IMG/VR virus record: IMGVR_UViG_3300035698_012408
From: a virus
Reading direction: 5' to 3' (one strand)
Length of the DNA: 64,000 nt
Below are positions 1 through 64,000 of this stretch, in pieces (positions within the stretch are counted from its first letter, which is position 1; each line of letters opens with the position of its first letter). Under the pieces are notes generated by a model that worked only from the letters and a program-made list of their open reading frames with translations, did no database searches and was not told where the DNA came from. Both the position numbers and the translations under genes were made by a program.

Positions 1-1216
1 TCAACGCCCACCTGTAGTTAGACTCGTTCATGCCGTTGGCCTGCATGAAACGCTCACAAAGAATACCCGCGTAGTCAATGTAGACAGACCTGATAGGCTG
101 CTTCCGCTGTTCGCTCACGCGAGCAACTACAGATACCAGTTCGTCGACACCGCCGCTGCCGCAATTGGGGAAATCCTCTGAACCAGATAGATCGACGATC
201 TCCATGCTTCCGCCAAGCCACTCTCGACCCATCTCGTAACGATCACGTTCCGATAGGATCAATTCCTGGCCAGATTGCATCACGCGTTCATACTCCGCGA
301 TGTTATCTTGCGTGGTCAACTGACTCCAGTCACTCATGCACTCCAGCTTGGTGCGGGGGATTTGTAAAGCGGCTGACCAGATGCGCGGCCGGACCTTGCG
401 AGCTGACTCTTCTGCGGTCACGAATATCACGACGCCTCGCTCACGACCGCTGGCCTCTGCGTCATTCCATTCCTGCTTGGCAGACATCACTGCCATGCCA
501 ATACCAAGCGTCGTCTTACCGCCGCCGGTCGGGCCTAGCAGCCCATTAGCGTCACCAACGCGGTCACCGCCCAGCAGATTGTCCAAGAAACTGACACCCG
601 TGAGTCTAAACTCGTGGGGTACAAGCAGTTCCGTGCCAATCTCTGGCATTACCGGCAACACTGGGAGTTCGTTAATTGAGCTGGCACGATCAACTTGTAC
701 GTTCATCTGTGTCAGGAACTCACCAATATCGCTAGGGATACCAGCGGGCTGATTCACCACGCGCCGAAGTGGCGCTACAATCGTTCGTTCGTAAACAAAG
801 CGTTGGAGCACCTGCCGACCGAGAGAGATGTTTCCATCATTCATCTCAGCAGATGGTTCCGCCACGCTGTCCAACATCCCGCCATCGCCAAAAATAGCTC
901 TCTGCTGCTCTGGGCCGAGCACCAAGTTCGGGTTACCACGCATTTGTTCGTGATACGAGAACTTCAAATTCTCCGGCGTAACCTGCCCGTGATGCAAAAT
1001 CACGTCACATATAGCCAGATAAAGAATGCGAAGAGGCTCTTCATTAGGAAGAAAATGATGCGATCCGATTAAACGAGACGCATCATCAAAAAGTTGGCGA
1101 TCCGCGGCCAAGCATATCATCAACCACTCTACCGCTTGCGGTTCGAGTGGAAGCTGTGTTGGCTGCGGGCGTTGAGCTGTAAGCGCAGGGTCAAGGGATT
1201 CTCCTTGGAGCGACAT
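1..1216 (-). CDS. DnaB-like replicative helicase / RecA-fold P-loop ATPase, partial (C-terminus lies beyond the left window edge)
   Basis: Not in the ORF track because it is open at the window edge. Manual translation from ATG 1216..1214 (MSLQGESLDPALTAQ...) stays open to position 2. A ~200-aa N-terminal domain is followed by Walker A GLLGPTGGGKTTLG. The + ORFs 336..752, 695..1072 and 1094..1291 are antisense shadows of it. Confidence 0.6.
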   Translation of the reverse strand, partial: MSLQGESLDPALTAQRPQPTQLPLEPQAVEWLMICLAADRQLFDDASRLIGSHHFLPNEEPLRILYLAICDVILHHGQVTPENLKFSYHEQMRGNPNLVLGPEQQRAIFGDGGMLDSVAEPSAEMNDGNISLGRQVLQRFVYERTIVAPLRRVVNQPAGIPSDIGEFLTQMNVQVDRASSINELPVLPVMPEIGTELLVPHEFRLTGVSFLDNLLGGDRVGDANGLLGPTGGGKTTLGIGMAVMSAKQEWNDAEASGRERGVVIFVTAEESARKVRPRIWSAALQIPRTKLECMSDWSQLTTQDNIAEYERVMQSGQELILSERDRYEMGREWLGGSMEIVDLSGSEDFPNCGSGGVDELVSVVARVSEQRKQPIRSVYIDYAGILCERFMQANGMNESNYRWAL

Positions 1217-1245
1217 AGCGCAAGTCCTTTCCGTACATCACCTGA

Positions 1246-1974
1246 TCATGCACATCCCAATAGTGACCGTAATTTTCTAGCCTCGGTATGAAGAGTCGCC
1301 GGCACGACGTCTCCCCATTCCGCATCGTAGAGATCACACTGGAACACATACTGTAACAAAGCTGCGTCATGAAAGGAAGCCGAATCTTCGACAAGTCCTT
1401 CCCGCAGCGACACTATGTAACGGTACAACGCGGATGCCGAAACACCGCGATCCCGTAACGCGTACTGATAAGCTGCCTGTCGTGACAGCTTCAACACTAC
1501 TATCATAGGCTGGACACCATTGCGTATTGCATTCATGTCCGAGCACAATTGACGTCGCACAGCCGCTACGGCGTGCAATTTATATTCTTCCCACCGCTCT
1601 ACCGCTGCATTGCTCATCAGATAGTTTGGTGCAGGCGCTTTCGCCCCTGGTATTCTATTACCGTGAAACTGTGCGCGAATGAATTCCATAGGATCGGCCT
1701 TCATCGCCAGCAAAAACTGAGCCACCTTAGCCCACACTGACCGATGCTTCACGCCAAACTTATCTTCCCCGCCGTCCCAGGACGCCATGTGCTTCTTCCC
1801 GTAACTATAGTTACCCGTGGCGTCTCGATGACACAACACATAGACTACCCGCACACGTTTTGCCATTCTTTCAAGCAACGCATCTTCCGGCGGAGGAGGT
1901 AAATCCTCAACACATTCTACCGCTGGCGGGATCGGGGTATCCGGCCAGAGGTTAATTTCACGATGTTCACGCAT
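1246..1974 (-). CDS. hypothetical protein
   Basis: 242-aa ORF co-directional with its neighbours, overlapping the upstream helicase gene by 8 nt. Protein-like composition. N-terminus MREHREINLW is a weak copy of the recurrent terminal motif. Confidence 0.55.
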   Translation of the reverse strand: MREHREINLWPDTPIPPAVECVEDLPPPPEDALLERMAKRVRVVYVLCHRDATGNYSYGKKHMASWDGGEDKFGVKHRSVWAKVAQFLLAMKADPMEFIRAQFHGNRIPGAKAPAPNYLMSNAAVERWEEYKLHAVAAVRRQLCSDMNAIRNGVQPMIVVLKLSRQAAYQYALRDRGVSASALYRYIVSLREGLVEDSASFHDAALLQYVFQCDLYDAEWGDVVPATLHTEARKLRSLLGCA

Positions 1975-3472
1975 TGCTTATTTGCCTCTTCCCGGATAAG
2001 CCCTCCTGGGTCCAGCCGAGGTTCTTGTAATGCCGTTTACGCGTATCCGATTTGCGTTTCAACGCAGTATCAAACGCGTCATAACAATCCATCAGCAGTC
2101 CGCACTCCTTACCCTCGCAAATACGGCTGACGCGTCCAGGTGCCTGCGTATCAAGAATCTCCGATTCCCTGGCATCTACACGATACAACACCTCAAGCTG
2201 CGCGAAGTCCACACCCGTGGCCCATACGTCCGTGGCTATGACCTTCTTCAGCGTTCCGGCCTCAAACCCTTGCCGCAGGTGCTCTCGCCTATCTGCATCA
2301 GTGGGAATGAAGGTATTTGGTAGCATACCGTTTTTCCGGTAGCGAGCCAAGTCCTCTGGGTCAATACTACCATAACAAAGGTCGAATTCTGGCAACATAT
2401 TCCACAGATGAATCGCATGATCCACTGTAGCACAAAGGATTAACACCTGTGTATTCGGATCTCCAAAATTTTCCCGAACATCGTTGGCGACTGTCTGATT
2501 CCTGAATTCGTTTCTCCACACACCCCACCGCATGCGGGGTACGCCACTTTTCCCGCTCGCGGGATTATGCTGCCCGCGAATCGGCAACCACCGCACGTGG
2601 ATCGGGACAACCAGCCCCAACGCCACCGCTTCATCGTACGGAAGATGGAATATCTCGCGACCGAACAGCATCTCAAGCTGCGCGTGCGCTCCATCCATCC
2701 GGCCTTCAGGCGTAGCGGTAAATGCGAAATTCCTGGAGAATCTGTAAGCCCTGCCGAGTTCGTTCGCGGCTGCCCCTGTCATCAGCATGTGGGCCTCGTC
2801 TGCCAGCAAAATGTCGCAGTCGCCATCGGACCGGTGCAAGCTGCCGGCGGTAAAGACCGTAACACGGTCACCAATGAACGACTTGCCACCACCAACCTGT
2901 CCAACATTCGGAATAGTTCGAGACAACTGCCGCACGATACGTGCAGCCACGTCTTTTGGCCTTACCACGATATGTATCTTGGCTCGCGGGTACGCGTGGG
3001 CAATCGCCGCAAACATGTACGTTTTACCGAAACCGGTAGCGGCATTGATCAGCCCCAGTTCATTCTGCGCTATCAACTGAAGACACTCTTCTTGCCGTGC
3101 CCGAAATTCAATATGCCTGCCAGCTGCTACCATGTCGAGTTCGTAACAGTCAGGTCGCGCCCGTGCCGGGCTCAGATCTAGGTATTGCAGTACGTAACCG
3201 TGCTGCTGGAGCCGATGGGTTATCGAGGTGAGAAAACCGAAACCCGTCGTCAGCCGCCCTTCCTCGATCCCATACATATTGCGAGTCTCAATATCGATCG
3301 ACCGAGCCTGTCCGTCCGGTCCATATCGTTGATGTCCCTGCAATATTGTCTTGTGATCGTAAGTAAGTAACGGCCGAAGCAACTCTACAACTCGCATATC
3401 CAGCGGGCTGTGTCCGTCCGGGCTGATGTCAATCAGCGAGCCAGACCGTCGTACGAGTAAAGTTTGTGACAT
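1967..3472 (-). CDS. superfamily 2 DEAD/DEAH-box helicase
   Basis: Motif I AATGFGKTY, motif II LLADEAH, motif III FTATPEG, VIATDVWATGVDF, motif VI TQAPGRVSR. Confidence 0.85.
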   Translation of the reverse strand: MSQTLLVRRSGSLIDISPDGHSPLDMRVVELLRPLLTYDHKTILQGHQRYGPDGQARSIDIETRNMYGIEEGRLTTGFGFLTSITHRLQQHGYVLQYLDLSPARARPDCYELDMVAAGRHIEFRARQEECLQLIAQNELGLINAATGFGKTYMFAAIAHAYPRAKIHIVVRPKDVAARIVRQLSRTIPNVGQVGGGKSFIGDRVTVFTAGSLHRSDGDCDILLADEAHMLMTGAAANELGRAYRFSRNFAFTATPEGRMDGAHAQLEMLFGREIFHLPYDEAVALGLVVPIHVRWLPIRGQHNPASGKSGVPRMRWGVWRNEFRNQTVANDVRENFGDPNTQVLILCATVDHAIHLWNMLPEFDLCYGSIDPEDLARYRKNGMLPNTFIPTDADRREHLRQGFEAGTLKKVIATDVWATGVDFAQLEVLYRVDARESEILDTQAPGRVSRICEGKECGLLMDCYDAFDTALKRKSDTRKRHYKNLGWTQEGLSGKRQISNA

Positions 3473-3487
3473 ATCATCCCTTCGTAA

Positions 3488-3997
3488 TTACCAAGCCCGA
3501 CCCTTTGGTTTAAGGCTTCTAACCGCTGGTCTAACCGACACCACCTCGAACGTCCCGTAGGTCTCCCGATCGTCCTGGAACGGTGAGATACCCTTGTAGG
3601 TACCAACCACCGAGAGCAGTTCAATGAAAGCATCCACGGACAATCCGTAAGGCAGCACGGCATTGACCCCTATCGTGTCGCCAGGACGAAATGCCTCGTG
3701 TAAGGCATATCGCTCACGGCCATTTTTGTCGTCGTTGGCTGCGACGACCACGCGACGCCACTTCCCAGTGCGTCCATCAATAATTGGGTCCCATGCGATC
3801 TCCTGCACCAGTTGCTGATACCGATTGACCACCTTAGCGGCATAACGTAACCGCCGTCGCCACCACGACACCAAGAACATAACACGCCCGTTGTTGTCCC
3901 GCGGCATCCTGTAGATCACATTATTCCGTACTGTCTGCTGTCTAGCAAAACCCAAGCATTCGCGATTGAAACGAAGTCGGGCAGTAACCTCCTGCAT
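3488..3997 (-). CDS. hypothetical protein
   Basis: 169-aa ORF in the minus-strand array with no motif I recognise. Confidence 0.55.
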   Translation of the reverse strand: MQEVTARLRFNRECLGFARQQTVRNNVIYRMPRDNNGRVMFLVSWWRRRLRYAAKVVNRYQQLVQEIAWDPIIDGRTGKWRRVVVAANDDKNGRERYALHEAFRPGDTIGVNAVLPYGLSVDAFIELLSVVGTYKGISPFQDDRETYGTFEVVSVRPAVRSLKPKGRAW

Positions 3998-4037
3998 GGT
4001 ATCCCTTCCGCACTGAACGGTTAAAAGCTACACGTGG

Positions 4038-4964
4038 TCAAGCGACTGCCCGGGCCTGTGCGTGCTTCTTGTACGCCGGAATCTCTGACCCCTTCAATAG
4101 GTTCTCCGGTAAAAACATGTCCCACTTCGCAGACGTGGCAGCCACAATTTGCTGCAACCACGTCCTGCCAAGGTAGGATATAAAAGCATGCGACGCCCGT
4201 AGGTCCCCCTGCCAGCCTCCGCCGGCATGCTGCCAGCGTCGCCACAGAAAATTACTTGGTCGCTCCATATCGCTGTCTGACGGACGCCCTGCGCCCTGCC
4301 AGCAGCTACGAACTGTGTTACATAGCGTGTCCCGGTCAGTTACGACCGTGCCACGTGACACCCGTTGCATCGTCGACGGCGTCAGGCCTAAGGCCATTCG
4401 CAGTTTAGACAACCGCTCCGGGTGTTGCTGATCAACGTACCAGCGAGGGTCAAGGATGTAGGCGAGTAAACAAGCCACACGATCACGATCGATTGTCGGA
4501 ATAAATGACAAATCATGCCACGCTGGGTGTATTGCCAGCACCTCCCGCACGTGATCATCTACTTTCCCTGTCTTATGTAGGATAGCGGCCATTGAGTAGG
4601 ATGGATAGTCCACCGCGGTAACGCGGTGCCACCCACCCAAACTTGGTGGCAGTAAACACTGTCTCATGCGATAAAGCGCTACCTCCGGTTGATCCCGCTC
4701 CTGCTCCGTCTCACACACCAGTGGGCTGGCCACTTCAAGTATGCCATCTTTCCTCAATGCGCAATAACGCGGATACAGTGCCGCAATCAACGGAGCATTA
4801 TTTCGAGTACCCAGCATGCGAATGCGGATACCCTGCCTTGCGTCCAGTCGGCCTACAAAATCCCTCTCTGCTGCCCGCGGCGTGTCCATGCCGTCGGCAT
4901 ACCACACAGCCCCATGAGGATCTGTGTGAAGTTTCAAAGTCGTAATTTCTGTCATCGTACTCAC
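4038..4964 (-). CDS. hypothetical protein
   Basis: 308-aa ORF with a 4-nt overlap with the upstream SbcC-like gene. No recognisable motif. Confidence 0.6.
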   Translation of the reverse strand: MSTMTEITTLKLHTDPHGAVWYADGMDTPRAAERDFVGRLDARQGIRIRMLGTRNNAPLIAALYPRYCALRKDGILEVASPLVCETEQERDQPEVALYRMRQCLLPPSLGGWHRVTAVDYPSYSMAAILHKTGKVDDHVREVLAIHPAWHDLSFIPTIDRDRVACLLAYILDPRWYVDQQHPERLSKLRMALGLTPSTMQRVSRGTVVTDRDTLCNTVRSCWQGAGRPSDSDMERPSNFLWRRWQHAGGGWQGDLRASHAFISYLGRTWLQQIVAATSAKWDMFLPENLLKGSEIPAYKKHAQARAVA

Positions 4965-7093
4965 AGTTGAATCACCGAATCAAATAAGGGTGCTAGGTCC
5001 CGTTCATGCGTGACAATAATGCACTGTAGGCCGCGGGTGGCTGAGAATGTTCTCAACTGCCCTAATACTGGCTCGAACCCACGGATGTGGTGTTCGTCGA
5101 GGTACGCTGTCGGCTCATCAAGGTAAAGCGCACCTACATTATCCGCGAACATCCGGTTCAACGCCATACGGAAAGACAACGCCAATACGACTTTTTGTCC
5201 TTCCGACAGCCTTTCAGCCGGTTGTACCGTACCGCTCTCGAATGATGCCGTGAACGAGAGTCCCTCGTCCGCAGCCACCCGATATGGCGTACCAAACATC
5301 TCCAAATACTCATTCATGCCCACCTGGAGACGTTGCAGATTACGTTGTGCCACAAATCGCGGAGCCCCGTCTTTGCCGACGATCTCCCGCATGCTCGCAG
5401 CATGATCAACCCAGCCCCTGAGCATTTCGGCCTCTTCAGCTACCTCCGTAGCCCTGGCCAATTCACCCTGGATACGGGTAATCGTGGCCTCTGCGGCCCC
5501 AATACTGGTTTCCGCGTCCTGCCGAGTGCGAACCGTTCGCTCCCACCCTGCCTTGTTCTCGATCGCCTGCGCGACCTGCTCCGTCGTGTACGGTACCAAC
5601 TTCACCAGCTGGTCATTGTACCCTGTGAGCTGCTGCTCCATCTGCTGGTACCGTCCCTGCAATCTTGCAAGTTCCCGATCATGCTCCCCGAGACTTGCCT
5701 CGGCGGCCTTAACGCTATCCAGCATAGCCGAATGTTGCGAGATGGTGGATTCCAGGACTTTCTCGTCCAATTCCTCCACCGGCTCGTCCGGGAGTGACCT
5801 GAGCGTCTCCATCGCCTGGGTCTTTCTCGCCTCGATCTGCTGGATCGCGTTATTATATACGCCCACAGCGTCATTATACATAAAACTATGGCTAAGTCGA
5901 TTCGACAACGTGTCCGAATTCGCCCTGAGCGTCGGAAGTCGCCTGATCGCTTCTTCCCGTTGTCCCTGCAACGCGGCAGCGGCCGTACCGCAAGTGGGGC
6001 ATTTAGCCGCGTCAGCGTCAAGCGCGTCGACAAATATGGTCAACGCACTTATCTCACCACTGAGGTTCTCCTTTTGACGCTGAGCTGCCTCCACCCCTTC
6101 GGCGTCCAGATAGTCTGCCCGGGGCGTCGGCACATCCACGGCTGCTGCCGCATCTGCTGCTTCTTCGATAATCGCAGTCTGGGCTTGTCTCGCCTTCTGG
6201 TTGCGTCTCGCCGCACCCATCCTGCTCAGCGTAAGTGACGCTGCGTGAGAGTCTGCTGCTCCACTGTCACGAATAGTCCGAACAGTTACAAGAGACGCCG
6301 CCGTACCTTCCCGTGACCGCCGCTGATAATCAATATCGGCGGCGGTACCGGCCATCGTCGTCGCCAAGGTATCCCGCTGGGTTTCGATCTGTACGCGACG
6401 ATTATGCGTCGTAATGACATCGTTGTTCGCGTCAATCTGTCCCAGGCAGTGCTGAAGCTCGGGCCAGTCAACAAGCGATGCCTGCGCTGCCGCCAACTTC
6501 AGCGTTTGTCCTTCCAGCTCCTGCGTGAGTTCGTCAATATCGACACCCACGGACGGGATCTGCACGTCCTTCAGCTGCGTACCGATCGCCGAATGTACGA
6601 CGCCGGCCTTCTCCGTGTGGAAGAGCTTCTGGAATTGTGCAGCCCGTTGGGCCGGCTTCTTGTCGAGGAACCCAAAAATATCACTCTGGGCCACAACCAC
6701 GATGTCGTTGATGATGTCGGTAGACACGCCGAGGATCTGCTCGATCATCGCCGTAACTTCCTTGTCACCTTCGATCGTCACACCATTCTGAATTTGTAAC
6801 GTCGCCACCGGGCGAGACGGTCGCAGGTTTCGCTGCACTGTAGCGCGCACGCCGGCATGGCTGAACACGAGCTTCACATAGGAGCTCTGTGACGGCTCCG
6901 CTCGATCGTAAATATTCGCAGACTTGTTGCCTGCGTTTGGATTGTCTCCGGTAAGCGCGAAACGTATTGCCCCAAGACAATTACTCTTCCCGCTGCCATT
7001 CTGTCCGAGTATTGCCGTGAGGCCGTCCCGTAATGGCAAATCCCGCCACGCGTGCTGGCAGAAATTCAGCATCGTTAGATGTTCACACTTCAT
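4961..7093 (-). CDS. Rad50/SbcC-like SMC-family ATPase (recombination nuclease subunit)
   Basis: Walker A GQNGSGKSN. Long Q/E/A-rich coiled-coil with a central CPTCG zinc hook. Signature LSEGQKVVLALS, Walker B LYLDEPTAYLD, H-loop IIVTHE. Confidence 0.85.
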   Translation of the reverse strand: MKCEHLTMLNFCQHAWRDLPLRDGLTAILGQNGSGKSNCLGAIRFALTGDNPNAGNKSANIYDRAEPSQSSYVKLVFSHAGVRATVQRNLRPSRPVATLQIQNGVTIEGDKEVTAMIEQILGVSTDIINDIVVVAQSDIFGFLDKKPAQRAAQFQKLFHTEKAGVVHSAIGTQLKDVQIPSVGVDIDELTQELEGQTLKLAAAQASLVDWPELQHCLGQIDANNDVITTHNRRVQIETQRDTLATTMAGTAADIDYQRRSREGTAASLVTVRTIRDSGAADSHAASLTLSRMGAARRNQKARQAQTAIIEEAADAAAAVDVPTPRADYLDAEGVEAAQRQKENLSGEISALTIFVDALDADAAKCPTCGTAAAALQGQREEAIRRLPTLRANSDTLSNRLSHSFMYNDAVGVYNNAIQQIEARKTQAMETLRSLPDEPVEELDEKVLESTISQHSAMLDSVKAAEASLGEHDRELARLQGRYQQMEQQLTGYNDQLVKLVPYTTEQVAQAIENKAGWERTVRTRQDAETSIGAAEATITRIQGELARATEVAEEAEMLRGWVDHAASMREIVGKDGAPRFVAQRNLQRLQVGMNEYLEMFGTPYRVAADEGLSFTASFESGTVQPAERLSEGQKVVLALSFRMALNRMFADNVGALYLDEPTAYLDEHHIRGFEPVLGQLRTFSATRGLQCIIVTHERDLAPLFDSVIQL

Positions 7094-8045
7094 TCTTACC
7101 TTCCCTCAATTCGACAACTCGGTGTTCTCGGGTCTTCGCCTCCACGATCGGAGGATTGTAATTCGTCAATGCCCATTGATTATAATGCCGCTTAATTGCC
7201 TGAAGCGGATCAATCCGAAACCTATGGTAATCCGGCACAGCGACAGCTACGAGCTGCGGCAACGGATACTTCCAATCCACGCGACACTGCGTGACCGGAT
7301 TCTCAACAGCCGCCCCGCAGAAGTGACAAGCACGAAGCCCAACACCGCCGCCACAATAGGCACAGTTTATAGCCAGTGTTGCCTGCGCCCCACCCAGCCA
7401 CTCTGCCATGCCTGCGAGATTACTAGACAACCCGATAATCGCTCGCTCCATCGTCTCAACAAATGGGTGATTAGTGTCTGGGCGTTCTGGGTCATAATCG
7501 TCAGATATTAGCTTCTGATCCAGGCCCGCCATGACAGAGCATATCTTACGAAAACCACCAACGGTAGTACGGTGATCCGGCTCCACGATTCGGAACTCCA
7601 CAGTCTGCCGCGAGCTGTCCCACGCCAGTCGACTGCCCCACTCCACTTCCGCGTAATTTGCAACACGTTCACGATAATCAAATAACGGCTCCCGGTCGGA
7701 ACCGACACGTATGTGCTCCCGCGCTGGGCCGTCATCACCGATCCCGGCTACATACGACTCTTTCCGCCGGTTGGCGTAATGATAGAACAACCTGCGAAGA
7801 TTGCCGGGGCCGCCGGATCGAAGCCGGAAAACATGCTCTGCACCCCGTACAGCGATAGGCGGCGAGATGAACGGAATACCACCCACGGTATCCTCCGCCG
7901 ACTGTTTCCATAATTCCTGCACCTCACTACCCGCAAGATGCGGACACAGACACGACAGATCAAGCGGTCCTCGAAGCGTCGAGGCACCTTTATCTATTGC
8001 GTCCCGCAATTTTGTTGCGTAAGTCTGAAAGTTAGGTGGCATCAT
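7083..8045 (-). CDS. hypothetical Cys-containing protein
   Basis: 320-aa ORF with CAYCGGGVGLRACHFCG, possibly Zn-binding. C-terminus REHRVVELREGKNEV carries the recurrent motif. Overlaps the SbcC-like start by 11 nt. Confidence 0.6.
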   Translation of the reverse strand: MMPPNFQTYATKLRDAIDKGASTLRGPLDLSCLCPHLAGSEVQELWKQSAEDTVGGIPFISPPIAVRGAEHVFRLRSGGPGNLRRLFYHYANRRKESYVAGIGDDGPAREHIRVGSDREPLFDYRERVANYAEVEWGSRLAWDSSRQTVEFRIVEPDHRTTVGGFRKICSVMAGLDQKLISDDYDPERPDTNHPFVETMERAIIGLSSNLAGMAEWLGGAQATLAINCAYCGGGVGLRACHFCGAAVENPVTQCRVDWKYPLPQLVAVAVPDYHRFRIDPLQAIKRHYNQWALTNYNPPIVEAKTREHRVVELREGKNEV

Positions 8046-8683
8046 TGCAGCCCCGTGGGGTTGTGATCGCTAAGATGTAACGTGATCCAATCGTACACTA
8101 CCTGTGTGACCTCAAACTCTACCCGCTGATCCACAGCAGACGGTCGCACGGTGAAGGCCTTCTTGCCGTTTGTCAGTTCTACCATCAACGCATTCGCTGC
8201 CAGTAGATCACTTAACATGAACGACACTGTCAGCTCTTCTGGTTCCTTTGCCGCGGATGCGGTAACTTCCCATTTACCGTACATCCCAAGCCATCCGTCA
8301 TCCAGCGTGCGGTCAAGCACCCGTTTGTAATCATCAGGTAACGCGTCCAATGGTCTCGAACGCGTGTTCGCCACTACGTACAACTGGTCAGCATTGTCGT
8401 TAATGCTGGCCGCCGCTACCTCCAGCGGAATATCCGCGTAAATACCGGCAAATGCCCCATTGGTCCACGTCGTGACAATCCGTGGCCCATCCCGGTACAT
8501 CAAAATCTGATCGTCGCACGTATGCGTGTCATACGACGCGAGGTTTCGTAACGTGAACAGCTGCGGATCAACGACTTGATGCGGACCCATCGCCCGCCCG
8601 TCGCCAGCCTGAAGGTAGACGACTTCGTTGACCCCTACCTTATCCCAACTAACCGGCCGAAACCCCGCTGGGATCTTCTCCAT
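8042..8683 (-). CDS. hypothetical protein
   Basis: The track ORF 8042..8809 is trimmed to internal ATG 8683 (MEKIPAGF...), because its upstream part overlaps the Mre11-like gene that ends at 8649. Confidence 0.5.
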   Translation of the reverse strand: MEKIPAGFRPVSWDKVGVNEVVYLQAGDGRAMGPHQVVDPQLFTLRNLASYDTHTCDDQILMYRDGPRIVTTWTNGAFAGIYADIPLEVAAASINDNADQLYVVANTRSRPLDALPDDYKRVLDRTLDDGWLGMYGKWEVTASAAKEPEELTVSFMLSDLLAANALMVELTNGKKAFTVRPSAVDQRVEFEVTQVVYDWITLHLSDHNPTGLQ

Positions 8684-9797
8684 GTTGTGGCCGCGCATAA
8701 TTCGCCTTATATTCCTCAAACATATTTGTGATCTCAGCAAGCGGATCAGGTGCTGCAAGCAGCCGCTGCACGCCGTGATAGACCGGAGAATCCGTAGGAA
8801 CAAGCTCACCCACTGCCGTGAGCAGGTTATCGAACGCCCCTTCGGGCGTATTCACCATGTCCACCTCCACCGTCTCCTCGTTACCGAGATTTCGTGGTTG
8901 GTGGAACAGATGGAACTTGTCCCCGAGTGCCGCTATCAAGCGAGTGTAAGCCTCCGGGATCATGTCATAGTAAGTTGCGCGTAGCATAGGCTTCGCTATG
9001 TGCGGTGGCAGATCGTGCCGCTGATCCACGGGCAGCGCCAACTTCCTAAGACACTCCGCGAACGCTTCCTCCGTCGTGACCGTGAATTCGGTGTACCCAC
9101 GAGTAGCCAGCTGGACCCGCTTCGCAATGAACTGATCCTTGGCCTCATCAACCTCCAGAATGTAGAAATACTTGTGAGGCGGCTCATCGATAGCCTGCAT
9201 GCTCGTGGAGCCCGGCGAATACAGCGTGACAGGGTCTCCATTGGCTGCTACGCCCGCGTACTGCTTGGTGACATGGAAGTCGCCAGAGAACACCGTGAGC
9301 TCACGGGGTAGCTGCGAGAGGCTTCCATCAGTGTGCCCAATAGGCTGCACCTCCGACCAAGACTGATGCGATAGCAAAATCTCCGCGTCAGGAGGTATCA
9401 CCGCCAGCTTTTCGCCCAATTTGTCAGATGGGCAGTAATCCAGCCCGTAGAATTCGACCCCGTTGACCTCGAACATCTGCTCGTTCACGTGACACGGCCA
9501 CGGATGAGCTGAACACCACGGCGGATCAGCCTTGTCATGATTACCTTGAATAAAGTACACAGAGAGCCTCGCGTGCTCCATGCGGTTCATTTCCGTCGTA
9601 AAAGCAGTCACAGACGCAGAATCAGGACGATCCTGGTCGTACATATCGCCGAGAAGTATCAACGGCAACGACTGATGCACGCACGCGTCAACGAGCTGCG
9701 TCAGACTGTAAAAAGCATCCCCGGCGAGTTCCGGGTGCTTCGCCCACGTGTGGAGCCGGAGATGATTATCCCCAGAAATCAAGGCAATTTTGATCAT
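8649..9797 (-). CDS. Mre11/SbcD-like calcineurin-fold nuclease
   Basis: Start trimmed to MIKIALISGDNHL (ATG 9797). Phosphoesterase motifs GDNH, GDMYDQDRP and GNHD. Confidence 0.85.
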   Translation of the reverse strand: MIKIALISGDNHLRLHTWAKHPELAGDAFYSLTQLVDACVHQSLPLILLGDMYDQDRPDSASVTAFTTEMNRMEHARLSVYFIQGNHDKADPPWCSAHPWPCHVNEQMFEVNGVEFYGLDYCPSDKLGEKLAVIPPDAEILLSHQSWSEVQPIGHTDGSLSQLPRELTVFSGDFHVTKQYAGVAANGDPVTLYSPGSTSMQAIDEPPHKYFYILEVDEAKDQFIAKRVQLATRGYTEFTVTTEEAFAECLRKLALPVDQRHDLPPHIAKPMLRATYYDMIPEAYTRLIAALGDKFHLFHQPRNLGNEETVEVDMVNTPEGAFDNLLTAVGELVPTDSPVYHGVQRLLAAPDPLAEITNMFEEYKANYARPQHGEDPSGVSAG

Positions 9798-9798
9798 T

Positions 9799-9815
9799 TT
9801 GGTTTCTAAGTACCG
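9799..9815. repeat. 17-bp exact repeat TTGGTTTCTAAGTACCG, copy 1 (leader of the Mre11-like gene)
   Basis: Identical 17-mer at 25663..25679. Both copies sit in the 5' leader of a minus-strand gene. Confidence 0.8.
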
Positions 9816-9832
9816 CTTGGGTGTTAAATTTG

Positions 9833-10156
9833 TTATGGTATAAACCCTGCATCCTTGAGCGCCTGTACGAGCGACGGGGAGAGAATCGTAACCGGGACGG
9901 CCCCAGTACAATGCGAGAGCCCGCAACACGGGCAACGCATTTCTGGACTGTTTCGGAGCATGTCATTGCGAACTGCTATGCCGTGGATCGTGTCCTCGAA
10001 TAGCCTGTCGGATTCTACCAACTTATCCGCCAGACCTGCACGTTCAACCGTGCTACTTACGCCAAGTGACGACGTTAAGTGGTTGACCGTGTGTAACATA
10101 GGGCAATCCAACTGGAAAGCCTTGTGATACAGATCATGAAATAGTTCGGATGCCAT
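9833..10156 (-). CDS. small hypothetical Cys-containing protein
   Basis: Internal ATG 10156 of track ORF 9833..10351 (MASELFHDLYHKAF...CPCCGLSHC...). The longer form would run antisense through csrA. Divergent from csrA with a 31-bp gap. Confidence 0.4.
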   Translation of the reverse strand: MASELFHDLYHKAFQLDCPMLHTVNHLTSSLGVSSTVERAGLADKLVESDRLFEDTIHGIAVRNDMLRNSPEMRCPCCGLSHCTGAVPVTILSPSLVQALKDAGFIP

Positions 10157-10187
10157 TTTATTGCAACCATAGGAAGGAGCCAGAAGA

Positions 10188-10403
10188 ATGTTAGTGCTAT
10201 CTCGCAAACGCGGAGAAAGAATCTTAATTGGTGACAACATAACAGTCACCGTGGTTGACCTCCGAGACGACAAAGTGCGTCTCGGCGTCGAAGCCCCGCG
10301 AGAGGTACCGGTTAATCGACCGGAAGTTCTCCAAAAAAAGAACGCGGCCAAAGCTGCCGCCGCGGCTACCCAGACACCGCAGGACCAGTCACAGTCGGAC
10401 TGA
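10188..10403 (+). CDS. csrA: carbon storage regulator CsrA/RsmA (RNA-binding translational regulator)
   Basis: MLVLSRKRGERILIGDNITVTVVDLRDDKVRLGVEAPREVPVNRPEV is near-canonical CsrA over its whole core. SD AGGAAGGAG lies 8 nt upstream. Confidence 0.9.
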   Translation: MLVLSRKRGERILIGDNITVTVVDLRDDKVRLGVEAPREVPVNRPEVLQKKNAAKAAAAATQTPQDQSQSD

Positions 10404-11223
10404 ATGGTGTCACCGTCCTCGCGGGCTCGCCACGCTGGCGTTTGAACAGCTCGCGAATGTCACTCTCGCTATTACCTAGCACCTCTCGAACAGACGAGAA
10501 CACGAGGAATCGCTGTGCGAGTATTGTAGGTGACGGCAACGGAACGCCGGTATTGATGTAAAACGGCGGAAGCGTTTTGTCCGTGGCTCCCCAGCTGACC
10601 ATGTAGAAGCCAAGCATGGTGCAGAGCCACGACAGATACTCACCAAAGCCCCCTGGCCACTCGTTACACCGTGTTGGTGTCAGCAGCTTACGTTGGTATA
10701 ACACGCCGACAAACTGCGGACTCAACGCCATGAACGCGTCGGCCAGTGCGGGCGGTGGGGTCTCGACATTCTGATGCGGGATCTCCCATTCATAGAACAG
10801 GTTGGTTGCGGCATGAAAGGCCTTGGCGTGACCACTGGTAGTGTCTTGCACTCCCAGCAACCCTACACCCTCCTTGCTAGTCTGATCTAGCAGATACGCA
10901 TCGAATGGTTGACCCATCACGAGACACGAATCATCCAAGAAGATGACCTGCTTGTACGAGATACCCTTATCGATCGCCCACTTGAGCCCGTGCATGCGAT
11001 GGAACCCGGAACAGGCATCCTTGTCGACGGAGGTATGAATCACTTCATGAGCGCCCTCGGCCGAAAGAGTTTTGATGGTGTTCGTCTCGTCGACGGCCAC
11101 CGTGAATGTCGAACCACCGGGGCACGACCATTGAATCGAAGAGATCAGATCATTCAGGACGTACTCGCCCCGGGCAGAACTGATCACGAATAACGTGTCA
11201 ACATCGTACATAACTGCTCCCAT
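10366..11223 (-). CDS. hypothetical protein, possible GT-A-fold nucleotide-sugar transferase
   Basis: ATG 11223 or 11211; the track start 11232 is TTG. A DxD-like FLDDS follows a beta-alpha-like N-terminus. Lies immediately downstream of hldE. Its 3' end overlaps the csrA 3' end by 38 nt (convergent). Confidence 0.35.
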   Translation of the reverse strand: MGAVMYDVDTLFVISSARGEYVLNDLISSIQWSCPGGSTFTVAVDETNTIKTLSAEGAHEVIHTSVDKDACSGFHRMHGLKWAIDKGISYKQVIFLDDSCLVMGQPFDAYLLDQTSKEGVGLLGVQDTTSGHAKAFHAATNLFYEWEIPHQNVETPPPALADAFMALSPQFVGVLYQRKLLTPTRCNEWPGGFGEYLSWLCTMLGFYMVSWGATDKTLPPFYINTGVPLPSPTILAQRFLVFSSVREVLGNSESDIRELFKRQRGEPARTVTPFSPTVTGPAVSG

Positions 11224-11232
11224 TAAAAGCAA

Positions 11233-11262
11233 ACAGTCCAGCGATGTGACTCGCTGGACTGT
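11233..11262 (-). terminator. rho-independent terminator candidate downstream of hldE
   Basis: Perfect 12-bp stem ACAGTCCAGCGA/TCGCTGGACTGT with a 6-nt loop, followed on the minus strand by TTGCTTTTAA. Confidence 0.55.
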
Positions 11263-11356
11263 TGCCGATCAGGTAATGTGCGCTCGTAAAAACGTGCCGG
11301 GCTGAGCGCGAGAACTTCCATCATTCACTGCATAATAGGCAATTATGCAATGGTTG

Positions 11357-12814
11357 TCAACTCTTCTTCGTAGAGTTCTTTGCATTATCGTCCCCGAGCC
11401 GTGACGAGCTTAAATTGAAAATAATAGGGGTCAACGACAGTTTTCCGCCGTGTGACGCCACATAATCTGCACCTGGGATAGGTTCTGCGGCCGCGTCTTG
11501 CCCCTTCACCAGAACATCTGGCTTCAACTGACGCACAAGCGATTCGACATCCCCATCGAACAAAAATACGGTGTCCACAACATCCAACAACGCCAGATGT
11601 GACAGTCGATAGCTCTCGCCAACGAGCGGTCTATTGTCGCCTTTGAGCTCCCGCAAACTGGTGTCATCATTACACGCCACCACAAGACAGTCGCCTTGCC
11701 GTACTGCTGCGCGGAGCAGTTCGATATGTCCAGCATGCAACCCGTCGAAGCAACCATTGGCTAATACGATTGACTGTCGTCGCCGACGCCGTCGCCGTAC
11801 AAAGGCCAAGGCGTCATCACGATCCATACATTTGGCAGCCCATCCGGTAGCCTCGTATCGAAATTCGTCGACGGCGTCACGATGAGCCGGCACGACACCG
11901 CGATGACGCACCACCATGCCCGCAGCGTACATAGCAAACTGCACGCAAGTATCAAACGACTTGCCTTCCAAGTACCCGACGGCCATCGCCGCCATCACAG
12001 TATCACCAGCGCCGCACACATCATAAATCTGTTGCGGACTGGACTGAAAACTGTGGATCTGGTTATCCCAGGGATTGAAATACATGCAACCGTCCGACCC
12101 CTGCGTCATGAGCACGGAGCCAAAGTTACCAGCTCGCCTCAACTCCTGCAAGATGGACTCAGGCTCCCCAGCGAACACACCAGGATGCACGACGTTGTAG
12201 CGATCCACCATATCACGCGCTTCGTTGCTGTTGGGCTTCAGCAAATCCACGTTCTCGTATTGTTCAACGCAGTCCGGGCGGCAGTCTACGAAAATCGGTA
12301 TGGCGAGTTCCTGACATCGCTGCCGAAGCGCACTCCACACCGCGTCCGTCATCACGCCTTTCGCGTAATCTGCCACACATACCAATCGTACGGCCGTGCC
12401 CTCTGCGAGCCCGTAATTGAGCCCCGCTATCACGGCTTTGTCATTGCTCAATGGCAGCGTCTCATCATCCGCACGACACAGATACTGACCACCGGCCATG
12501 ATCCGCGTCTTCACGCTCGTGCGTGTACCGTCCGGCCCTTGCGGCAAACACGACACTACACCAGCTTCGTTGAGGAGTTCCCCAACCCTTCGCCCGGCAG
12601 CGTCGTCGCCTACCACGCCAAGCAGCTTCGCATGTCCGCCGAGCGTAACTATGTTGTGGGCGACGTTACCCGCACCACCTACCGATTCCGTGAAGTCGTC
12701 TTGGGCTACGACAGGAGCCGCTGCCTCGGGCGATACACGGGTCATTTCCCCGCATACCGCCCTATCCAGCATCACGTCACCGATCACCAATACCGTAGGT
12801 TTCGGATCACTCAT
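11357..12814 (-). CDS. hldE: bifunctional D-beta-D-heptose 7-phosphate kinase / D-beta-D-heptose 1-phosphate adenylyltransferase (ADP-heptose synthesis)
   Basis: N-terminal pfkB kinase (VLVIGDVMLDR, GGAGNVA, DVCGAGDT) plus C-terminal cytidylyltransferase (NGCFDGLHAGHIELL). ATG 12814 is preferred over the GTG at 12841. Confidence 0.9.
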   Translation of the reverse strand: MSDPKPTVLVIGDVMLDRAVCGEMTRVSPEAAAPVVAQDDFTESVGGAGNVAHNIVTLGGHAKLLGVVGDDAAGRRVGELLNEAGVVSCLPQGPDGTRTSVKTRIMAGGQYLCRADDETLPLSNDKAVIAGLNYGLAEGTAVRLVCVADYAKGVMTDAVWSALRQRCQELAIPIFVDCRPDCVEQYENVDLLKPNSNEARDMVDRYNVVHPGVFAGEPESILQELRRAGNFGSVLMTQGSDGCMYFNPWDNQIHSFQSSPQQIYDVCGAGDTVMAAMAVGYLEGKSFDTCVQFAMYAAGMVVRHRGVVPAHRDAVDEFRYEATGWAAKCMDRDDALAFVRRRRRRRQSIVLANGCFDGLHAGHIELLRAAVRQGDCLVVACNDDTSLRELKGDNRPLVGESYRLSHLALLDVVDTVFLFDGDVESLVRQLKPDVLVKGQDAAAEPIPGADYVASHGGKLSLTPIIFNLSSSRLGDDNAKNSTKKS

Positions 12815-14153
12815 TTGCCTTGACTTCCACGTTGATGACACCGTCAGGTGTCGTGAAATTGTAGGTACCGATAATATTCTCGCGGGGCGGAAGCTCCGCT
12901 ACCGGATGCTCCATGTCCTCGCCACGAATGACGAACGGATCAACGTAAGGACCCTGCTCGCCATTCACCACGTCGATACGTGCCATCAGCCCTTCCGCGA
13001 CGGGCACGGAGAACGGATAGATTGCATCGCCAATCGCGACATTACCCATCGGTTGCCCTTTCACGGCAAGTGCCGACATGACCGACTGGTACTCGGCTTT
13101 ACGGATCGTGATCGATCCAACACCGATCTCCGCCAACGCTGCACCTTCCGGCGTCTCGGGCGGTGTCGGCAACGAGTCGTCGATCACCTCGAACTTCTGG
13201 ATACCGAGCCCCTGCATCTGCTCGCCGGTGTCGGTTGTGAAGTCCACATAACTCTTGCCAGCCGCATCAGGCGCGGTGATGGCGTCCACGACGCCGCGAA
13301 ACTGCCGCTCGTTTGGGCCGTCATACCGCACACGTTGCCCGGCTGCGGACGGTCGAACCGCGTTCGCCGCTTTCTTCTTCCCTCCGCCGCCGCCAGTCTT
13401 GCCCGTCCGTGGCGCTCTGGGCGCCGGCTCCTCCTTGAACGCACCAGCAAGGAATTGCTCCTTCATGGCGTCATTCACGAGGAACTCCTGCAACGTCATG
13501 GGCACGGGCGTATTCTGACTCTCCGCCTCGCGGATGATGTCAATATACAACGCCGTGTACTCGACCACCTCCTTGGCCGACCACTGGTGACAGCTTTGCT
13601 CCTCTGCCGCCTTCTTCGTGCGGGGCAGCAGTGCCTTGAGCGCGTCGTTCGGGTGCTTGAGGTTCTCGCCGTCGAAGTCCGCGATCGTCGCGTACAACGT
13701 CAAGAACGTCTCGAACGGCAGCGTGGGCGTCAGCTGACGCATCCACAGGTAGTCGACGACGAGCTTGATACGCTCACCGTCACCCTTGTACCGCTCACAG
13801 CCGCCCTGTTTCGGGAATTCCCGGAGACATTGCAGGATCGACGGCTTCTCGTCCGCGATGGCCGCGTGTTGCTCCGCCACGGTCGTCTGCTCCGCCAGCC
13901 CGGCCTGCTGCACCTGAACCGGTGGAACGGACGTAGGCTGCGGCGGCACGACAGCCGCCACGGGGCCTGTAGGCGCCGGGGTCGGCGGCGGGGCCGTCGG
14001 CATCGGTGGAACCTGCGTCGGCCCGGAACCGGCCACTGGCGACCGCGCCGGCGGCTGTGCCGGCGGTTGGGCCGGCGGCTGCGCTGGGGGCTGCTGCCCT
14101 GGTGCCGTCTGAGTCTGCGGGGGTACGCCCCAATTCGCTTGATGCTGCGTCAT
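12807..14153 (-). CDS. hypothetical protein with Pro/Gln-rich low-complexity N-terminus
   Basis: 448 aa. SD AAGGAG lies upstream of ATG 14153. Contains a PAQPPAQPPAQPPA tandem repeat and a GGGGKKK patch, with a globular-looking C-terminal half. Confidence 0.65.
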   Translation of the reverse strand: MTQHQANWGVPPQTQTAPGQQPPAQPPAQPPAQPPARSPVAGSGPTQVPPMPTAPPPTPAPTGPVAAVVPPQPTSVPPVQVQQAGLAEQTTVAEQHAAIADEKPSILQCLREFPKQGGCERYKGDGERIKLVVDYLWMRQLTPTLPFETFLTLYATIADFDGENLKHPNDALKALLPRTKKAAEEQSCHQWSAKEVVEYTALYIDIIREAESQNTPVPMTLQEFLVNDAMKEQFLAGAFKEEPAPRAPRTGKTGGGGGKKKAANAVRPSAAGQRVRYDGPNERQFRGVVDAITAPDAAGKSYVDFTTDTGEQMQGLGIQKFEVIDDSLPTPPETPEGAALAEIGVGSITIRKAEYQSVMSALAVKGQPMGNVAIGDAIYPFSVPVAEGLMARIDVVNGEQGPYVDPFVIRGEDMEHPVAELPPRENIIGTYNFTTPDGVINVEVKANE

Positions 14154-14244
14154 TCTAAATTTCTCCTTCAGTTGTCATCGTCGGAAACGATGGCCTTCCA
14201 AAATAAAGTAAGGTACAGTAAGTTTCTGAGTCCTATCAATTTTT

Positions 14245-15201
14245 CTATATCGGCTGCTCGTTCGTCTGCTTGCGACGACGTAACGCCCCGAAGTCCGCCT
14301 GTAATCGCATACGGTAGGTGCGTCTCGCGTCCAACCACTGTAGCGTGCGATCAACGTCGCCACGCAGCAACAGAACTGGATACCGGCAAACACGCGCTAC
14401 CGCCCCAAATATTGCCGCCCGCGTGGGGCACTCATGCCGGGTCACCTTGCCGTGTATAATGTCTTCGGGTGTCGGGTAATCTGCCAGCACCTTGTATAAC
14501 CGACGATGACATACCCGCCAGCCCCGCGGCACTGGTTCTACAGTCGTCAACGAAAACGCGCCATGATGCTCCACCCTGCGAAATATTGCTGCTTTCCGCC
14601 GTGATACCAAATCCTTCATATAGACGCCGATCCACTTTGCTTCACTCCATTGAGGCGAGAATGTTTCTGGAACCGTCGAAACGTACGTCGTGTGCTTCTG
14701 CTCAATCAGATGAAACGGGAAAACAGTATCGTCTATCTCATCTAACTGAATTGCCCGCAAATTGCGACCATCGCAGTGCGCGACCACCGCATCCACCTGA
14801 GCCTGTAAACCTCTCCGTGTGTTATGAAATAGTGAATCCACACCCAGCCATACCTTACGCGCAGACCGGGCCCAGCAAAACGGACACAAGTCATTAAGTC
14901 GACAAGACCGTGTGAGTGGTTTGACCGCTACAAACGTAGGCATGCAATTTCTGCAATATCCGACAGCGTGCGGGTTCGCCGTGCCATGCGGTGTCCAACC
15001 TAACGCCGCCAACGCCCCCAACCGTGCCCGCCACACAGCCACGAGCTGTTGAGTCTTCTTCCGAATCGACGCCTGCGCTCTCACCTGCGTCGACCCCTTG
15101 GCGGGGCCCACCAACGGATAAAGCACCGTGGCCCGCTGAATCGCATCAACGAGTCGCATCGGTACAAATCCGTTAATGGAGAATCTCGTATCACTTATCA
15201 T
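14245..15201 (-). CDS. hypothetical protein with CxxC...CPFC motif (possible Zn-binding DNA-acting protein)
   Basis: 318 aa with CRNCMPTF...LCPFCWARSARKVW and an internal GRNLRAIQLDEIDD copy of the recurrent motif. Confidence 0.55.
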   Translation of the reverse strand: MISDTRFSINGFVPMRLVDAIQRATVLYPLVGPAKGSTQVRAQASIRKKTQQLVAVWRARLGALAALGWTPHGTANPHAVGYCRNCMPTFVAVKPLTRSCRLNDLCPFCWARSARKVWLGVDSLFHNTRRGLQAQVDAVVAHCDGRNLRAIQLDEIDDTVFPFHLIEQKHTTYVSTVPETFSPQWSEAKWIGVYMKDLVSRRKAAIFRRVEHHGAFSLTTVEPVPRGWRVCHRRLYKVLADYPTPEDIIHGKVTRHECPTRAAIFGAVARVCRYPVLLLRGDVDRTLQWLDARRTYRMRLQADFGALRRRKQTNEQPI

Positions 15202-15210
15202 CAGAATGTC

Positions 15211-15492
15211 CTAACCTTCTGCGGCCACCTGGAGTTCGCGGATACGCTCGGCGACGGCATGGAGCTGCTGCTCCGCAGAGCAGCAACGACCCGCAAGCTC
15301 ATTCATGCCACAGTCATCGTCCTTGTCGCACAGTTCGCGGCACAGGAACAGAAACAACGTATCACCAATACCGCCCGACTCTGCGTCCGCCGCTTCGATG
15401 TCTGCAAGCGTTGTACCACCACCCACACTGATCGGAATCAGGTCCGCCCCAGGGTAGGCGTCGTAAAGCTGTTTAATTGTCAACATGCTCAT
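15211..15492 (-). CDS. hypothetical small protein
   Basis: 93 aa, with an ATGA overlap with the upstream gene at 15489..15492. Confidence 0.5.
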   Translation of the reverse strand: MSMLTIKQLYDAYPGADLIPISVGGGTTLADIEAADAESGGIGDTLFLFLCRELCDKDDDCGMNELAGRCCSAEQQLHAVAERIRELQVAAEG

Positions 15493-15863
15493 TCGCCGCG
15501 AAGCGGCCCTCCTTTATGTTCAATTGCCACGCCAAACCACGCTACCAGCGTAGAGCGCATCTGCTCTATTGTCTCGTAATCAAAACGATGCGAACTGTAA
15601 CAAACACCGTCCCCGTGAAACCGAAGACGCATATAATACAAGCCACGATCGATGTCCTTGGTAATGTCCAGCATCTCAAAACGCCGTAACTTAGCCGTCG
15701 ACATACCGAGATCAAACAACGGCATGTAGATCACGTCAAGACAATCAAAGATATTCGGCGGCTTCCAGGGATGCGGTGATGGTTCTGCTATCTCCACCGC
15801 CGACATATCCTCCCGGTCCACGGCAATAACGCGTTCACGTTGCGAGTTGGTACCTAATGCCAT
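15489..15863 (-). CDS. hypothetical protein, paralog of 15863..16258
   Basis: The N-terminal SQRERVIAVD motif followed by PxPxxxW..IF mirrors the neighbouring gene. TAATG junction at 15863. Confidence 0.6.
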   Translation of the reverse strand: MALGTNSQRERVIAVDREDMSAVEIAEPSPHPWKPPNIFDCLDVIYMPLFDLGMSTAKLRRFEMLDITKDIDRGLYYMRLRFHGDGVCYSSHRFDYETIEQMRSTLVAWFGVAIEHKGGPLRGE

Positions 15864-16258
15864 TACACACTCCTTGCATAAAGACCCCCGCGGGCATCCA
15901 GGATTCCGTTAAGTAGTATCACGAGACCGGCTTTGATTTCCTCGGCTTCTTCACGTGTTTCCACGTCATGATCCGATGACCACGTCATGCAGCCTTCGCC
16001 ACTCCGCTCGTCCCAGCAACGAAGCTGGACATAGTACGTATTCGCGTGGACACAGTGCTGGAAAACCGAAAATGTATCGAACAGTTTAAGCCGTTCGATC
16101 GAAAACCCGTGAGCGAACCCGGGCAGCTCAAAAATATGCGTATTCGCCCAATTTCTTGTTGGTGGTTCAGGATTATCCTCAACCGCTGGGGCGTCCACGT
16201 CAATCACCCGCTCCCGTTTATCGGTCTGCCGGGTCGTTTCCCGTTTCTTCTTTGCCAT
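15863..16258 (-). CDS. hypothetical protein, paralog of 15489..15863
   Basis: N-terminal basic tract followed by DKRERVIDVD. Domain order is similar to the downstream gene. Confidence 0.6.
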   Translation of the reverse strand: MAKKKRETTRQTDKRERVIDVDAPAVEDNPEPPTRNWANTHIFELPGFAHGFSIERLKLFDTFSVFQHCVHANTYYVQLRCWDERSGEGCMTWSSDHDVETREEAEEIKAGLVILLNGILDARGGLYARSV

Positions 16259-16712
16259 CGTCGCTATCCTGCCGATTCGTTTCGGCTGCTTTGGTCAGCG
16301 GAATAATATGCGTGGGGTCATCGCTATTGATGTCCGCCCACACGATAAGCCGGATCTCGCCATCCCAGACCTCCAGCATAACAGGTCGACCCTGCCCTGG
16401 GTACGCTTGCGGTTCGCCGAGACCTTCGACACCCAGGTAAATGCTTCCACTCACCTGCTCGATGATCACATCACGATGCGACGCCCGCTCCGCCTTGGGG
16501 CAGCTGCACACAGTCTTGATCGCCATCGTAACAGCTTCAGTAGCCTGCTCGCAAGCCTCCATCCCCTCCGGGACCCGTGTGTCGCTACGGGCCTCGGTGA
16601 GGATCTCTCCGATGTCCACGGCGCTGAACTGTTTGAACGCCGTATAATCGTTGGATCTCCCAGGCCGCTTAGCCAGCAGCTCCAGTAATTTCTTCCCAGT
16701 TGACACTGTCAT
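16218..16712 (-). CDS. hypothetical protein
   Basis: 164 aa with an ATGA overlap at 16709..16712. Its 3' end overlaps the next gene by 41 nt. Confidence 0.55.
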   Translation of the reverse strand: MTVSTGKKLLELLAKRPGRSNDYTAFKQFSAVDIGEILTEARSDTRVPEGMEACEQATEAVTMAIKTVCSCPKAERASHRDVIIEQVSGSIYLGVEGLGEPQAYPGQGRPVMLEVWDGEIRLIVWADINSDDPTHIIPLTKAAETNRQDSDDGKEETGNDPADR

Positions 16713-17215
16713 GCCTCCTGTTTATCAAGGTTAATCGACCGTAAGGGCCCCCGCTCGACTTCGGCACTTTCCATGTTGGTCAGTGCCTCCGTCAGTTCGT
16801 GTAACTCTTTCCGAAGCTCGTACTCGGACGGTGGGTCTTCCGCCAGGATGTCACGAAACGCTAGACGCTTCGCGTCATCGATATTGGCCCTGCCGAGTAT
16901 AACCCGGCAGGCAAGTATGCGCCAGTTCAACTGCTGACGCTGCGCGATGTCAACGTGTCGCTCCATCACTTCATACTCATCCTCCATGACCTCGATCTGT
17001 GTCAGGCCACCCTTAACAAGGTGCAGCCCTGCACTGTAATGAGCTGACTGCTGCAACACCTGCTCGCGTACGGCAGGTGGTGCAGACGTCGCCAGTCTCG
17101 CTGTCGCTTCCATCTCATAATCAAAGAGTTCAACAGCCTTTTTCAGGCCCGCTTTGATAATCGACGTGTGCTCCACTAGAGCTGAAGCTCTTGGATAGCC
17201 TTCAGCGTGTTCCAC
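16709..17215 (-). CDS. hypothetical protein
   Basis: The track start 17215 is GTG. An alternative GTG at 17176 abuts the upstream stop. C-terminus RGPLRSINLDKQEA carries the recurrent motif. Confidence 0.55.
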   Translation of the reverse strand: MEHAEGYPRASALVEHTSIIKAGLKKAVELFDYEMEATARLATSAPPAVREQVLQQSAHYSAGLHLVKGGLTQIEVMEDEYEVMERHVDIAQRQQLNWRILACRVILGRANIDDAKRLAFRDILAEDPPSEYELRKELHELTEALTNMESAEVERGPLRSINLDKQEA

Positions 17216-17886
17216 GGCATCAGCTTCTCGGGCTTGGTCTTACCGTTAGCCGGAATGAACGCAACACCGGCGCCCGCCACCCGGAGCGTGCCAATCATGC
17301 GACCGTCCTGTGTGAGCTTGAGCTCCGCACCGCCTTCGGGCAGTTCGATGCCGAGATGCACCTTAGGCAGCGCATCATTGTCCCGCAGAAGCCTGCGAAC
17401 AGACGCCTTGAGCGATCGCGGATTTTCCGGCCTTACCGCAGGTACCGAGAACTTCTTCTCTTTCTGATCCCGCAGCACCTTCTGCACGTAGGTCACCGTG
17501 CATTGTGCCTCCAGCGAAAGCTGCGTCGGCGTCTTGTCAGGGTAACGCTCGGTGGTCCACAGGATCAGACGCTTCTTGCCGCCGTTTCGTCCATTCACGG
17601 GCGGGGACACGGGCGGGGTGGTGATCGTCGTCTTCCGCACCAACGGCTTGCGAGGTCTCAACGCACGCAGTATCTTGTTGACGTACGAGCGGTCGCAGCC
17701 AACCTTGAACGCGATGTCGTCCTGATCGAGGTCTGGAAACTTCGTCGCCAGTCGCTCGATCGCTTCACGCTTGCAGCCGCGGGGCTTGCCCGACAAGCTG
17801 ACCTTCTTCGCCACTTTGCGTTTCGGCACCTTCTTTTTCTTCCTCGGAAGTGCGGTCTTACTACTTCTCGTCTTTACTCTTGCCAT
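17176..17886 (-). CDS. putative DNA-binding protein with Lys-rich N-terminus and internally duplicated HTH-like segment
   Basis: KKKKVPKRKVAKK tail. Two similar segments: KREAIERLATKFPDLDQDDIAFKVGCDRSYVNKILR and KRLILWTTERYPDKTPTQLSLEAQCTVTYVQKVLR. Confidence 0.5.
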   Translation of the reverse strand: MARVKTRSSKTALPRKKKKVPKRKVAKKVSLSGKPRGCKREAIERLATKFPDLDQDDIAFKVGCDRSYVNKILRALRPRKPLVRKTTITTPPVSPPVNGRNGGKKRLILWTTERYPDKTPTQLSLEAQCTVTYVQKVLRDQKEKKFSVPAVRPENPRSLKASVRRLLRDNDALPKVHLGIELPEGGAELKLTQDGRMIGTLRVAGAGVAFIPANGKTKPEKLMPWNTLKAIQELQL

Positions 17887-17923
17887 GTCAAAATCCTCAC
17901 ATAAACTTGTTTTGATTCTACGC

Positions 17924-18445
17924 TTAGGTAAGCCGCTCGAACATCTCGGTGAACGCCTTACGGCGGACAGCGGTAGCCGCAGTCACGCGACCTTGCTCTT
18001 GTAAGCCGGCCCAGAAGACGCGATAAGTAACCGCGTCTCTGTCGGGGTGTTCGCCCATTTGAGCTATGACGGCGTAACGACTACGCCGGTCAGCCTCTTC
18101 AGCGTCAAGGTGTGTATCATGGTAAGCACAACCAAACGGTGAAACCGGGTGGATCGTGCAATGCGCGTCAGCGTCAAGAAAGACACAACTGCCGTCTTCT
18201 CGCTGAGCTGGTACAAGCGTAGGTACAGAAAACTGCACAATACCCTGGGGCGTGCGTTCCGCCACAATGGCACCCGACGACGCAAGGAAATGACTGACGA
18301 GCCACTCCCACGGGTCTGCCGGTTTAACGTATTCAAGTATGCGTTCGACGTCACCCGGGATCAAACACCCCGGCATCGTCTTGCATCCAACAGTGCAATG
18401 TTTACAATCGCACGTTGTTCGAGCGAATGGTGGGAGTTCGCTCAT
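17924..18445 (-). CDS. Cys-rich putative metal-binding protein
   Basis: CDCKHCTVGCKTMPGC near the N-terminus plus further conserved-looking Cys and His residues. ATGA overlap at 18442..18445. Confidence 0.55.
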   Translation of the reverse strand: MSELPPFARTTCDCKHCTVGCKTMPGCLIPGDVERILEYVKPADPWEWLVSHFLASSGAIVAERTPQGIVQFSVPTLVPAQREDGSCVFLDADAHCTIHPVSPFGCAYHDTHLDAEEADRRSRYAVIAQMGEHPDRDAVTYRVFWAGLQEQGRVTAATAVRRKAFTEMFERLT

Positions 18446-18969
18446 CTCTCTTCCTTTTTAACCACGACGTTGACCTTGAAGTCTTCGCCCTTCATAACCT
18501 GGATTGACTTCTTCACTGCCGCCGCCATTGCTGGCAAAGGCACTACGACGGTGTCGCCGGACTTCACGAGCTTCGTGATCTCGGCCGTGCGACCTGCCCA
18601 CCCCGTCAGCGGAATGACATATTGCCTCGCCGTCCCGTCCTCGGTATCCGCCCCTAGTGACATATCACCACCAATAGCCTCCGCCGTCAGCGAGTATAAC
18701 TTCACACGGCGTTTGGCTTCTGCGTGCCACACGCGCGGCGGGTCAAAGTACATAACCGCGTCACTAATCGTGCTGAGAAATCCAACTTCGTCACCGTCGT
18801 GGTTGAAGAAATGGATGATCTCCGTAAACTCTACTGGGATGATTTCCCTGGTCCACCAGTCTCGCTGGCAGCCGTTGTCGCGAAACACCATGTGCCCGGC
18901 GGTGGCAGCCCCTTGGCTTATCAGCGCACGAATATGGGCAATCGGAAACGCCTTGAGAACATCAAGCAT
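18442..18969 (-). CDS. hypothetical protein
   Basis: ATG 18969 has SD GGGAGG 8 nt upstream and is preferred. The GTG at 19023 would translate through a strong hairpin. Confidence 0.55.
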   Translation of the reverse strand: MLDVLKAFPIAHIRALISQGAATAGHMVFRDNGCQRDWWTREIIPVEFTEIIHFFNHDGDEVGFLSTISDAVMYFDPPRVWHAEAKRRVKLYSLTAEAIGGDMSLGADTEDGTARQYVIPLTGWAGRTAEITKLVKSGDTVVVPLPAMAAAVKKSIQVMKGEDFKVNVVVKKEER

Positions 18970-18991
18970 GGAGTTGCCTCCCTGACTACAC

Positions 18992-19017
18992 AGCAAGCCG
19001 GAGTTATCCGGCTTGCT
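18992..19017 (-). terminator. perfect 11-bp stem-loop between nrdJ and the next gene (attenuator or terminator candidate, no clear U-tract)
   Basis: AGCAAGCCGGA-GTTA-TCCGGCTTGCT. Confidence 0.35.
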
Positions 19018-19029
19018 GCTCACTGCTAT

Positions 19030-21009
19030 TTACTTAACGGGACACGTCCCGCCGGAGCACTCCCCGGCAGATACATCGTAGATCCCGTGAAGCTCACTCC
19101 AATCAACGGAGCCGAGCTTGGACTGATACGACCGGAATTCATCCTCGTTCACAACGTCCTGCGGCAGATACTTGAATCCAAGATCGGCAGCACTCTTCGT
19201 CGCGTCAATGCGTGTCATCCAGCTAACACCCACGAAGTCTTCCCAATACTTGTAAAGCCAATCCACAATGTCGTCGAGCTCTGAGATGTCCCAGCTGACT
19301 GTGATACTGGTATTATGATCGGTCCACAACGTGTTCCAACGACGGTACTTATTAAGCTGCTGTACTGCCGTCTCCTGGTTGACCCACTTATCCTCAAACT
19401 TGCTGAACCGCACACCCTGCCACTCCACGGGGAAGCAGATAAGAGTGCTATCATCCTCGGTCGGATGAGGAATCACGGTGTAACCGGAAGCGGCGAGGAT
19501 TTTAATAATCGGATCGAGGTTATTGAACGAGACCCAGTTGAAGATGAACTTGCCCGGAGGCGTGTGAATACCTTCGGTAACATCGATACACTTCGAGCCG
19601 GTACCCTCCGGCTTGAGCGTGGTCACCAGCTTCGGCCGAGGCAACCCGAGTTCGTCGGCCATCGAATACGTGCCGGCGATCGCGGTATTCCGCATCGTCT
19701 TGATCTGGTAGTCGGTCAGCCACGGTGCCTGAGCCAATCCGGTGAGTGACACGCCGCAAAGCCGCAAGGCTTCGTTCGTTTGATGCCACTCGGACGACAG
19801 GACGTTGTCTTCTAATTCGACACACGTCTGCCGGTAATTGGCCCGAGACATGATATGCAGTGCCCGCAGGAGTCCCGCGAAATTATCACGGAACTTAGGA
19901 ACCGCTGTGGTGACAAGATTGCAGAACCCATTCGGCGGCAATAGTATCTCGCCACAGGGGTTCACGCCATCAAACCACGGAGCCCGCCGCCTCGCGGCAG
20001 CGCCATTGACGAAACCGGGCTCGCTACCGCCACACTCCCAGATCATCTCCATGATGTCCCGGATTTGTCGCTTCGTAGGTTTGCTCCAGAACGTCAGCGA
20101 GTTATTGCTCTGCTGCCGATGCTCCTGATCATATAGGAACCAGTCCTTCTTCGCTCTCGCGAACTGCTCCCATCGCGGGTGACCCCAGTCCATCAGTGAA
20201 ATCTGGGCAGACCGCCTGCTGGATAGCACTGTGCCAAGATGGTTGACAATGTCCAACAGATCGATCTCGTCGAGAAGGTCACCAGCCTTGGAGTTCATGA
20301 TCTTGATGATCGCCCGGAATGCCACTTCAAGGGGTTTGGACCCGTTACAAATCCAGCCGTAACCCTTGAGACGCTTGCCGGGGCCACGAACATCGCTGAA
20401 GTCCAGCGTGAGCTGCCGAATGGCGTGACGCGGCGGATTGACGAGCTTACCGAGGGCTTTTGCCCACGCTTCAGCACTGTCGCCGATACGTATCGTCCAA
20501 TACCAGCCATCCTCCTGATGCTCACATTCCTCTTCGTTCGCGGGATTACCGTGATAGTCAGCTGGCCGTTCGGACGAGATGATCTTCACATCCGTGATCG
20601 GACGCAGGAAACCATGCAACGTGCCGGCGACTGGCCGAAAACCTACACCGCAACCGTTCAACAACAACCAGAAGGTGTCGACGAACTGATACACCGTCTG
20701 AGCACGTGTGTAAGCGCAGTTAAACTGCGAGCAGGCTCGGTCTTTTCCGTACGGGGTGCCTCCGAGCCAGAGAGTCCGGCCAGCCACAAGGGCTTGGCGG
20801 GATGTTACGAGCTGCTGAAGTTCCTTCAACTCGTCGAGATTAGGAGTGCAGCCGTTGGTGTTCGCTGACTCCCATAAATGGAGATGATGATCGTAGGTAG
20901 CCCGTTTCGCGGTAACTTCCCACGTCTCCAGTTGGTTGCCCTCTTCATCCAAGGGCCTATTGTATGTTCTGCGTGTGATCGCTTCAGCGCGTGCAGATGG
21001 ATCTGCCAT
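19030..21009 (-). CDS. nrdJ: class II (adenosylcobalamin-dependent) ribonucleotide reductase
   Basis: 659-aa single chain with active-site NPCGEILLPPNGFCNL, LLNGCGVGF and a C-terminal redox pair CSGGTCPVK. No separate beta-subunit gene is nearby. Confidence 0.8.
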   Translation of the reverse strand: MADPSARAEAITRRTYNRPLDEEGNQLETWEVTAKRATYDHHLHLWESANTNGCTPNLDELKELQQLVTSRQALVAGRTLWLGGTPYGKDRACSQFNCAYTRAQTVYQFVDTFWLLLNGCGVGFRPVAGTLHGFLRPITDVKIISSERPADYHGNPANEEECEHQEDGWYWTIRIGDSAEAWAKALGKLVNPPRHAIRQLTLDFSDVRGPGKRLKGYGWICNGSKPLEVAFRAIIKIMNSKAGDLLDEIDLLDIVNHLGTVLSSRRSAQISLMDWGHPRWEQFARAKKDWFLYDQEHRQQSNNSLTFWSKPTKRQIRDIMEMIWECGGSEPGFVNGAAARRRAPWFDGVNPCGEILLPPNGFCNLVTTAVPKFRDNFAGLLRALHIMSRANYRQTCVELEDNVLSSEWHQTNEALRLCGVSLTGLAQAPWLTDYQIKTMRNTAIAGTYSMADELGLPRPKLVTTLKPEGTGSKCIDVTEGIHTPPGKFIFNWVSFNNLDPIIKILAASGYTVIPHPTEDDSTLICFPVEWQGVRFSKFEDKWVNQETAVQQLNKYRRWNTLWTDHNTSITVSWDISELDDIVDWLYKYWEDFVGVSWMTRIDATKSAADLGFKYLPQDVVNEDEFRSYQSKLGSVDWSELHGIYDVSAGECSGGTCPVK

Positions 21010-21132
21010 TACCTGACCTCCACGGTACGAAACGCGGCCGGCGCGAACCGGTCGCTAGTATGATGATAAAGTTCCTATAAGTTGGGCACGTGCTTCGATT
21101 ATAACAGCCACACGATCGGGAGAGAAGCCCGA

Positions 21133-21363
21133 CTAGCCAGAAGCCTTGCCGCCGCACGCCATCAGGAACTCATAAAGTCGCTTCCGCCCACGAATTGGGT
21201 CTGAAAGTAGATCTGCCGAATCTTCGTAAAATATCTGCTTGCCGTCTTGGCTCTCCACGGACAGCCAATCGCCAGCAGGCAAAGCATCAGGATCATCCCC
21301 GTCACTCCACCCACTAACAATGACGTTACCGTTTTCCAGCCGCAGCTCAAAAGGGGATGTCAT
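21133..21363 (-). CDS. hypothetical small protein
   Basis: 76 aa with SD AGGAG upstream of ATG 21363. Confidence 0.5.
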   Translation of the reverse strand: MTSPFELRLENGNVIVSGWSDGDDPDALPAGDWLSVESQDGKQIFYEDSADLLSDPIRGRKRLYEFLMACGGKASG

Positions 21364-21886
21364 TTTCTCCTATTCCTTCCTCGGGTACGTCAACCTGCAC
21401 GCTCCGTTTCTGCCGCGTCTCAAAGGACACTTCAGGGTTTTGCCGCCGCTCCCACATGTCAGTAACCCTGACAAACTCCGCGCGCATGCCGTCAAGTATG
21501 TCACGAGCCGGCTCCAAATCCAGCCCTTGGTAATTAGTACCGGGAATTGTTGACAGAATATCCATATCCGCGGCAGACTCGATCGCGTGCTCCAGCGTTT
21601 CGATCTTCGTACGCAGCACCGCGAGCGTCACCCACGGAAGCCCGAGAGCTGGCCCAGATACCAACTGTACCGAGGCGAGATCGTGCTCGAAGACGATGGC
21701 ATCCCAGGATTCTTCCCCGAATAGCTTACACGCCTCCCAATCCTCGATCTCGCAAAGCTCCATACAGTTGGCCACAAGAGCCTCGAACGGCGAAATAGCC
21801 TCGTATAGCCGACCTGTCAACGAATCAACGCCGCGCTCGATATACTGCGAGGCTATCGCGAATTTGCGTAATTGCTTGGTAGTCAT
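21347..21886 (-). CDS. hypothetical acidic protein with SSB-like C-terminal tip (...GENDIPF)
   Basis: ATG 21886 forms an ATGA overlap with the upstream stop. Carries KRSVQVD (recurrent motif) followed by PEEGIGENDIPF at the extreme C-terminus. Confidence 0.55.
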   Translation of the reverse strand: MTTKQLRKFAIASQYIERGVDSLTGRLYEAISPFEALVANCMELCEIEDWEACKLFGEESWDAIVFEHDLASVQLVSGPALGLPWVTLAVLRTKIETLEHAIESAADMDILSTIPGTNYQGLDLEPARDILDGMRAEFVRVTDMWERRQNPEVSFETRQKRSVQVDVPEEGIGENDIPF

Positions 21887-22314
21887 AGGTATTTCGCTTT
21901 CAACTCCTGGTCTAGGAAGTACGAACACCGTTGACGCGTCTTGACGGTCTGCCCAACATAATACTTCTTGAGCATCTTCTTGAGCTTCGTATCTTTGGAT
22001 AGATCAACCAACTGCCACGTAAGCCGGGAAGCATCCCAGATACCGAGCGTAGACATCCACCCGGAATTGCCGTGAGCAGCCATCACCCAGTGCGTCCCGT
22101 CCTGGTTATGCCAGTAAGCGTCAAGGAAGAAGAAATCAGCAGATGCCGCGTCCCGCAGCTTAAAACCGCAGCCCGGGTCGGCCTCGCAGATCTTCACGAC
22201 CTCCACCAGAGACATATCATCCCGAGCAAACAACTCCTGCGACGTGACCGGTTTAGGGATCAGTGTCGGTTGAAACTTCTTCGGCCGAGGCCGCTTCGAT
22301 TTACTTTTCGCCAT
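21883..22314 (-). CDS. hypothetical protein with basic N-terminus
   Basis: 143 aa starting MAKSKSKRPRPKK. Confidence 0.55.
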   Translation of the reverse strand: MAKSKSKRPRPKKFQPTLIPKPVTSQELFARDDMSLVEVVKICEADPGCGFKLRDAASADFFFLDAYWHNQDGTHWVMAAHGNSGWMSTLGIWDASRLTWQLVDLSKDTKLKKMLKKYYVGQTVKTRQRCSYFLDQELKAKYL

Positions 22315-23071
22315 CGTCTACCATCTCCTCGCCCGCGATACTCAGCTTGTACTGAGCAGGAGGGAGCACCATTTCCATCGCCGGCCGAACGTCGGCAAAC
22401 GACATCTGAAACACGGTAAGCGTCACACCGCCCAGCGGCAGCTGCTCCGTTTCGTCGACCGCACTGATGGTCACTTGGAACGGATGGAGGTCTCCCTCGT
22501 TGACCCAGTCAAGGACGGGGGAACACGAGGCACTGTCCAACCTGGAATCCCAGTGCTCGTCCAACAGCTTATCATGTGCCGCCCGGGTATCCACTGCGAT
22601 CACGGAATCCGTCGCGATCAAGTGACGAGCGCCGCCCGAATCACTGTAATAGACGTGTGCCTTGAATCGACGTGGAAACTGGATCATATCGTATGGTACC
22701 CATTGCCACGCCATAACGTAAGCCCCAGGCTCGTCACCAGCGCTGACAACAGTAGGATCTTCGATTTCCAACCTGCCGTCCTCGTGAAACGCCTCCACCG
22801 CCGCTGCGATCAACAGCCGCTCACACGGGGTGTGCTTGCAGTCGCGATTACGCAGCATCACGATCGGATCAGTGTCGACCGTGTCACCAGCGCAGCGGTT
22901 TATGAACTCCTCAAAAACCGTGATCGAGATCGCCAACGACGTAATATGCTGTTGCAGCAGCGTCGAAACCTCGAAAGTTTCCATGCCCGACCCTTCAGCC
23001 AGTCCATCTCTCGCCTCGCACATACCCTCCCGGGCTGTCTTGACGATTTTAATAAATTGCCCAATATTCAT
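22301..23071 (-). CDS. hypothetical protein
   Basis: ATG 23071 forms an ATGA overlap with the upstream stop at 23068. Confidence 0.55.
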   Translation of the reverse strand: MNIGQFIKIVKTAREGMCEARDGLAEGSGMETFEVSTLLQQHITSLAISITVFEEFINRCAGDTVDTDPIVMLRNRDCKHTPCERLLIAAAVEAFHEDGRLEIEDPTVVSAGDEPGAYVMAWQWVPYDMIQFPRRFKAHVYYSDSGGARHLIATDSVIAVDTRAAHDKLLDEHWDSRLDSASCSPVLDWVNEGDLHPFQVTISAVDETEQLPLGGVTLTVFQMSFADVRPAMEMVLPPAQYKLSIAGEEMVDDGEK

Positions 23072-23712
23072 TGAACATACTCCATATCCCACTCATCGTG
23101 GTCCTGCAACTGATCCTTGAACTTCCAGTAAGCGTACCGTCTCGCCAACTCTCGCTTGACGTACTCAGGTAGTCGGACCTGTGCAACACGCATGTCACGG
23201 ACCCGTAGATCCCAGATATGATCGGTCGGACGCCGCATCTTCAGAAAATCGACATCCTTTATGAAAGCATTGTCCGGCGGCACCACGTGCGGGCACTCCG
23301 GTACTTCGACGTCGTTATCCGACGCCTGTAGATAAGCAGCGGTGGCCCAAGCCTCAGCCGCGTACTGATGGGTGGCACACCACCCCGTGATCGTTTCCAG
23401 CGGGATGTGCGGTATATCCACAAGCAGCAGCAGATCAGACAGCGTCTCGGGGTCTACCGAATCTTCAGTGTCACACAGCCCACCAGCATTGAGTACAATC
23501 TGCCGAAGCTGCTCCTCCGCGAAAGCCGCGGAAGCCATAAGTTCCTGGGCGCAGGTGAGCAGAAAACTGTCCTCCTCCTGCCCGCCGCCGTTGGACGCGA
23601 TTTCATCCAACGCGCTAGCCACGTAAACCTGCTGAGCATCTCCGCTACCCAGCATCGAATCCAGCAGGTTGTACGTCGGCTGGCTCAGATTACTCGCGTT
23701 TGGTCGTTGCAT
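23068..23712 (-). CDS. hypothetical protein
   Basis: ATG at 23712; the track start 23718 is GTG. Confidence 0.55.
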   Translation of the reverse strand: MQRPNASNLSQPTYNLLDSMLGSGDAQQVYVASALDEIASNGGGQEEDSFLLTCAQELMASAAFAEEQLRQIVLNAGGLCDTEDSVDPETLSDLLLLVDIPHIPLETITGWCATHQYAAEAWATAAYLQASDNDVEVPECPHVVPPDNAFIKDVDFLKMRRPTDHIWDLRVRDMRVAQVRLPEYVKRELARRYAYWKFKDQLQDHDEWDMEYVQ

Positions 23713-23774
23713 CCGCACCGCCTCCGTCTAAATCGACAGTTCGCAAATTGCGACCGTCTGGTTTCCGTTTATAG

Positions 23775-24497
23775 TCAATGGCCATCCGGGATTTCGCCCT
23801 TTTCGATCGCGACGACCTTCAGACCGTAAGACTTGAGCGTCTCCATCAACAGCTCTGCATAAGCGAGAGCCGCCTCGTCCTGCGTCACCTCGTCGCGGAG
23901 GAACTGGGCGAACAGAATACGGGTCCGTTCGCGGACGTTGGTGATCGTGCTCGCGTCTTCGCCCATGACGCCGTCCGTCAGCGGTGTTGTCACCAGCTGC
24001 TTGACCGGTAACTTGTTCTCCCCCGCTGGTTCACTGGCGGAGATCCAGATCGGCACACCGTCATACGGGCTGACGGGGCCGTCGATCGCGGGATCATTGG
24101 AGAGCGTCTCCAGATAAGCCGTATCGAACCCGACGAGCGGGCCGCCGGCCAACCGGCGAATCTCGACGAGCTCCTCACCGCCGCCCGCCGCAATCGTGGC
24201 GGTGCCGACATAGGAGGTACTGGTAACACACGCGTTGGGCGTACGTGGCTCAGCCGCCGGCGACGTGCCATAGCACCCCACCTTGCGAACACTGGCCTCC
24301 CGTGGGATGCGGAAAAGGTCAAAAGACCCCTGACACGGTTCGTCATCGATCCGCTCCGCCACACGGTTACGACAAACCCGCAGCTCACCGCTCACAACAG
24401 CGACACCGTTGAGAAACACGAACACGTCGTGTATCAGCAGATCACCAAACTGGCAGTCATGATGCTGCCCCGCGGGGAAAATAATTTTCTGCATCAT
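23775..24497 (-). CDS. hypothetical protein
   Basis: 240 aa with an ATGA overlap at 24494..24497. Confidence 0.55.
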   Translation of the reverse strand: MMQKIIFPAGQHHDCQFGDLLIHDVFVFLNGVAVVSGELRVCRNRVAERIDDEPCQGSFDLFRIPREASVRKVGCYGTSPAAEPRTPNACVTSTSYVGTATIAAGGGEELVEIRRLAGGPLVGFDTAYLETLSNDPAIDGPVSPYDGVPIWISASEPAGENKLPVKQLVTTPLTDGVMGEDASTITNVRERTRILFAQFLRDEVTQDEAALAYAELLMETLKSYGLKVVAIEKGEIPDGH

Positions 24498-25639
24498 TCG
24501 TCTTCATCTCCATAATTGAGATCAATAGCGCGTAGATTCCGGCCACCATGCTGCGGCGGCGGAACAGGAGGACGCTCAATGGTATCACCCCAAAGGGCTA
24601 AACCGTGAGCGCCGAGTCGCCGCCGAAAGCCGGCAAGCGTGACCGGGCCAATATCTGGACAACCCAAGAAATCCGAAGCCGTGAACAGCAAGACGTCACG
24701 AACAGAACGAGGCGACTGAGTTTTTCCAAGACCAAGCCGCCGCATGGCATCAGCCACGCGGGCCGGTATCTTGTCACCGTAAAGGTTCGTCCACGGCTGA
24801 CTCAAGATCGTTGCATCCTCGATACCGAGGCGGTCTTCGGGATCTTCCCCGAGGAACTCAAGCTGCGCGACCTCCAGGTCACTATGGGTCACCCGCTGGT
24901 GGAAGGCCACGGCCACATCATGCACCGCGTCAATTACCGTCTCGTGTGAGGCACCGGGTTGCAACAACAGCCTGTCGTAACCACCCGAGGCGATTACCTC
25001 CGTCACCAGCGCCCGGTAGGTTTGCGAATTGTCAATATACTGATCCCGCCACGCGATGGCGTCCAGCATCGCCTGCACCCACGACGCCTTATCCGTGACA
25101 TAGCGGACGGTCCAACCGTGGTCATTCAACCGTTGGTGGTTATAAGCAAATGCCCGCCGCTTCAGCACACCCTCGGCGACAATTCGCACGTTAAGCCAAC
25201 CGCGTCGCGTGTCGCGAGTTTGATAGATATTGGCATGCGACTGCGCAAGCGAGGCATCCGTAACATCCGCACCGTCCGGGACCGCCGGGAGATCCGTCAC
25301 GAGCAACCCAAAGCGGGAAGCAACCGCCAACCGCGACTCTTGCCGCCCGGTCGCACGACCTTCCGTAAGACCCTGAAGCAGCCCAGCATCGAAGCCCGCG
25401 GCGTGCCCCTTATCATGACCCTTCTCGACGATCTCCTCGATCGACTGCTCCGCCTGCCACTTCATCTGTCTGACCTCTTCACCAGCCACCTCGACCAGAG
25501 AATAAGCCTGGCGCGCTGCGTCATCTATCGCTCGCGTCCGCAGCTGTTTGGACTTCTTCCAACCGCTCCGATAACCGGCCAAATAACCGATCGGATGGAT
25601 GACCGCCTCGTGGAGCCATCTCACAAATCTTCCAAGCAT
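24494..25639 (-). CDS. hypothetical protein; C-terminal region looks helix-hairpin-helix-like
   Basis: ATG 25639 has SD AGGAGG 5 nt upstream. RVADAMRRLGLGKTQSPRSVRDVLLFTASDFLGCPDIGPVTLAGFRRRL resembles RpoA alpha-CTD/HhH segments (from memory, weak). C-terminus is GRNLRAIDLNYGDEDE. Confidence 0.55.
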   Translation of the reverse strand: MLGRFVRWLHEAVIHPIGYLAGYRSGWKKSKQLRTRAIDDAARQAYSLVEVAGEEVRQMKWQAEQSIEEIVEKGHDKGHAAGFDAGLLQGLTEGRATGRQESRLAVASRFGLLVTDLPAVPDGADVTDASLAQSHANIYQTRDTRRGWLNVRIVAEGVLKRRAFAYNHQRLNDHGWTVRYVTDKASWVQAMLDAIAWRDQYIDNSQTYRALVTEVIASGGYDRLLLQPGASHETVIDAVHDVAVAFHQRVTHSDLEVAQLEFLGEDPEDRLGIEDATILSQPWTNLYGDKIPARVADAMRRLGLGKTQSPRSVRDVLLFTASDFLGCPDIGPVTLAGFRRRLGAHGLALWGDTIERPPVPPPQHGGRNLRAIDLNYGDEDE

Positions 25640-25662
25640 ATTCACCTCCTGTGAGTGACTAA

Positions 25663-25679
25663 TTGGTTTCTAAGTACCG
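25663..25679. repeat. 17-bp exact repeat TTGGTTTCTAAGTACCG, copy 2 (leader of 24494..25639)
   Basis: Identical to 9799..9815. Confidence 0.8.
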
Positions 25680-25713
25680 AAAACCCGTAATCCTAGTGGG
25701 TATCAAATACGCT

Positions 25714-25773
25714 GCTGTGAAACGTCTCACAGCGTTACGTGTGTGTTTACCTCGCTGTGAGACGTTTCACAGC
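25714..25773. promoter_or_regulatory. pair of perfect CRP/FNR-family-type operators (TGTGA-N6-TCACA), forming a 21-bp perfect inverted repeat
   Basis: GCTGTGAAACGTCTCACAGCG at 25714..25734 and its exact reverse complement at 25753..25773. Site centres are 40 bp apart. Located upstream of minus-strand gene 24494..25639. Confidence 0.5.
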
Positions 25774-26079
25774 AAAAGCAGGTCAAAGACATCCTCGCCT
25801 GCCAAAATGGCAAAAACCACCCTTAATGGGTACGAAAAACACCGAAAATATGTTAAGCTGGGTAGTTCAGAGACATAACTTTTCGAGATTCTCGTTGTAA
25901 CTCCTCGCTGTCAAGGGTGTTATGATTTTAGGCTACAGGTTAAAGGGACATGTTCGTTTAACCTATTAACATATCTAAAGATATGTAGTCTCTTACGAGG
26001 AGGGCCGCCCTGACGGACGTCCGCCTCGAAGAGTGACGGTACGAGGAGAGGAAAACTGAGCCGCGGCGTGTACCCTCAT

Positions 26080-26349
26080 TTATAGTGTAGGCACGCCACC
26101 CGAGGCCGGTTCGACCTCGTCTTCGTCGTCATCTTCTTCGATGTCGTCGATGTCGTCAACCGAGATCACGGGCGGGTTGAAATACACGTTGACGTACTGC
26201 GCGTCGTCCGAGGGTACCACCGGGACATGCTCTGGCAGCAGCGCTTGGAATTGTGCTACCGCCTCTTCGGGCGAATCGGCGGTTACTTCGCCGCCGAGAC
26301 CAACCGGTCCTTTACTGCTGTCGCCAAGACTGAAATGATATTTGGGCAT
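26080..26349 (-). CDS. small acidic protein, paralog of 26377..26619
   Basis: Shares VTADSPEEAVAQ with VTADTPEDAAAA in the neighbour, and shares the leader CCCAGTGTGAC(A/C)GAAAGGAAA. C-terminal tail DDIDDIEEDDDEDEVE. Confidence 0.6.
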   Translation of the reverse strand: MPKYHFSLGDSSKGPVGLGGEVTADSPEEAVAQFQALLPEHVPVVPSDDAQYVNVYFNPPVISVDDIDDIEEDDDEDEVEPASGGVPTL

Positions 26350-26376
26350 TTGGATTTCCTTTCTGTCACACTGGGC

Positions 26377-26619
26377 TTACTCTTGGCCCTGTGTCTGCGC
26401 TGTTGGTTTCATTTTCGTAAGTCCTTTTTCGCTGAACAGCACCGTGACAGCGTCCACGGGGCCTTCCGGCGAGTCAATGCGGACCTCGACGACGAATGAC
26501 GCCCCAAGCGCTCGGATCGCCGCAGCGGCGTCCTCAGGCGTGTCAGCCGTGACACTCACAGCGACGGTCGCGCTGGTTTCCTTGTGGCTTCCGGTAGCCT
26601 CAAATTTGTAATCTGTCAT
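26377..26619 (-). CDS. small protein, paralog of 26080..26349
   Basis: ATG 26619 (MTDYKFEATG...) with SD AAGGAAAA. The track start 26637 is a GTG inside the repeat leader. Confidence 0.6.
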   Translation of the reverse strand: MTDYKFEATGSHKETSATVAVSVTADTPEDAAAAIRALGASFVVEVRIDSPEGPVDAVTVLFSEKGLTKMKPTAQTQGQE

Positions 26620-26637
26620 GATTTTCCTTTCGGTCAC

Positions 26638-26705
26638 ACTGGGAGTTGACTGGGAGTTGACTGGGGGTTCGTTTTGGTAAGAAAAACTGCGTACGGATTT
26701 CCACC
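26638..26705. repeat. repeat locus 1: three tandem 11-mers (ACTGGGAGTTG x2, ACTGGGGGTTC) plus module B (AAACTGCGTACGGATTTCCACC)
   Basis: 11-mers at 26638..26670 and module B at 26684..26705. The same modules recur at 27481..27530 and 27695..27749. Confidence 0.85.
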
Positions 26706-26738
26706 CGTGCTTTGCCCCGATTGGGGTAAGTGGGCCGG

Positions 26739-27017
26739 CTAGGCCTCCAGGTATTCAAGCGCTTGGCGCCGCGCGTCTGCGAGCTCCTTCCGCTCTCGCA
26801 GCAGGCCGCGAAGCATGTTGACTTCCCGGAAGGCATCACGCAGCGAGTGATTCTCTGGCAGCGCCTCGATCTCCGAGGCGAGCTTATCCAGCTCGTCCAT
26901 CCGGTACTTGGTACACATCAGGTGGTTACGCAGGGAGTTCCGATCGCCCCAGCCGTCCCCGGTATCCTGGATGCAACACTTTACGCGTGTTCGCATTTCT
27001 TCGATTTGTGGCGTCAT
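26739..27017 (-). CDS. hypothetical coiled-coil protein
   Basis: 92 aa with SD AAGGAGG 7 nt upstream of ATG 27017. Confidence 0.6.
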   Translation of the reverse strand: MTPQIEEMRTRVKCCIQDTGDGWGDRNSLRNHLMCTKYRMDELDKLASEIEALPENHSLRDAFREVNMLRGLLRERKELADARRQALEYLEA

Positions 27018-27047
27018 ATGTCGCCTCCTTTCGTTTTGTGATTATAG

Positions 27048-27170
27048 TGGACCCGACGGGGCTCGAACCCGCACGGCAGTTGCGCCTCATCCGCTGCTAG
27101 GGAAAAATAACCCTGCCCGCGGTAGTGGCTCACCTCGCATTACCGGCTCTGCCAGTTAAGCTACGGGCCC
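27048..27170 (-). tRNA. tRNA-like element, non-canonical length (123 nt): canonical acceptor, D and T arms with ~70 nt in between
   Basis: Minus strand reads GGGCCCG-TA-GCTTAACTGGCAGAGC...GCGGGTTCGAGCCCCGT-CGGGTCC-A. There is a 7-bp acceptor stem (one G-U) and a GTTCGAG T-loop. No canonical 7-nt anticodon loop could be placed by eye. CCA is not encoded. Confidence 0.45.
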
Positions 27171-27345
27171 GTTTCGCAAGTGCTTTGCGTATCTTCGTGA
27201 CGTTCGCGGCTGTAAACAACCGCCGGCCAAACATCTGGTAAGTGGCCCCAGGAATGACCTTTCGCCGAATTAGGTAATTCAGCTTCCATCGTGGGATACC
27301 AAAAATCTCAGCCACTTCGCGGCTCTGGTAGAGTCGTGCCGTCAT
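27130..27345 (-). CDS. excisionase/MerR-type helix-turn-helix DNA-binding protein
   Basis: ATG 27345 with SD GGAG 6 nt upstream; the track start 27357 is TTG. LYQSREVAEIFGIPRWKLNYLIRRKVIPGATYQMFGRRLFT fits the Xis-family HTH pattern. The last ~13 codons overlap the 5' half of the tRNA-like element. Confidence 0.65.
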   Translation of the reverse strand: MTARLYQSREVAEIFGIPRWKLNYLIRRKVIPGATYQMFGRRLFTAANVTKIRKALAKRARSLTGRAGNAR

Positions 27346-27480
27346 CTTTTTCTCCAAAATAAAGGATTTTGTTGCGGCGGTAATTGATGTTTACCGCTCA
27401 ACCTTTAAGGGAAAAGCAACGAAGCTCGCTCTAACGCGTTGGTGTTTAAGGTGTTACGACGTCCCCGGTTTCTTTCAGAC

Positions 27481-27530
27481 AAATCGTCCGGTTTTCCCAG
27501 GGTAGGCGAAACTGCGTACGGATTTCCACC
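27481..27530. repeat. repeat locus 2: module C (AAATCGTCCGGTTTTCCCAGGG) plus module B
   Basis: C at 27481..27502 and B at 27509..27530. B is identical to 26684..26705. Confidence 0.85.
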
Positions 27531-27694
27531 TGAGTGGTCTTTTTGGTACGCTCGTTGAAACATTTGCTCGCCCGCGTAAGATGTCATAGTGTTATACGAA
27601 ACATTTCACGAAACTGTAACTGCTTTACCTGTAACAGGTTAGCGGGAAACAGGGCAGCCAACGGGCGTACCAGCCTACCCACGCTGAGGGGTAG

Positions 27695-27749
27695 ACTGGG
27701 AGTTGACTGGGAGTTGACTGGGAGTTCAAATCGTCCGGTTTTCCCAGGG
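27695..27749. repeat. repeat locus 3: three tandem 11-mers (ACTGGGAGTTG x2, ACTGGGAGTTC) plus module C
   Basis: 11-mers at 27695..27727 and C at 27728..27749, identical to 27481..27502. Confidence 0.85.
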
Positions 27750-27754
27750 ATGGT

Positions 27755-28318
27755 TTATCCGCCGCCGTCCAGATCGATCACTCGCGGCTGCCGTCCAACC
27801 TCCCGCACGGGTCGGGATACCACGCCGGCAATTTCCACACGCGGTAGGCCGAGTATGTTTGCGAACTGCTCCGCGTTCTGCTCGGCGTCCGCACCGGCCT
27901 GCCGCATCAGGCGACGCCGCGAGGCCGCCTGTAACGCGTCGGGGCTCTCCGCCCGCGAGGCCGCAAACACCGCCACCCACGACGTCGGGGGGTTAGGTAA
28001 TTCAATGACTTCCATCGTGTCAATATCGAAAGGTTCGCCGGCGTTGCCGAGGAAGGAGCACGTAGGCTCGCCTTCGTCGTCCTTGTAGTCTTCGAGGTCC
28101 TGCTCTGACACCAAGTACCTGTCGAGCTTGTCGGCGTCTACAGCGGCATCTAGGGCCTCCTGGAGCGAACTCCCAAAAACCACACAAACGGGGGAGCCGT
28201 GGTCGTGTAACAGCCACGGCCGGACGTTGTGAGGGTTCGACTCGTTGGACGGAATCCAATCGTCGAGCTCCGCAACGTCCTCGTCACTGAACGTGATCAT
28301 GCCGTAGGTGAACTCCAT
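27755..28318 (-). CDS. hypothetical acidic protein
   Basis: 187 aa. C-terminus is GRQPRVIDLDGGG (recurrent motif). Confidence 0.6.
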   Translation of the reverse strand: MEFTYGMITFSDEDVAELDDWIPSNESNPHNVRPWLLHDHGSPVCVVFGSSLQEALDAAVDADKLDRYLVSEQDLEDYKDDEGEPTCSFLGNAGEPFDIDTMEVIELPNPPTSWVAVFAASRAESPDALQAASRRRLMRQAGADAEQNAEQFANILGLPRVEIAGVVSRPVREVGRQPRVIDLDGGG

Positions 28319-29046
28319 CAGACAGAGAGCTCCTCAGGTGGGGACACGGCGAGCCACCCAAGGACCCGCAGCGCTTCCACCAGCATCTGGCCGCAGTAGT
28401 CATCGCCGTGCTCCGCCTGCAATTTCTCGCGGGCCGTGATGACGTGAGCATGGAATGAGTCCACGGCGTGTGCCGGGATCTGGAAGGCCCCGACCGCCAA
28501 ATGTTCGCCGTGCGCGACCGACTGCGCGTCCATGAGTACCACGGACTTGTAGGCGTCGAGATTCTCGATCGTGCCGATCCCGATAGCGACATCGGCAGCG
28601 AGCGGGTGAGCGAAGCCAGACGCTTCGGCGTCCATCACCGCGTGGGTGATCGCATTACGCACCGCCAGCTTGACCTTTTGCAGCATGTGCGGCAGCCCGG
28701 TCATGTCCACCTGACACGTGACGAGTATCTGCTCTTCGTGCGACTCGTCCGGTCCGAGCAGCGTCGGGTACGTGTGTGGGTAGATGGTTTCCTGATCCAT
28801 ATCGTCCCAGCCAAGCTGCTGTGCGACATCATCAAAGCCCTGCTTGGTGTGATCGCACACCAGCTTCGTGAGCATCCTGGCACACTTCCGGCAAAACACG
28901 TAGGGGACATCATGGTCCATCGAGTCGATTCTGGGCACGCGACTGTGCCGCAGCAGTTCGATGTTCTCGCCGCACGATACGTAGGTCGGCGAGAGTTTGG
29001 TGGTCCCACAGCTGTCGCAGCATGGGATCTTAGTGAGTGTGGACAT
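28318..29046 (-). CDS. hypothetical protein with N-terminal Cys pairs (possible zinc ribbon)
   Basis: CCDSCG...SCGEN and CRKCARM. Confidence 0.6.
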   Translation of the reverse strand: MSTLTKIPCCDSCGTTKLSPTYVSCGENIELLRHSRVPRIDSMDHDVPYVFCRKCARMLTKLVCDHTKQGFDDVAQQLGWDDMDQETIYPHTYPTLLGPDESHEEQILVTCQVDMTGLPHMLQKVKLAVRNAITHAVMDAEASGFAHPLAADVAIGIGTIENLDAYKSVVLMDAQSVAHGEHLAVGAFQIPAHAVDSFHAHVITAREKLQAEHGDDYCGQMLVEALRVLGWLAVSPPEELSV

Positions 29047-29058
29047 TTACTGCCTCCT

Positions 29059-29940
29059 TCATTCTTCGGATCTTCGGTTGTAAAAGGCGTCAACCAGTCG
29101 GTCGACGTCAGTAGCACCCGCCGGGTGGCAAATGTCTGCTTGGTAGACGAACGCCGATATTTGCGTACCGTTCGCGTCTGTTGCACACACGAGCTCTTCC
29201 TCTGCCGCCGTCTGAGTGTCGCGGTCAACCACGAGAAACGTCGTCAACGGTATCATGTCGTACGGGCAGCGGATGTCCTGGACTGACCCGCCGTGAACTG
29301 AAACCACGACAAGGGGATTATCCAACATCGCGATGACCCGATCGGCGAGAGTCTCGGTCTGGCAGGTGGCGAGCAGGTCCTCCGGTTCCCCGGGGATACG
29401 TCGCTCGACACGCCATCGGTCGTTCGCCCGGTTGTGCCGCTTCACCAGATTGCCATCTTCCTGTTCGCCCGACACGGCTGGGCCGCGGACCGGTAGGACG
29501 TCAGTAATAGGCCGAGGCATCTCAGTAGGCCCCAGCGGTATCTCGCTGCACGGGTTGTTGGTACGCGGTACGTCAAAGAGCGCCCCCGGCGATGACACGT
29601 ATTCCGTAACAGCCCACGTGATCACTGTCGGAACCATTCCGCTGTTGGAATCCGGGACGCTGTTGCCCCGCATCTCTCGCTGTATATCGCCGCGGGTGTA
29701 CCACTCCTGCCCGTGGGTCGTATCACCGCGCTGTAAATAGCCTTGTATGAGTTCGCCGATGCGGTTTTGCCCGACGTAGCAGCTAAGTCGCTCAGATATG
29801 GCAGCCACCGGAACTACTAAACCTTCCGGTTCGCGCGACACCCGTATGTGGTTGCCGGCGTTATCCAACTGCACGATTGTCCGATGCCACTGATCGTCGT
29901 CGCCGAGCCGATTTGCGTGCAAGATCAAGTGCCATGCCAT
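29059..29940 (-). CDS. hypothetical protein
   Basis: 293-aa ORF in the array. Confidence 0.6.
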   Translation of the reverse strand: MAWHLILHANRLGDDDQWHRTIVQLDNAGNHIRVSREPEGLVVPVAAISERLSCYVGQNRIGELIQGYLQRGDTTHGQEWYTRGDIQREMRGNSVPDSNSGMVPTVITWAVTEYVSSPGALFDVPRTNNPCSEIPLGPTEMPRPITDVLPVRGPAVSGEQEDGNLVKRHNRANDRWRVERRIPGEPEDLLATCQTETLADRVIAMLDNPLVVVSVHGGSVQDIRCPYDMIPLTTFLVVDRDTQTAAEEELVCATDANGTQISAFVYQADICHPAGATDVDRLVDAFYNRRSEE

Positions 29941-30203
29941 TATTTAGGTTTCCCCTCCCGGGTTCGACCGAGCTCCTGCAACTCCCACATCCGTAACGCT
30001 TTCCGCATCCGCCAGCTGAGCGGCACGATTACGCATGCGCCGACAATGGACATGATCCGTGTCGGTAGCGGTGTCTCGGGCAGGCAGATCAATAAAAGCA
30101 ACAGCCCCGTAACGAGGCCAGTCAGAAAGTACGCGAAATGCCCGAGGCATCGCATCCGACCCACGCGTACAGCTCGCGATTGTTCTGTTTCTTGCTGTCT
30201 CAT
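29940..30203 (-). CDS. small membrane protein (2 hydrophobic segments)
   Basis: FAYFLTGLVTGLLLLLICL and IMSIVGACVIVPL. 1-nt junction overlaps on both sides. Confidence 0.5.
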   Translation of the reverse strand: MRQQETEQSRAVRVGRMRCLGHFAYFLTGLVTGLLLLLICLPETPLPTRIMSIVGACVIVPLSWRMRKALRMWELQELGRTREGKPK

Positions 30204-30451
30204 TATTCAGGTGTCCTCTCCAGGCGCCGTACCAACTCCCACCCAGCGGCGGTGTCGGCAGGATTCACCTTTCGTCGCCAGATCATAGCGAATGTTGGTT
30301 GTAGTGACCCAGACCGCGCGTCGTCGAGGAGCCGCATGGCGTACGCCACCAGCGGCTCCAGGTTCTTGCGGTACTGGTAGCCGTAGTCCACACCTGCTCG
30401 CCGCAGCTGTAGACGGTAGTTGGTCGAGCCCCGAACGGTCTCGTTAGTCAT
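30203..30451 (-). CDS. hypothetical small protein
   Basis: ATG 30451 (MTNETVRG...) overlaps the stop of 30444..30656 by 8 nt. The upstream part of track ORF 30203..30586 is out of phase with that gene. Confidence 0.45.
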   Translation of the reverse strand: MTNETVRGSTNYRLQLRRAGVDYGYQYRKNLEPLVAYAMRLLDDARSGSLQPTFAMIWRRKVNPADTAAGWELVRRLERTPE

Positions 30452-30656
30452 CCTCGTCGACATAGAAATTCTCCCCACCCTCCGGGCAGTTCTCGCGAAG
30501 CAGTGCGAGGCTTCGCTTGATCGAATTGTCTCCGGTGCCGAAACTCTCTTCGGAATGGCCACATTCTTTACAGGTGACACAAACACCGGGAATCATATTA
30601 CCTGAATCGTTTTCGAGCTCAACGAACTCGACAGTGCATTCAATCTTTTCCCGCAT
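30444..30656 (-). CDS. small zinc-ribbon-like acidic protein
   Basis: CVTCKECGH...NCPEGG, ending in acidic YVDEDD. Confidence 0.5.
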   Translation of the reverse strand: MREKIECTVEFVELENDSGNMIPGVCVTCKECGHSEESFGTGDNSIKRSLALLRENCPEGGENFYVDEDD

Positions 30657-31356
30657 TGGGATCTTCCTTTGCTAGTCTGCGCGGCCCCTCGTTGTCTGCC
30701 AGGAGCGGGGCCATGCTTGGGTGAATCGGCTCATCGCCGGTAACTTGGTAAATCTGTCGTTCATCCGGGACCATTGAGGCCTGCTCGTAGCCGGCCTTGG
30801 TGATGTGCCCGAGGTCGATGTTGAAGGCCACGAGCTGGGCAGGGTGATCGCCTGGGTGCATCGTGTGGTAGTGATCTTCGACCCGCGGAGAGTCACCGAA
30901 CTCATCCAGCTCGTCGATGTCGAAGACGTCTTCCTCGGACCCGTCCCAGATGTGTGGCGACATCGCCACCATGCAGGTCGAGAGACAGTCGTCATCCTTC
31001 TCGGCCCAGTACACGGAGATCCCGTTGTGGGTGACGAGCAGGCCCTTGTCTTCGTCGGTTTCTGTGTCGATGATGTCAATGCTCGTATCAAGCAGCAGGT
31101 CTGGTACCGGCGGAGCGGTGTGCGGTCTGGTGCCGGTGCCGAGCAGAATCAACGCCAACAGGTGGCGGCGGCTGCCCTTAGCGGCTTCCGTCACGACGTG
31201 GAGCACCGCCGCATTGTCGCTGTCAAACTTGGCGTCTTTTCTGGTGCGTGTGAGCTGAACTTTCCCGTAAGCATCATTTGCACCGAGTACCCAGCCCTCT
31301 CCTCGCGACGCGTCGTCATCGTCCGTTGTCCAGTATTTAGAGTAATTAGTTAGCAT
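30640..31356 (-). CDS. hypothetical acidic protein
   Basis: 238-aa ORF. Confidence 0.6.
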   Translation of the reverse strand: MLTNYSKYWTTDDDDASRGEGWVLGANDAYGKVQLTRTRKDAKFDSDNAAVLHVVTEAAKGSRRHLLALILLGTGTRPHTAPPVPDLLLDTSIDIIDTETDEDKGLLVTHNGISVYWAEKDDDCLSTCMVAMSPHIWDGSEEDVFDIDELDEFGDSPRVEDHYHTMHPGDHPAQLVAFNIDLGHITKAGYEQASMVPDERQIYQVTGDEPIHPSMAPLLADNEGPRRLAKEDPNAGKD

Positions 31357-31791
31357 TCAGATTATCTCCCTCAACTCAATACAGCATTGATGTAGGATGG
31401 CCATGTATATCCACCACGTGGTCTGTACGTCGTCCGGCAAAAACACCGGAAGCGGCGGGTACTGCATGCGACACAAGCGATCAACTGCCAGTGTCATCAC
31501 ACGTTTCTTTAGATCCGCCCAGTTGCGGATCATTTGCGAACGCAGCATTGAATCCTGCTCGCAGATGTAATCTCGCAACTCGTCGAACGTGTTGCTAAGA
31601 GGTCGCTCCCAGATGAAGAAGGAATCGTGGACGGCCCACGCCCGCGACTCGCCCGCATGTCTTGCGAGTTCAGCGAAGAACGGCGTGAGCGACTCTCCAC
31701 GTTTCTCTGCGTCTTCGGCAGCTTCCGCCACGGTAATATCACCGTAGCGGGTTAGCATGTCGTCAATACGACGGTGGATAAATTTACCCAC
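31357..31791 (-). CDS. hypothetical protein
   Basis: 144 aa. The track start is GTG, overlapping the upstream stop (TAGTG). An alternative ATG is at 31758. Confidence 0.55.
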   Translation of the reverse strand: MGKFIHRRIDDMLTRYGDITVAEAAEDAEKRGESLTPFFAELARHAGESRAWAVHDSFFIWERPLSNTFDELRDYICEQDSMLRSQMIRNWADLKKRVMTLAVDRLCRMQYPPLPVFLPDDVQTTWWIYMAILHQCCIELREII

Positions 31792-32198
31792 TATTCTGTA
31801 CGCGTGAAGGTAAAACAGTCCGCACCCTTGATACGGTTGCCGACGAAGGTTCGACCATTACGCCGGAACGTGATTCGGCGACCGGCGACCGTGACGTCCT
31901 CGCTGACAGTCAGACCGGTCCACGTCCGCACTATCTGCATTTTTCCCATATTCTTCAGGTAGAACATACCCTCTTGGCCGATCTCGCAGCGGTCGTCCAG
32001 CCCGGCGATCAACGCTTCGTCCAACAGTTTGTTGTGGATCTTGGCGTTCTCTTCCGAGACGTCGACTTTGCCGAGATTTGGTTCGTAAGTACCACGCTCC
32101 TTGAACACCATCAGGTGTCCGAGGAGCTGATCATCAGCGGTCGTGATCAGTGAGCCCACATGCTTGAGTTCAGTCGTCATCAGTTCATTCTCCTTCAT
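31791..32198 (-). CDS. hypothetical protein
   Basis: 135-aa ORF. Confidence 0.55.
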   Translation of the reverse strand: MKENELMTTELKHVGSLITTADDQLLGHLMVFKERGTYEPNLGKVDVSEENAKIHNKLLDEALIAGLDDRCEIGQEGMFYLKNMGKMQIVRTWTGLTVSEDVTVAGRRITFRRNGRTFVGNRIKGADCFTFTRTE

Positions 32199-32216
32199 GG
32201 ATTGAACGTGTAGAAA

Positions 32217-32438
32217 TTAAGACGGGTCTTCCGTCAGTCTTACTGTGATAACATGATCGTCTTCGACCACAGCAGGCGGCACGGCCATGTGTGCCATGTA
32301 GAGCAGGGAGAGGCCAAGGGCCGCGGCCCACATGGCGAGATGAAATCGACCGGCGTGGATCGCGCAGAACGAGATACCGACACCGAGACCGCCAATAGTT
32401 CCTAGAATTTCACAAAGTAACATAGAGATTCCTTTCAT
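32217..32438 (-). CDS. small membrane protein (2 TM segments)
   Basis: LLCEILGTIGGLGVGISFCAI and AMWAAALGLSLLYMAHMAV. SD AAGGAAA. Confidence 0.5.
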   Translation of the reverse strand: MKGISMLLCEILGTIGGLGVGISFCAIHAGRFHLAMWAAALGLSLLYMAHMAVPPAVVEDDHVITVRLTEDPS

Positions 32439-32460
32439 GCAGTTTCCTTACACCGTCCGA

Positions 32461-32646
32461 CTAATACCGTCCGGCGGTAGCGTCTTCCCAGTCTAATTCC
32501 GGTCGACCTTTTAAGCACCATAACGCGTGCAGTGCGTCGTACCGACCGTGGATGTAATTGATAGCATCCAGGAATTCCGGGTGGTGGAGCTGTGCCCACT
32601 CCACTAACTCAAAAATACTAGGTTCATACGTAGTCTTGTCAGCCAA
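32461..32646 (-). CDS. hypothetical small protein
   Basis: 61-aa ORF. Confidence 0.45.
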   Translation of the reverse strand: MADKTTYEPSIFELVEWAQLHHPEFLDAINYIHGRYDALHALWCLKGRPELDWEDATAGRY

Positions 32647-32660
32647 TTGACACCTCCTAA

Positions 32661-33218
32661 CTAGGGCATTGCGTCGTAGTCCACGATATTCTGCGTGGGC
32701 GGCGAGACAGCTAAGACCTCAACAAGCATGTACCGTGGCTGGAAAACACCCAGACACGCGGAACACGTGTAATCTGCGAACGCTGCACCACCCTTCGTGA
32801 GCAGCCGCCCGCCCGTGATGTCGTCACAACCGCAATGCGGGCAACGTACACCGCCGCCGCGAATGAAGTCTTCAGCGTGGGTAGCTGTCAACTCTTTGTA
32901 GGCGCCGCGCTCGATCGTGAGCCGATACACGTTCTTGGCGTGTTCGAGCTCGTACTCCTGATCAATGGGGCTCGGCCAGCCGCACGAGTGTCGCAGCTCT
33001 TCGCCTTTCTTATTCAGCAAGTACAGATCCAGCACCGGGCAGCCGCCGTCGGCGTGTGCTTTGACCGTCAGACGCATCCGTGTGCCGTCCTTGAAGGACT
33101 CGTTAAATTCATGTACAACCTCGCCGGGTCGACGGGGTTCACTTAACCCGTTGTCAAGATCATCGTTGATTCCAGTGACCTGACGCCCTTCCAGGTGCAT
33201 GGTTTTACTATACAGCAT
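32661..33218 (-). CDS. hypothetical protein with C-terminal zinc ribbon
   Basis: Start trimmed to ATG 33218 (or 33200) because the upstream gene ends at 33208. CPHCGCDD...CSAC. Confidence 0.5.
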   Translation of the reverse strand: MLYSKTMHLEGRQVTGINDDLDNGLSEPRRPGEVVHEFNESFKDGTRMRLTVKAHADGGCPVLDLYLLNKKGEELRHSCGWPSPIDQEYELEHAKNVYRLTIERGAYKELTATHAEDFIRGGGVRCPHCGCDDITGGRLLTKGGAAFADYTCSACLGVFQPRYMLVEVLAVSPPTQNIVDYDAMP

Positions 33219-34437
33219 GCTGTTTCTCACTTTCATCATGCGGCTTGTCCACCTCGATAACACGCTGCCGCTCCACCGGGAGGCCGGCGGCTTTTGCAAC
33301 GAGTTGCATCGTGGCGTCCATCTTAGCCGCCTTGCCATTGGTTCCGTGAATATCGTCTCGCGTATCGATCATATCCTGGAGGAACTTCGGTGTCGGCATG
33401 GCGTCATTCTTGCCAGCTTCCTGCACGCGTATGGCTGCATCCAGCAGCTCACGACATGGAAGCATAGGCCGCGACGGAATCATACTGACCGAGGTGCCAT
33501 ACCAGTTAATGCCATGCTCCCGAAGGAGCACGTGGGCCCGCTCCTCATAGAAGCATACCTGACCATTATTGGCCCGGTACGCCTTGACGAAGTCGCGTTG
33601 CCACGGCTCCATGTGCTGCCTTTGCAGCCACTGCTTAGCTCGCCGGAAATCAGCCACCATAGACCAGCGACGTAGGAAACTGTCGATAAACTCGGCGGTC
33701 ATCCAGCCTGTTTCCCACTTATGTTTGCCGCCCGGCTTGGGGGCAGGCCGTGGTTGGTACGCATCCTCAACTCTGCGTGTGAACAAGCCTCGTAGGATGT
33801 CATGAAATGACATATCATTAGCTCGGCCGACGTCGTACGCGTTGAGCCCATTGCTCACGCCCTCGCTGATGTCCGCGAAATGCTCGAACGCGTGGTCTTG
33901 CAGGTTGTAATCCACGTGAGGGTCGGTAGCGAGGTAATCCGCGGCTTCGAGCCCTACGTCCGACATACCGTTCTCACGACGCCTGCGTCTTTCAGCACCC
34001 AGCCGGTCGCAGAAATCATCTGCGAGCCCTTCCAGGTACTCTTCGTCTGTCAGGTACTGACGATCGTCCATCGCATCACCAGCCGTAACGATCCTATCGC
34101 CATGCCAGCTGCCGGCAAACGTCGGCACGATGGTACGACACATAATCATCTCGTCGTCTTCGGTACGCTCATGCCGATGGTTGTAGGGGCCAGCCCACTC
34201 TGCATGTATCATTTCCCACGGTTCCGGGTCGAACTTGGTTTGCTTATCCGACTCGTACACAGTGCGGCAGAGGTCTCCCATGCCTTCGCCGTTGCCGCAA
34301 GCAGTCAGGACGGCGAGGGCGGTCATAATGCCGTCGCTTGAACATCCGAATTCCAGCAACTTACTGCCGTCCCCAAACGGGTGCGGCGAGATAAATTCCT
34401 TCTTGTCGAGGTTCACGATCACGTAATACTGGCCCAT
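33208..34437 (-). CDS. hypothetical protein
   Basis: 409 aa. C-terminus is ERQRVIEVDKPHDESEKQHAV (recurrent motif). Confidence 0.65.
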   Translation of the reverse strand: MGQYYVIVNLDKKEFISPHPFGDGSKLLEFGCSSDGIMTALAVLTACGNGEGMGDLCRTVYESDKQTKFDPEPWEMIHAEWAGPYNHRHERTEDDEMIMCRTIVPTFAGSWHGDRIVTAGDAMDDRQYLTDEEYLEGLADDFCDRLGAERRRRRENGMSDVGLEAADYLATDPHVDYNLQDHAFEHFADISEGVSNGLNAYDVGRANDMSFHDILRGLFTRRVEDAYQPRPAPKPGGKHKWETGWMTAEFIDSFLRRWSMVADFRRAKQWLQRQHMEPWQRDFVKAYRANNGQVCFYEERAHVLLREHGINWYGTSVSMIPSRPMLPCRELLDAAIRVQEAGKNDAMPTPKFLQDMIDTRDDIHGTNGKAAKMDATMQLVAKAAGLPVERQRVIEVDKPHDESEKQHAV

Positions 34438-35270
34438 TATTCAGTCCAGTTCTGCATTTCTTTTTTGAGATTTCTGTAAACGTAACGTGCCGTCACGTCT
34501 TCGCGTGCTGGTGTGTTAATCACCGAGTATCCGACAGCTTCCAGCGACCAGACCACTTCACTCGCAACCTCGTGACGCGCCTCATTCTGCGCGTACACGT
34601 AGTCGTCAATGCCGCCGCAGGAGCTTTCATATTCGTTATCATGCTTAATGACGAATTCACAATGCACCCGCCACCACTCCCAGCCGTTGAGATACCACTG
34701 GGTCAGCTGCGCAACGTAGCGGCGTTCCCAGAGTGCTGTCATCTCAGCAGCTACTTGCTTGCTGGCGCCGTTATATCGCATGTGCTGGAAGAATCCAGCT
34801 TTATTATCCTGCGCATGATCGCAGTCCTTGATATGCACACGAAACGTCTCGCCGTCAGAGTGGGCGTAGCCCTGACACTCCTGAAACTGATCAGACGTCG
34901 TGCGACTGTAACCGACGTTACATTTATGGCACCACTCTGTGAACATTTCGCGACTGTGGTCCCAGCCGTCATTCTCCACCCACGGAGCGGTCATCCCCTC
35001 ATCTTGCGACACGAGCGTGGCTTCAAACACGTCGTCGTATTCAATAAAACACGGCATGGAGACCTTACTAGCCTCCTCGACCGTTACTAGACCGTGCGTA
35101 CCTGTGTTAGTACACGAAGTTTTCGTCTCAATATGCAGGGTGCTGTCTTCACGCCACCGCGATTCGGTGGTGTGAAAACCGCCGCCCTCCCGTTCCGTTA
35201 CTGTCCGAAACTCCTCTTCCGGGGCATCCGGGGTGAGGGGATCTAAGACGATGGAACGCAGTTGCCGCAT
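34437..35270 (-). CDS. hypothetical protein
   Basis: 277 aa with 1-nt junctions on both sides. Confidence 0.6.
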   Translation of the reverse strand: MRQLRSIVLDPLTPDAPEEEFRTVTEREGGGFHTTESRWREDSTLHIETKTSCTNTGTHGLVTVEEASKVSMPCFIEYDDVFEATLVSQDEGMTAPWVENDGWDHSREMFTEWCHKCNVGYSRTTSDQFQECQGYAHSDGETFRVHIKDCDHAQDNKAGFFQHMRYNGASKQVAAEMTALWERRYVAQLTQWYLNGWEWWRVHCEFVIKHDNEYESSCGGIDDYVYAQNEARHEVASEVVWSLEAVGYSVINTPAREDVTARYVYRNLKKEMQNWTE

Positions 35271-35539
35271 CAGCTTTCGTCCGCGTTTTCGTCCGCGGCT
35301 TCGCCCTCGGCCGACTCCGTACCAAGATCAAAAGTCCGATCCTCTTCGTCGTCATCGGATGAACCTTCATCCGGGGATGGTGGTGACAGGTCTTCCGCCA
35401 CGCTGTCCCAGAAATTTTTGATCCGATCGGCAACCGACCCGTCGAGGATCTGTTCCTCTCCGCTGTGATAGCAGATGCGGATACTCACGTCGCCCGCGTT
35501 CTCCGGTTCCGCGTCAGCGATATACGCTATCGAGAACAT
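35270..35539 (-). CDS. small protein with strongly acidic C-terminal tail
   Basis: ATG 35539 lies 1 nt after the RNase H stop. Tail is SSDDDEEDRTFDLGTESAEGEAADENADES. Confidence 0.45.
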   Translation of the reverse strand: MFSIAYIADAEPENAGDVSIRICYHSGEEQILDGSVADRIKNFWDSVAEDLSPPSPDEGSSDDDEEDRTFDLGTESAEGEAADENADES

Positions 35540-35540
35540 G

Positions 35541-36278
35541 TTAATTCGGATGCTGCTGGCCGGTATCGTTATGAATGGCATTGTTGACATTTTCCGTGTG
35601 CTCCTCTGATGGATTGATGTGATAGATGTCGATCGCCTCACCCGTCTCCGGGTCAGCAAATCGAATCTGGGCAACGGCCTCCAAGGCTCGCTGCGTGATG
35701 CCTTCCGGGAAGTCAACGTGCTTCGCGGCCTGCTGGAGCTCCCGCCGGGCCATGCCGGCGATCAGATCCGCAGTCCAGTTAAGCTGTGACGTCGAGCGGT
35801 TGGCCCAATGAAAGTGGCAGTGGTAGCCGAGCCGCCGAAACTCTCGCATGGCGGACCAGTACGCAATGTTAGCCCGTGGCAGCTCGCCACTAGGCATCAT
35901 TGCTTTCGTGCCCCAGCGGGCGACGGTCTGGCTGTCCGTGATAATATGGACGTTGATCAGCCCACGAGTACGCAGACGCTCACGGCCATATTTTGCGTCA
36001 AACCAAGACAGGGCCTGAAGATACGGCATCGACTCCGCGGAGTTGATTGAGCCGAGATTCATCGCGCCCCACACGATCTTGCGGAAGCGGGTCTGGCTGT
36101 CTATGAGCACACCAGACCAGCCGCAAGCAGTGTTCCAGCCTGCGCCGCTGCCATCGCCTACAATGAGCAAATCCCACTTGGGTGAGCCGATACGCTCAAG
36201 AACCGCCTGGAGTAGCTCCACCTCCGGGACTCGGTGTTTGTCCGGCTTCGAGCGACTGGAGTTCCTGCTTTTTGCCAT
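35541..36278 (-). CDS. RNase H-fold nuclease (RNase HI-like)
   Basis: From ATG 36278: LIVGDGSG (Asp 1), SAESMPYL (Glu), IITDSQ (Asp), WTADLIAG (Asp), in RNase HI order. Confidence 0.65.
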   Translation of the reverse strand: MAKSRNSSRSKPDKHRVPEVELLQAVLERIGSPKWDLLIVGDGSGAGWNTACGWSGVLIDSQTRFRKIVWGAMNLGSINSAESMPYLQALSWFDAKYGRERLRTRGLINVHIITDSQTVARWGTKAMMPSGELPRANIAYWSAMREFRRLGYHCHFHWANRSTSQLNWTADLIAGMARRELQQAAKHVDFPEGITQRALEAVAQIRFADPETGEAIDIYHINPSEEHTENVNNAIHNDTGQQHPN

Positions 36279-36636
36279 CGATCTGCTCCTGGAGATTTGC
36301 AATTTCCAACTGCATACCTCCCATGTGTTTGTCAATCTCCCGAATCGTCTCAAACGCATTTTCGAGCTGGATGCGGAGACAACCATGCAGCTGCATGCTC
36401 ATGTGCATGATCTCGGCCGGCTGTCGAAGCGGCCCGTTGCGTCCCATGATCACGCCGAACGGCAGACGATCTTGTGGTATTTCGTAACTGGGGACGATCG
36501 CGACCCCTTCGAGCTCTGGCACCAGTTGCAGCAGATCACCAGCGAATTGCTGTGCTCTCTCCACAACTTCATCAGAGAATGCCTTGCGTACCGGAATGAT
36601 AGGCTCCGTCGCGGCGGTAGGTTCATCACTACTCAT
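36196..36636 (-). CDS. hypothetical protein
   Basis: 146 aa with an ATGA overlap at 36633..36636. Its 3' end overlaps the RNase H start by 83 nt. Confidence 0.5.
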   Translation of the reverse strand: MSSDEPTAATEPIIPVRKAFSDEVVERAQQFAGDLLQLVPELEGVAIVPSYEIPQDRLPFGVIMGRNGPLRQPAEIMHMSMQLHGCLRIQLENAFETIREIDKHMGGMQLEIANLQEQIDGKKQELQSLEAGQTPSPGGGATPGGS

Positions 36637-37055
36637 CGATCATACCTCGCATCTGGGAATAAAGCGTTAAGAAGCGTACCCGCCCTACTCGCGGCGAGCG
36701 AGTAGACGGGCAGCTTCAAAAGAAAAACAGCCCAGGTCGCAGTTACGAACAGGGCTGGGAAAAAACACAACAACGCCAACAAATACGGCGTATGATGGGA
36801 AAGGCAGAAGCTGCACGACACCAGCTCTGCTAGGATCGGTGGTACGAGCTTGTCCGCGACACGCATAAGAAACGGAAGTTTCTCTCCGCCATCGTCGTCG
36901 TCGATGGGTGTGTCGTCAACGGGGATACTGGTGGGCGGTTCATCAGCCTTATCTTGAAAGAAGGCTCGCCAGTCGGCGAAGATGCTACCGTTTTTCCACA
37001 CGTCTACCAGCCCGGAGGCGGCCAAGGTCAAAACTAGAAAATCAAGAAGACTCAT
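36633..37055 (-). CDS. integral membrane protein
   Basis: Three hydrophobic segments with SCSFC between them. ATGA overlap at 37052..37055. Confidence 0.55.
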   Translation of the reverse strand: MSLLDFLVLTLAASGLVDVWKNGSIFADWRAFFQDKADEPPTSIPVDDTPIDDDDGGEKLPFLMRVADKLVPPILAELVSCSFCLSHHTPYLLALLCFFPALFVTATWAVFLLKLPVYSLAASRAGTLLNALFPDARYDR

Positions 37056-37330
37056 GTTCTCGCTCTTTTTCTCTGTCGAGGGTTAGCGCGAGAGATTCTA
37101 CGCGGCTGTGGTTGGGGCTGTGGTCGCGGTTGTCCCGCTTTCACTGCCGCCGCCGCTTCCTCGCTGTCGATGTCTTTTTGATCTAGTTGGTTGCAAAAAT
37201 GCGACACAAAGTAAATTGCGACTCCGCACACGATTCCCGGTACTATCAAACCCGTGACGACCATGAAAAGTCCCACGGCGGGTATCGTAACACTTGCGTA
37301 GCCTGCGAACGTCTCTTCGCCTGTTCGCAT
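37052..37330 (-). CDS. small membrane protein
   Basis: ATG 37330 with AGGA 7 nt upstream; the track start 37396 is TTG. One long hydrophobic stretch, then a basic PQPQPQP tail. Confidence 0.45.
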   Translation of the reverse strand: MRTGEETFAGYASVTIPAVGLFMVVTGLIVPGIVCGVAIYFVSHFCNQLDQKDIDSEEAAAAVKAGQPRPQPQPQPRRISRANPRQRKRART

Positions 37331-37631
37331 GGTAATCCTTTCACCGGCAGCCCTCGGGCTTTCCGCTAGGTGATCTCCTCCTCGCCTATTCCCCAAGGCC
37401 AGGGCGAAGTGTGACCCGCGTCCGGCGGGTGATCGTTCTCACGCTGGAGAACGTCTGGGGTAGGGAACGGCGGTGACAGCGGAATTGTATGCACCAAATT
37501 GTCACATAGGTTCGATCGAGGCGTGGGGAGACGCCGCGTATTTCGCCCAGCTGGCAGCCTGCGCTCTTGATAAAGTTTGGCTGATCCACTCAAATTAGGT
37601 GTTTCTGGCATGGTTCTACTCCGTTTCGCAT

Positions 37632-37661
37632 TTGCAATAAAGCTCGAACTATGCCTATAAT
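37632..37661 (+). promoter_or_regulatory. sigma70-like promoter candidate (TTGCAA-18 nt-TATAAT) facing terL
   Basis: -35 at 37632..37637 and -10 at 37656..37661, in the 292-bp gap 37397..37688. Confidence 0.3.
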
Positions 37662-37688
37662 AACCGCTAACACCCAGGTAACGCAAGG

Positions 37689-37928
37689 TTAGGGCGTCGG
37701 ACTTTGTGGCTTCCGAGCCACGGGACCGCCTTCTACCGCGGGTGCTGAGGACGCAGGGGACCGCAAAGAACCGAGTCCCTTGCAGATCGCGACACAAAGA
37801 CACCACAGTGCGGTAAGTAGGCCCACGACTACGCTCCAAGCGTAGGTAGCCAATGTTTCACAGCCGTTTTCAAACCATTGAAATCCCGGCTCTTCCGGCG
37901 CTTCGCCAGATTTTGTATCATAATCCAT
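37689..37928 (-). CDS. small membrane protein
   Basis: 79 aa with GGAG 11 nt upstream. One TM segment, AWSVVVGLLTALWCLCVAI. Its start codon overlaps the terL start in a CATG. Confidence 0.45.
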   Translation of the reverse strand: MDYDTKSGEAPEEPGFQWFENGCETLATYAWSVVVGLLTALWCLCVAICKGLGSLRSPASSAPAVEGGPVARKPQSPTP

Positions 37929-39858
37929 GTCAATAATAACTCCAAATCCTTTGCAGGATCATCGTCGCTCCGCACTTTCCAACAGAGAAGTAAGTTCCAT
38001 TCTCTCAGATCTGGAAGCCCAGAAAGTATCTGGGAGGACGCAAGGCAACGTCGATCGAATTATCCAGCTACGCAGGCTGGCCGAGGCGGGGGCAGTTCAA
38101 ACGCTAGAACCGCTGTTACCCCTCTGTCTTACTCTTCAAGGAAAACCATACGAATTAAGCGATCACTTTCCGTTTTCGCCGGTTTTCAATGTCTCGATGC
38201 CGTCGAACCTATTGCTCAAGACAGGGCGGCAGGTATCTAAGTCGACATCGCTGGCCAGTCACGGTGTGATGTTAGCCAACGCCATTCCGTTCTTCCGCAC
38301 ACTTTATATCACGCCGCTCTACGAGCAGATTCGGCGATTCTCCAACAACTACGTGCGACCGTTTATCGATCGTTCTCCGATCAAGTCGCTGTGGTCTGGG
38401 ACGAACACTGAGAACTCGGTGTTACAGCGGTCGTTCAAAAACCTATCGTCGATGCTGTTCAGCTTCGCGTTGATGGACGCCGATCGGGTGCGTGGTATCT
38501 CGGCGGACAAGATTTGCATTGATGAAGTCCAGGACATGGACCCCGATCACATCCCCATTATCCGAGAAGTTATGAGCCACTCGGATTGGGGCCTTATGCA
38601 GACAACTGGAACGCCAAAATCCCTGGATAATCCAATCGAGGGCATCTGGCGTCGTAGTTCGCAAGCGGAATGGTTCATACCGTGTTACTCGTGTGGGGCT
38701 TGGAATATCCCGTCGCTGGAGTTTCATGTTTACGATATGATTGGGCCAGTACATGATGACATATCTGAATCCTGTCCTGGTGTAATCTGCCACAAATGCA
38801 GACGTCCGATCTTCCCGCGACACGGACACTGGGTACACCGGTATCCGCAACGTCGTTGGCAGCTCGCCGGCTTCCACGTCCCGCAGATCGTTATGCCGTT
38901 GCACTATGGCAGGCGGGATAAATGGGCGGAACTTGTTGCGAAGCAGGGCGGCTGGGGAAATACCACAGCCTCCACGTTCGCCAACGAAGTATTAGGCGAG
39001 TCTATCGATGCTGGTCAAAAACTAATCTCGGAGACAGAGCTGCGAGCGGCTTCAACACTTGAGTGGCGTAACGACCCAGACAGGCCATGCGACGCCGTGA
39101 TAAATCGCTTGCAGCATTACGAACAGCGAGTGTTGGCAGTAGACTGGGGCGGCGGTGGCCAAGACGGCGTATCCTTCACCACGGTAGCGGCGCTAGGTTA
39201 CACGTCGGCCGGACAGATTCACGTGCTGTGGGGCAAGCGGATGATCGCCTCGCAGGAACACCTTCGGGAGGCCCGAGAGATCCTGCATTGGCTACAAGTA
39301 TTCCGCTGTGACCTAATGGCCCATGACTACACTGGCGCTGGTGTCGTCCGCGAGACCGTAATGGTTCAAGCTGGTTTCGACCTTGAGCGAGTGATGGCCA
39401 TTCAGTATGTCCGAGCCGCCGCCAACAATCTAATGCGGTTCGTACCGCCGTCCGTGCTGCACAACCGCGCACATTACCGCTTGGATAAAACGCGATCGAT
39501 ACTTTATATGATGCAAGCAATCAAGTTACGACTGCTGCAATTTTTCCAGTATGATTACAACAACGATGATGACGCTGGGTTGATCAATGACTTCCTAGCG
39601 CTCGTTGAAGAGAAGACCGAAAGCCGGCTGGCAGGTGACATCTACACCATCACACGCAACCCGATGCTCTCGGACGACTTCGCCCAATCTGTGAACATCG
39701 GGTGCTCTGCCATCTGGCATGCGAACAATAGCTGGCCAAATTTCGCTGAAGCTGCCTCGATAGGCCGTATTAACTCCAGCCAAATTATAGCCACGGGTTC
39801 GCGAGAGTATGGATGGGACGAAGATCAGACGATGCGAGGCTTCTTCAATCAGCCTTAA
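37927..39858 (+). CDS. terL: terminase large subunit
   Basis: 643 aa. Walker A-like KTGRQVSKST and Walker B KICIDEVQD, with a C-terminal RNase H-like nuclease half (VLAVDWGGGG...AHDYTGAG). Confidence 0.8.
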   Translation: MSIITPNPLQDHRRSALSNREVSSILSDLEAQKVSGRTQGNVDRIIQLRRLAEAGAVQTLEPLLPLCLTLQGKPYELSDHFPFSPVFNVSMPSNLLLKTGRQVSKSTSLASHGVMLANAIPFFRTLYITPLYEQIRRFSNNYVRPFIDRSPIKSLWSGTNTENSVLQRSFKNLSSMLFSFALMDADRVRGISADKICIDEVQDMDPDHIPIIREVMSHSDWGLMQTTGTPKSLDNPIEGIWRRSSQAEWFIPCYSCGAWNIPSLEFHVYDMIGPVHDDISESCPGVICHKCRRPIFPRHGHWVHRYPQRRWQLAGFHVPQIVMPLHYGRRDKWAELVAKQGGWGNTTASTFANEVLGESIDAGQKLISETELRAASTLEWRNDPDRPCDAVINRLQHYEQRVLAVDWGGGGQDGVSFTTVAALGYTSAGQIHVLWGKRMIASQEHLREAREILHWLQVFRCDLMAHDYTGAGVVRETVMVQAGFDLERVMAIQYVRAAANNLMRFVPPSVLHNRAHYRLDKTRSILYMMQAIKLRLLQFFQYDYNNDDDAGLINDFLALVEEKTESRLAGDIYTITRNPMLSDDFAQSVNIGCSAIWHANNSWPNFAEAASIGRINSSQIIATGSREYGWDEDQTMRGFFNQP

Positions 39859-40118
39859 AAGTCTGTAGGCCGTACCGTTTCACATTCTTCGTCGTCCTCG
39901 TCGTCATTCATGGGAATGATGGCCATGTGCAGCCACATGCCATTGTGTAGTTCTGAAGCGTTCGCGACGTTTTGCCATCGCTCCGGGACACCAAAATCGA
40001 TGCTACGGAGTTCAACGGTATACTCGTCGGGACCTTCGTCGACGTCGATCGAGATGATCGCATCGTCGGGCAATTCAGCGATTGCTTTTCTGATTTCTCG
40101 AATGGTTATGTTTGGCAT
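39855..40118 (-). CDS. small acidic protein
   Basis: 87 aa ending NDDEDDEECETVRPTDF. Convergent with terL, with a 4-nt overlap. Confidence 0.5.
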   Translation of the reverse strand: MPNITIREIRKAIAELPDDAIISIDVDEGPDEYTVELRSIDFGVPERWQNVANASELHNGMWLHMAIIPMNDDEDDEECETVRPTDF

Positions 40119-40130
40119 TACATCTCGTCG

Positions 40131-40442
40131 TCATTCATGGCCGAATTCGTCGTCGTCTTCTTCGTCGTAGTCTTCGTCGAAGTCGTCGTCGAAATCATCC
40201 TCGTCCCATTCCTCTTCGTCCTCGTCAACCGCGTCGGTCGATTGCTCGATAGGCAAGATCACTGGGTCGAATTGTGGTACGATAGTGTCAGCGCGTGTGG
40301 CTGCTTCCATCGCGTGGCCGTCAAGTATACCAAAAGCCTCAGGCAGCTCCTCGGGACAGAGATCGTCTTCGAGGTTAGGATAGAGGCAAAATGGGACGTC
40401 GACCACGGGAATCATCAAGTCGCTTGACATTTGGATCTCCAA
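40131..40442 (-). CDS. small hyper-acidic protein
   Basis: C-terminal DEDEEEWDEDDFDDDFDEDYDEEDDDEFGHE. Confidence 0.5.
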   Translation of the reverse strand: MEIQMSSDLMIPVVDVPFCLYPNLEDDLCPEELPEAFGILDGHAMEAATRADTIVPQFDPVILPIEQSTDAVDEDEEEWDEDDFDDDFDEDYDEEDDDEFGHE

Positions 40443-43162
40443 TTCGTTAGTTCTTGGTTAAACCACGGCTCGGGTACGAGCCATCCTTGTTCATCCTTGT
40501 ATGGCGACTCACCCACGAGTACGCCTAGTTCTTCCAACGAACGTGTGATTAGTAAGAGATCTGGACGTAGGCCACCCGCCTTATGCACAGCATCGCTGAG
40601 CATGTTTTGGGATACCCATATCACCGGCACGTCACGCGTCTCGCTAGACACGATGGCGTGCTGTCTCTGCTTTGCGTCGTCATGAGACGCTCTTGTATAG
40701 TCCAATTTTCCGTCACGGTGAAGCCGGAAAATGAGATGCAAGAAGTGACTAGCCGGCGGGCCGGTAGCCGGTGTGACCAGTACGGATTTTGCGGCTTGCA
40801 CCGCGTCACTGTTACCGCCAACGCTGTAAAACCATTCTGCCATGTCATCCAGCACGTTGATGATCAGATCATCGCAGTCGTCTGCCAGCAGCAGATTCCG
40901 CTGGTATATGTCGCGAAGGTAGTTTGGCAGCACGTAGGGTGCGGCGTGTTGGGATAGTTGCATCGACCCGAGTTTTCGGTCGCAATGAATCATATTCCAC
41001 CCGCCGCGGCTGGCCAGCACACGATTTGCTGCCCACGGTAACGCCACGATAATATTCTGAGCTTCTGGGGAGTCCAACCATTCTCCACACTTGTTTACGT
41101 CACACAGGATCGTAGGCCAGAGATACTGGTTGACCTGCGAGCAGATCCCTGCCAGCGGTGCGTGGCCTTTTGCCGCTGGCACAGACACGCACCCGAGCCG
41201 GGAGGCCGCCGCTGCTCCGACTGACTGACCCCCATCCCCGTCAAGCAGTAGCCCGACAGGTTTACGGCGCAGCGCCGGAGCTAGTAAGTTAGAACCTACT
41301 GCGGCCGCCGTTGCCCAGAACAGAGCTGTTTCATCATTCACATCACTGAGCGATTCCATGTGCTTTCTCGGGAAATTGCCCGGTTTCGGGATGTCTTTCG
41401 CCGGCACGCGTTCATTGTCAAACAGGCAAGCATATTTGTCCGTAACCTCGCCGTTTCGGCATATTGAGAATTGCGGAAAATTAAACTGCCTATTTCGTTC
41501 GTCCCAGCCCACCACCTCAACGCCATGAATGAATTCAGGCGTGTGGAACGCGATAGCCAGCTGGAATGATTTAGTGTTCCATGATGGGTAATATTCCAGC
41601 ACACCAACCTGTAGCTCGTCGCGGAGATAGTCATGTGCCCACTTGAGCAAACCCTTCTCCACAACGTCGGCCCGCGCGGTGAACGGGTACACATGACCGT
41701 GGAATTTGATCGTGCCACGGTGATAACTTCTATGGTCCGCAGTAGTTAGAACCTGTTCGACACGGATAATCGCGTTGCAGATGCGATCATTCCCGCGTTC
41801 GACATACCACCCGTCATTCTTCTCGAATAACCAACGGTTCTCGAACCGCACCCTGGCACCGTGCGAACGGTTACGTTCGATGTACTCCAGGCGTTCTCGA
41901 AGCTCCGGGTCACAGCCTTTGATAAACTCTGCGAGGTCACGACCTTGTAGCTCCATGTCTGTCAAAAGTATTGACTCGATTTCAGCTTTCGGCATGTCAC
42001 GCAGCAGTTGCCGCAACGCGGTGGCCCACGGCTGGGCGCTCCATTTCATCTGGTCCAGCCACTCTTCCGGCCCGCGGTGCCGCATGTCCTTCGCTATTTC
42101 CTTCCCGGAAACGTCGATGAGCGACACCTTAGCGTTGGCCCGTTTGGCGTGAAGAATTGCCGCGACAGCGTTGTCATTCCCCCAGCAAACTAAATCTTCG
42201 TGGCCTAGCCAGTTCCAGACGTCTGCTGTTTCATAATTCTCGTCCTTGTAGGCTACCGCGATCGGGAGCGGGCGGAAATGATCTTTCATGTACCGCATTT
42301 GCAAGCGGATGGCGAACTCGTGATCGGTAAATATAAAACCGGTATGCCCCAACCGGGGCAGCGGGGGAAGCATCAGTGAGTCGAGCATCGCGAGCCCTGA
42401 CTCGTTGCCACATCCAAAATTTGCCAAATGTCGGTAAAAGAAGTCACGTGACGGATCTCCGTCACGCCCAATTAACATAAATCCGCAGATTCTACCAGGA
42501 ACATCGTAATGTGGCATGACCAGCATGTCTTGCCACTGGGACCCCGGCATGAGATGACTCACACAAGACGTGCCGGATCGCTTCCCGCCTTTGCTGCCAC
42601 TGGCAGCCACTCGGGCGTCAGATTTAGCCACGGTGTGTGGCATTACCAGCTCCATGAGCTTCGATCTTGTGCTAGATCCAATAAATTGCCCGCCTTTTCG
42701 CGGCCAGTCTTCACTCCACCGGCCCACGCTATATCGCCCCTGGAGCATGGACAACTCGGGTGAATCGCACTTTACATGGCACGCCTGAGCGTCCTGCCAG
42801 AAGGCCGCCACACGCTGTGGGTACTTGACGTGGTCTTTGATATAGTCCCTAATAACAGATGGTGATAGGACGGCTTCGGAGAGCCCAATTTGGGAATCTA
42901 CGAGCTTTCGGAGCGTCGCGGGAGTATCGAGCTTCCAAACTGCGGCCGCAAGCTGTATCATATTTCCAGAGAACGAACACGCGTCACAGCGTGTCCATTC
43001 ACCACCGGCGGTTCCGTCTTGGTATATTCGGAGTTGTCGCGCAGCCCCACAGACCGGGCAATTCGTCATAGACGGAAGCGCAGCAGATTTAATGCGTACT
43101 CCTAAAAGCGGGAGTACGTGCTGGAAACTAACCTGACGACTTAGAGAGGACGATCTTCTCAT
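40415..43162 (-). CDS. large protein with N-terminal primase-type zinc finger (putative DNA primase or primase-associated replication protein)
   Basis: ATG 43162; the track start 43168 is TTG. CPVCG-x19-CDACSFSGNMIQLAA resembles the DnaG CHC2 finger plus the GDxIxF motif. The remaining ~850 aa have no motif I can name. Confidence 0.4.
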   Translation of the reverse strand: MRRSSSLSRQVSFQHVLPLLGVRIKSAALPSMTNCPVCGAARQLRIYQDGTAGGEWTRCDACSFSGNMIQLAAAVWKLDTPATLRKLVDSQIGLSEAVLSPSVIRDYIKDHVKYPQRVAAFWQDAQACHVKCDSPELSMLQGRYSVGRWSEDWPRKGGQFIGSSTRSKLMELVMPHTVAKSDARVAASGSKGGKRSGTSCVSHLMPGSQWQDMLVMPHYDVPGRICGFMLIGRDGDPSRDFFYRHLANFGCGNESGLAMLDSLMLPPLPRLGHTGFIFTDHEFAIRLQMRYMKDHFRPLPIAVAYKDENYETADVWNWLGHEDLVCWGNDNAVAAILHAKRANAKVSLIDVSGKEIAKDMRHRGPEEWLDQMKWSAQPWATALRQLLRDMPKAEIESILLTDMELQGRDLAEFIKGCDPELRERLEYIERNRSHGARVRFENRWLFEKNDGWYVERGNDRICNAIIRVEQVLTTADHRSYHRGTIKFHGHVYPFTARADVVEKGLLKWAHDYLRDELQVGVLEYYPSWNTKSFQLAIAFHTPEFIHGVEVVGWDERNRQFNFPQFSICRNGEVTDKYACLFDNERVPAKDIPKPGNFPRKHMESLSDVNDETALFWATAAAVGSNLLAPALRRKPVGLLLDGDGGQSVGAAAASRLGCVSVPAAKGHAPLAGICSQVNQYLWPTILCDVNKCGEWLDSPEAQNIIVALPWAANRVLASRGGWNMIHCDRKLGSMQLSQHAAPYVLPNYLRDIYQRNLLLADDCDDLIINVLDDMAEWFYSVGGNSDAVQAAKSVLVTPATGPPASHFLHLIFRLHRDGKLDYTRASHDDAKQRQHAIVSSETRDVPVIWVSQNMLSDAVHKAGGLRPDLLLITRSLEELGVLVGESPYKDEQGWLVPEPWFNQELTNWRSKCQAT

Positions 43163-44381
43163 GTCCAATTTGATCCTTGATCACACACGAGACCTATCCG
43201 GCACGGAACTACATCGGCTAACGCAGCTGTATCCACCGCCGGAATTCGTGAAAACAGCAGACCATGACGCGCTCCACGGAAACCCCGAGGAATTACCCGC
43301 GCATGTCTATGCCATGATAGCAGACCGACTGTTCCCATGCCACACCAAGGCAGCTACGTGGATGTCGGCTCTGTTCTTCCGGGACCAGTCTCGGAAGCTC
43401 CACCCATCTGTGGCGGAAGCCACCGAAGGGCGGTTACGTAAATCTGCTGGATTTTTCAAGATCCAGCCAGCAGTTGACGAACTCTGGGAAAAAATGGCCA
43501 GTGAGGAAGCTCACGGCCAGGAGCGTCTCCCAGACAGCGACTTCGCTCTCGTCTGGGAAGGCGAAGGAGCCCCGAAGGAACGGCATTACCCGCTCCGTAA
43601 CGGTGGCGAGGTCAAAATGGCTTCCGACTGGTTCGGAACATACCACGGTGAATTCAACTTCGGCGACAAGAACCGGATCGCAACTAAGATCCTGGCAAAA
43701 GCCGACGAGCATGGTGCTATGGTAGCCAATTCCGAGCTGCTTAACAAGTGTGCCGGCTACGGTTACTGCTCTGCGGAAGATGCCGCGGCAGCCTGGGAGA
43801 AGCGAGCACAGCTGCTTCAGCGAAGCCACCCGGATTTTGCCGTCGAGGCTCAGACCCTCGGGCAATCCATCCGTGCCAACACGTTCGAGGCCCGAGACCA
43901 GGGCATGCGAGTCAAAATGGCTTCGCTCATGTCCCAGTTTGACGGCCAGACGCACTTGGACCAGCTTTATGACGACGGCGGTCTGGAGCGGCCTGAAGAT
44001 TCGTTGTTCCTGGTAACCGAAAAGGTTGCAGGCGACTTCTTAATGGCCCACGCCCAGACAACCACCGGCGCCATTTATGAAAAGCAGGCCCTGGAACGTC
44101 TACCGTTGGAAAGCATCCGAGAGTGGATGGGCGACGACTTCGCAGATGAAGTTGCCGCTGGCGGCGTCATGCTGGATACCGAAAAGCTAGCCGAGATCCT
44201 CCCGACACTTCCCCGCGACGACGCGGAGATGTTCGAGAAGATGACCTCAGCTTTGCAGGTTCCGGTAGCCGCACGAGAGAAGGCGGCGGCCGACCAAGGC
44301 ATGTCCTTGGAGGAGATGGAAGCGTTCGCGGAGCAGTACGGCCAAACGGCCGCACTAAACCCCGAAGCAGCGATTAGCTAA
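43161..44381 (+). CDS. hypothetical protein (isolated plus-strand gene)
   Basis: 406 aa with SD GAGAGGA ~11 nt upstream. Helical, acidic composition. Scaffold-like is only a guess. Confidence 0.6.
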   Translation: MSNLILDHTRDLSGTELHRLTQLYPPPEFVKTADHDALHGNPEELPAHVYAMIADRLFPCHTKAATWMSALFFRDQSRKLHPSVAEATEGRLRKSAGFFKIQPAVDELWEKMASEEAHGQERLPDSDFALVWEGEGAPKERHYPLRNGGEVKMASDWFGTYHGEFNFGDKNRIATKILAKADEHGAMVANSELLNKCAGYGYCSAEDAAAAWEKRAQLLQRSHPDFAVEAQTLGQSIRANTFEARDQGMRVKMASLMSQFDGQTHLDQLYDDGGLERPEDSLFLVTEKVAGDFLMAHAQTTTGAIYEKQALERLPLESIREWMGDDFADEVAAGGVMLDTEKLAEILPTLPRDDAEMFEKMTSALQVPVAAREKAAADQGMSLEEMEAFAEQYGQTAALNPEAAIS

Positions 44382-44731
44382 CCACCATCTAATAGATCTC
44401 TCGGGCCGGTTTCGTGTACGTTACCCAATTGGGCGACGTACACCCAGTCCGGGAGATCTTCTTTTTTCACCTCTTCCAAATTCTTCCCGCCTTCGCGGAA
44501 ACCTTGAAGCTGGCACATGAATCGCTGCGTCTTGCCGTTAAACAACACGCGTTTGATTATGTTATCGAAACCAGCGTCTGGCCCTGCCACATTCGGAACA
44601 CCAGGAACGTCTGCAAGTAGCATCCGGGCCTGCGGTGTTCCAGGCAGTGCGGTATCCAGCTCGAACAGGTGAAAACTGCCGTCGTGCGTGTTCACCACGA
44701 TCTGCCATGTGATGGGGATACTCGGGGTCAT
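44378..44731 (-). CDS. hypothetical protein translationally coupled to the divergent CsrA
   Basis: 117 aa. The ATGA overlap at 44728..44731 joins it to the csrA-like stop. Confidence 0.6.
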   Translation of the reverse strand: MTPSIPITWQIVVNTHDGSFHLFELDTALPGTPQARMLLADVPGVPNVAGPDAGFDNIIKRVLFNGKTQRFMCQLQGFREGGKNLEEVKKEDLPDWVYVAQLGNVHETGPRDLLDGG

Positions 44732-44940
44732 TCTGGCACTTGCTCCTCAATTTGTACGACGGGCTTCGCCGGTTGGTCTTCGATTTCTTTTCGTACGATG
44801 ATGACGTCCCGATCGGCCGTGAAGCCCAGCCGCGGCTGCGGATGCACCCGGCAAACGAGCACTTCAATAACCCGGGGCTCGGTACTCGGCGGTACCGTGA
44901 TCTTGACAACTTCGTTCTTTTTCCTGCTTAACACTAGCAT
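44728..44940 (-). CDS. divergent CsrA-family protein
   Basis: MLVLSRKKNEVVKI...VIEVLVCRVHPQPRLGFTADRDVIIVRKEI aligns with CsrA (MLILTRRxGExxxI...VxVxVLGxxGxxVRIGxxAPxxVxVxREEI), with a ~12-aa insertion after strand 1. Confidence 0.7.
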   Translation of the reverse strand: MLVLSRKKNEVVKITVPPSTEPRVIEVLVCRVHPQPRLGFTADRDVIIVRKEIEDQPAKPVVQIEEQVPE

Positions 44941-44943
44941 TGA

Positions 44944-45582
44944 TTACTCCTCATGAGGGTCATCCAGATCGATGACACGTTCCCTGTTGTTCCCGCTGGC
45001 TACGGTGCCACGAGAATCGCTAATCGTTTCAGTAGGCATCGCCGGGGGCATATTATCCGCCGGCTGAACCGCAGGGTCTTCTGACCCCGAGGGAGCATAC
45101 TCATACTCCACGAGCACCTGCATGATCCAGTCACACAGCAAATCAATATTATCGATCAGCTTGTTTTCGAGATCAGGCCCGTCACGGTGCTGCACACGAC
45201 ATCGCCATTTCGCGTCCGCAAGATCCGTAATAGTTCTCGGTGTCTGTCTGGTCGCGAGTGTGATGATCAATGTGTAATCGTTATCCAACGCCTGAGCAAC
45301 CTGCGGCGGCTCTTCCATCCGCTCAATGAAGTTGCGAAAGGAACTACCGGGAATCACACGAGCCCCGTCTGTTACCGCAAAGCCGCTAGCGTGCAATTCA
45401 TCGAATATGTCGAACACCGGATCAAAGAAATGGATGATCCCGTCCCGTAGTGTTACTGCATCCGTCGCTGCACTTGTGGGTGCGTGAGCACGCTCGCGGG
45501 CAGCCTCCAGCGACGCCTGGACCTTGCTCCGCCGCGGTGGCGGCCCCGGTCGGCGCGGGTATCGATGTGCTCGTCTTGTCAT
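44944..45582 (-). CDS. hypothetical protein
   Basis: 212 aa. C-terminus is NNRERVIDLDDPHEE (recurrent motif). Confidence 0.6.
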   Translation of the reverse strand: MTRRAHRYPRRPGPPPRRSKVQASLEAARERAHAPTSAATDAVTLRDGIIHFFDPVFDIFDELHASGFAVTDGARVIPGSSFRNFIERMEEPPQVAQALDNDYTLIITLATRQTPRTITDLADAKWRCRVQHRDGPDLENKLIDNIDLLCDWIMQVLVEYEYAPSGSEDPAVQPADNMPPAMPTETISDSRGTVASGNNRERVIDLDDPHEE

Positions 45583-46331
45583 CTTACGCTGATCTCCACG
45601 CCGGTTTCTTCAAAGGTTTCTTGTAAATGCTCTTCCCAGCTAGTCTCCACTGGACCAGTCTGGTCCCAGCAAAGCCCGCAAGCGGAGCAGGTGACCTTAG
45701 GGCCATCCGTTATGCCAGTCTCCGCTAGGCACACGGTAACGCCGTTGGCTTCTCGCATGATCGTATCAGGTCTGTCACGAAATACCAAATCACAATCGTT
45801 CGGAGTCAGTTCCGCGTCAATATCGTCGATAGCCATGTAGGCTCTCCGTACCCCGCGAATAAGCGGGGCCGGGCCAGTCTCTCGGTCGATCGACCACCAC
45901 ATCTGAAAATTCGGAAGGGCGGCCAGTCGAATCAGTTCCGGCAACAAGTCCTCTTGTCGCCAAGATCGGGTGTAAGCGAAGAACTGCACATCAGGCAGCG
46001 CGGACGCTATGCTATACCACTTATTGATATATTCCGCATCATAGAAGTCTCCACCAACATGGATACGCATCACGCGGGCGAACGTGGCCAGCAGCGATGC
46101 GATCATCCAAGCAACGAATGCCGCTGTCTTGGAAAAGTCGAAGTTTCTAAGATGCGATCTCTTTACAACCCTCTGGTTGAAATGCCCTCGCTTGGCGTAG
46201 CAGCATCCGCGACACAGGCGAGACTCGCCTACGCACGACCACAACTTACCACACGGGACAGACCAACTGTGAATGAGGTGACCGAGTTTCACGTTACGTG
46301 GCTCGGACAATGTAGCGATTTTGGTGCTCAT
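45579..46331 (-). CDS. Cys-cluster protein (possible Fe-S / radical-SAM-like or Gp37/Gp68-type phage protein)
   Basis: CGKLWSCVGESRLCRGCCYAKRGHF near the N-terminus and CSACGLCW near the C-terminus. The family assignment is from memory only. Confidence 0.35.
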   Translation of the reverse strand: MSTKIATLSEPRNVKLGHLIHSWSVPCGKLWSCVGESRLCRGCCYAKRGHFNQRVVKRSHLRNFDFSKTAAFVAWMIASLLATFARVMRIHVGGDFYDAEYINKWYSIASALPDVQFFAYTRSWRQEDLLPELIRLAALPNFQMWWSIDRETGPAPLIRGVRRAYMAIDDIDAELTPNDCDLVFRDRPDTIMREANGVTVCLAETGITDGPKVTCSACGLCWDQTGPVETSWEEHLQETFEETGVEISVR

Positions 46332-47492
46332 TTAACCTAGATCGATGTCACGGAGAGCTTTCCCGTGTTCGGCCTCTAATCGTTCGAGTTCGGACGGATC
46401 GAGAACCTCACGAAGGAAACCCTCTAATTGTGAGGTCTGGTATTCTGCTCCTGGGTTTTTCCACGGCGGCGTTTGCTGAATCGCGTCAGATGACTTCGAT
46501 AAAGCATATTGCCGCAGGTAGCTGTAGACATCCTGCGGGAACGTCAATTCCCGCCTGATCGCTTCTTGGAGCAGTGCGCGAAACGCTGGCTGTGCCCGGA
46601 GCCATGACTTAGCTTCCAGTGCCAGCGATCCATTCCCGCGTGTTGGGGAGTATTGTGTAAATAACTGCGTACACTCTCGCACCAGATAGATAATTGTCTG
46701 CCATAGGTGCTGATCTTCCATGTCGGAGATCTGATAGGTCCACACGCCACCGGAATCGTCCGGGGCTGGTATGGTCCATTTTTCGGTATCGTACCAATTG
46801 ACTATAGGAGGCTGCGGCGCATCAGGGGTCGGGACGGCGGCCGCTTGTTCTTGCTCCTGCTCCTGCCGTCGTTGAAAGCCCTCCCGCTGCCTACGACCCA
46901 CGCGTTGGGGGTCAAACGTCGTGCGTATTACAGCACGAGCTTGCGTTGACATGTCGCCAGAGTCCTCGGGTAGATCACTCGCATTCGTACGTCGGCCGAA
47001 CAGTGCATCAAAATTCTGTCGTTCGTCCTCCTCCGCTTCGGCTGCCGTGACGACGCGACCACTTCGTAAGTGCATGCGGCCATCTGGTAATCCGGTAAGC
47101 GGAATATCAACACAGGATTGAGGCACTGAGACAGTATTGCCCTTTGCCGCGTTCGCCCACATTGTTGAGAGCTCCAGTAACGCATGCCCCGGCTGGTTCT
47201 CCACGCCAAACTGTTCGATGAAATGTGAGAGTCTATCTGCGATCGCCTCTGTTGCGCGCTGCTGACGACGGCGTCGTGGCAGGTAGACCAACAGTACGAC
47301 ATACGACATCTCCGCAGGGAGCATCGTCCAGCTGGCGATCCTTATTAGATCTGATTCCGTCAAGGTCGTCCGCATGCCCGGAGTCATCCCGGACCACTCT
47401 ATGCTGCCACCAGCCGTGACGATGTCATCACGTAGGTCCATGACACTATGTGCCATTTCGTCGGTCCGAAATAATAAGGCTGCGTCGTTCAT
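46332..47492 (-). CDS. hypothetical protein
   Basis: 386 aa. C-terminus is HGKALRDIDLG (recurrent motif). Confidence 0.6.
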   Translation of the reverse strand: MNDAALLFRTDEMAHSVMDLRDDIVTAGGSIEWSGMTPGMRTTLTESDLIRIASWTMLPAEMSYVVLLVYLPRRRRQQRATEAIADRLSHFIEQFGVENQPGHALLELSTMWANAAKGNTVSVPQSCVDIPLTGLPDGRMHLRSGRVVTAAEAEEDERQNFDALFGRRTNASDLPEDSGDMSTQARAVIRTTFDPQRVGRRQREGFQRRQEQEQEQAAAVPTPDAPQPPIVNWYDTEKWTIPAPDDSGGVWTYQISDMEDQHLWQTIIYLVRECTQLFTQYSPTRGNGSLALEAKSWLRAQPAFRALLQEAIRRELTFPQDVYSYLRQYALSKSSDAIQQTPPWKNPGAEYQTSQLEGFLREVLDPSELERLEAEHGKALRDIDLG

Positions 47493-47505
47493 AATAGCAC
47501 TCCTG

Positions 47506-47949
47506 CTAGTCTAACATGATCCCTCGAAGCGGACGTCCGTCGAAGCGAGGGATCTTTTCCTCTGCTTCCTGGATATTCTGCACCATAATGGGCTCGCGGT
47601 CAACAGGTGTGGCATTACATACCGAGATCCCCATCATGGCGTCGGTGTGCTTGCACCGCCGTAGCTTGCCGGCCTTCGCGAACGCCCAACCCGGGCAGTT
47701 GCAGGAGACCCGCTTCTCTTGGGTGGCCGGATCGGTCCACTCCACAGTGGTGTAAGTCGAGAGCCCGTTGGTGGACTCCCAATGCTGCACCCGGGCCGGA
47801 ACCTGCGGGGCGCCATTGACGAGCATGTTCCCTTTCGAGAAGGCCACGCCGTCCTGGTGTTGGACAGAGGCGAAGTCGGGATCAACGCGATTAGCCGCGT
47901 CAGCCCGTTCCCGTGTCTGTGTCCTGGTTGTCTGTTGGGTAGTGCTCAT
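47506..47949 (-). CDS. SWIM zinc-finger protein
   Basis: CNCPGWAFAKAGKLRRCKH fits the CxCx(n)CxH pattern. ATG 47949 forms an ATGA overlap with the small upstream ORF. C-terminus is GRPLRGIMLD. Confidence 0.6.
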   Translation of the reverse strand: MSTTQQTTRTQTRERADAANRVDPDFASVQHQDGVAFSKGNMLVNGAPQVPARVQHWESTNGLSTYTTVEWTDPATQEKRVSCNCPGWAFAKAGKLRRCKHTDAMMGISVCNATPVDREPIMVQNIQEAEEKIPRFDGRPLRGIMLD

Positions 47950-48101
47950 TGGAGCCCTTCCGCGTCGCAGTCGACGCATACGGCACTGCCATCGTGCTGC
48001 ACACGTGCGATCTCCACATTGGATCGCCCGCAGTAATCACACAGGTCAGGCCACTTTGTCGGGTCTTTCGGTTTGGCGTCAGTATTTTGATCTTCTGCCA
48101 T
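47946..48101 (-). CDS. 51-aa zinc-ribbon protein (below the ORF-track length cutoff)
   Basis: Manual translation gives MAEDQNTDAKPKDPTKWPDLCDYCGRSNVEIARVQHDGSAVCVDCDAEGLQ. GGAG lies 7 nt upstream. Its stop overlaps the next start (ATGA). Confidence 0.45.
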   Translation of the reverse strand: MAEDQNTDAKPKDPTKWPDLCDYCGRSNVEIARVQHDGSAVCVDCDAEGLQ

Positions 48102-48140
48102 TCGGTTTCTCCCGATAGTTAAATGAAATCACAAAGGCGC

Positions 48141-48158
48141 CGGCGGAGTCAGCCGCCG
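48141..48158 (-). terminator. GC hairpin downstream of 48207..49379 (weak terminator candidate)
   Basis: CGGCGG-AGTCAG-CCGCCG, followed on the minus strand by GCGCCTTTGTGATTTCATTT. Confidence 0.35.
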
Positions 48159-48206
48159 ACACCTGTTGTGATAAAGACTGCAACCATCATGGTTTACTAG
48201 CAGGAG

Positions 48207-49379
48207 TTACCCGGCGCGACCAAAATCGAGGTCGATCGCACGGAACTCTTTGCCGAATGCTTCCAGGTCTTCTTGCTGCCCTTCGGCCGCAGTCACCTCT
48301 TGCATGAAACCATCGATAGCCGCCGTGAAGCCCGAGTTCGCAGCCGTAACTGCGTCGAGACTCTTGGGGGTCGTAATGTTGAGCCTGCGTTCGAGGTCCT
48401 CCATCTGGTGGAGCAGGTCCTCGTTCGTGCAAAACTCAAACATCCGAATCTTTTCGATGGCCCGGCGGATTGGTGTGAATGATTTCTCAGACACGCGTCC
48501 GTTACGGTTGATCAGATCGCGAAGATTGGAGAGGGCTTCCGCAAGCTGGTCGCGAGGACCCCGGATCATCTCTTCGACCGCAGACTCGACTTGGCGGGAG
48601 CACGCATCTCTTACGATTTCGTGGTGCTCAGCCAGATCGGAAGCGGACAGTTCGCTGTTGCCGGTGTTACCAGCCAGTTCGATCGGAACGACATCCAGGA
48701 AGAACTTGCCACGCATGGCAGAAGCACTTCTCGGGATCTTCGACTCAACCTGCTCGAACACGTCGCTCTCGCGGCGAATCTGGTTCAGGATGTCATCGAA
48801 ATCCGCCACGAACTCGTCGGCCATTTCAGCCAGTTCGTAGGCGATGCTCTGCTGGTCCCGGCTAGGGTCACGCACAGGCGTTGACGACGGAAGGTCATAC
48901 CCAAGCCGCGTTCGCACGTCGTGAATACGTGTCTCGATCTGCTCCGCCATGAGGATGCTGTCCGCGTCACGGTATCGCTGGGCCTTGTGGGTCAGCGTAC
49001 CGATCGTGTCGCCAAACAGCTCATACATGAGCGCCGCACCTTTGTTCTTCGGCACAACACGCACCCCAGTGATGGGAAACTTGACCGAGAACATGTCCTT
49101 GACTCGCTCCAGCCGGCTATCAAGCCGTTGGAATCGTTTCTTCCACGACGTGCCAAGACGGTCGACCGGGTACCGGTCATTGATCAGCTTCGCACGGGGC
49201 GTCGTAACGTCGTTCTTCGCGACAGAGATATTGTCAACGGTGACATCCGTCGTCTGCCGCGGCAGTTGGTATTGCCCCTTCCACCAGCCGATGGAGGGAG
49301 CGAGGAGAATCACATGCTCCTCAAGCGCGTCTTGACGCGTGGTTACGGGCTGACTCTCAGTCATAGGAATGGTACTCAT
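48207..49379 (-). CDS. hypothetical protein
   Basis: 390 aa. C-terminus is GKEFRAIDLDFGRAG (recurrent motif). Confidence 0.65.
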   Translation of the reverse strand: MSTIPMTESQPVTTRQDALEEHVILLAPSIGWWKGQYQLPRQTTDVTVDNISVAKNDVTTPRAKLINDRYPVDRLGTSWKKRFQRLDSRLERVKDMFSVKFPITGVRVVPKNKGAALMYELFGDTIGTLTHKAQRYRDADSILMAEQIETRIHDVRTRLGYDLPSSTPVRDPSRDQQSIAYELAEMADEFVADFDDILNQIRRESDVFEQVESKIPRSASAMRGKFFLDVVPIELAGNTGNSELSASDLAEHHEIVRDACSRQVESAVEEMIRGPRDQLAEALSNLRDLINRNGRVSEKSFTPIRRAIEKIRMFEFCTNEDLLHQMEDLERRLNITTPKSLDAVTAANSGFTAAIDGFMQEVTAAEGQQEDLEAFGKEFRAIDLDFGRAG

Positions 49380-49407
49380 TTGCAGGCCTTACCTGAATGG
49401 AAAATGT

Positions 49408-49453
49408 AGAAAGAAAAACCCCGGGGGCCGCCCAGTACGGCTAGACCCCGGGG
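49408..49453 (-). terminator. rho-independent terminator
   Basis: Minus strand reads CCCCGGGG-TCTA-GCCG-TACTGGG-CGGC-CCCCGGGG followed by TTTTTCTTTCT. Confidence 0.6.
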
Positions 49454-49478
49454 CTGTCGGAACGTGACGGTGGAACAC

Positions 49479-49952
49479 TTACCGCCATGCGACAATCGGG
49501 TTCGGAGATACGTCCTCGGGCTGCGGGCTGTAATGTAGCTGCGGTTTCGGAACCGTCGAACGGCGGGGTTCGACAGGTGCGTCATATCTCAATGGTTTGA
49601 TCGTAGGCGACTCCGGGAGCTTTCGCGGTGCTGGCATTGGTGCTGCTGGCGAGCTGACAACAAGGGCAGGCGTCGCGTACCTCGTAGTCGTGGGCGGGCA
49701 TCTGTATTCATAGTTGTTCGGAATGCCGTAAGTGACGCCATAGCCCCAGTTATTGGGCGCCGGACGGATATACGTCGTGTTGGGGCACTCGTAGAAGTCA
49801 CCGTAGTACGGAGCGACGATCTGTCCTTGTTGGAACGGCTGACACGGTTGCCAGCACTGGGCCTCGGCCGGAGCCGCCATCTGTGCGAGAACGATCCCCG
49901 CCAGCAGGGCGAAGACCAGGATGAACGCGCGTTGCGTGTAAAGTCGAGTCAT
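49479..49952 (-). CDS. secreted protein with cleavable signal peptide
   Basis: From ATG 49952: MTRLYTQRAFILVFALLAGIVLAQMAAPAEA/QCWQPC..., with a Pro/Tyr/Asn-rich mature part. Confidence 0.6.
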   Translation of the reverse strand: MTRLYTQRAFILVFALLAGIVLAQMAAPAEAQCWQPCQPFQQGQIVAPYYGDFYECPNTTYIRPAPNNWGYGVTYGIPNNYEYRCPPTTTRYATPALVVSSPAAPMPAPRKLPESPTIKPLRYDAPVEPRRSTVPKPQLHYSPQPEDVSPNPIVAWR

Positions 49953-50042
49953 GATTTTTTTCCTTGTGTGTGTGAATGAAAAGATCACCGACAACATAAT
50001 GCCGCCGGTGATCACGAAAGCGATCGGTAGATCAACCAGCGG

Positions 50043-50423
50043 TTAATCGAACTGCGGTGTTGGGATGCTGTGCGCGTGCAACCAATCCGCTTCGGCCTCC
50101 AGGGCCAGTTCGCGGGTGTCGAACGGTCCAAGCACGGGACCTTCGGACGGCAACAGATCAGCGAACCATTTGTCCGGCGGGTACATGAGGGCTGCCGTCT
50201 CCGTCAAGGTGGCGGCGGTTTCGCCTGTGTAATTGCGGTAAACCCAGTCGCGTGCATCGTCAGAGATGCCGCTACCGGGCTCCACGTGGGAAGCGCGAGC
50301 GATTTCCTTCTCCCCGAGTGCCGAAGCGACTGCGTTCACCGCCGGGCCGTAAAGACCACGGGGTGAGGCTGCTCCAGAACTGATACCGTCTCGCGGGATG
50401 ATCATGCGTTCTTGCTTCGCCAT
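50043..50423 (-). CDS. hypothetical protein
   Basis: ATG 50423 (MAKQERMIIPRD...). The upstream part of the track ORF overlaps 50431..50640. Confidence 0.5.
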   Translation of the reverse strand: MAKQERMIIPRDGISSGAASPRGLYGPAVNAVASALGEKEIARASHVEPGSGISDDARDWVYRNYTGETAATLTETAALMYPPDKWFADLLPSEGPVLGPFDTRELALEAEADWLHAHSIPTPQFD

Positions 50424-50430
50424 ATTACTA

Positions 50431-50640
50431 CTACTCGCCTTCCCGTAGAAACTCTTGACGTTCTTCGGTGCGGTAATAGTCTGAGGTGAGTTCTTCGTTT
50501 TCCACCGAACCAATGGCGGCCTCGAAAGCGGCACTGGCCGTCTGGCATTCACTGCCCGTGAACCCCTCGGTCGTGATCGTGGGTGTGCGAGTGCCTTTAC
50601 TGATCCCCTTCAGCGGGACCATCATGCGAATTACTTTCAC
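50431..50640 (-). CDS. small protein, DUF2997-like (from memory)
   Basis: GTG start with GGAG 9 nt upstream. TITTEGFTGSECQTASAAFEAAIGSVENEELTSDYY fits my recollection of the G-x-G-x-x-C...lG...T.EYY pattern. Confidence 0.4.
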   Translation of the reverse strand: MKVIRMMVPLKGISKGTRTPTITTEGFTGSECQTASAAFEAAIGSVENEELTSDYYRTEERQEFLREGE

Positions 50641-50671
50641 GGTTATGTCTCCAAAGTTTATTGACGGACGT

Positions 50672-50712
50672 AAAAAAACGATAGCCAGAGATGCGGCTCC
50701 CTGACTATCGTT
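50672..50712 (-). terminator. rho-independent terminator
   Basis: 12-bp stem (one mismatch) AACGATAGTCAG/CTGGCTATCGTT, followed by TTTTTTT on the minus strand. Confidence 0.65.
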
Positions 50713-50735
50713 CGGCGACGCGAGGATGCGAGGTC

Positions 50736-51104
50736 CTACGTTGATGCGAGTTGGGTCATGATGACCTCAACGTCGCCACCTTCTTGGTCGACCGTCTCGA
50801 CGGTGTAACCTTGTTCGGCCGCTTCGATCTTCGCAGTTTCGATCGTGTAGCTTTGGACCAGCTTGTCCAATTCGATCTGCTTGCCCCACGACCCGCCGTA
50901 GTTGTCGTAGTGGGCGACGCCCTTTTCGTCGATGACGACGGGATACTGCCAATCGGGCAGCTTGAAGCCGACACCTTGGACGTGCTGGCCGCCATACATC
51001 TTGTGGTTGCCCACGCCAAGACTGGTGAGGCCCAGTTCGCCGATCGCGGTGTTGAGAGCGTCGGTGTTGGTCAGATTGACCTTGCATTTTACAACATGAC
51101 TCAT
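50736..51104 (-). CDS. DUF1257 (Ycf35)-like protein (from memory)
   Basis: MSHVVKCKVNLTNTDALNTAIGELGL...YDNYGGSWGKQIELDKLVQSY fits the MSH...L..AL.eLG...WG...L pattern I recall. Confidence 0.45.
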   Translation of the reverse strand: MSHVVKCKVNLTNTDALNTAIGELGLTSLGVGNHKMYGGQHVQGVGFKLPDWQYPVVIDEKGVAHYDNYGGSWGKQIELDKLVQSYTIETAKIEAAEQGYTVETVDQEGGDVEVIMTQLAST

Positions 51105-51219
51105 TGAGATCTCTCCTGTAAAAGGGAAATTGGTCGGGCCGTCGCCCGAGACACGTGTCAGATACTAAGTGTAAACGATGCTGCCCGGGATACGCAACCC
51201 CGGACAGCCAAGAAGAAGC

Positions 51220-52878
51220 CTAATTGTCGATCTCGACCGAACGCTGAGCGCGTCCATGCTGCTTACCACTACTGATAGTCAGCGGCGTCGTTACGGGCCT
51301 CGCTTTGTCCTTACAGAACTTACGGATGGCCTCAACACCTTCGCTATCCCGCTGGCTGATGGGTACGATGCTGGCAGCCGCTTCGATAATCTCCTCGAAC
51401 GTGGGATCGCCCGTGTGGCGTTTCTCAAACGCGATGTACCGGGCTTCCCGGACAGCTTCCTCGATCTCAGAACCGACGAAACCGTGGAGTTTCTCCGTGA
51501 TCATCGTCCAGTCGTCGGTGTCCAGCCCCATACTCAGCATATCCACGCCACGCTTCTTGAAGTGGATCTCCATGATCTGCTGGCATTCGACCGAGTTCGG
51601 AAGGTCGGTGTACCACATGGCGTCGAAACGGCCGGCCCGCGTCAGTTCAGGCGGCAGGCCTTCGGTGCGGTTCAGCGTCATGATGCAGAACGTCTTCGAC
51701 TGGTTTTCAGCCAGCCACGTCAGGATCGTGCCGAACACACGCTTGGTCACACCCGAGTCACCTTGACTGGTGTGGGCGTGCCCCAGGGCCTTGTCCGCTT
51801 CATCGATCAGCAGCACGCAGCCTTTTTGGGCGTCGATCTGCTTCAAGACGTCGTGAGTCCGCTGCTCCGACTCTCCGACAAGACTGCCGAACAGCGAGCC
51901 GATGTCGAGGATGTAGCCGGGCAAGCCCAGCAGCTGGCAAGTCGCCTTGCCCACCATCGATTTTCCGGTACCGGGAAGTCCCAGCAGCACGACACCACGA
52001 GGGTAGTCGATGTTCATCGCGCGGGCGGACGGGAGGTACGCCTGCTTACGTCGTTCAAGCCACGTCAGGTACTGGTCGAATCCGCCGATCTCCTCACGAG
52101 AGGCGATGGCACCTTCGGGAATGTAGGTCAGCACCTCACTCTTCTTCACGATGGCCGCCTTCTCGTCTTTGATCGTCGACAGCATCTCCGGGGAGAACCC
52201 ACTGTGACGGACAAGGCAGCGTGCCAGACAGTTCTCCGCCTCGTTGGCGGTCAACCCGAGAAGGTTCGTGACCAGCTGTGCTCGCAGTTCGTCAGTGCAT
52301 TGCGCCTTCTCCGGGTCTTTCGACTCGATACTTTGGCGAACGAACTCGACGGTGCGGGCCAGCTTGGCCTCGCCTGGAAGCAAGAATTCCACGACAGAGA
52401 TGTTAGCTTTCACCTTGTCGTGGATCGAGAGCTTCGGCGACAGGATGATGATGGGCCGCTTGTGCTTCTTATTCACCAAGCGGTTGCCTTCCGTCAACGT
52501 GCGGATGCGCCGGCGGACATTAGTGTCCACCATGAAGTCATCCAAGTCACGGAAGATGAAGACCTGATTGCCGTTGAACAAGGCCTCATCGTTGAGAGCC
52601 TCCAACGCCGACACCGCGTTCTTGTACTTGTTGTTCCCCGACAGCGCGTCGCAGGAGAACCCCTCGTAACAGTCCCACGTGACCACGCCCATATTCAGGC
52701 GACGGGCCACACGCGTGATCTCGACCTCGGCTCGCGCCTCTTCGGCCGTATGCACGTAAAGAGCTTGATAACCAGCACGCAGATGTTCGTCCAACAGCTG
52801 GGCGAAATCGTTATCCTCGGTGACGAGGCCGGTATTGGTATCTTCCGCGGGGGCTGGTTTCGTCGTTTTCTTAGCCAT
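51220..52878 (-). CDS. classical AAA+ ATPase (Ycf46/FtsH-Cdc48-type module in C-terminal half)
   Basis: Walker A GLPGTGKSM, Walker B VLLIDEADKAL, sensor-1/SRH IMTLNRTEGLPPELTRAGRFD. C-terminus is GRAQRSVEIDN. Confidence 0.85.
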   Translation of the reverse strand: MAKKTTKPAPAEDTNTGLVTEDNDFAQLLDEHLRAGYQALYVHTAEEARAEVEITRVARRLNMGVVTWDCYEGFSCDALSGNNKYKNAVSALEALNDEALFNGNQVFIFRDLDDFMVDTNVRRRIRTLTEGNRLVNKKHKRPIIILSPKLSIHDKVKANISVVEFLLPGEAKLARTVEFVRQSIESKDPEKAQCTDELRAQLVTNLLGLTANEAENCLARCLVRHSGFSPEMLSTIKDEKAAIVKKSEVLTYIPEGAIASREEIGGFDQYLTWLERRKQAYLPSARAMNIDYPRGVVLLGLPGTGKSMVGKATCQLLGLPGYILDIGSLFGSLVGESEQRTHDVLKQIDAQKGCVLLIDEADKALGHAHTSQGDSGVTKRVFGTILTWLAENQSKTFCIMTLNRTEGLPPELTRAGRFDAMWYTDLPNSVECQQIMEIHFKKRGVDMLSMGLDTDDWTMITEKLHGFVGSEIEEAVREARYIAFEKRHTGDPTFEEIIEAAASIVPISQRDSEGVEAIRKFCKDKARPVTTPLTISSGKQHGRAQRSVEIDN

Positions 52879-52893
52879 TTTCTTTTGTCTTTC

Positions 52894-53580
52894 CTACTTT
52901 TGCTCGAAAGATCGTAGCATATTATTCACTACATCTTTCGCGTTGCCATTCCGTAGCTGCAACTGATCCAGCTGCTGCGACATGCGAATTAGGTTCTCCT
53001 TGACCAGACGATTGATCTCTTCCGTCTTCGATGCTTCGAGATCGTAGATGGCGTTGAACATTGTCGGGTCATCAGAGAAGTCACTCTGCACGAGTGCGGC
53101 GGGATTGCTTTCGCGCACCGCTATCTTGAGCACGTCAGGTGGCGATATGATGCCCTCGGCGTCGAGAGCAGCTCCAATGTAGGCGACGATCTCATCACTG
53201 AATGGATTCTCGTCGTCCTCATCAGGCTCCGCCAGTAACATAGCCTCGGTAATTGCCCATGCGACTTCAGCGGCGTCTGCGGGTTCCCATGCGCGGGGAT
53301 CGTACGTGTCCCCGGACAAGATATTCGCAAACTCGTTGAAATCAGGGAGGTTCTTGTAAAACGCGTCTGATACGACGAGATTGATACCCGTCATCAGCCG
53401 GTCAAATACCCGGTTAGGTATCTTGGCTTGGAAATCAGCTTCGATCTCCAGCTTCAACGTCTCGGGTAGCCACTCGAAGCACTCGGTGCCGAAGTGATCG
53501 ACAACCGCGATAACGAGCGTGGTAGCGAAGGATTCGCCACTTTGGAAAGCATCACGGTAACTGCTCTGTACTTGCGGCAT
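52894..53580 (-). CDS. hypothetical protein
   Basis: ATG 53580 (MPQVQSSYRD...). The upstream part of the track ORF overlaps 53552..54043. Confidence 0.5.
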   Translation of the reverse strand: MPQVQSSYRDAFQSGESFATTLVIAVVDHFGTECFEWLPETLKLEIEADFQAKIPNRVFDRLMTGINLVVSDAFYKNLPDFNEFANILSGDTYDPRAWEPADAAEVAWAITEAMLLAEPDEDDENPFSDEIVAYIGAALDAEGIISPPDVLKIAVRESNPAALVQSDFSDDPTMFNAIYDLEASKTEEINRLVKENLIRMSQQLDQLQLRNGNAKDVVNNMLRSFEQK

Positions 53581-54043
53581 CGTCAAGTCTCCTTTGTAGC
53601 TGCCTACAGGCGAGCGTGTTCCGACCGAAGAGTACGGCCAGATTGTATGCCACCGTCTCCATTGGTGGCTGCTCCGGGGACAATACAATGTCACCCGTAA
53701 CAAGGTCAAGCCAACCGGTGTTCCCGGTCCACGTGACATACTGTCCGTCGGCGATGACCAACGCCAGTGGGGCAGGTGCCCGCGTCTTCCTCATCGCTTG
53801 CTCCAACGCATGACCGTGGTCTTGCAGGCCAGCCGTGAGCTCCTCGAAGATCGCGGTCCGCTGTTCGGGCGCTAGAAAAGCTAGCCGCCCGAGCAGCATG
53901 ATCACCCACAGCCGCAAGCAGTCATCCGCACAGATAACAGTATCTGCCGCAGGCATTTTCGCGTGGCCGAGTTGTCGGAACGCGTTGCGCTGCTGGAGCG
54001 GAGTGAGCACTTGATCGTGTGTGAGGACCTGAACCGTGAACAT
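53552..54043 (-). CDS. hypothetical protein
   Basis: 163-aa ORF that abuts 54044..54316. Confidence 0.5.
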   Translation of the reverse strand: MFTVQVLTHDQVLTPLQQRNAFRQLGHAKMPAADTVICADDCLRLWVIMLLGRLAFLAPEQRTAIFEELTAGLQDHGHALEQAMRKTRAPAPLALVIADGQYVTWTGNTGWLDLVTGDIVLSPEQPPMETVAYNLAVLFGRNTLACRQLQRRLDDAASTEQLP

Positions 54044-54316
54044 CTACAGTCCGCCCGTGATATTGTAATCACAACGGTAGGCCGCAACAACAGTGCCGTT
54101 ACGCCCGAGAATTAGGTCGTCGCTCGTCTCGCCGTTGCAGTCGACCGGATAGGCTACCTCGTTGCCCGAGACGCCCGCACGGGTGATCTGCTTGGTCGCA
54201 GCAGTGATCGCAGCCTGCTTGGCGGCCGCCGACATCACTTCTTCTTGCGAATCCCCTTGAACCGTGACAGTACCCTGGCGGTCGCCAAGGTCCGTACTCA
54301 CTACAGTAATGGCCAT
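54044..54316 (-). CDS. hypothetical small protein
   Basis: 90-aa ORF. Confidence 0.5.
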   Translation of the reverse strand: MAITVVSTDLGDRQGTVTVQGDSQEEVMSAAAKQAAITAATKQITRAGVSGNEVAYPVDCNGETSDDLILGRNGTVVAAYRCDYNITGGL

Positions 54317-54367
54317 CTGATACTCCTTCTGGTTAGTGTAACGGCCTGATCAAAAAATATCTGATTG

Positions 54368-54931
54368 CTATATCGTACCCTCTATCGATGTTTTAATCAA
54401 TGCGATCGGTATGGCAATGCTTCTATCTACGTCGCTGGCACGGCCACGGTAGAGTGTCAACTCCGGGGCTAGCTGCGGGATCTGCGTGCCACCTTCTGTA
54501 ATGACCTGGGCCCACCCCGCTCGTTTGAACGCGAAAGCCACGCCGCAGTGGGAGCCGGTGAGCCGGTGCTGGCTGAGGTCCACATGACTCAAGTCCATCT
54601 CTGCTGGGATATACATGGCACACGGCACAATTTGCGTGTCGCCCACTACCGGCTGCTTCGCTGCTTCGTTCAGCCGCCGGAAGTGTGCATGGTCTGTGTA
54701 TACCCTGACAATCGATCGTTGCCCAAACAGCATATTAGCGTCATACATCACCTGACACATGCCAGGAACCTGCGGATGGGCCACTTTCTCCAACCATTCC
54801 GCTGTGTCGAGAAGTTGGCAACCCACCCGCCGGGTGAGATCGATAACGTACCACTTGGCCTCACGACGCGAGACTGTCGGTCGAGCCGGTATGAGCCAGC
54901 TACCCAGTGTTAGTTTATCTATGGAACTCAT
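54368..54931 (-). CDS. hypothetical protein
   Basis: 187-aa ORF. Confidence 0.55.
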   Translation of the reverse strand: MSSIDKLTLGSWLIPARPTVSRREAKWYVIDLTRRVGCQLLDTAEWLEKVAHPQVPGMCQVMYDANMLFGQRSIVRVYTDHAHFRRLNEAAKQPVVGDTQIVPCAMYIPAEMDLSHVDLSQHRLTGSHCGVAFAFKRAGWAQVITEGGTQIPQLAPELTLYRGRASDVDRSIAIPIALIKTSIEGTI

Positions 54932-55080
54932 TGTTCTCTCCCAATAGCTAAGAAAAATCGGAGAACTTCCACGTCTGAATGTGCTGTAGCAAACCCCAAT
55001 AGGCGTGAGAAAGTACCGTGTTGAAAGTCACACAGGTAATCCCTCACAGCCTATTGAGGCTGCTAAGCGGGGTGTCGTTG

Positions 55081-55266
55081 TTACGACATGACGGCTGGGC
55101 AGATGATCTGCCCGTTGACGTCGTACTCGATCTCGTCGACTGATTGGCTGACCACTTGGCCGCCAACGACGAAATGAGCATAGCGGGGGTTCGGTCGAAC
55201 GTCAGTTAATTTGACGACCGGGGAGCCCGTAACCTGGGCAGTGGGGGTGGCTGTTGAAGCGACCAT
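55081..55266 (-). CDS. hypothetical small protein
   Basis: ATG 55266 with SD AAGGAG 7 nt upstream. Confidence 0.45.
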   Translation of the reverse strand: MVASTATPTAQVTGSPVVKLTDVRPNPRYAHFVVGGQVVSQSVDEIEYDVNGQIICPAVMS

Positions 55267-55357
55267 GAGAAGTCTCCTTCGTGGAGGTAGTGCGAGCACA
55301 GGTTGATACCCGGCTGCCGCTCGCGTGGCAGCCGGGTGTGTGTTCCGTGGTAGCAGC

Positions 55358-55909
55358 CTACGTGGCCGCTTCCTCTTTCGTGAGTGGCAGACTCGGCACG
55401 TCGCGATCGTCCGTCATGTTGGTGCGTCCTTCCGGCCTAGCATCGCCTTCCGCTGCCGCAGCTTCTTCGGCTTCCAACGCCTCGATCTCTTCCTCGGTGA
55501 GCCCGCGGGCTGCTCGCCGCAGATGCACCCCGACCGGGCAACTGAACTCTTTAGTCCCGGGTGCCCGCTCTCCATGAATGGCTGTCGACACTTTGAAGGC
55601 TACCTCGATGACATCTTCGTTGTAGTCGTACGGCCCCTCCTGGATCTCGGTGTTCATCACCAAGGCATCACCGCAGTCGGCGACTTCTTCTCCGTAATAC
55701 TTCCGTACGACCGACATCTTGTGATGCCGGCAGACCAGAAGCACACCGCTGAACGTGACGGCGGCTACGAAGAACGATTGATACGGCAACGCCTGCCGTA
55801 TCTCCATGCGCTGCTTGAACGTCGGTAGCCAGATCCCGCGACGGATCAGCGTGACGCGTTCGGCGATGTGACGCCAAACCAAAAGAATCATCGTGATGAG
55901 GTTCGACAT
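55358..55909 (-). CDS. hypothetical protein with N-terminal hydrophobic segments
   Basis: ATG 55909 with SD GAGGAGGAAGG upstream. Confidence 0.55.
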   Translation of the reverse strand: MSNLITMILLVWRHIAERVTLIRRGIWLPTFKQRMEIRQALPYQSFFVAAVTFSGVLLVCRHHKMSVVRKYYGEEVADCGDALVMNTEIQEGPYDYNEDVIEVAFKVSTAIHGERAPGTKEFSCPVGVHLRRAARGLTEEEIEALEAEEAAAAEGDARPEGRTNMTDDRDVPSLPLTKEEAAT

Positions 55910-56054
55910 TGAACCTTCCTCCTCGTGAGGGTGACAAGTGCAACCGGGTGTCAGCGATCGCTGACTAGGACCCGAAAAGATACAACACGAACCCCAACTG
56001 ATAAAGCTGAGGTTCATGTTATATGCCCGAAAACGAAGCTGAGTTTAGTTTGGA

Positions 56055-56522
56055 CTACGACACAAATGTCGTGTCATCGTAACGTGACGTCATGCCTTCC
56101 GGCGGTAGCGAGGCTACCCCGATAAGACACTCTTCAGCGGCCCACCGTACGGTGGACGCCATCGGGCGGCAGTAGCCTTCGGCGTTGTCCTTTGCCCATT
56201 GGACAGCCTCGGCTCGGTCGGTGTCACGGAAGACGTGACATACCGTCTGTCGGAATTCGTGTGACGTCCGAAGTTCTTCACGAACCGCATCCGTCACACC
56301 CGTGTGCTCCACATCCATGATGCGGTGTAACGGACTCTGGGCCTCGGACTGGTGGATGCCGCCCTCGCGATGAAGCGAGGGACATCCGATCATTCCTTCG
56401 GTGAAGTAATCACCGGGGAGCGTCCACGCCGTAACAGCCATCGCCATAGCCCTGGTGAACACCAGTGAATGCTCGTTGGCTTTATCGATCGTGTCCTTCT
56501 TCGGGAACAATTTACGGAACAT
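56055..56522 (-). CDS. hypothetical protein
   Basis: 155 aa with SD AAGGAGGTG upstream of ATG 56522. Confidence 0.6.
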   Translation of the reverse strand: MFRKLFPKKDTIDKANEHSLVFTRAMAMAVTAWTLPGDYFTEGMIGCPSLHREGGIHQSEAQSPLHRIMDVEHTGVTDAVREELRTSHEFRQTVCHVFRDTDRAEAVQWAKDNAEGYCRPMASTVRWAAEECLIGVASLPPEGMTSRYDDTTFVS

Positions 56523-56666
56523 ACTGCACCTCCTTGTGATAGGGACCGTGTTCCAGCAGTGCGGCCGGGGTCCATGAAATAGACCAAAAATGGCCCAAAA
56601 CGTGGGTTGTGAATACTACATTACAACCTCATCTTATATGACGTGTTTTTGGGCTGAATTTAGACG

Positions 56667-56695
56667 AAAAATGGCGGGCCAAATGACCCGCCATT
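56667..56695 (-). terminator. rho-independent terminator
   Basis: Minus strand reads AATGGCGGG-TCATTTGG-CCCGCCATT followed by TTTCGTCT. It lies 28 nt after the stop of 56723..57034. Confidence 0.6.
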
Positions 56696-56722
56696 CTAAG
56701 ATTTCAGATTGTGGTAGCCGAA

Positions 56723-57034
56723 CTAGATCGTGTACTTCACACGCTGGCCACGCCCGTTGCTCGCGATTATCCGCAACTGTCTCGCACCAAGCAACTGCTT
56801 GAGCTTCGTCAGTCGTGAGCCCCGGAGCGACCGCACCGCCGTCTTGGCCTGATTGATTGCGTCAGTCGCGATCTGGGTTTTCTGGGACCCGCACCGGTGG
56901 CAATTCTTCTTACCCTTCTGGACAGACTCCAACTGCTTCTTCGCAGCAGTCAATCCAGGGAGTATTGCCACGACACGCGGATCGGCCATCATGGCCTTGA
57001 TCGTGCTGTCTTCAATCACAAGTAGGTTTATCAT
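56723..57034 (-). CDS. hypothetical basic protein
   Basis: 103 aa with a single CHRCG. Confidence 0.5.
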   Translation of the reverse strand: MINLLVIEDSTIKAMMADPRVVAILPGLTAAKKQLESVQKGKKNCHRCGSQKTQIATDAINQAKTAVRSLRGSRLTKLKQLLGARQLRIIASNGRGQRVKYTI

Positions 57035-58077
57035 ACCACCTCCCGGTAGTATACCGTGAGCTCCACACCGTCGACTTCGATCGGCGCCGTCGCGGGTAGA
57101 TCATTGAGAAGCACCACGATCGACATGCCGAAGGCTCCGCGTTTCAGATCCTTACCCGTCATGCTGGGGAGACCCCACATGTCGCTGGAGCCGCCATGCA
57201 GCAGCGACTGCCACGCGGGACCCTCCACAGCGTCATTGACCGCGGCGTTGCTGCCCAGGCCGTATTCAGGGTGCTGAATGGCCAGGAACACCAGCCGGGG
57301 GCTGTAGGACGGTTCAGAGCTCATTGAGCTCGTGGACGACTCAGACGTCGTCGTGGCGTCCCGTAGGACGGTCAGGGCGCTGATCCCTTCGATAATGGCG
57401 TCATCATCCAGCGCGCTGAAGTCGAAGCCCTGGACGAGCAGCAGCTGGCTTGTCTCGCCGTTCAGCAGTGCGACCCGCGATCGGTTCAACCCGGCACTGT
57501 CGGAATCCAGGACAGGCGAGCCTGATCCGGTCCCGATCTCTTCCCACGCTACCCCGCCACCTACAGACTGGGCTGTGGTGCCTTCCGCTGTAGCTGACAG
57601 CATGGCACTGAGGGAAATGGAGCTTAGACTGCCGGAATCCGCGCTGCTTGACGACGTGAGGTCCGGGTCACAATCTGCCCCGAAAACATCCTCCCCGTCT
57701 GGGAAGACGGTATCCATCTTATCCAGCGTCCGTTTGATGCGATAAACATCACTACGCACGGCGGCGATGAAATCTTCGGCCTCCTCGACCGAGCGGAGTA
57801 GCACGTCCACGTAAGATAGGCGGAACCACTCGGGCGATGACGCCGGGGTTGGTCCGTCCTCTGGATATTCCTCAATGTCTGGTGGAGAGCAGACGTGACT
57901 GAAGGTACCCACGGCAGCGCCGGTTTGCGGGCTGAGCGGCAGCAGTCGATAGGCGAAGATCTTTGTTGCCATGCCAGTAGCACATACAACATTGAAACGC
58001 ACTCGAACGCCGTCGTCTTTACCGTAAACGTAGTGGCTAGCTGCCCAACTGATTTTGATGCTGCGGTTGGCCGACAT
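57031..58077 (-). CDS. hypothetical Ser/Thr-rich protein (possibly virion-associated)
   Basis: 348 aa with TSSSSADSGSLSSISLS and TTTSESSTSSMSSEPSYS tracts. Sits between the glycosyltransferase block and downstream unknowns. Confidence 0.55.
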   Translation of the reverse strand: MSANRSIKISWAASHYVYGKDDGVRVRFNVVCATGMATKIFAYRLLPLSPQTGAAVGTFSHVCSPPDIEEYPEDGPTPASSPEWFRLSYVDVLLRSVEEAEDFIAAVRSDVYRIKRTLDKMDTVFPDGEDVFGADCDPDLTSSSSADSGSLSSISLSAMLSATAEGTTAQSVGGGVAWEEIGTGSGSPVLDSDSAGLNRSRVALLNGETSQLLLVQGFDFSALDDDAIIEGISALTVLRDATTTSESSTSSMSSEPSYSPRLVFLAIQHPEYGLGSNAAVNDAVEGPAWQSLLHGGSSDMWGLPSMTGKDLKRGAFGMSIVVLLNDLPATAPIEVDGVELTVYYREVV

Positions 58078-58090
58078 CCCTGGGCCTCCG

Positions 58091-58447
58091 TCAGAATTGA
58101 AGTTTTGCTATTTTCCCTTGCCGCTTTGACCGACGATAGTATATCACAATCGGCCGACAAGGGTAACCTTTGCGGCTTTCGATAAATGCCCGGACATCTT
58201 CAAGTGCCGGGTCCTTCGTGCGTTTCAGCTCCAGAAGTTTAATGAACAGGGCATCTACGCACCCGCTCATAAACTTCCACTCGCTGCCACACGTTTTACA
58301 ATGTCTATTGTCCAGATACGCCTGCCATGACGCAAGGGCAACCTCGCGAAGATAGGCAAAAGCCGGGGCCTTGACATAAAAGTCGGGAGCCTTCAGCAGC
58401 CCAATCATGTGCTGGCGATCTAGCTTCAATCGTCTGTTTTCACTCAC
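58091..58447 (-). CDS. hypothetical protein
   Basis: 118 aa with a 4-nt overlap with the upstream GT gene. Confidence 0.5.
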   Translation of the reverse strand: MSENRRLKLDRQHMIGLLKAPDFYVKAPAFAYLREVALASWQAYLDNRHCKTCGSEWKFMSGCVDALFIKLLELKRTKDPALEDVRAFIESRKGYPCRPIVIYYRRSKRQGKIAKLQF

Positions 58448-60624
58448 AGTTCAACTAATTTGAGGGCTGGAGGAGCCACTACCCGAGGTTGTCGCGGCGG
58501 TACGGGCGGTGGTGTGGCTGTGGGCGATACCAGCGGTGGAACCTCCATCACACGCGTATTATTGCGTGGTGCCGGCTGCGGGGGCTGCGTCGCCGGAGCT
58601 TGAGCTGGAGGCCTGGGTGTCATGCCTTTTGCGACCGTGTCGATCAGCGGCATGGTGGACCCGCGGCGGTCCACGGAGCTGGTACGAACAAACTGCTTGC
58701 TGCCATTGAACTGCTTGATGGCGAAACCTGCTTGATATACCTGCTCCCCGATCTGCCAATCCCCGCCCGTGTGTGACAGGCCTGTGCCGAGATCGGGAAT
58801 ATCCGCTGTCTTGATACACTCGTGGGTGATTGCCCAGAACCCGCCGGTAGCAAACAGGATTTTCGTGCCGTTCGGGCTAGGCTTGTCGTTGTGCATCCGC
58901 CACGGACGTCCCTTGTACCACGGTCGCGAGGACAGGACCTCTCGCTGCGTCGGATTGGTCGTCCACACAAACTTCGCTCCGAACATGTGAGCGTTGTTTG
59001 ATTTATGGTGATTTACGATATGCTGCGTGAGTATGGACGCCCAGTTCGGGTTGACGTCGCAGACCGAGTCGTCGTCGAACCAGAGAACCCACTTCGTTTC
59101 GATCGGACAGTCAGGGTCAAAGAACATCTCGCGCATGACCGGATACTTGTAGACATTCTCGGCGTGCTGGTAATGCTTCCGAATCACACCCTTTTTCACA
59201 TAGTTCTCGATCATCGCCAACGACTTTGAATTCAACGCGTTGGAACCAACACGCAGATCCATGCGGCCCGCGGGCATGGTAGCTATCACAGATTCAAGAC
59301 ATCGCTTGTGCAGGTCATGGAATTCCTCGCCGCCGTAGAACAGAATACAGACGGTGTACTTCCCACCCACGTCCTCATTGTCGAAGGCCGCCTCGCTCGC
59401 GTATTCTCGTGTGCCGCCAGGACGCACGGCCACCCCATGCTTGGCTGACCGCCCACGTGTCTCCAGTTTCGCCTTCGGGCTACCACTCATCCGAATGTTA
59501 GCATTGGCTGGCAATTTTACGGAAGTGCGGGCTGACACATGCTGGCTGCCGCGTTTGCATGCCTGCTTAGACGGTACGACTTCGAGCAACTTGGGCTCCT
59601 GCAATTCGGGAGGCTGGACGCCGCCAAGGGGCGGGAGGCTTTGGTCGGTGTAATATTTCATGACTGCTTCCAATACAAGTTCAGGGGTTATCATATTCAT
59701 GCACTCGGCCACTGCCTGTCCTGGCAAGTAAATAGGCCGATGACACAGCAATTTATCATCATTCAGCGGTGTCACTTTGTTCCTCCAACAGCCGTGATGC
59801 TTACAGCAATCCAGCATACCTATCGTGTGCAGATACTGATGGGGCACCAAGATGTTTCCACTGGCTGTCGGACCAAAACCTTTGTTCTCGTTGACGTAGG
59901 CTTCCCACCACCACGCCTCGCGACCACCGCCGAGCACCACCGCGGGACGCTGTAACGCGGCGGCTATGTGCATGGCTGCTGTAACGCCGCAGATAACACC
60001 ATCTGCGTGGTGGATCAGACGTATGAGATCGCGTAGGTTTGTCTGCCCCACAAGATCCAACACTCCGGTGAGCGGCGGATGCCAGTGTCCGCCATCGTTT
60101 CCGCCAGCCTGCACAACGCCGAGACCCCTTGTGGTCAGGGCGTCAACAACGGTTTGAAAGTAATCGGGTCGCCATACCTTGACCGTGGCATCACTCTTCC
60201 CACCTGACAGTATAACCCAATAACGACCATCAACCAATGACACGTCACGCTCAGCGTCGGACAAGTGCAGATCGCCATACGGATGGTGCATCGGTACTTC
60301 TATACCAGTCTGCTTCTTGAAGTCACGATGAAAATATCCACAAAAATGAACGGTCTCTATGTTCTGCACACGAATGCCAGCACCGTACGAGAGCTTGATA
60401 AACTGCACGCCGGGCTTCAACGCCTTCGGTTTCTTTGATTTATGATTCCACAATTCGGTGATATATGGATTGTGCCGCCACAAGTCTGGACACGTCGTAT
60501 CGATGTCTATCTCGACCTCGTCGCCGTACGTCAAATGAATGTCGCGTACCAACGCGGACATGCAGACAATGTCGCCGGGAGATCGGTGGTGTGCTAGCAC
60601 AATTCTCTTGGGATTAACCGCCAT
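58444..60624 (-). CDS. two-domain glycosyltransferase: N-terminal GT9 heptosyltransferase-like plus C-terminal GT2-like, with Pro-rich tail
   Basis: GT9 half: RIVLAHHRSPGDIVCMSALVRDI and LVGQTNLRDLIRLIHHADGVICGVTAAMHIAAAL. GT2 half: KYTVCILFYGGEEF...WFDDDS. Tail: PPAQAPATQPPQPAP. Confidence 0.75.
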   Translation of the reverse strand: MAVNPKRIVLAHHRSPGDIVCMSALVRDIHLTYGDEVEIDIDTTCPDLWRHNPYITELWNHKSKKPKALKPGVQFIKLSYGAGIRVQNIETVHFCGYFHRDFKKQTGIEVPMHHPYGDLHLSDAERDVSLVDGRYWVILSGGKSDATVKVWRPDYFQTVVDALTTRGLGVVQAGGNDGGHWHPPLTGVLDLVGQTNLRDLIRLIHHADGVICGVTAAMHIAAALQRPAVVLGGGREAWWWEAYVNENKGFGPTASGNILVPHQYLHTIGMLDCCKHHGCWRNKVTPLNDDKLLCHRPIYLPGQAVAECMNMITPELVLEAVMKYYTDQSLPPLGGVQPPELQEPKLLEVVPSKQACKRGSQHVSARTSVKLPANANIRMSGSPKAKLETRGRSAKHGVAVRPGGTREYASEAAFDNEDVGGKYTVCILFYGGEEFHDLHKRCLESVIATMPAGRMDLRVGSNALNSKSLAMIENYVKKGVIRKHYQHAENVYKYPVMREMFFDPDCPIETKWVLWFDDDSVCDVNPNWASILTQHIVNHHKSNNAHMFGAKFVWTTNPTQREVLSSRPWYKGRPWRMHNDKPSPNGTKILFATGGFWAITHECIKTADIPDLGTGLSHTGGDWQIGEQVYQAGFAIKQFNGSKQFVRTSSVDRRGSTMPLIDTVAKGMTPRPPAQAPATQPPQPAPRNNTRVMEVPPLVSPTATPPPVPPRQPRVVAPPALKLVEL

Positions 60625-60625
60625 A

Positions 60626-61708
60626 TTAGTCCTCTAACTTCACGCCAAGTCGTTTGGCCTTTGCCACAAGCACTTCATTGTCCGGGGCCAGCTGCACGGC
60701 TGCCAGCAGGTGTCGCTGCATGCGATCCGTCAGTTCCATTTTGAACGCTATCAACCCGGCAAGATCATGCGGGTGATAATCCCACGCTTCATCGCGCGTC
60801 ATATAATGCTGCGGCCGTGCAGTGATCACCAACGCTTGGCACACAGCACCGTACGCCTGCGGCCACATTTCATGCTTCATGTGATACTGCGACAGCACGA
60901 GCCAAGGCTCTCGCTGATTCGGGGCCACGTGACACGCCGTCATGTAAGCGGCCAACGCCTCGGCGGGTTGTCCGAGAGCCTCATACGCTCTTGCCATGTA
61001 ACCATGAGCATTCGATCGTTCGATGCACCAAGCGTCAGGATACGTCGTAAGGTACTTATGTGCCGTGTCTAACACGTCCCCCCAGGCTTCCGCGTAGACG
61101 TACTCGCGAGCGAGCCAGAAAAGATGCCGGTCGGTACCGGTAGGTGACGTGCACTCGCGCTCCATCAGCTCGGTGTAGACTCGACTTTTTTCGCTATCTT
61201 GTCGATGTTCACACACCATAGTTGCTGCGGTGGCCATCGACTCGTCGCTGGCACCCGTCCAGTAAAGATTCTCATGCACGGTGTGTCGCCACTCGTAACC
61301 GGCCCGTTGGTGCGCGAAATCTTTGTAGCCAACTGTGCCGTAACCGCCATCTGCCTTGAACGAATGGATGTAGCGAAACTTCAAACGCGTGTGCGCGCCC
61401 GGCCGGAAATGCTGTTCGATCGGTTCTCGCCAGTTTCCGACAAGCACCTCATCGAGATCCAATGCGATGCACAGATCAATGTCGGTCGGCAAGCAACTGA
61501 GTACCACGTTTCTTGCCATGTCGAACCGCCACGGGTCCACGCAGATCGGTATGACGGTGGCCCCGTGGTCTTGTAGAATCTCTGCCGTGCGATCCTGACT
61601 GGGTGACAGCCCTACGGTCACGCTATCAGCGTACAGGTTGCACGAATCCATGAAACGCTCGGCGAACTTCTCTTCGTCCTTGGCAATTGTGTAAATAGCT
61701 ATTTTCAT
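60626..61708 (-). CDS. GT2-family glycosyltransferase with C-terminal TPR-like repeats (paralog 1)
   Basis: MKIAIYTIAKDEEKFAERF... followed by DLDE. ATG 61708 forms an ATGA overlap with the paralog upstream. Confidence 0.7.
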   Translation of the reverse strand: MKIAIYTIAKDEEKFAERFMDSCNLYADSVTVGLSPSQDRTAEILQDHGATVIPICVDPWRFDMARNVVLSCLPTDIDLCIALDLDEVLVGNWREPIEQHFRPGAHTRLKFRYIHSFKADGGYGTVGYKDFAHQRAGYEWRHTVHENLYWTGASDESMATAATMVCEHRQDSEKSRVYTELMERECTSPTGTDRHLFWLAREYVYAEAWGDVLDTAHKYLTTYPDAWCIERSNAHGYMARAYEALGQPAEALAAYMTACHVAPNQREPWLVLSQYHMKHEMWPQAYGAVCQALVITARPQHYMTRDEAWDYHPHDLAGLIAFKMELTDRMQRHLLAAVQLAPDNEVLVAKAKRLGVKLED

Positions 61709-62790
61709 GCTGCTCCGTCCCAACGATGGAGTATCGCTAGGCCTTTCTTGTTCTGCGGATCGAGTTCCAACGCTTTGAGCACTAACGCCCGTGCTTTGTC
61801 ATTATCGCCGGTTTCGATGCACGCCTGCGCGGTAATTAGAAACGGATCTGGACCCCAGGCAGCCCCATCATTTGTGGTAAACCCTGGGTCGCGATCCACC
61901 ACCAGCAACGCCTTAGACCCAGCCCACTTGGCGCCTTCAAAGTCCTTTTGATCACTGAAATACCTTGTGAGCGCGAACCATATCTCTCGCGTCCCTGGGT
62001 ACTCTGCGGTCGCACGCATGAGCCAGGACAGGGCCTGATTCGGGGCATTGGTGCGAGCGTAGACGTCACCCAGCATTCGCATGGCTTCGGCACGCTCGGC
62101 CTTCCAGTGTGACTTTGGGTGCTCCAGATACTTTGTGAGTGTCTCAGCACTCTTCAGGTCCATCCGGCGGAAGAAATACTCTCGACCGAGATAGAACAGC
62201 GTCCGGGGGCACTCACACTCAGCCACGGCCAGCTCCAGGAGCGAGATGTAGTTTGGCCGGGCCTTCGAGACCATGTAATGATGGATCTCGATGTCTTCGA
62301 GGGCGAGCACCTGGGTTGATTTGTTAAAAGAGGTAAGAGCAGCATGCCCTGGGTGTCGCCAGTGGAACCCGCTACGATCGTGGATATTCCCGGTGCGGAA
62401 ACGCACGGCTGGGACCTTACCTGGGACAGCCCATTTCCAGGTGTACCAGTAGAGAAACTGCTGAGCTATGCCGTCTTGCCATTTCCGTTCCAGTTCGTCC
62501 CGCCAATGGTTACCGCTGTGGGTGAACAGCACCTCGTCGAGATCGAGCTTGATGCACAAGTCCGTATCCTCGGGGACGTTACAGAGTGCCACGTTTGTGG
62601 CCGTGTCAAACCGCCACGGCATGATCCGGGCAGGTACCACGGTAACACCAGCAGCGGTCAATCGTTCCTGCGTACCATCCGTGCTACCCGTGTCTGTGAC
62701 GACAACGTAGTCTGCCCCCTGCGTGGTCTCGACGAAACGGTCGACGTGGTCCGCTTCGTTTTTGGCCATCGTATAAACTGCTATTTTCAT
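61705..62790 (-). CDS. GT2-family glycosyltransferase with C-terminal TPR-like repeats (paralog 2)
   Basis: MKIAVYTMAKNEADHVDRF... followed by LDLDE. Same architecture as 60626..61708. Confidence 0.7.
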   Translation of the reverse strand: MKIAVYTMAKNEADHVDRFVETTQGADYVVVTDTGSTDGTQERLTAAGVTVVPARIMPWRFDTATNVALCNVPEDTDLCIKLDLDEVLFTHSGNHWRDELERKWQDGIAQQFLYWYTWKWAVPGKVPAVRFRTGNIHDRSGFHWRHPGHAALTSFNKSTQVLALEDIEIHHYMVSKARPNYISLLELAVAECECPRTLFYLGREYFFRRMDLKSAETLTKYLEHPKSHWKAERAEAMRMLGDVYARTNAPNQALSWLMRATAEYPGTREIWFALTRYFSDQKDFEGAKWAGSKALLVVDRDPGFTTNDGAAWGPDPFLITAQACIETGDNDKARALVLKALELDPQNKKGLAILHRWDGAA

Positions 62791-62793
62791 TCC

Positions 62794-64000
<1,207 letters not shown>

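Follow-up and report, generated by a model that had tools for sequence, protein, structure and literature searches.

An uncultured jumbo phage of approximately 215 kb carries a short peptide tag on about 13 to 15 unrelated proteins, mostly at the extreme C-terminus and occasionally at the N-terminus. The tag has the consensus G-[RK]-x-[LF]-R-x-[IV]-[DENQ]-[LIV]-[DG], with Arg-x-hydrophobic-x-hydrophobic as its core. It is the same in kind as the C-terminal tail shared across a family of AAA+ ATPases, one of which this phage encodes, and as the tail of a partner protein encoded nearby. We see an even chance that the tag is a short linear docking motif by which clients or adaptors, along with the ATPase, attach to one receptor of the AAA/DUF1257/DUF2997 module. 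A full-text literature search found no prior description of such a tag.

Distribution of the tag

We analyzed a 64,000-nucleotide stretch of DNA, referred to here as the window (Table 1). All 13 copies cited in a first-pass annotation of this stretch translate as given there, at correct coordinates on the minus strand. Its count of at least 13 unrelated proteins was about right (approximately 13 to 15 independent families), but two listed copies, EHRVVELR (7104..7121) and RRSGSLIDIS of an SF2 helicase, fell under the scoring threshold, and MREHREINLW was borderline at 9.7 bits. The N-terminal copies in genes 15863-16258 and 15489-15863 are real. However, these genes, which retain the motif despite a mere 30% identity (E = 4e-9), are paralogous and are therefore counted as one origin.

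Table 1. Tag copies and ATPase-module genes in the window (residues between the tag and the stop codon are in parentheses)
Feature	Position	Strand	Evidence
AAA+ ATPase, Cdc48/p97-like, degenerate D1-like and active D2, no N domain, phrog_8638	51220..52878	-	Pfam, PDB, Foldseek, PHROGs
Tag GRAQRSVEID(N), C-terminal, ATPase gene 51220-52878	51226..51255	-	Matrix scores, pLDDT, family tails
DUF1257-like protein, untagged, constant AAA-module member, candidate receptor	50736..51104	-	Pfam DUF1257 E = 0.0013, below curated cutoff
DUF2997 protein, untagged, constant AAA-module member, candidate receptor	50431..50640	-	Pfam DUF2997 E = 2e-11
Tag GKEFRAIDLD(FGRAG), C-terminal, partner gene 48207-49379 (weak DUF3150 similarity)	48225..48254	-	Homologues, model
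Tag GRPLRGIMLD, C-terminal, 157-aa protein, gene 47506-47979	47509..47538	-	Translation, orthologues
Tag GKALRDIDLG, C-terminal, 386-aa protein, gene 46332-47492	46335..46364	-	Translation, L005 orthologue
Tag NNRERVIDLD(DPHEE), C-terminal, 212-aa protein, gene 44944-45582	44962..44991	-	Matrix, orthologue
Tag VERQRVIEVD, 12 residues before stop, 409-aa protein, gene 33208-34437	33247..33276	-	16 orthologues
Tag GRQPRVIDLD(GGG), C-terminal, 187-aa protein, gene 27755-28318	27767..27796	-	Matrix, L036 orthologue
Tag GRNLRAIDLN(YGDEDE), C-terminal, 383-aa orphan, gene 24494-25645	24515..24544	-	Translation, matrix
Putative 31-codon mini-ORF MAIDYKRKPDGRNLRTVDLDGGGADATTKRE, tag at 23726-23755	23690..23785	-	ORF and motif match
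Weaker tag TRQKRSVQVD, 13 residues before stop, gene 21347-21928	21389..21418	-	11.2 bits, 6-residue matrix
Tag RGPLRSINLD(KQEA), C-terminal, 168-aa protein, gene 16709-17215	16724..16753	-	14.0 bits
Tag DKRERVIDVD, N-terminal residues 13-22, gene 15863-16258	16193..16222	-	Translation, matrix
Tag SQRERVIAVD, N-terminal residues 7-16, gene 15489-15863	15816..15845	-	Translation, kept between paralogues
Tag MRQLRSIVLD, N-terminal residues 1-10, gene 34437-35270	35241..35270	-	12.7 bits
Internal tag GRNLRAIQLD, residues 145-154, gene 14245-15201	14740..14769	-	21.7 bits
Possible internal copy (E)LRSIDFG, acidic 87-aa protein 39855-40118	39990..40007	-	11.8 and 12.6 bits
Possible N-terminal copy RSIKIS in MSANRSIKISW, gene 57031-58077	58048..58065	-	13.4 bits

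We also found copies missing from the earlier list: the N-terminal MRQLRSIVLD, a possible internal ELRSIDFG, and one in a putative mini-ORF. The mini-ORF product has 31 residues, hardly anything beyond the motif, and its reading frame overlaps gene 23775-24497 at the stop and gene 23068-23718 in the start region. The 383-aa orphan had no homologue except itself among 5.8 billion proteins searched. Occurrence on a lineage-specific orphan and on a 31-codon mini-ORF is expected of a portable address label. Orthologues of gene 57031-58077 begin MAANRGIKLSW and -SRSIKVNW, and its RSIKIS copy may belong to a folded domain. A free chain end is preferred but not obligatory: one copy is internal, and some tails have up to 13 trailing residues.

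Terminal enrichment over shuffled controls, a check that the first-pass annotation had proposed, was far above expectation with two matrices. The first, of 10 residues, was built solely from 32 public-database orthologues of one carrier. At 10 bits or more it matched 8 other window proteins, versus 0.48 in 300 shuffles (largest, 4), and at 12 bits or more it matched 6, versus 0.16. Five of the eight matches lay within 6 residues of the C-terminal end (binomial P = 1.3e-6). The second, of 6 residues, was built from related loci alone, outside the window; it gave 17 matches in the window proteome versus 3.9 expected, with 9 at C-termini (0.31 expected; 500 shuffles, largest 3) and 4 at N-termini (0.38 expected). 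The strict pattern R.[IV][DENQ][LIV][DN] occurred 11 times in the three minus-strand frames, 8 of them no more than 13 residues from a stop codon, versus 3 times in the plus-strand frames.

Copying of one duplicated domain, which the annotation had named as a result that would overturn its claim, accounts for the paralogous pair only; otherwise, carriers have just the motif in common. A weak BLASTP match between genes 15863-16258 and 46332-47492 (48 residues, E = 7e-4) lies outside the C-terminal motif. The heptapeptide GRNLRAI noted earlier as common to genes 14245-15201 and 24494-25645 is a motif match in both, with no similarity beyond the motif.

Codon usage agrees with the earlier claim of selection at the peptide level. 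Third codon positions of the motif are close to random (entropy of 1.6 to 1.97 bits over 51 instances), so what is selected is the peptide rather than a DNA site; at the first two codon positions, the nucleotide is set by amino acid class. The back-translated DNA pattern matches solely in frame on the coding strand. The motif amino acids are retained in relatives spanning G+C contents of 0.47 to 0.61, and substitutions are conservative in protein terms (I/V/L and D/E/N/Q).

Conservation in orthologues and predicted disorder

Orthologues had been suggested as a further check, and the tail was retained in at least eight carrier families at 28 to 65% identity, mostly at the literal C-terminus (for example, -RAIDLD). 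In the partner family, the core is within the last 30 residues of 38 of 40 homologues and forms the exact chain end in 28. All 16 orthologues of the 409-aa protein (28 to 50% identity) have R-x-R-V-I-x-L-D within the last 30 residues, half of them (8/16) as the exact chain end, whereas distant homologues with only the common N-terminal domain lack it. Orthologues of the 157-aa protein end GKHLRGIMLD, GRELRGIMLD, and GRELRGIMLE. Single orthologues of the 386-aa (L005) and 187-aa (L036) proteins end GKNLRDIKID and REHRVIQLD, one of the 212-aa protein carries SRERVIMLDDD, and the L036 orthologue of gene 34437-35270 begins MQRRHLRSIVLD.

AlphaFold models show the tag as disordered in both carriers modelled. 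The partner tail (residues 378 to 390) has a pLDDT of 31, and the ATPase tail has values of 52 to 68 in a model with a mean pLDDT of 93.

The ATPase module and its tails in other lineages

The ATPase matches Pfam AAA and AAA_lid_3 and, among PDB entries, Cdc48, VCP, and VAT. Foldseek aligned 520 to 590 columns to the D1-D2 tandem of Drg1, Cdc48, p97, and NVL. Across 75 aligned family members, the tail consists of a basic linker and then R-x-[IVL]-x-[IVL], with R546 conserved in at least 90%. In the monomer model, the tail is not docked onto its own ATPase. One family member, P0185, has a complete Lon AAA-plus-protease module fused where the tail would be; this is a single sequence and possibly an artefact of gene calling.

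The ATPase, partner, DUF1257, and DUF2997 genes form a recurrent module. Clear DUF1257 proteins adjoin the ATPase in L038 and L039, and DUF2997 also does so in L001, JP1, L038, L039, and L040. Net charges of DUF1257 and DUF2997 proteins gave no complementarity signal between acidic-tag and basic-tag lineages.

In three other sampled lineages with this ATPase, tags of unrelated neighbours resemble the local ATPase tail (compared by eye; all sampled lineages bear the ATPase). In L037, the ATPase ends -VRQLDLDE and its neighbours end -NRELDLT, -KRDLDLD, -NKELDNLD, and -ARELDLF. The corresponding ends in L039 are -RRRLDV for the ATPase and KRRHLDLEGENP, -HRRHLDI, and -QRRGLNI for neighbours; in L040, they are -TRGLDVDTKN and then -VRSIDLD and -IRTIDLWD. 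Mycobacterium phage Corndog fits this pattern, with gp96 ending -VRVLDL and gp95 carrying EFRPSGRAIDFE and ending -GYALDFEEVV. The acidic form is confined to these two proteins in Corndog, and therefore proteome-wide spread is not universal. Of the hubs that the first-pass annotation had offered, the evidence points to the AAA+ ATPase: the family-wide tail is the same peptide, and local variants are alike in three lineages. The link, drawn from sequences of ATPase-bearing lineages, is correlative.

Alternative explanations

The tag might mark proteins for degradation: the Cdc48-like ATPase, or an unfoldase of the host, would unfold them and deliver them to a protease, thereby timing phage protein turnover. 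The ATPase would then dock on the protease through its own tail, or that tail would make its turnover self-limiting. We consider this unlikely. ClpX-type recognition signals typically sit at either chain end of unrelated proteins, as this tag does, and in Escherichia coli ClpXP such short disordered peptides (ClpX signals and the XB tail of SspB) are recognized by one AAA+ unfoldase or tether adaptors to it. The phage ATPase is also an unfoldase-type double ring without a substrate-binding N domain, and P0185 has its Lon module instead of a tail. However, the tag sequence differs from the ClpX signals, the D1-D2 ATPase lacks the zinc-binding N domain of ClpX, and we saw no ClpP-like partner or other protease in the module, in the window or at related loci; the Lon fusion carries the doubt given above. 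Moreover, the ATPase and its conserved partner are themselves tagged, and the copy on the ATPase argues against a simple substrate signal that this enzyme would read. The tags are conserved on conserved, presumably needed proteins, which docking fits at least equally well.

It is doubtful that the tag routes proteins to a compartment, or to the capsid for packaging and ejection, with the ATPase as a translocation motor anchored to the same receptor by its own tag. The tag is portable, at chain ends, and on many proteins of unassigned function, some of them small, and the module has tail-fibre/glycosylation genes on one side and the terminase region on the other. Precedents exist for a portable terminal peptide that directs unrelated proteins to a single structure of viral or virus-derived origin: the capsid targeting sequence of phage T4, and the cargo-loading peptides of encapsulins, which bind HK97-fold shells. 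However, the T4 signal is N-terminal and cut after Glu, and the core of the encapsulin peptides is of the G-S-L type. We recognized no capsid, portal, or scaffold gene among the carriers or beside the module, and nothing ties the carriers to the capsid. In JP1, RcTiptonus, and Corndog, the module lies among replication or early genes, and we know of no precedent for AAA-driven import into capsids.

A hub apart from the ATPase (for example, the sliding clamp of host or phage, SSB, or some other platform for replication or repair), with the ATPase as one more client, has a low probability. Terminal motifs on many proteins are reminiscent of clamp-binding and PIP motifs (PMC11139829). Those, too, are short linear hub-binding motifs, often terminal and disordered, on many unrelated proteins. 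The protein of gene 21347-21928 finishes in an SSB-like tail (-ENDIPF), and JP1 and RcTiptonus have basic terminal tails on PolA, SSB, RecA-like, and Cas4-like proteins. However, the tag lacks the defining Gln of the clamp-binding consensus, Q-aliphatic-x-[LM]-[FL] (PMC11139829). The replisome hub suggested earlier fares poorly, since the DnaB-like helicase and PolA of the phage lack the tag at both ends, as does the partly read RecA-like protein at its N-terminus. In every lineage sampled, the tag variant follows the tail of the ATPase, and in Corndog the tag is limited to the ATPase and its neighbour; a universal host hub explains neither observation.

An Asp-specific protease that trims extensions or N-terminal propeptides is very improbable. 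The [IV]-[DE]-[LIV]-D pattern resembles caspase or granzyme-B-type P4-P1 sites, Gly often follows the Asp, and cleavage of N-terminal copies would free peptides of 10 to 22 residues. However, most orthologues terminate at the last Asp, as the chain-end counts for the partner and 409-aa families show, and therefore no remainder is left for cleavage. This tells against the processing signal proposed earlier, which would also leave the conserved upstream Arg and Gly unexplained; the window yielded no protease.

We give almost no credence to a nucleotide element (promoter, translational-coupling site, or repeat) translated by chance at gene boundaries, as with the VRKPNSP peptides of Corndog, which arise from a DNA palindrome: the copies do sit at gene ends, but their codon pattern, conservative substitutions, single frame and strand, persistence across G+C contents, and variable distance from the stop codon refute it, as far as sequence analysis reaches.

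A proposed docking-tag system around the ATPase

The docking reading has partial parallels. p97/Cdc48, of the same structural class of double-ring AAA, is bound by linear motifs (VIM, VBM, and SHP box) on many unrelated cofactors, and its own disordered C-terminal tail is a docking peptide for PUB and PUL domains. However, VIM, VBM, and SHP bind the N domain, absent from the phage ATPase; their sequences are unrelated to the tag, and the phage has a single motif common to the ATPase tail and other proteins. HbYX is one C-terminal peptide on various 20S activators, including the proteasomal ATPases, that fits a single set of pockets on a partner ring and strongly favours the extreme C-terminus. 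Unlike HbYX, the tag lacks a penultimate Tyr, has N-terminal and internal copies, and allows trailing residues, and no proteasome-like partner was found.

If the tag is a docking motif, all carriers, the ATPase included, would bind through it, as an extended strand, to a single receptor site. The receptor would co-evolve with the tag and would thus probably be phage encoded and part of the conserved module of ATPase ring, partner, DUF1257, and DUF2997, in which the untagged DUF1257-like and DUF2997 proteins are candidates. Through this common site, the tag would gather clients or adaptors to the N-domain-less unfoldase, which may then remodel, unfold, or pass on the tagged proteins. Placement at chain ends would suit a pocket that takes up chain termini, or a threading motor that engages the tag. 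Sharing of a terminal tag with the ATPase tail points to an undescribed docking-tag system around this ATPase.

A short peptide recurs at the termini of unrelated proteins

The tag, a short and mostly C-terminal peptide, was followed up on the window proteins that carry it (carriers). The copies cited by the first-pass annotation all translate as it stated. A strict regular expression for the tag, R.[IV][DENQ][LIV][DN], matched 11 times in minus-strand frames, with 8 of these matches no more than 13 residues from a stop, and 3 times in plus-strand frames. Because this expression was written after seeing the data, the test was repeated with scoring matrices derived from non-window sequences. 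With a 10-residue matrix derived from 32 database orthologues of one carrier, eight other window proteins scored at least 10 bits, compared with 0.48 in shuffles, and in five of these eight the match was within 6 residues of the C-terminal end (P = 1.3e-6). A 6-residue matrix derived from related loci found 9 C-terminal matches (0.31 expected) and 4 N-terminal matches (0.38 expected). Therefore, the proposed terminal enrichment exceeds that of shuffled controls.

Most of the individual copies listed at first pass held up, but EHRVVELR and the helicase N terminus fell below threshold, and MREHREINLW was borderline. Two copies had been missed. One is an N-terminal MRQLRSIVLD, and the other is a 31-codon mini-ORF (MAIDYKRKPDGRNLRTVDLDGGGADATTKRE) that is almost nothing but tag. 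The mini-ORF overlaps the end of one gene in the +1 frame and the ribosome-binding site of another (see the table of features), and it has no obvious slippery site. This predicted ORF could encode a tag-only mini-protein, be a remnant, or be a tail reached by frameshifting. Separately, a 193-amino-acid protein ends in GIGENDIPF, like the C-terminal tail of bacterial SSB (DDDIPF). It has a weak tag copy 13 residues before its stop, which places two docking peptides in tandem. The body of this protein had no match in Pfam, PHROGs, or PDB sequence searches.

An all-against-all BLASTP comparison of the carriers revealed one clear pair of paralogues and a second pair with a weak match (E = 7e-4) away from the motif. 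Otherwise, they have only the motif in common. This rules out one duplicated domain as the source of the copies, and the carriers are otherwise unrelated, as first described.

Third codon positions of the tag had an entropy of 1.6 to 1.97 bits (51 instances from the window and its relatives). The back-translated pattern matched in frame on the coding strand only, and the tag amino acids were kept in relatives spanning G+C contents of 0.47 to 0.61. These properties exclude a DNA-level repeat and agree with the peptide-level selection suggested earlier. In the right arm of Mycobacterium phage Corndog, a terminal V-R-[KF]-P-N-[ST]-P is present at the N terminus of gp96, the C termini of gp117 and gp108, and the N termini of gp121 and gp119. 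We take these VRKPNSP peptides to be a translated GTTCGG..CCGAAC palindrome, a case in which repeated DNA passes for a peptide motif. Nothing of the kind was seen behind the tag copies of the window.

Features of the window and of locus L033
Feature	Coordinates	Strand	Remarks
HldE-like bifunctional heptose kinase/adenylyltransferase	11357-12841	-	
193-amino-acid protein with SSB-like tail	21347-21928	-	
Gene preceded by a ribosome-binding site	23068-23718		GGAGG site spanned by 3' part of mini-ORF
Mini-ORF	23690-23785	-	
Gene overlapped by mini-ORF	23775-24497		End overlaps mini-ORF ATG
Orphan carrier	24494-25645		
Acidic small proteins (three)	26080-26349; 39855-40118; 40131-40442	-	
409-amino-acid carrier	33208-34437		
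Carrier with N-terminal MRQLRSIVLD	34437-35270		
Large terminase subunit	37927-39858	+	
CsrA-like protein	44728-44940	-	70 amino acids
Partner	48207-49379	-	
ATPase	51220-52878	-	
Tag-like stretch in ATPase	52000-52030	-	Residues 284-294
Glycosyltransferases (three)	58444-63891	-	
DNA polymerase of locus L033	4854-8195 of L033		About 3 to 7 kb past the left end of the window

The tag is conserved and is predicted to be disordered

The first-pass annotation had left conservation of the tail in orthologues as a check, and it was found. In the partner, a tagged protein encoded near the ATPase, the core was within the last 30 residues in 38 of 40 homologues (37 to 65% identity), and 28 of the 40 ended exactly at the core, typically as EFGRxFRAIDLD. 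The tag was kept in all 16 orthologues of the 409-amino-acid carrier, and distant homologues that have only its N-terminal domain in common were without it. At syntenic loci, tails were kept on the ATPase and on proteins of 157, 386, 212, and 187 amino acids, as was the N-terminal copy of a 277-amino-acid protein. A homologue search with the orphan carrier found none. Therefore, young genes acquire the tag too.

In structure models, the tag is a disordered tail. The mean pLDDT was 81 for the partner but 31 for its last 13 residues, and it was 93 for the ATPase but 52 to 68 for its last 20 residues. The partner model had no fold match in the PDB.

The ATPase carries the tag as its own tail

The ATPase has a classical AAA module (Pfam AAA and AAA_lid_3), and its best PDB sequence matches were Cdc48, VAT, and p97. 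With Foldseek, the whole chain superposed on the D1-D2 tandem of Cdc48, p97, Drg1, and NVL. Its two tandem AAA-fold domains with classical-clade features make it a type II (double-ring) classical AAA protein, similar to Cdc48/p97. The first half had no AAA sequence match, and so the D1-like domain is probably degenerate. We found no N-terminal double-psi-barrel cofactor-binding domain. The D1-like fold starts at about residue 22 in the model, which leaves no room for one.

In an alignment of 75 family members (30 to 54% identity), a conserved RA[RK]PV[ST] marks the end of the folded part. A basic linker, variable among members, connects it to an R-x-[IVL]-x-[IVL] close to the chain end, in which the Arg is at least 90% conserved. 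Therefore, the proteome-wide tag is the ATPase's own family-wide tail.

The family had some other features. An internal stretch of the ATPase immediately upstream of its Walker A loop, (S)ARAMNIDYPRG, is itself tag-like. Relatives conserve it as ARALNIDYPKG and GKAARAVNLDYPKG, and its score with the tag matrix reaches up to 17 bits. The likeness may be fortuitous, within a structural element, or it may hint that tags mimic part of the ATPase. Several members (P0043, P0116, P0164, and P0181) have inteins in the AAA domain, consisting of Hint/splicing domains with HNH or LAGLIDADG endonucleases. In P0185, a complete Lon AAA-plus-protease module is fused to the ATPase where the tail would otherwise be. 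P0180 has an N-terminal TerD domain and ends in GRAIEF. These fusions are possible "Rosetta stone" clues to function, each from a single sequence.

Tags resemble the local ATPase tail in other lineages

The ATPase, the partner, and two untagged proteins (DUF1257 and DUF2997) form a module that recurs across the sampled lineages. Cyanobacteria also have DUF1257 and DUF2997, as Ycf35 and its neighbour (PMC4284462). We compared tails by eye at three metagenomic loci and in Corndog, all of which have the ATPase. In each, the tails of unrelated neighbours resemble that of the local ATPase.

Tails of the ATPase and its neighbours, read up to the stop codon
Lineage	ATPase tail	Neighbours
L037	..VRQLDLDE	..NRELDLT (DUF6744 protein), ..KRDLDLD, ..NKELDNLD, ..ARELDLF (WGR protein)
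L039	..RRRLDV	..KRRHLDLEGENP, ..HRRHLDI, ..QRRGLNI
L040	..TRGLDVDTKN	..VRSIDLD (partner), ..IRTIDLWD (WGR protein)
Mycobacterium phage Corndog	..VRVLDL (gp96)	..DEFRPSGRAIDFE...GYALDFEEVV (adjacent gp95)

No Corndog protein other than gp95 and gp96 had the acidic form of the tag. In a profile comparison of the partner family with Corndog gp95 and gp049 of Agrobacterium phage JP1, gp95 shared the tail, and there was no fold-level homology. JP1 and Rhodobacter phage RcTiptonus instead have basic hydrophobic tails on the ATPase and many replication proteins. These C-terminal tails (for example, GRKVIITS.., KRIVLKNS.., a terminal RKFRVLP, and RRPKVLP...) are on the ATPase, its neighbour, PolA, a Cas4-like exonuclease, and others, and the SSB and RecA-like proteins start with similar peptides (MAIKPPVRKIALKI and MKKPIRKKPGIRG). 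They may be a diverged, basic variant of the tag.

The window is probably a piece of an uncultured jumbo phage

Nearly all window genes are on the minus strand, and the G+C content is about 0.56. Besides the terminase, recognisable products are a collagen-repeat fibre protein, a class II ribonucleotide reductase, a Rad50/SbcC-like ATPase, a metallophosphoesterase, a DnaB-like helicase, an SF2 helicase, an HldE-like enzyme, and glycosyltransferases (one of family 9 and two of family 2 with TPR repeats). No close relative was found among isolated phages and plasmids, and the terminase was only 29 to 32% identical to those of Vibrio phage D69 and Salmonella phage Arash. A 215-kb metagenomic contig carries proteins identical to window proteins, and relatives are on contigs of 180 to 230 kb. 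Therefore, we read the window as a piece of an uncultured jumbo phage. Single-protein query scans and a genome-collection scan returned nothing useful. For almost all carriers, Pfam, PHROGs, PADLOC, and PDB sequence searches for function were empty or generic.

The family 9 glycosyltransferase (726 amino acids, heptosyltransferase type) and the two family 2 enzymes adjoin the collagen-repeat fibre gene, and L040 repeats the pairing of family 9 glycosyltransferase and collagen. Together with the HldE-like enzyme, these genes suggest that virion proteins or the host envelope are glycosylated with heptose. A CsrA-like protein (MLVLSRKKNEVV...) is encoded within a conserved block of tagged genes, and its orthologue at the related locus L001 has a precomputed Pfam CsrA match. 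Three extremely acidic small proteins with long C-terminal Asp/Glu runs, also kept in L001, could be DNA mimics or partners of basic peptides. Beyond the left end of the window, L033 encodes a 1,113-residue chain that combines a family A DNA polymerase and a uracil-DNA glycosylase-like domain.

The tag compared with known terminal motifs

For EEVD-type peptides, which present acidic-hydrophobic-Asp with a free C-terminal carboxylate to a TPR carboxylate clamp, the comparison cuts both ways. Many orthologues end in ..DLD-COOH, and the window encodes two TPR-containing glycosyltransferases. However, some copies are N-terminal or internal, others are followed by further residues, and most ATPase tails run on for 1 to 3 residues.

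The beta-clamp binding consensus is Q-aliphatic-x-[L/M]-[F/L] or Q-aliphatic-x-[L/M]-x-[F/L] (PMC11139829). The tag does not fit it, having no Gln, and its fixed residues are Arg, two aliphatics, and Asp. Furthermore, the termini of PolA and a DnaB-like protein and the N terminus of a partly read RecA-like protein, all encoded just left of the window, are without the tag. On both counts we reject a clamp or replisome tag, and the replisome is an unlikely candidate for the common hub suggested at first pass. A T4-type capsid targeting sequence is N-terminal and cut by the prohead protease after [LI]-x-Glu, whereas tag copies are mostly C-terminal and end in Asp. The proteasome-docking motif HbYX requires hydrophobic-Tyr-any as the last three residues, but the tag has no Tyr, and window tails end in ..IDLD, ..VEIDN, or ..IMLD, some with up to 13 further residues. 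The encapsulin cargo-loading peptide is also C-terminal, but it has a hydrophobic-x-hydrophobic-G-S-L core rather than R-x-[IV]-[DENQ]-[LIV]-D. The proteolytic-processing signal raised at first pass, as an Asp-specific cleavage site, does not hold, since the Asp is the last residue in most orthologues. Finally, a search of the module against PADLOC models of known anti-phage defence systems had no significant match. The one hit, to IetA, was generic at the AAA level, and the other nine proteins searched had none.

A possible role for the tag

Cellular machines such as the sliding clamp, SSB, ClpX, and the proteasome are organised by shared terminal docking peptides. Known cases that centre on an AAA machine or hub include ClpX tags, the SspB tail, p97 cofactor motifs, HbYX, and clamp-binding motifs. 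In phages, we know of no described proteome-wide label other than the T4 capsid signal. Full-text literature searches found no description of the motif or of the ATPase module in phages, and nothing relevant on DUF3150 or on DUF1257/DUF2997 in phages. The motif, the ATPase family, and the identity of the ATPase's own tail with the proteome-wide tag appear to be undescribed.

The tag is a portable, terminus-preferring peptide, disordered in the models, that the ATPase and other proteins both carry and whose variants resemble the ATPase tail of each lineage examined. One receptor might co-evolve with it, most simply a component of the module, and the tag would then tether clients or adaptors together with an unfoldase that has no N domain. 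In the ATPase monomer model the tail was left free and undocked, and comparing the charges of DUF1257 and DUF2997 between lineages that differ in tag variant gave no informative signal about a receptor. The Lon-module fusion, in a single family member, hints at proteolysis as the outcome for clients.

There is a realistic chance that the tag marks a new phage protein-addressing system. The full version of this idea is that phages with a Cdc48-like ATPase run their own such system, in which a portable 6- to 10-residue terminal label routes phage proteins to an unfoldase or translocase. We regard it as speculative and rather unlikely. In such a system, the label sequence would drift along with its receptor, and the set of labelled proteins would be evolving. 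Its purpose could be to remove proteins at set times, to activate them, or to bring them into a compartment or capsid, and the 31-residue tag-only mini-protein could be a competitive regulator.

The module is present in cultured, engineerable phages (Corndog with gp95/gp96, JP1, and RcTiptonus), and a portable 6- to 10-residue tag with lineage-specific variants could become a tool to recruit or degrade proteins. If an addressing system exists, its cellular counterparts would be ubiquitin-independent targeting or organelle import signals. The label would then be a handle on phrog_8638, a large uncharacterised family of phage ATPases, and the first functional clue for more than 12 orphan proteins of a jumbo phage.

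Follow-up and report, generated by a model that had tools for sequence, protein, structure and literature searches.

Introduction

The plasmid pQBR103 carries RsmQ, a homolog of the regulator CsrA on a mobile element, and bacteriophage T4 encodes RegA, a small protein that represses translation at the ribosome-binding regions of phage early mRNAs. Further CsrA homologs on mobile elements include CsrT of a Legionella ICE and the Rsm proteins of Pseudomonas plasmids, and csrA has been counted in 30 of 2517 phage genomes (PMC7366521). Phage homologs of RsmA/CsrA have been proposed to manipulate their hosts, for example by repressing CRISPR-Cas, and the presence of csrA in a phage correlates with the presence of csrA in its host (PMC8450108). 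Given these two papers and the PHROG families 9500, 8397 and 5527, phage-encoded CsrA is already known as a kind. A sequence-only reading of the DNA described here had treated its csrA gene as notable in itself, a view that we do not share, since such genes are already catalogued (phrog_9500; PMC7366521; PMC8450108); the bare observation that a phage has a CsrA is ordinary. In the literature that we searched, we found neither a functional study of a phage-encoded CsrA nor a paper that joins carbon storage regulator, Planctomycetota and phage in the sense developed below.

Here we describe this gene, the strand arrangement in which it is embedded, its conservation in related phages and its affinity to cellular CsrA proteins. 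Throughout, "the window" denotes the whole stretch of DNA that was analysed, namely 64 kb of a phage contig of about 215 kb.

Results

csrA lies on the opposite strand of a large-phage gene module

Matches to PHROG families for a large terminase, a ribonucleotide reductase, an SbcC-like protein and a helicase bear out the earlier view that this csrA is encoded by a phage. The large terminase is at most ~32% identical to that of any isolate, there is no DNA-level match to GenBank phages, and searches of the 64-kb window for tRNAs and Rfam families returned none. The exact CsrA protein is present on 11 metagenomic contigs, the longest of which measures 215,361 bp; the eight of these contigs that were retrieved are 100% identical at the DNA level over 641 nt, so that population variation is uninformative. 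Among the samples with the identical contig are SRR8526178, JGI 3300005935 and 3300025736, and ERZ27315525. Close to csrA, the window encodes an HldE-like protein that combines the Pfam domains PfkB (E 9e-40) and CTP_transf_like (E 6e-12) and matches the NCBIfam HldE model NF008454 with E 2.7e-92, under the cut-off of that model. About 40 phage-type homologs of this protein are found on contigs of 205-230 kb. As judged from its gene content the window is DNA of a phage, and these HldE-like-carrying relatives place it in a clade of large phages of roughly 180-230 kb.

Between positions 1246 and 37055, genes called with a crude codon-score gene caller lie exclusively on the minus strand with the exception of csrA, and public gene calls made independently on identical contigs show no other strand picture across ~20 kb. 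The description of csrA as the sole plus-strand gene of a minus-strand block thus holds for this interval, and the lengths previously given for the divergent gap and the convergent overlap proved exact, as did the account of the divergent partner as a small Cys protein (Table 1). Also in line with that account, a csrA transcript reaching the stop codon would run antisense to the final 38 nt of the neighbouring gene.

Table 1. Coordinates of csrA, its surroundings and other features of the window
Feature	Position	Strand	Description
Small Cys protein	9833..10156	-	107 aa, 5 Cys, MASELFHDLY..., C-terminal CPCCGLSHC; divergent from csrA
Divergent gap csrA / small Cys protein	10157..10187		31 nt; too short for two separate promoters
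Shine-Dalgarno of csrA	10171..10179	+	AGGAAGGAG; 8 nt before ATG; contains two GGA triplets
csrA	10188..10403	+	71-aa CsrA-family RNA-binding protein, ATG to TGA
Terminator-like element	10334..10360	-	GCGGC-AGCTTTG-GCCGC then GTTCTTTTTTT; just past the GT-like stop
Convergent overlap of csrA / GT-like 3' ends	10366..10403		38 nt
GT-like, GT-A-fold protein	10366..11211	-	281 aa, convergent with csrA
HldE-like	11357..12814	-	Bifunctional heptose-7-phosphate kinase / heptose-1-phosphate adenylyltransferase; anchors the synteny of the module
Large terminase	37927-39858		PHROG match
Second csrA-family gene	44728..44940	-	70 aa, ITVPPSTEP insertion, co-directional with neighbours; found by tblastn

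The product of csrA is MLVLSRKRGERILIGDNITVTVVDLRDDKVRLGVEAPREVPVNRPEVLQKKNAAKAAAAATQTPQDQSQSD. The spacer of 209 nt between the stop codon of the GT-like gene and the start codon of the small-protein gene is entirely occupied by csrA and, since the gene fills the space between two co-directional genes of the other strand, it would be transcribed as a separate unit. We found no sigma-70-like promoter on either strand near csrA or in the 31-nt gap. The motif GTGTAACAT upstream of csrA, which also occurs in the related lineages L179 and L181, was considered as a repeated phage promoter and rejected, the window holding 47 matches against 41 expected. Folding of the csrA leader is not significant (z = 1.35), and 3' of csrA there is no plus-strand terminator, the downstream fold being no better than those of shuffled sequences (z = 0.04).

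As to the convergent neighbour, the designation "GT-like" is upheld at the level of the fold but has no counterpart in Pfam or NCBIfam, where the protein has no match. Its AlphaFold2 model (pLDDT 78.3, pTM 0.79) has a GT-A fold, and a Foldseek search of the PDB returned XXYLT1, GtrB and GpgS as top matches (E 1e-6 to 1e-5, TM 0.35-0.45). The protein has 16 homologs at 45-68% identity and no match in IMG/VR. Its conserved C-terminus, SPTVTGPAVSG, in which P272 and G276 are invariant in 17 sequences, reads in antisense as the CsrA tail ending in TPQDQSQSD. The part of CsrA past about residue 60 is probably a by-product of the overlap with this conserved C-terminus.

The csrA product is a CsrA-family protein with intact RNA-binding residues

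The assignment of the 71-aa product to the CsrA family stands. It matches Pfam CsrA (PF02599) with E 2.5e-23 and 82.2 bits, the cut-off being 27, over profile positions 1-50 of 53, and PHROG family phrog_9500 with E 6.5e-21. Its alignment with E. coli CsrA (PDB 1y00) is ungapped over residues 1-57 (E 2.2e-13). In this alignment the RNA-binding residues L2, L4, R6, V40, V42, R44 and E46 are kept, including the L4, R6 and R44 singled out in the sequence-only reading, and there are two conservative changes, R7 to K7 and I47 to V47, both of which are the usual state in planctomycete homologs. In E. coli CsrA, the RNA-binding positions L2, L4, R6, R7, V40, V42, R44 and I47 belong to strands beta1 and beta5. 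All 17 columns that are invariant among 37 homologs are kept as well. On these alignments, the product of the window csrA is a CsrA-family protein whose RNA-binding residues are intact.

The characterization of the protein as "near-consensus" is too strong. Over the core, identity to the consensus of the nearest cellular relatives amounts to 70%, five positions that are nearly invariant in those relatives are altered (I25L, G27D, H43N, P45 and I51K), and two NCBIfam equivalog models are narrowly missed (NF002469, 72.4 vs 73; TIGR00202, 67.0 vs 70.1). Given the altered positions and the narrowly missed cut-offs, the protein may differ from host CsrA in activity or specificity. In a 2026 study, whether a CsrA acts on the B. 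subtilis hag leader could be predicted from K7, S11, I25, E45 and L47 (PMC13443453); of these residues, the window CsrA has K7 only.

Residues 1-50 make up the core of the protein; a helix is predicted for residues 45-61, and the tail from 64 to 71 is predicted to be disordered. Members of the family fold into five strands and a C-terminal helix and form an interleaved homodimer. An AlphaFold2 model of the monomer (pLDDT 77.8) contains strands at 11-14, 18-26 and 29-35 and the helix at 45-61, and its top 15 PDB matches are CsrA, RsmA or RsmE chains (E 4.5e-5 to 3e-3).

The locus and its strand arrangement are conserved in related phages

At the same locus, csrA is present in seven further lineages of 180-230 kb phages (L176, L177/L178, L179/L180, L181, L182, L183 and L184). 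All of them come from unbinned metagenome assemblies, one being SDBU01, which was obtained from sediment of Loki's Castle (PMC6401483). They share the order HldE-like, GT-like, csrA on the opposite strand, small Cys protein, SbcD-like, SbcC-like and helicase, with flanking proteins that are 27-79% identical to those of the window. The small Cys gene is uncalled in L179, L181 stops at a contig edge just past csrA, and the SbcD-like gene is present wherever the locus reaches that far. The small Cys protein has no match in Pfam, NCBIfam or PHROG; CPxCGxxxC-type homologs of it are encoded in L176, L178, L182, L183 and L184, and also in L185, a lineage that is devoid of csrA. In five relatives, 21-70 nt separate csrA from the small Cys gene; in L179, with no small gene called, the gap extends over 398 nt. 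AAGGAG, AAGGAA or AAGGGT is found at the Shine-Dalgarno position of csrA in the relatives.

For the 50-codon core, dN/dS between CsrA orthologs is 0.04-0.22 where dS is measurable, for example between L176 and L178 (dS 0.50, dN 0.06); elsewhere synonymous sites are saturated. These ratios point clearly to purifying selection on csrA across the phage lineages. The gene is present in eight of nine lineages, that is, in the window and the seven relatives. In the ninth, L185, the GT-like gene and the small-protein gene share 4 nt and form one operon. In a tree of HldE, L185 falls inside the csrA-bearing phages, a position which, with its weak support of 32%, suggests that csrA was lost from this lineage.

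Elsewhere, at 28 further viral loci and in phages F116 and D279, csrA mostly points in the same direction as the adjoining genes, and antisense embedding is, by this comparison of gene orders, a trait specific to the present phage clade. Such an arrangement raises the question as to whether the antisense transcript could itself be the selected feature, controlling read-through from the GT-like gene into the small-protein and SbcCD genes, with the protein being secondary. Both the orientation and the 3' overlap with the GT-like gene are kept in 7 of 7 relatives, csrA takes up the whole spacer, and the flanking genes form a single operon in L185, where csrA is missing, all of which would suit a role of the RNA. 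Likewise, a minus-strand terminator-like hairpin is located inside csrA, within codons 50-58 (KKNAAKAAA). However, a conserved minus-strand terminator at this place had to be rejected, the element being present in the window, at best in L176 and L182 as well, and absent from the other relatives, and on account of this inconsistency we regard it as a weak feature. The length of the overlap varies as well, from 4 to 41 nt. Strong purifying selection acts on the protein, in which the family-invariant residues are all kept, and we therefore consider a primarily RNA-based function very improbable.

CsrA has planctomycete affinity and does not follow the phage backbone

In a search of 5.8 billion proteins, the best matches of the window CsrA were 60-75% identical to it, and those that were named belonged to Planctomycetota, as did 71 of the best 80 genome loci. 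The nearest homologs lie in cellular contexts, such as gyrB-csrA-greA, lepA...mreB or a tandem csrA pair, and in one cellular homolog, L013, csrA adjoins GmhA, HldE and glycosyltransferase genes. Cellular planctomycete proteins are up to 65-78% identical to it over the core; CsrA proteins of GenBank phages (Pseudomonas F116, phi297, Vibrio and others) are 43-53% identical to that of the window. Judged by the similarity of CsrA alone, the host of the phage is probably a planctomycete; the HldE-like protein has no diagnostic value for the host.

At third codon positions csrA is saturated against all of its relatives, with an identity of ~0.30, which argues against any recent transfer of the gene. 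This bears on the view that csrA was taken up from a host only recently, or that it is decaying and has no role in the phage. Several observations could be read in that way, namely that the closest relatives are cellular, that several conserved positions are altered, that GC3 of the csrA core is 0.48 vs 0.60-0.67 in the neighbouring genes and that one relative has no csrA. Nevertheless, the gene occupies the same locus in the same orientation in eight lineages with saturated synonymous sites, its ORF is intact and preceded by a good Shine-Dalgarno sequence, its overall GC content is 0.551 vs 0.562 for the window, and at third positions even the nearest cellular gene shows an identity of only 0.30. 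The comparative data largely refute a passenger, which we find hardly credible. A moron would be an accessory gene transcribed independently, with a promoter and a terminator of its own, a patchy distribution among related phages and an atypical composition. For csrA the picture is mixed: its opposite orientation implies a separate transcription unit, but neither a sigma-70-like promoter nor a plus-strand terminator was found, and both its occurrence in eight of nine lineages and the GC content given above have to be set beside these marks.

In the HldE tree, the window groups with L176 and L178 with 100% bootstrap support, and the CsrA cores of these sister phages are only 60-62% identical to that of the window. 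The latter is 78% identical to cellular CsrA of the "...RGERI.IGDNI.VTV.D.RD" type, and the L176 and L178 proteins are 88-90% identical to cellular proteins of the "KKNESIVINDDITIVVVEIRGDK" type. When alignment columns were resampled, 499 of 500 replicates placed the window protein nearer to a cellular protein of the first type than to those of the sister phages, and the converse was obtained for L178 in 500 of 500, figures to be read with the caveats that the protein is short, that the best of many cellular proteins competed with two phage proteins and that the cellular set was picked by similarity to the window protein. By these comparisons CsrA is incongruent with the phage backbone tree, and the incongruence fits either old exchange of alleles, at a fixed locus, with paralogs from cells or strong acceleration in the lineage of the window. 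A monophyletic clade of phage CsrA proteins was not recovered, the protein being too short for a resolved tree. We also considered whether csrA had been co-acquired with a host heptose cluster and rejected this idea, the phage HldE-like protein being only 29-36% identical to the proteins of the cluster beside L013 and forming a phage clade of its own.

A second CsrA-family gene, GGA motifs and potential Csr partners

Using tblastn, we identified a second, divergent csrA-family gene in the window (Table 1). Its product matches Pfam CsrA with E 3.1e-9 (37.1 bits vs the cut-off of 27) and shares 36% identity with the first CsrA. It is matched by 225 cluster representatives at E <= 1e-3, and 11 of 12 sequences read among these matches contain a VPPS-type insertion. 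L184 also has a second, different csrA, which lies on the strand opposite to its neighbours.

CsrA could exert its effect on transcripts of the phage itself, and control of phage late genes through paired GGA sites had been put forward for this locus. Phage leaders in the window contain 1.44 GGA triplets per 51 nt vs a background of 0.95, the excess coming from the Shine-Dalgarno sequences alone; at -45..-15 the count is 0.557 per leader vs a background of 0.587, and no set of leaders with paired GGA sites stands out in the window. Outside the Shine-Dalgarno sequence, leaders are thus at background, and the proposal finds no support in the sequence. The leader of csrA itself has a third GGA at about -39, in addition to the two in the Shine-Dalgarno sequence, but ten more of the window's leaders likewise reach three GGA or more, 11 in all; given that number, self-repression via its own leader is possible, yet nothing points to it specifically.

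A broader version of this idea holds that the phage CsrA mainly represses early or middle mRNAs of the phage at their ribosome-binding sites, in the manner of T4 RegA. In its favour, csrA sits in a replication and repair module and is conserved with it, GGA is part of most Shine-Dalgarno sequences of the phage, with one or more triplets in 69 of 79 leaders and three in that of csrA, and the second CsrA paralog suggests an internal regulatory system. Against this, the background-level GGA counts and the lack of leaders with conspicuous paired sites apply here as well, and the start of the divergent gene imposes a constraint on the upstream GGA in the csrA leader. We regard repression of mainly phage-derived mRNAs as arguable though unlikely.

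We also asked which components of a Csr system accompany the gene. No FliW was found by Pfam among 68 further proteins of the 64-kb window, and a tblastn search of the window with FliW returned nothing, the B. subtilis query being itself unreliable. The window contains no GGA-dense intergenic stretch that could represent a sponge RNA, and Rfam was likewise empty in this respect. CsrA of Planctomycetes is expected to be under the control of FliW rather than of sRNAs (PMC4682653), and control of B. subtilis CsrA by FliW requires N55 and D41 (bioRxiv 10.1101/2020.07.02.184341). The window CsrA has K55 and P41 at these positions, P41 being shared by nearly all cellular planctomycete homologs.

These residues are pertinent to the suggestion that the phage protein interferes with the host Csr system, either by soaking up FliW or by forming mixed dimers with host CsrA. 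Apart from the expected FliW control in Planctomycetes, it can draw on the CsrA proteins of L179, L181, L182 and L184, in which residues 54-64 include the motif H-N-x-x-(S/N)-G-F, and on the resemblance of the phage alleles to distinct cellular CsrA subtypes, as if they were tracking host partners. The window CsrA, however, is without this motif, its missing N55 makes binding of FliW doubtful for this allele, and FliW was not found in the window; the prevalence of P41 in planctomycete homologs in turn means that the B. subtilis rule may not transfer to these proteins. Taken together, interference of this kind appears improbable to us.

Discussion

Our analysis suggests that the csrA gene of the window encodes a functional translational regulator that represses host mRNAs, that it is expressed from an antisense unit of its own and that it is a long-standing component, and no recent passenger, of a replication, repair and sugar-nucleotide module in a clade of 180-230 kb phages. 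We assign this explanation as a whole a probability of about 0.6. Points that weigh against it are the lack of a sigma-70-like promoter and of a plus-strand terminator around csrA, the altered near-invariant positions, H43N and I51K among them, the two narrowly missed NCBIfam cut-offs and the existence of a relative, L185, that manages without the gene. The reprogramming of the host that the sequence-only reading had envisaged is plausible. During infection, CsrA would dimerise and bind GGA motifs around the Shine-Dalgarno sequences of host mRNAs that belong to the regulon of host CsrA, thereby repressing their translation, and host physiology or defences would be redirected toward the phage. 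The csrA mRNA would be fully complementary to any read-through transcript of the flanking operon, so that expression of csrA and read-through of the operon would likely be antagonistic in time. In its geometry, with coding sequences that overlap by 38 nt and a spacer filled by csrA, the locus may be an excludon-like unit, in which overlapping transcripts of the two strands would affect each other's expression.

A more far-reaching and, in our view, rather doubtful proposal is that CsrA serves 180-230 kb phages of Planctomycetota in general as a core regulator that is built as an antisense switch, with alleles exchanged with the host and a VPPS-type paralog adding specificity or forming mixed dimers. 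As a switch, the csrA mRNA would complement the operon spacer and thereby make read-through and production of CsrA mutually exclusive in time. As for the alleles, csrA would be swapped at its fixed locus with cellular CsrA paralog types and so keep pace with the host. If such exchange with host paralogs does take place, the phage protein must match partners in the host, and the exchanged alleles could guide experiments on the specificity of CsrA.

What is new here is the phage clade, the planctomycete affinity of its CsrA, the conserved antisense embedding, the incongruent alleles and the presence of two paralogs per genome. With this locus, the range of phage CsrA comes to include large phages whose probable hosts belong to a little-studied phylum with many CsrA paralogs, and the eight diverged lineages with csrA together with the one without it form a natural comparative series.

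With cellular CsrA and RsmA proteins, such as E. coli CsrA (1y00), P. fluorescens RsmE (2jpp) and Geobacillus CsrA in complex with FliW (5dmb), the window CsrA has the single 50-residue domain in common, and its N-terminus, MLVLSRK, is identical to that of the B. subtilis and planctomycete type. It is unlike them in that it is encoded by a phage, in the residues at H43N, I51K, G27D, I25L and P45, and in a tail that is set by a gene overlap; unlike in cellular Csr systems, no FliW or sponge RNA was found near the gene in the window. The resemblance to T4 RegA is one of functional analogy only, as fold and family are unrelated, and RegA acts on phage early mRNAs, whereas the leaders of the window give no sequence support for targets of that kind. 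CsrT and the plasmid Rsm proteins are, like the CsrA of this phage, copies of a host global regulator carried by a mobile element, but they differ in the type of element and in the host phylum. Closest to the window csrA are the reported phage genes (those of F116, H66 and phi297, of the RsmM type, and of Vibrio, Serratia and Erwinia phages), which likewise are small genes of tailed phages with a presumed CsrA-containing host. Compared with these, the gene described here belongs to a phage of ~215 kb without a close GenBank relative, its product is 43-53% identical to theirs, and it lies antisense within a replication module, whereas csrA of F116, D279 and most IMG/VR loci is part of co-directional small-gene operons; furthermore, its genome carries two CsrA-family genes.

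Additional CsrA-family genes in the phages and in cellular genomes

The phage carries a second CsrA-family gene (see table below), the product of which contains a 6-aa insertion and is matched by 225 cluster representatives at E ≤ 1e-3. Twelve of the matching sequences were read, and in eleven of them strand 1 is followed by a VPPS-type insertion. At this locus a crude gene caller had picked the ORF at 44740-44931 on the opposite strand, which is wrong. A second csrA is likewise present in the related lineage L184 (229-kb contig), about 6.5 kb from the syntenic copy, where it is missing from public gene calls; once more its orientation opposes that of the adjacent genes, and it overlaps a 248-aa gene at that gene's 3' end.

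Among cellular sequences, the closest homolog, P0002, belongs to a tandem pair of csrA genes (L009, 1335-1987), which encode 61 aa each and, when aligned with the window protein, share just 37% identity; the pair is an example of how rich in paralogs the presumed host phylum, Planctomycetota, is. P0003 is a tandem fusion of two CsrA domains and could represent a single-chain 'dimer'.

Coordinates of the features described in the text
Feature	Sequence	Position	Strand	Details
GTGTAACAT motif	window	10090-10098	+	upstream of csrA
GT-A-fold protein	window	10366-11211	-	
13-bp perfect hairpin, T-rich tail	window	11263-11232	-	after the sigma-70-like promoter, directly before the GT-like start codon
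Sigma-70-like promoter, near-consensus	window	11360-11332	-	TTGACA-17-TATTAT, 11/12 matches; in GT-like gene leader
HldE-like ADP-heptose synthesis enzyme	window	11357-12814	-	
Second CsrA-family gene	window	44728-44940	-	70 aa, begins MLVLSRKKNEVVKITVPPSTEPRV; Pfam CsrA E 3.1e-9
Protein with GT9 heptosyltransferase domain	window	58444-60624	-	726 aa; E 6.5e-14
TPR/GT2-like protein	window	61705-62790	-	
Collagen-repeat protein	window	62794-63891	-	E 2.4e-19
Second csrA of L184	L184	3874-4131	-	begins MLVLSRRLDEEIRIGDDIVLQIVGIGTNNVRIGVTAPKEIPVRRSE; Pfam E 2.7e-18
P0003, tandem-fused CsrA protein	L012	2558-2926	+	cellular, 122 aa, between gyrB and greA

Genomic setting and recurrence of the phage

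The GT-like gene downstream of csrA is preceded by a 145-nt leader, the features of which span 11222-11360 (-) and comprise a sigma-70-like promoter followed by a hairpin that could either terminate transcription of the HldE operon or act as a leader attenuator. The genes on either side of this leader, for the GT-A-fold protein and the HldE-like enzyme, belong to a heptose-sugar toolkit carried by this phage, together with those for the GT9-domain, TPR/GT2-like and collagen-repeat proteins; the set suggests that a virion fibre or a host structure is heptosylated. The window ribonucleotide reductase (659 aa) shows no intein or LAGLIDADG matches; in the related lineage L183 (1-775) the called product is 1431 aa long, and its matches to an intein and a LAGLIDADG homing endonuclease are weak or faint.

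Contigs L001-L008, which carry the exact window CsrA and come from no fewer than eight samples in JGI, ENA and Logan, match the window with 100% identity across the 641 nt compared. Judged on these 641 nt, a single clonal phage genotype is found repeatedly across datasets.

The csrA locus and the CsrA C-terminal region in related phages

In the related phage L185 (9574-10805) csrA is absent and the genes for the GT-like and small Cys proteins overlap by 4 nt, providing a natural csrA-minus comparator. GTGTAACAT lies 5' of csrA in three lineages, namely the window phage, L179 and L181 (about 45-50 nt upstream in the latter two), and variants of it precede csrA in L182 and L183. Elsewhere in the window the motif is not enriched (47 matches vs 41 expected, with 2 mismatches allowed). 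At the protein level, the CsrAs of four phages (L179, L181, L182 and L184) share a C-terminal H-N-(E/K/Q)-x-(S/N)-G-F motif at about residues 54-64, which is absent from the window CsrA and may match the region around N55 through which B. subtilis CsrA contacts FliW.

Follow-up and report, generated by a model that had tools for sequence, protein, structure and literature searches.

A lineage of large uncultivated phages appears to keep, by inheritance, its own predicted ADP-heptose synthase (HldE) together with a GT9-type transferase. ADP-heptose chemistry is best known from the lipopolysaccharide (LPS) cores of Gram-negative bacteria and from the heptosylation of a few adhesins, and we know of no described viral counterpart of bacterial protein O-heptosylation. 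If this reading is true, heptosylation would be core phage biology, not an occasional borrowed metabolic gene. Our analysis covers one stretch of 64 kb (the window) of an uncultivated phage genome of ~215 kb. Collectively, the synteny of HldE, its co-occurrence with the GT9 gene and a biosynthetic cassette in a distant relative support a predicted phage-directed heptosylation pathway.

The gene for the HldE-like bifunctional heptose-7-P kinase / heptose-1-P adenylyltransferase lies on the minus strand (11357..12814). The ATG of the gene call at 12814 gives a protein of 485 aa, and a start at the upstream GTG (12841) would give 494 aa. Pfam assigns residues 17-317 to PfkB (9e-40) and residues 360-452 to CTP_transf_like (6e-12), and the NCBIfam HldE model PRK11316 aligns end to end (residues 15-482 with 11-467 of 475, 309.8 bits). 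The best PDB matches are HldA (4e84, 1e-39) and HldC (5x9q, 1e-19). These matches place the protein in the HldE family, with its fused kinase and cytidylyltransferase-like architecture (~475 aa), and bear out the full-length bifunctional enzyme proposed in the initial annotation. Alignment with E. coli HldE and 25 homologues reveals the catalytic and nucleotide-binding motifs of the family. The phage and E. coli enzymes have in common the N-terminal GDVMLDR...SPEA, PN..E, GAGD, NGxFDxLHxGH and LKG..RP, and the phage residues aligned with the E. coli motifs include N195, E198, G268-A269-G270-D271, N353-G354, F356-D357 and G362-H363. The catalytic Asp of GAGD is D264 in E. coli HldE. Residues without variation among the 25 homologues include D13, L16, D17, R18, N195, G268-A269-G270-D271, N353-G354, F356-D357 and G362-H363, and the motifs are invariant or nearly so except for the first His of NGxFDxLHxGH. 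Every motif examined on the alignment is intact, and the architecture and motifs together support the prediction of an intact, bifunctional HldE. The protein scores under all three NCBIfam equivalog cut-offs (NF008454, 309.8 versus 521; TIGR02198, 235.9 versus 345; TIGR02199, 129.3 versus 181.5). By these scores, which do not certify its sugar specificity, the phage enzyme is a divergent family member, and we infer its heptose specificity from family resemblance.

The genes flanking the HldE locus encode SbcD, SbcC, a helicase and a class II RNR, in agreement with the earlier placement of HldE in a replication-gene block. The gene order orf318, up448, HldE, followed by SbcD, SbcC and the helicase, is kept in the relatives L091, L092, L004, L005, L006, L010 and L020, and the syntenic position of HldE is constant across a clade of uncultivated phages of roughly 150-230 kb. 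Moreover, HldE identity is 41-63% inside the clade versus 35-39% to the best cellular proteins. Because the same syntenic position recurs across the clade, HldE is, judged from gene order, inherited in the phage lineage and not a recent acquisition from a host. Phage HldE as such is less rare than the initial annotation implied: HldE-like genes occur on >500 IMG/VR contigs and are also annotated in cyanomyoviruses. Virus-encoded HldE is already common.

Two further genes adjoin HldE. The downstream ORF, with its stop at 10366, encodes GT-A281, an orphan glycosyltransferase-like protein of 281 aa (10366..11211, minus strand) that has no match in Pfam, NCBIfam and PHROG searches. Its AF2 model (pLDDT 78, pTM 0.79) matches only GT-A structures, as expected from the possible GT-A-fold protein noted earlier at this position: the top 50 Foldseek matches in the PDB are all GT-A glycosyltransferases (E ~1e-6, probability 1.0, TM-scores 0.31-0.46), and the BFVD viral structures yield generic GT-A matches only. 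Homologues number 17 in a 5.8-billion-protein database, and an exhaustive HMM search gives 78 representative clusters. D41 and D94 are invariant, and the expected DxD-type motif reads x-D94-x-C, with a single invariant Asp. GT-A281 adjoins HldE in L001, L005, L091 and L092 and is missing in the HldE-bearing relatives L004, L006, L010 and L020; its coupling to HldE is therefore not obligatory. Directly upstream, up448 (448 aa, 12807..14153, minus strand) overlaps the HldE start with its stop by 8 nt and holds the same position in L091, L092, L004 and L005. Its N-terminus is Pro-rich and variable, and its C-terminal ~340 aa are conserved. No function is assigned to up448 by homology, as Pfam, PHROG and PDB searches, including one with a five-sequence profile, give no match. 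Additionally, the intergenic region between HldE and GT-A281 (11232..11360, minus strand) contains, by consensus scan only, a perfect 13-bp hairpin and a putative near-consensus sigma-70-like promoter (TTGACA-17-TATTAT); the sequence of this region is not conserved in relatives. The plus-strand ORFs 11882..12823 and 12498..14459, antisense to HldE and up448, are never called as genes in any contig and were taken as coding-strand shadows.

The GT9-GT-A protein (726 aa, 58444..60624, minus strand) consists of a GT9 domain with a GT-B fold (residues ~1-330), a disordered Pro-rich linker and a GT-A domain (~410-660). PF01075 matches residues 108-235 with 52.3 bits versus a cut-off of 22. In the AF2 model (pLDDT 80.6), the top GT-B matches of the GT9 domain by Foldseek are WaaF (3.5e-9), TibC (8e-8), WaaC and 3tov, which all belong to GT9, and the C-terminal GT-A domain matches TarP and SpsA. 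Similarly, a profile search finds WaaF at 6.5e-7. Both its Pfam score and its GT-B fold, with GT9 structures as the nearest matches, place the protein at 58444..60624 with CAZy GT9, and the heptosyltransferase-like GT9 domain named in the initial annotation is confirmed. The catalytic GD (G17-D18) and the phosphate-binding K-x-W (K149-x-W151) align with those of WaaF and WaaC. In the phage family (CGVTxxMH), Val occupies the place of the D(S/T)G Asp, which we take to be a conserved residue for sugar binding in GT9; WaaF has NDSG here and WaaC has VDTG (the latter read off alignments). Furthermore, the N domain carries an invariant Cys/His cluster and the GT-A domain an invariant DDD motif. The Cys cluster in the C-lobe of the GT9 domain, with the invariant spacing C-X4-C-X14-C-X13-C, recalls in sequence the similarly spaced iron finger of TibC (C-X2-C-X15-C-X11-C; PMC4358343). 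The model opens directly with a Rossmann-like N-lobe and lacks the N-terminal beta-barrel that characterizes a BAHT. GT9-GT-A has 392 homologues, with 42-70% identity among the 120 listed, and the only cellular match among those listed is a frameshifted N-domain fragment beside an integrase gene; a tblastn search (E <= 1e-5) of a 50,697-record phage collection gives no match. By these searches, the family is phage-specific, with no close full-length cellular homologue. As for HldE, the heptose specificity of the GT9 domain is suggested by family resemblance.

Some 46 kb separate HldE from the GT9 gene in this phage, and both are conserved on contigs of roughly 205-230 kb. Each match is listed with the length of its longest contig, and nine such lengths occur in both the HldE and the GT9 match list (215361, 228391, 225518, 205215, 213269, 213490, 220619, 74038 and 62190). 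In addition, IMG/VR contig 3300037067_026010 carries both genes (HldE in L004, GT9 in L120), and contig 3300000944_000005 (155,625 bp) has the GT9 gene L117, with the HldE homologue P0037 on a contig of equal size. The distant relative L124 has a split, heptose-type cassette for nucleotide-sugar synthesis (PfkB / HAD-like / cupin / cytidylyltransferase) at a distance of 1.2 kb from its GT9 gene. The claim that HldE and GT9 together imply phage-directed heptosylation therefore stands in part: co-conservation and the L124 cassette support the link between the two genes, and heptose as the sugar follows from family resemblance only.

The remaining pathway genes are lacking within the window, as the initial annotation had stated; a boost of just the two HldE steps, as also proposed there, is one possibility for the phage as a whole. 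E. coli GmhA, GmhB and HldD give a best E of 0.4 against all six-frame ORFs of the window, the cupin and HAD proteins of the L124 cassette have no match there, and Pfam finds no SIS, HAD or epimerase domain in essentially all of its called genes. Collectively, the 64 kb contain no gene for GmhA, GmhB, HldD, a cupin isomerase or a small HAD, and the complete phage-encoded set for ADP-heptose (GmhA, HldE, GmhB, HldD) is not present in it. In IMG/VR, none of the best 80 of 224 GmhA-like viral loci is on a clade contig, and among the best 80 of at least 578 stretches with an L124-type cupin, no clade contig appears apart from L124. The natural donor of the GT9 enzyme TibC is ADP-D,D-heptose (PMC4358343), which is the direct product of HldE, so hldD need not be present and may be dispensable in the phage system.

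The reading that we favour, at somewhat less than even confidence, is that the phage produces activated heptose itself for phage-specified glycosylation, preferably of a virion protein. By homology, the HldE-like enzyme would phosphorylate D-glycero-D-manno-heptose-7-P at C1, with the GmhA isomerase and GmhB phosphatase steps supplied by the host or by phage genes outside the 64-kb window. The GT9 domain of GT9-GT-A would then transfer the heptose, as its co-conservation and family suggest, and the fused GT-A domain, GT-A281 and, in this phage, two TPR-containing glycosyltransferases might extend or vary the glycan. These two paralogues lie next to the GT9-GT-A gene: the first (360 aa, 60626..61708, minus strand) matches phrog_13126 'beta-1,4-glycosyltransferase' (1e-70) and Pfam TPR repeats, and the second (354 aa, 61705..62769, minus strand) matches phrog_13126 (1e-73) and, with an N-terminal GT2-like region, Pfam Glyco_tranf_2_4 and TPR. 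Directly upstream lies the gene for a collagen-like fibre protein (62794..64000, running off the window end, minus strand; Pfam Collagen 2.4e-19) with GPT-rich G-X-Y repeats and a globular C-terminal domain of ~130 aa. Speculatively, the acceptor would be a phage-encoded surface protein of the virion, and most likely this fibre, in the way that BAHT enzymes (TibC, AAH) act on autotransporters and glycosyltransferases on the exosporium protein BclA.

The collagen-like GPT-repeat gene, the two TPR-glycosyltransferase genes and the GT9-GT-A gene are contiguous and co-oriented, and 12 of 31 IMG/VR relatives likewise have a collagen-like ORF upstream of GT9. This arrangement and the Cys cluster reminiscent of TibC are hints of a protein acceptor. 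Within the available flanking DNA, a collagen-like ORF is absent upstream of GT9 in 19 of the 31 relatives and on both sides in 18; the TPR-glycosyltransferases were found in only 2 relatives, and no structural protein was identified near the glycosyltransferase cluster. Several observations count against the proposal, namely the HldE scores below the equivalog cut-offs, a GT9 domain without the D(S/T)G Asp, the ~46 kb gap, the patchy occurrence of GT-A281, the frequent absence of the collagen-like ORF and the lack of a beta-barrel.

The same genes could instead serve the host envelope: HldE would lift the host ADP-heptose pool, and the phage glycosyltransferases would modify an envelope glycan such as the LPS core, the O-antigen or the capsule. 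The phage might thereby keep the envelope intact through a long jumbo-phage infection, mask the receptor against superinfection or give lysis debris an altered surface. The best characterised GT9 matches are LPS-core heptosyltransferases, with WaaF on top in both sequence and structure, and cyanomyovirus annotations place HldE, gmhA and LPS-type genes under carbohydrate or LPS functions. HldE alone would also suit a host with GmhA and GmhB of its own, and its neighbours are genes of replication and nucleotide metabolism, not recognisable structural genes. However, HldE has diverged in fixed synteny throughout a deep clade of phages, a pattern not typical of auxiliary genes taken from hosts, GT9-GT-A is a phage-specific fusion without a close cellular full-length homologue, and by Pfam the phage glycosyltransferases match no membrane or lipid-carrier family. 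On this evidence, we regard envelope remodelling as unlikely, at roughly one chance in four. Alternatively, the sugar itself may differ, the HldE-like enzyme and the GT9-like domain having diverged to a sugar phosphate other than glycero-manno-heptose, in which case no heptosylation would occur. All HldE-specific NCBIfam models falling below cut-off, the Asp-to-Val change in the GT9 sugar-binding motif across the phage family and the window's lack of a GmhA-type isomerase for heptose-7-P supply are consistent with such a shift. Nevertheless, HldE is by far the best family for the enzyme (~310 bits versus <=65 for the runner-up PfkB kinase families), the HldE-specific N-terminal motif and all catalytic motifs are kept, and the GT9 domain has its best structural matches among heptosyltransferases alone, which makes a different sugar quite improbable.

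HldE might also feed a DNA glycosyltransferase (GT-A281 and/or GT9-GT-A), with a heptosylated hydroxymethylpyrimidine blocking restriction or CRISPR nucleases. The precedent is a metagenomic phage cluster that, once reconstructed in E. coli, modified 5hmC with one or two heptoses (bioRxiv 10.1101/2023.12.21.572611). HldE, GT-A281 and up448 lie within the replication and repair block, and the C-terminal GT-A domain of GT9-GT-A is TarP-like with a DDD motif, as reported for phage DNA GT-A enzymes (bioRxiv 10.1101/2023.12.21.572611). However, no dCMP/dUMP hydroxymethylase, cytosine methyltransferase or TET/JBP-type dioxygenase was detected in the 64 kb, the known DNA heptosyltransferase is T4 beta-GT-like and not GT9 (bioRxiv 10.1101/2023.12.21.572611), and several HldE-bearing relatives lack GT-A281, so that DNA hypermodification seems improbable. 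In a more elaborate version, which we hold to be a long shot, up448, HldE and GT-A281 would form a nucleic-acid modification module whose GT-A enzyme heptosylates phage DNA or a nucleotide precursor from ADP-heptose, unrelated to the beta-GT-like heptosyl-5hmC system, with GT9-GT-A separately heptosylating virion proteins.

Compared with known systems, the phage HldE has the two-domain architecture, length and motifs of E. coli HldE (RfaE) and of the split Burkholderia HldA/HldC (4e84, 5x9q). In contrast, it is only 31% identical to the E. coli enzyme and below the equivalog cut-offs, and unlike the bacterial genes it sits in a replication block, with no gmhA, gmhB or hldD nearby in the 64-kb window. 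T4-like cyanophages (S-CAM1, S-SSM7, P-SSM2) and huge phages (LR756511) likewise encode heptose kinase/nucleotidyltransferase genes. Those of the cyanophages are 26-29% identical, often split and neighboured by a phosphoheptose isomerase gene and further sugar genes, whereas the HldE described here is fused, stands alone and is paired across the genome with GT9-GT-A. The phage GT9 domain has the GT-B fold, the catalytic GD and the K-x-W of WaaC/WaaF and TibC/AAH, and the Cys cluster inserted in its C-lobe is reminiscent of the iron finger of TibC. It differs from these enzymes in its fusion to GT-A by a Pro-rich linker, the lack of a BAHT beta-barrel, the change of the D(S/T)G Asp to Val and its phage-specific family.

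Virion glycosylation occurs on the capsid and tail of mycobacteriophages and through the glycan machinery of chloroviruses and mimiviruses, and the collagen-like BclA of Bacillus is also glycosylated. We know of no heptose or GT9 enzyme in these systems. The phage studied here resembles them in placing glycosyltransferases beside a structural or collagen-like protein and in virus-encoded sugar-nucleotide synthesis, the acceptor being only a candidate. This comparison draws partly on Freeman et al. 2023 as summarised in PMC12619734. The heptosyl-5hmC cluster (Pyle et al., bioRxiv 10.1101/2023.12.21.572611; Cell Rep 2024 as cited in PMC12619734) likewise combines phage nucleotide-sugar synthesis with glycosyltransferases and transfers heptose. 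Its enzymes are a HAD/APH kinase, a stand-alone cytidylyltransferase and a GT-B enzyme resembling beta-GT, and it needs MT/TET enzymes for 5hmC; none of these was found in the 64-kb window. If the acceptor is a virion protein, virion glycosylation as seen in mycobacteriophages and giant viruses would gain a new sugar and enzyme family, and adsorption, stability and recognition of the virion by host defences could change. If it is DNA or the host envelope, the pathway would bear on anti-restriction or superinfection exclusion. In addition, enzymology gains new and well-defined targets in the GT9-GT-A fusion and the orphan GT-A family.

The window has no nucleotide similarity to known phages, and the terminase is just 29-32% identical to those of Vibrio phage D69 and Salmonella phage Arash. 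The moraphages of PMC12619734 were rejected as a match, since they form another lineage with Bacteroidota hosts and the paper mentions neither heptose nor CsrA. The MAG labels of binned phage contigs conflict (Alcaligenaceae, Aquaspirillum and Hyphomicrobiaceae). The closest named cellular HldE proteins include those of Planctomycetota, a weak hint of the host, and a Planctomycetota chromosome carries the frameshifted GT9 N-domain fragment adjoining an integrase gene, a similarly weak hint.

At 10366..12814, where the initial annotation placed an HldE gene followed by a possible GT-A-fold protein, two minus-strand genes occupy exactly that interval, as called publicly on identical DNA from other samples. 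The first (11357..12814) encodes a 485-aa HldE-like protein with a PfkB domain at residues 17-317 (Pfam, 9e-40) and a CTP_transf_like domain at residues 360-452 (6e-12). The NCBIfam HldE model aligns over its full length at 309.8 bits, and the next unrelated kinase family reaches 65 bits. Because this score lies under the curated equivalog cut-offs (521 for the full model, 345 and 181.5 for the two domain models), we call the protein a divergent HldE, not a certified equivalog. Its nearest solved structures are the HldA heptose-7-P kinase 4e84 (1e-39) and the HldC adenylyltransferase 5x9q (1e-19), and it is 31% identical to E. coli HldE. Loss of catalytic residues had been named as grounds for rejecting the assignment; the residues are present. 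In an alignment with E. coli HldE and five homologues, the N-terminal GDVMLDR...SPEA segment is intact, as are GGAxNVA, SDYxKG, PN..E, the GAGD loop, NGxFDxLHxGH, N.D.S...KG..RP, and PD.LVKG, and the positions of these motifs are invariant or nearly so across 25 homologues. With these motifs intact, the HldE-like enzyme looks functional.

The second gene (10366..11211, minus strand) encodes the 281-aa orphan GT-A281, which has no family match in Pfam, NCBIfam, or PHROG. Only 17 homologues, all 45-68% identical, were found in a database of 5.8 billion proteins, and an exhaustive profile search of 1.84 billion representatives returned 78 clusters, nearly all single-domain and of similar length. 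An AlphaFold2 model built from the 17-sequence alignment (pLDDT 78, pTM 0.79) supports the predicted GT-A fold: the top 50 Foldseek matches in the PDB are exclusively GT-A glycosyltransferases (E ~1e-6, probability 1.0, TM-scores 0.31-0.46), including XXYLT1, GtrB, B3GalT6, GpgS, WrtF, and ABO transferases. Similarly, a viral structure library gave generic GT-A matches from giant viruses and phages. In the region of the expected DxD motif, a single Asp, D94 (x-D-x-C), is invariant, as is D41. The intergenic region between the two genes (11232..11360, minus strand) holds a near-consensus candidate sigma-70-type promoter, TTGACA-17-TATTAT (11/12 matches), and a perfect 13-bp hairpin; this sequence shows no conservation in relatives. 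A CsrA homologue of 71 aa (10188..10403, plus strand; Pfam, 2.5e-23) is encoded convergently to the GT-A281 gene, with which it shares 38 nt at the 3' end of the latter. This antisense layout is retained in the related loci L091 and L092, and CsrA also adjoins HldE in three others (L006, L010, and L020). As CsrA is a post-transcriptional regulator of carbon flux, its place beside a sugar-nucleotide gene may be more than coincidence.

On the other side of HldE lies the gene for a 448-aa protein (12807..14153, minus strand), with an overlap of 8 nt between its stop and the HldE start. The N-terminus of this protein varies and is rich in Pro and Thr, conservation extends over the last ~340 aa, and synteny with HldE is seen in L091, L092, L004, and L005; searches of Pfam, PHROG, and the PDB gave no match. 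HldE homologues that are 41-63% identical lie on contigs of 155-229 kb; for the best named cellular homologues, identity is 35-39%. The HldE neighbourhood of the window recurs on two NCBI contigs (228 kb and 213 kb), in the order of a 470-500-aa protein, HldE, a 277-295-aa GT-A-like protein, CsrA on the opposite strand, a small ORF, SbcD, and SbcC, with a helicase further on. In five more distant IMG/VR loci (L004, L005, L006, L010, and L020; HldE 32-39% identical), the position of HldE is kept, and GT-A281 occurs in L005 only. Collectively, the identity pattern and the kept position point to HldE as an old, vertically inherited gene of the phage lineage. GT-A281 is its accessory partner.

The window belongs to a large phage, and its proteins recur on a 215,361-bp contig. 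Family matches include SbcC, SbcD/Mre11, a helicase, a class II ribonucleotide reductase, a GP88-family protein (45579..46331, minus strand; PF17338, 1.7e-33), and an AAA ATPase (phrog_8638, 6.6e-109) followed by a DUF2997 protein (50700..52878, minus strand). The terminase large subunit (GpA_ATPase), annotated at 37927..39858, is just 29-32% identical to those of Vibrio phage D69 and Salmonella phage Arash, and no deposited phage matches the window at the nucleotide level. Genes lie on the minus strand nearly throughout, GC skew is persistently negative, and the 64 kb hold no tRNA genes. PHROG and Pfam searches assign no family to most window proteins, among them presumed structural ones such as those at 40415..43168 and 46332..47492. 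A 383-aa protein (24494..25645, minus strand) weakly matches the stem domain of fukutin-related protein (E = 0.005) and may be another sugar- or ribitol-phosphate-transferase-like gene.

The reported lack of gmhA, gmhB, and hldD holds for the 64-kb window, beyond which ~150 kb of genome lies. When E. coli GmhA, GmhB, and HldD were compared with all six-frame ORFs of at least 40 aa, the best E was 0.4. Furthermore, Pfam annotation of essentially all called genes, precomputed for identical contigs or run in this analysis, revealed no SIS, HAD, or SDR-epimerase domains. At many other viral HldE loci, genes of the HldD-like, GmhA, GmhB, or cupin/HAD types lie no more than 10 kb away, in contrast to the present clade. 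The absence of hldD poses no problem, because the bacterial autotransporter heptosyltransferase TibC naturally uses ADP-D,D-heptose, which HldE yields directly (PMC4358343).

The GT9 domain proposed at 58444..60624 is borne out by an above-cut-off PF01075 match in the 726-aa protein encoded there and by structural similarity to heptosyltransferases. The family is strongly conserved, with 392 homologues and 42-70% identity among the 120 listed, nearly all across ~90% of the length. According to the family alignment and an AlphaFold2 model (pLDDT 80.6), the protein consists of two domains with a disordered Pro-rich linker between them. Structural matches of the N-terminal domain are WaaF (3.5e-9), 3tov (a GT9 protein of Veillonella), TibC (8e-8), and WaaC, and a profile search of PDB sequences also recovered WaaF at 6.5e-7. 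Those of the C-terminal domain are GT-A enzymes, among them TarP and SpsA, and this domain has an invariant W-x-DDD motif. In the GT9 domain, the catalytic GD and K-x-W motif align with WaaF, and Val takes the place of the D(S/T)G..H Asp throughout the phage family. Moreover, H262, H266, C273, C274, C279, C294, and C308 are invariant, in a region of lower model confidence (residues 262-308). TibC has an iron finger of four Cys (C339, C342, C358, and C370) inserted in its C-lobe (PMC4358343). The phage C-X4-C-X14-C-X13-C arrangement, likewise in the C-lobe, recalls it in spacing and position, and the cluster may form a similar metal-binding knuckle. In contrast, the beta-barrel characteristic of TibC and AAH is absent from the phage model.

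Several observations connect the two enzymes. The HldE and GT9 homologue lists have nine longest-contig bp values in common; IMG/VR contig 3300037067_026010 bears both genes, and contig 3300000944_000005 bears a GT9 gene and equals in length (155,625 bp) the contig of the HldE homologue P0037. In the loci compared, homologues of a 348-aa and a 228-aa protein invariably come after the GT9 gene, and in about half of these loci the AAA ATPase lies a few kb downstream. In the more distantly related locus L124 (IMGVR_UViG_3300031623_000011), whose GT9 protein is 39% identical to that of the window, just 1.2 kb separates the GT9 gene from a four-gene cassette (13243..15214, minus strand). The cassette products are a PfkB kinase, a weak HAD-like protein, a cupin, and a cytidylyltransferase; as an isomerase/kinase/phosphatase/nucleotidyltransferase set, they parallel GmhA, HldA, GmhB, and HldC. 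Cupins of this type, with identities as high as 76%, occur in at least 578 IMG/VR stretches, and giant-virus bins contain versions fused to the HAD, which suggests a mobile viral nucleotide-sugar module with the cupin replacing GmhA; the cupin and small HAD were not found in the 64-kb window. Therefore, two genomic solutions, the fused HldE of the clade and the split cassette of L124, put heptose-type nucleotide-sugar genes in GT9-bearing phages, and no other observation argues as strongly for dependence of the GT9 enzyme on a heptose-type donor. We regard the HldE-to-GT9 link as probable, and the proposed phage-directed heptosylation is partly supported, with the co-occurrence and the L124 cassette in its favour. 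Most likely, the phage would make ADP-D,D-heptose, which its GT9 enzyme would use on a phage-chosen acceptor.

Candidates for that acceptor are a virion protein, the host envelope, and DNA. The GT9 gene comes last in a co-oriented run, after a collagen-like gene and two paralogous TPR-glycosyltransferase genes (phrog_13126, ~1e-70); TPR fusions are typical of protein glycosyltransferases. The collagen-like protein (62794..64000, minus strand), which runs past the window end and at whose gene the metagenomic contigs of the phage break, has GPT-rich triplets, two 15-residue interruptions with Cys-Cys pairs, and a C-terminal globular domain of ~130 aa, a layout resembling the glycosylated BclA fibre of Bacillus. 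Among 31 IMG/VR relatives, a collagen-like ORF lies upstream of the GT9 gene in 12 and in none of the other 19, and the TPR-glycosyltransferases are present in just two, so the association is suggestive rather than general. We favour a virion protein, such as this fibre, as a tentative candidate, although it is less likely than not to be the acceptor. The host envelope competes with it, as the best GT9 matches are LPS enzymes. DNA is a further rival: another phage gene cluster makes heptosyl-5hmC (bioRxiv 10.1101/2023.12.21.572611) and HldE sits in the replication block, but no enzyme making 5-hydroxymethylpyrimidine is visible in the 64-kb window.

Virus-encoded HldE is already known: cyanomyoviruses such as S-CAM1, S-SSM7, and P-SSM2 have annotated copies, often accompanied by phosphoheptose isomerase, and HldE also occurs in huge phages and on over 500 IMG/VR contigs, some of them in giant-virus bins. 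Literature searches returned no description of the present clade or of a phage GT9 system, and a tblastn search of a phage collection with the GT9-GT-A protein gave no match. Three features appear to be undescribed: a fused HldE with a fixed place in the replication block of a deep lineage of jumbo phages, the lineage-wide GT9-GT-A fusion with its Cys cluster, and the orphan GT-A281 family. Finally, a Planctomycetota MAG contig (CAVQLN010000013.1; locus L098, 9007..10964) carries a frameshifted homologue of the GT9 N-domain (37% identity) that adjoins a phage-integrase-family gene amid typical planctomycete genes (ECF sigma factor, DUF1559); this fragment, possibly left behind by a phage, may hint weakly at the host.
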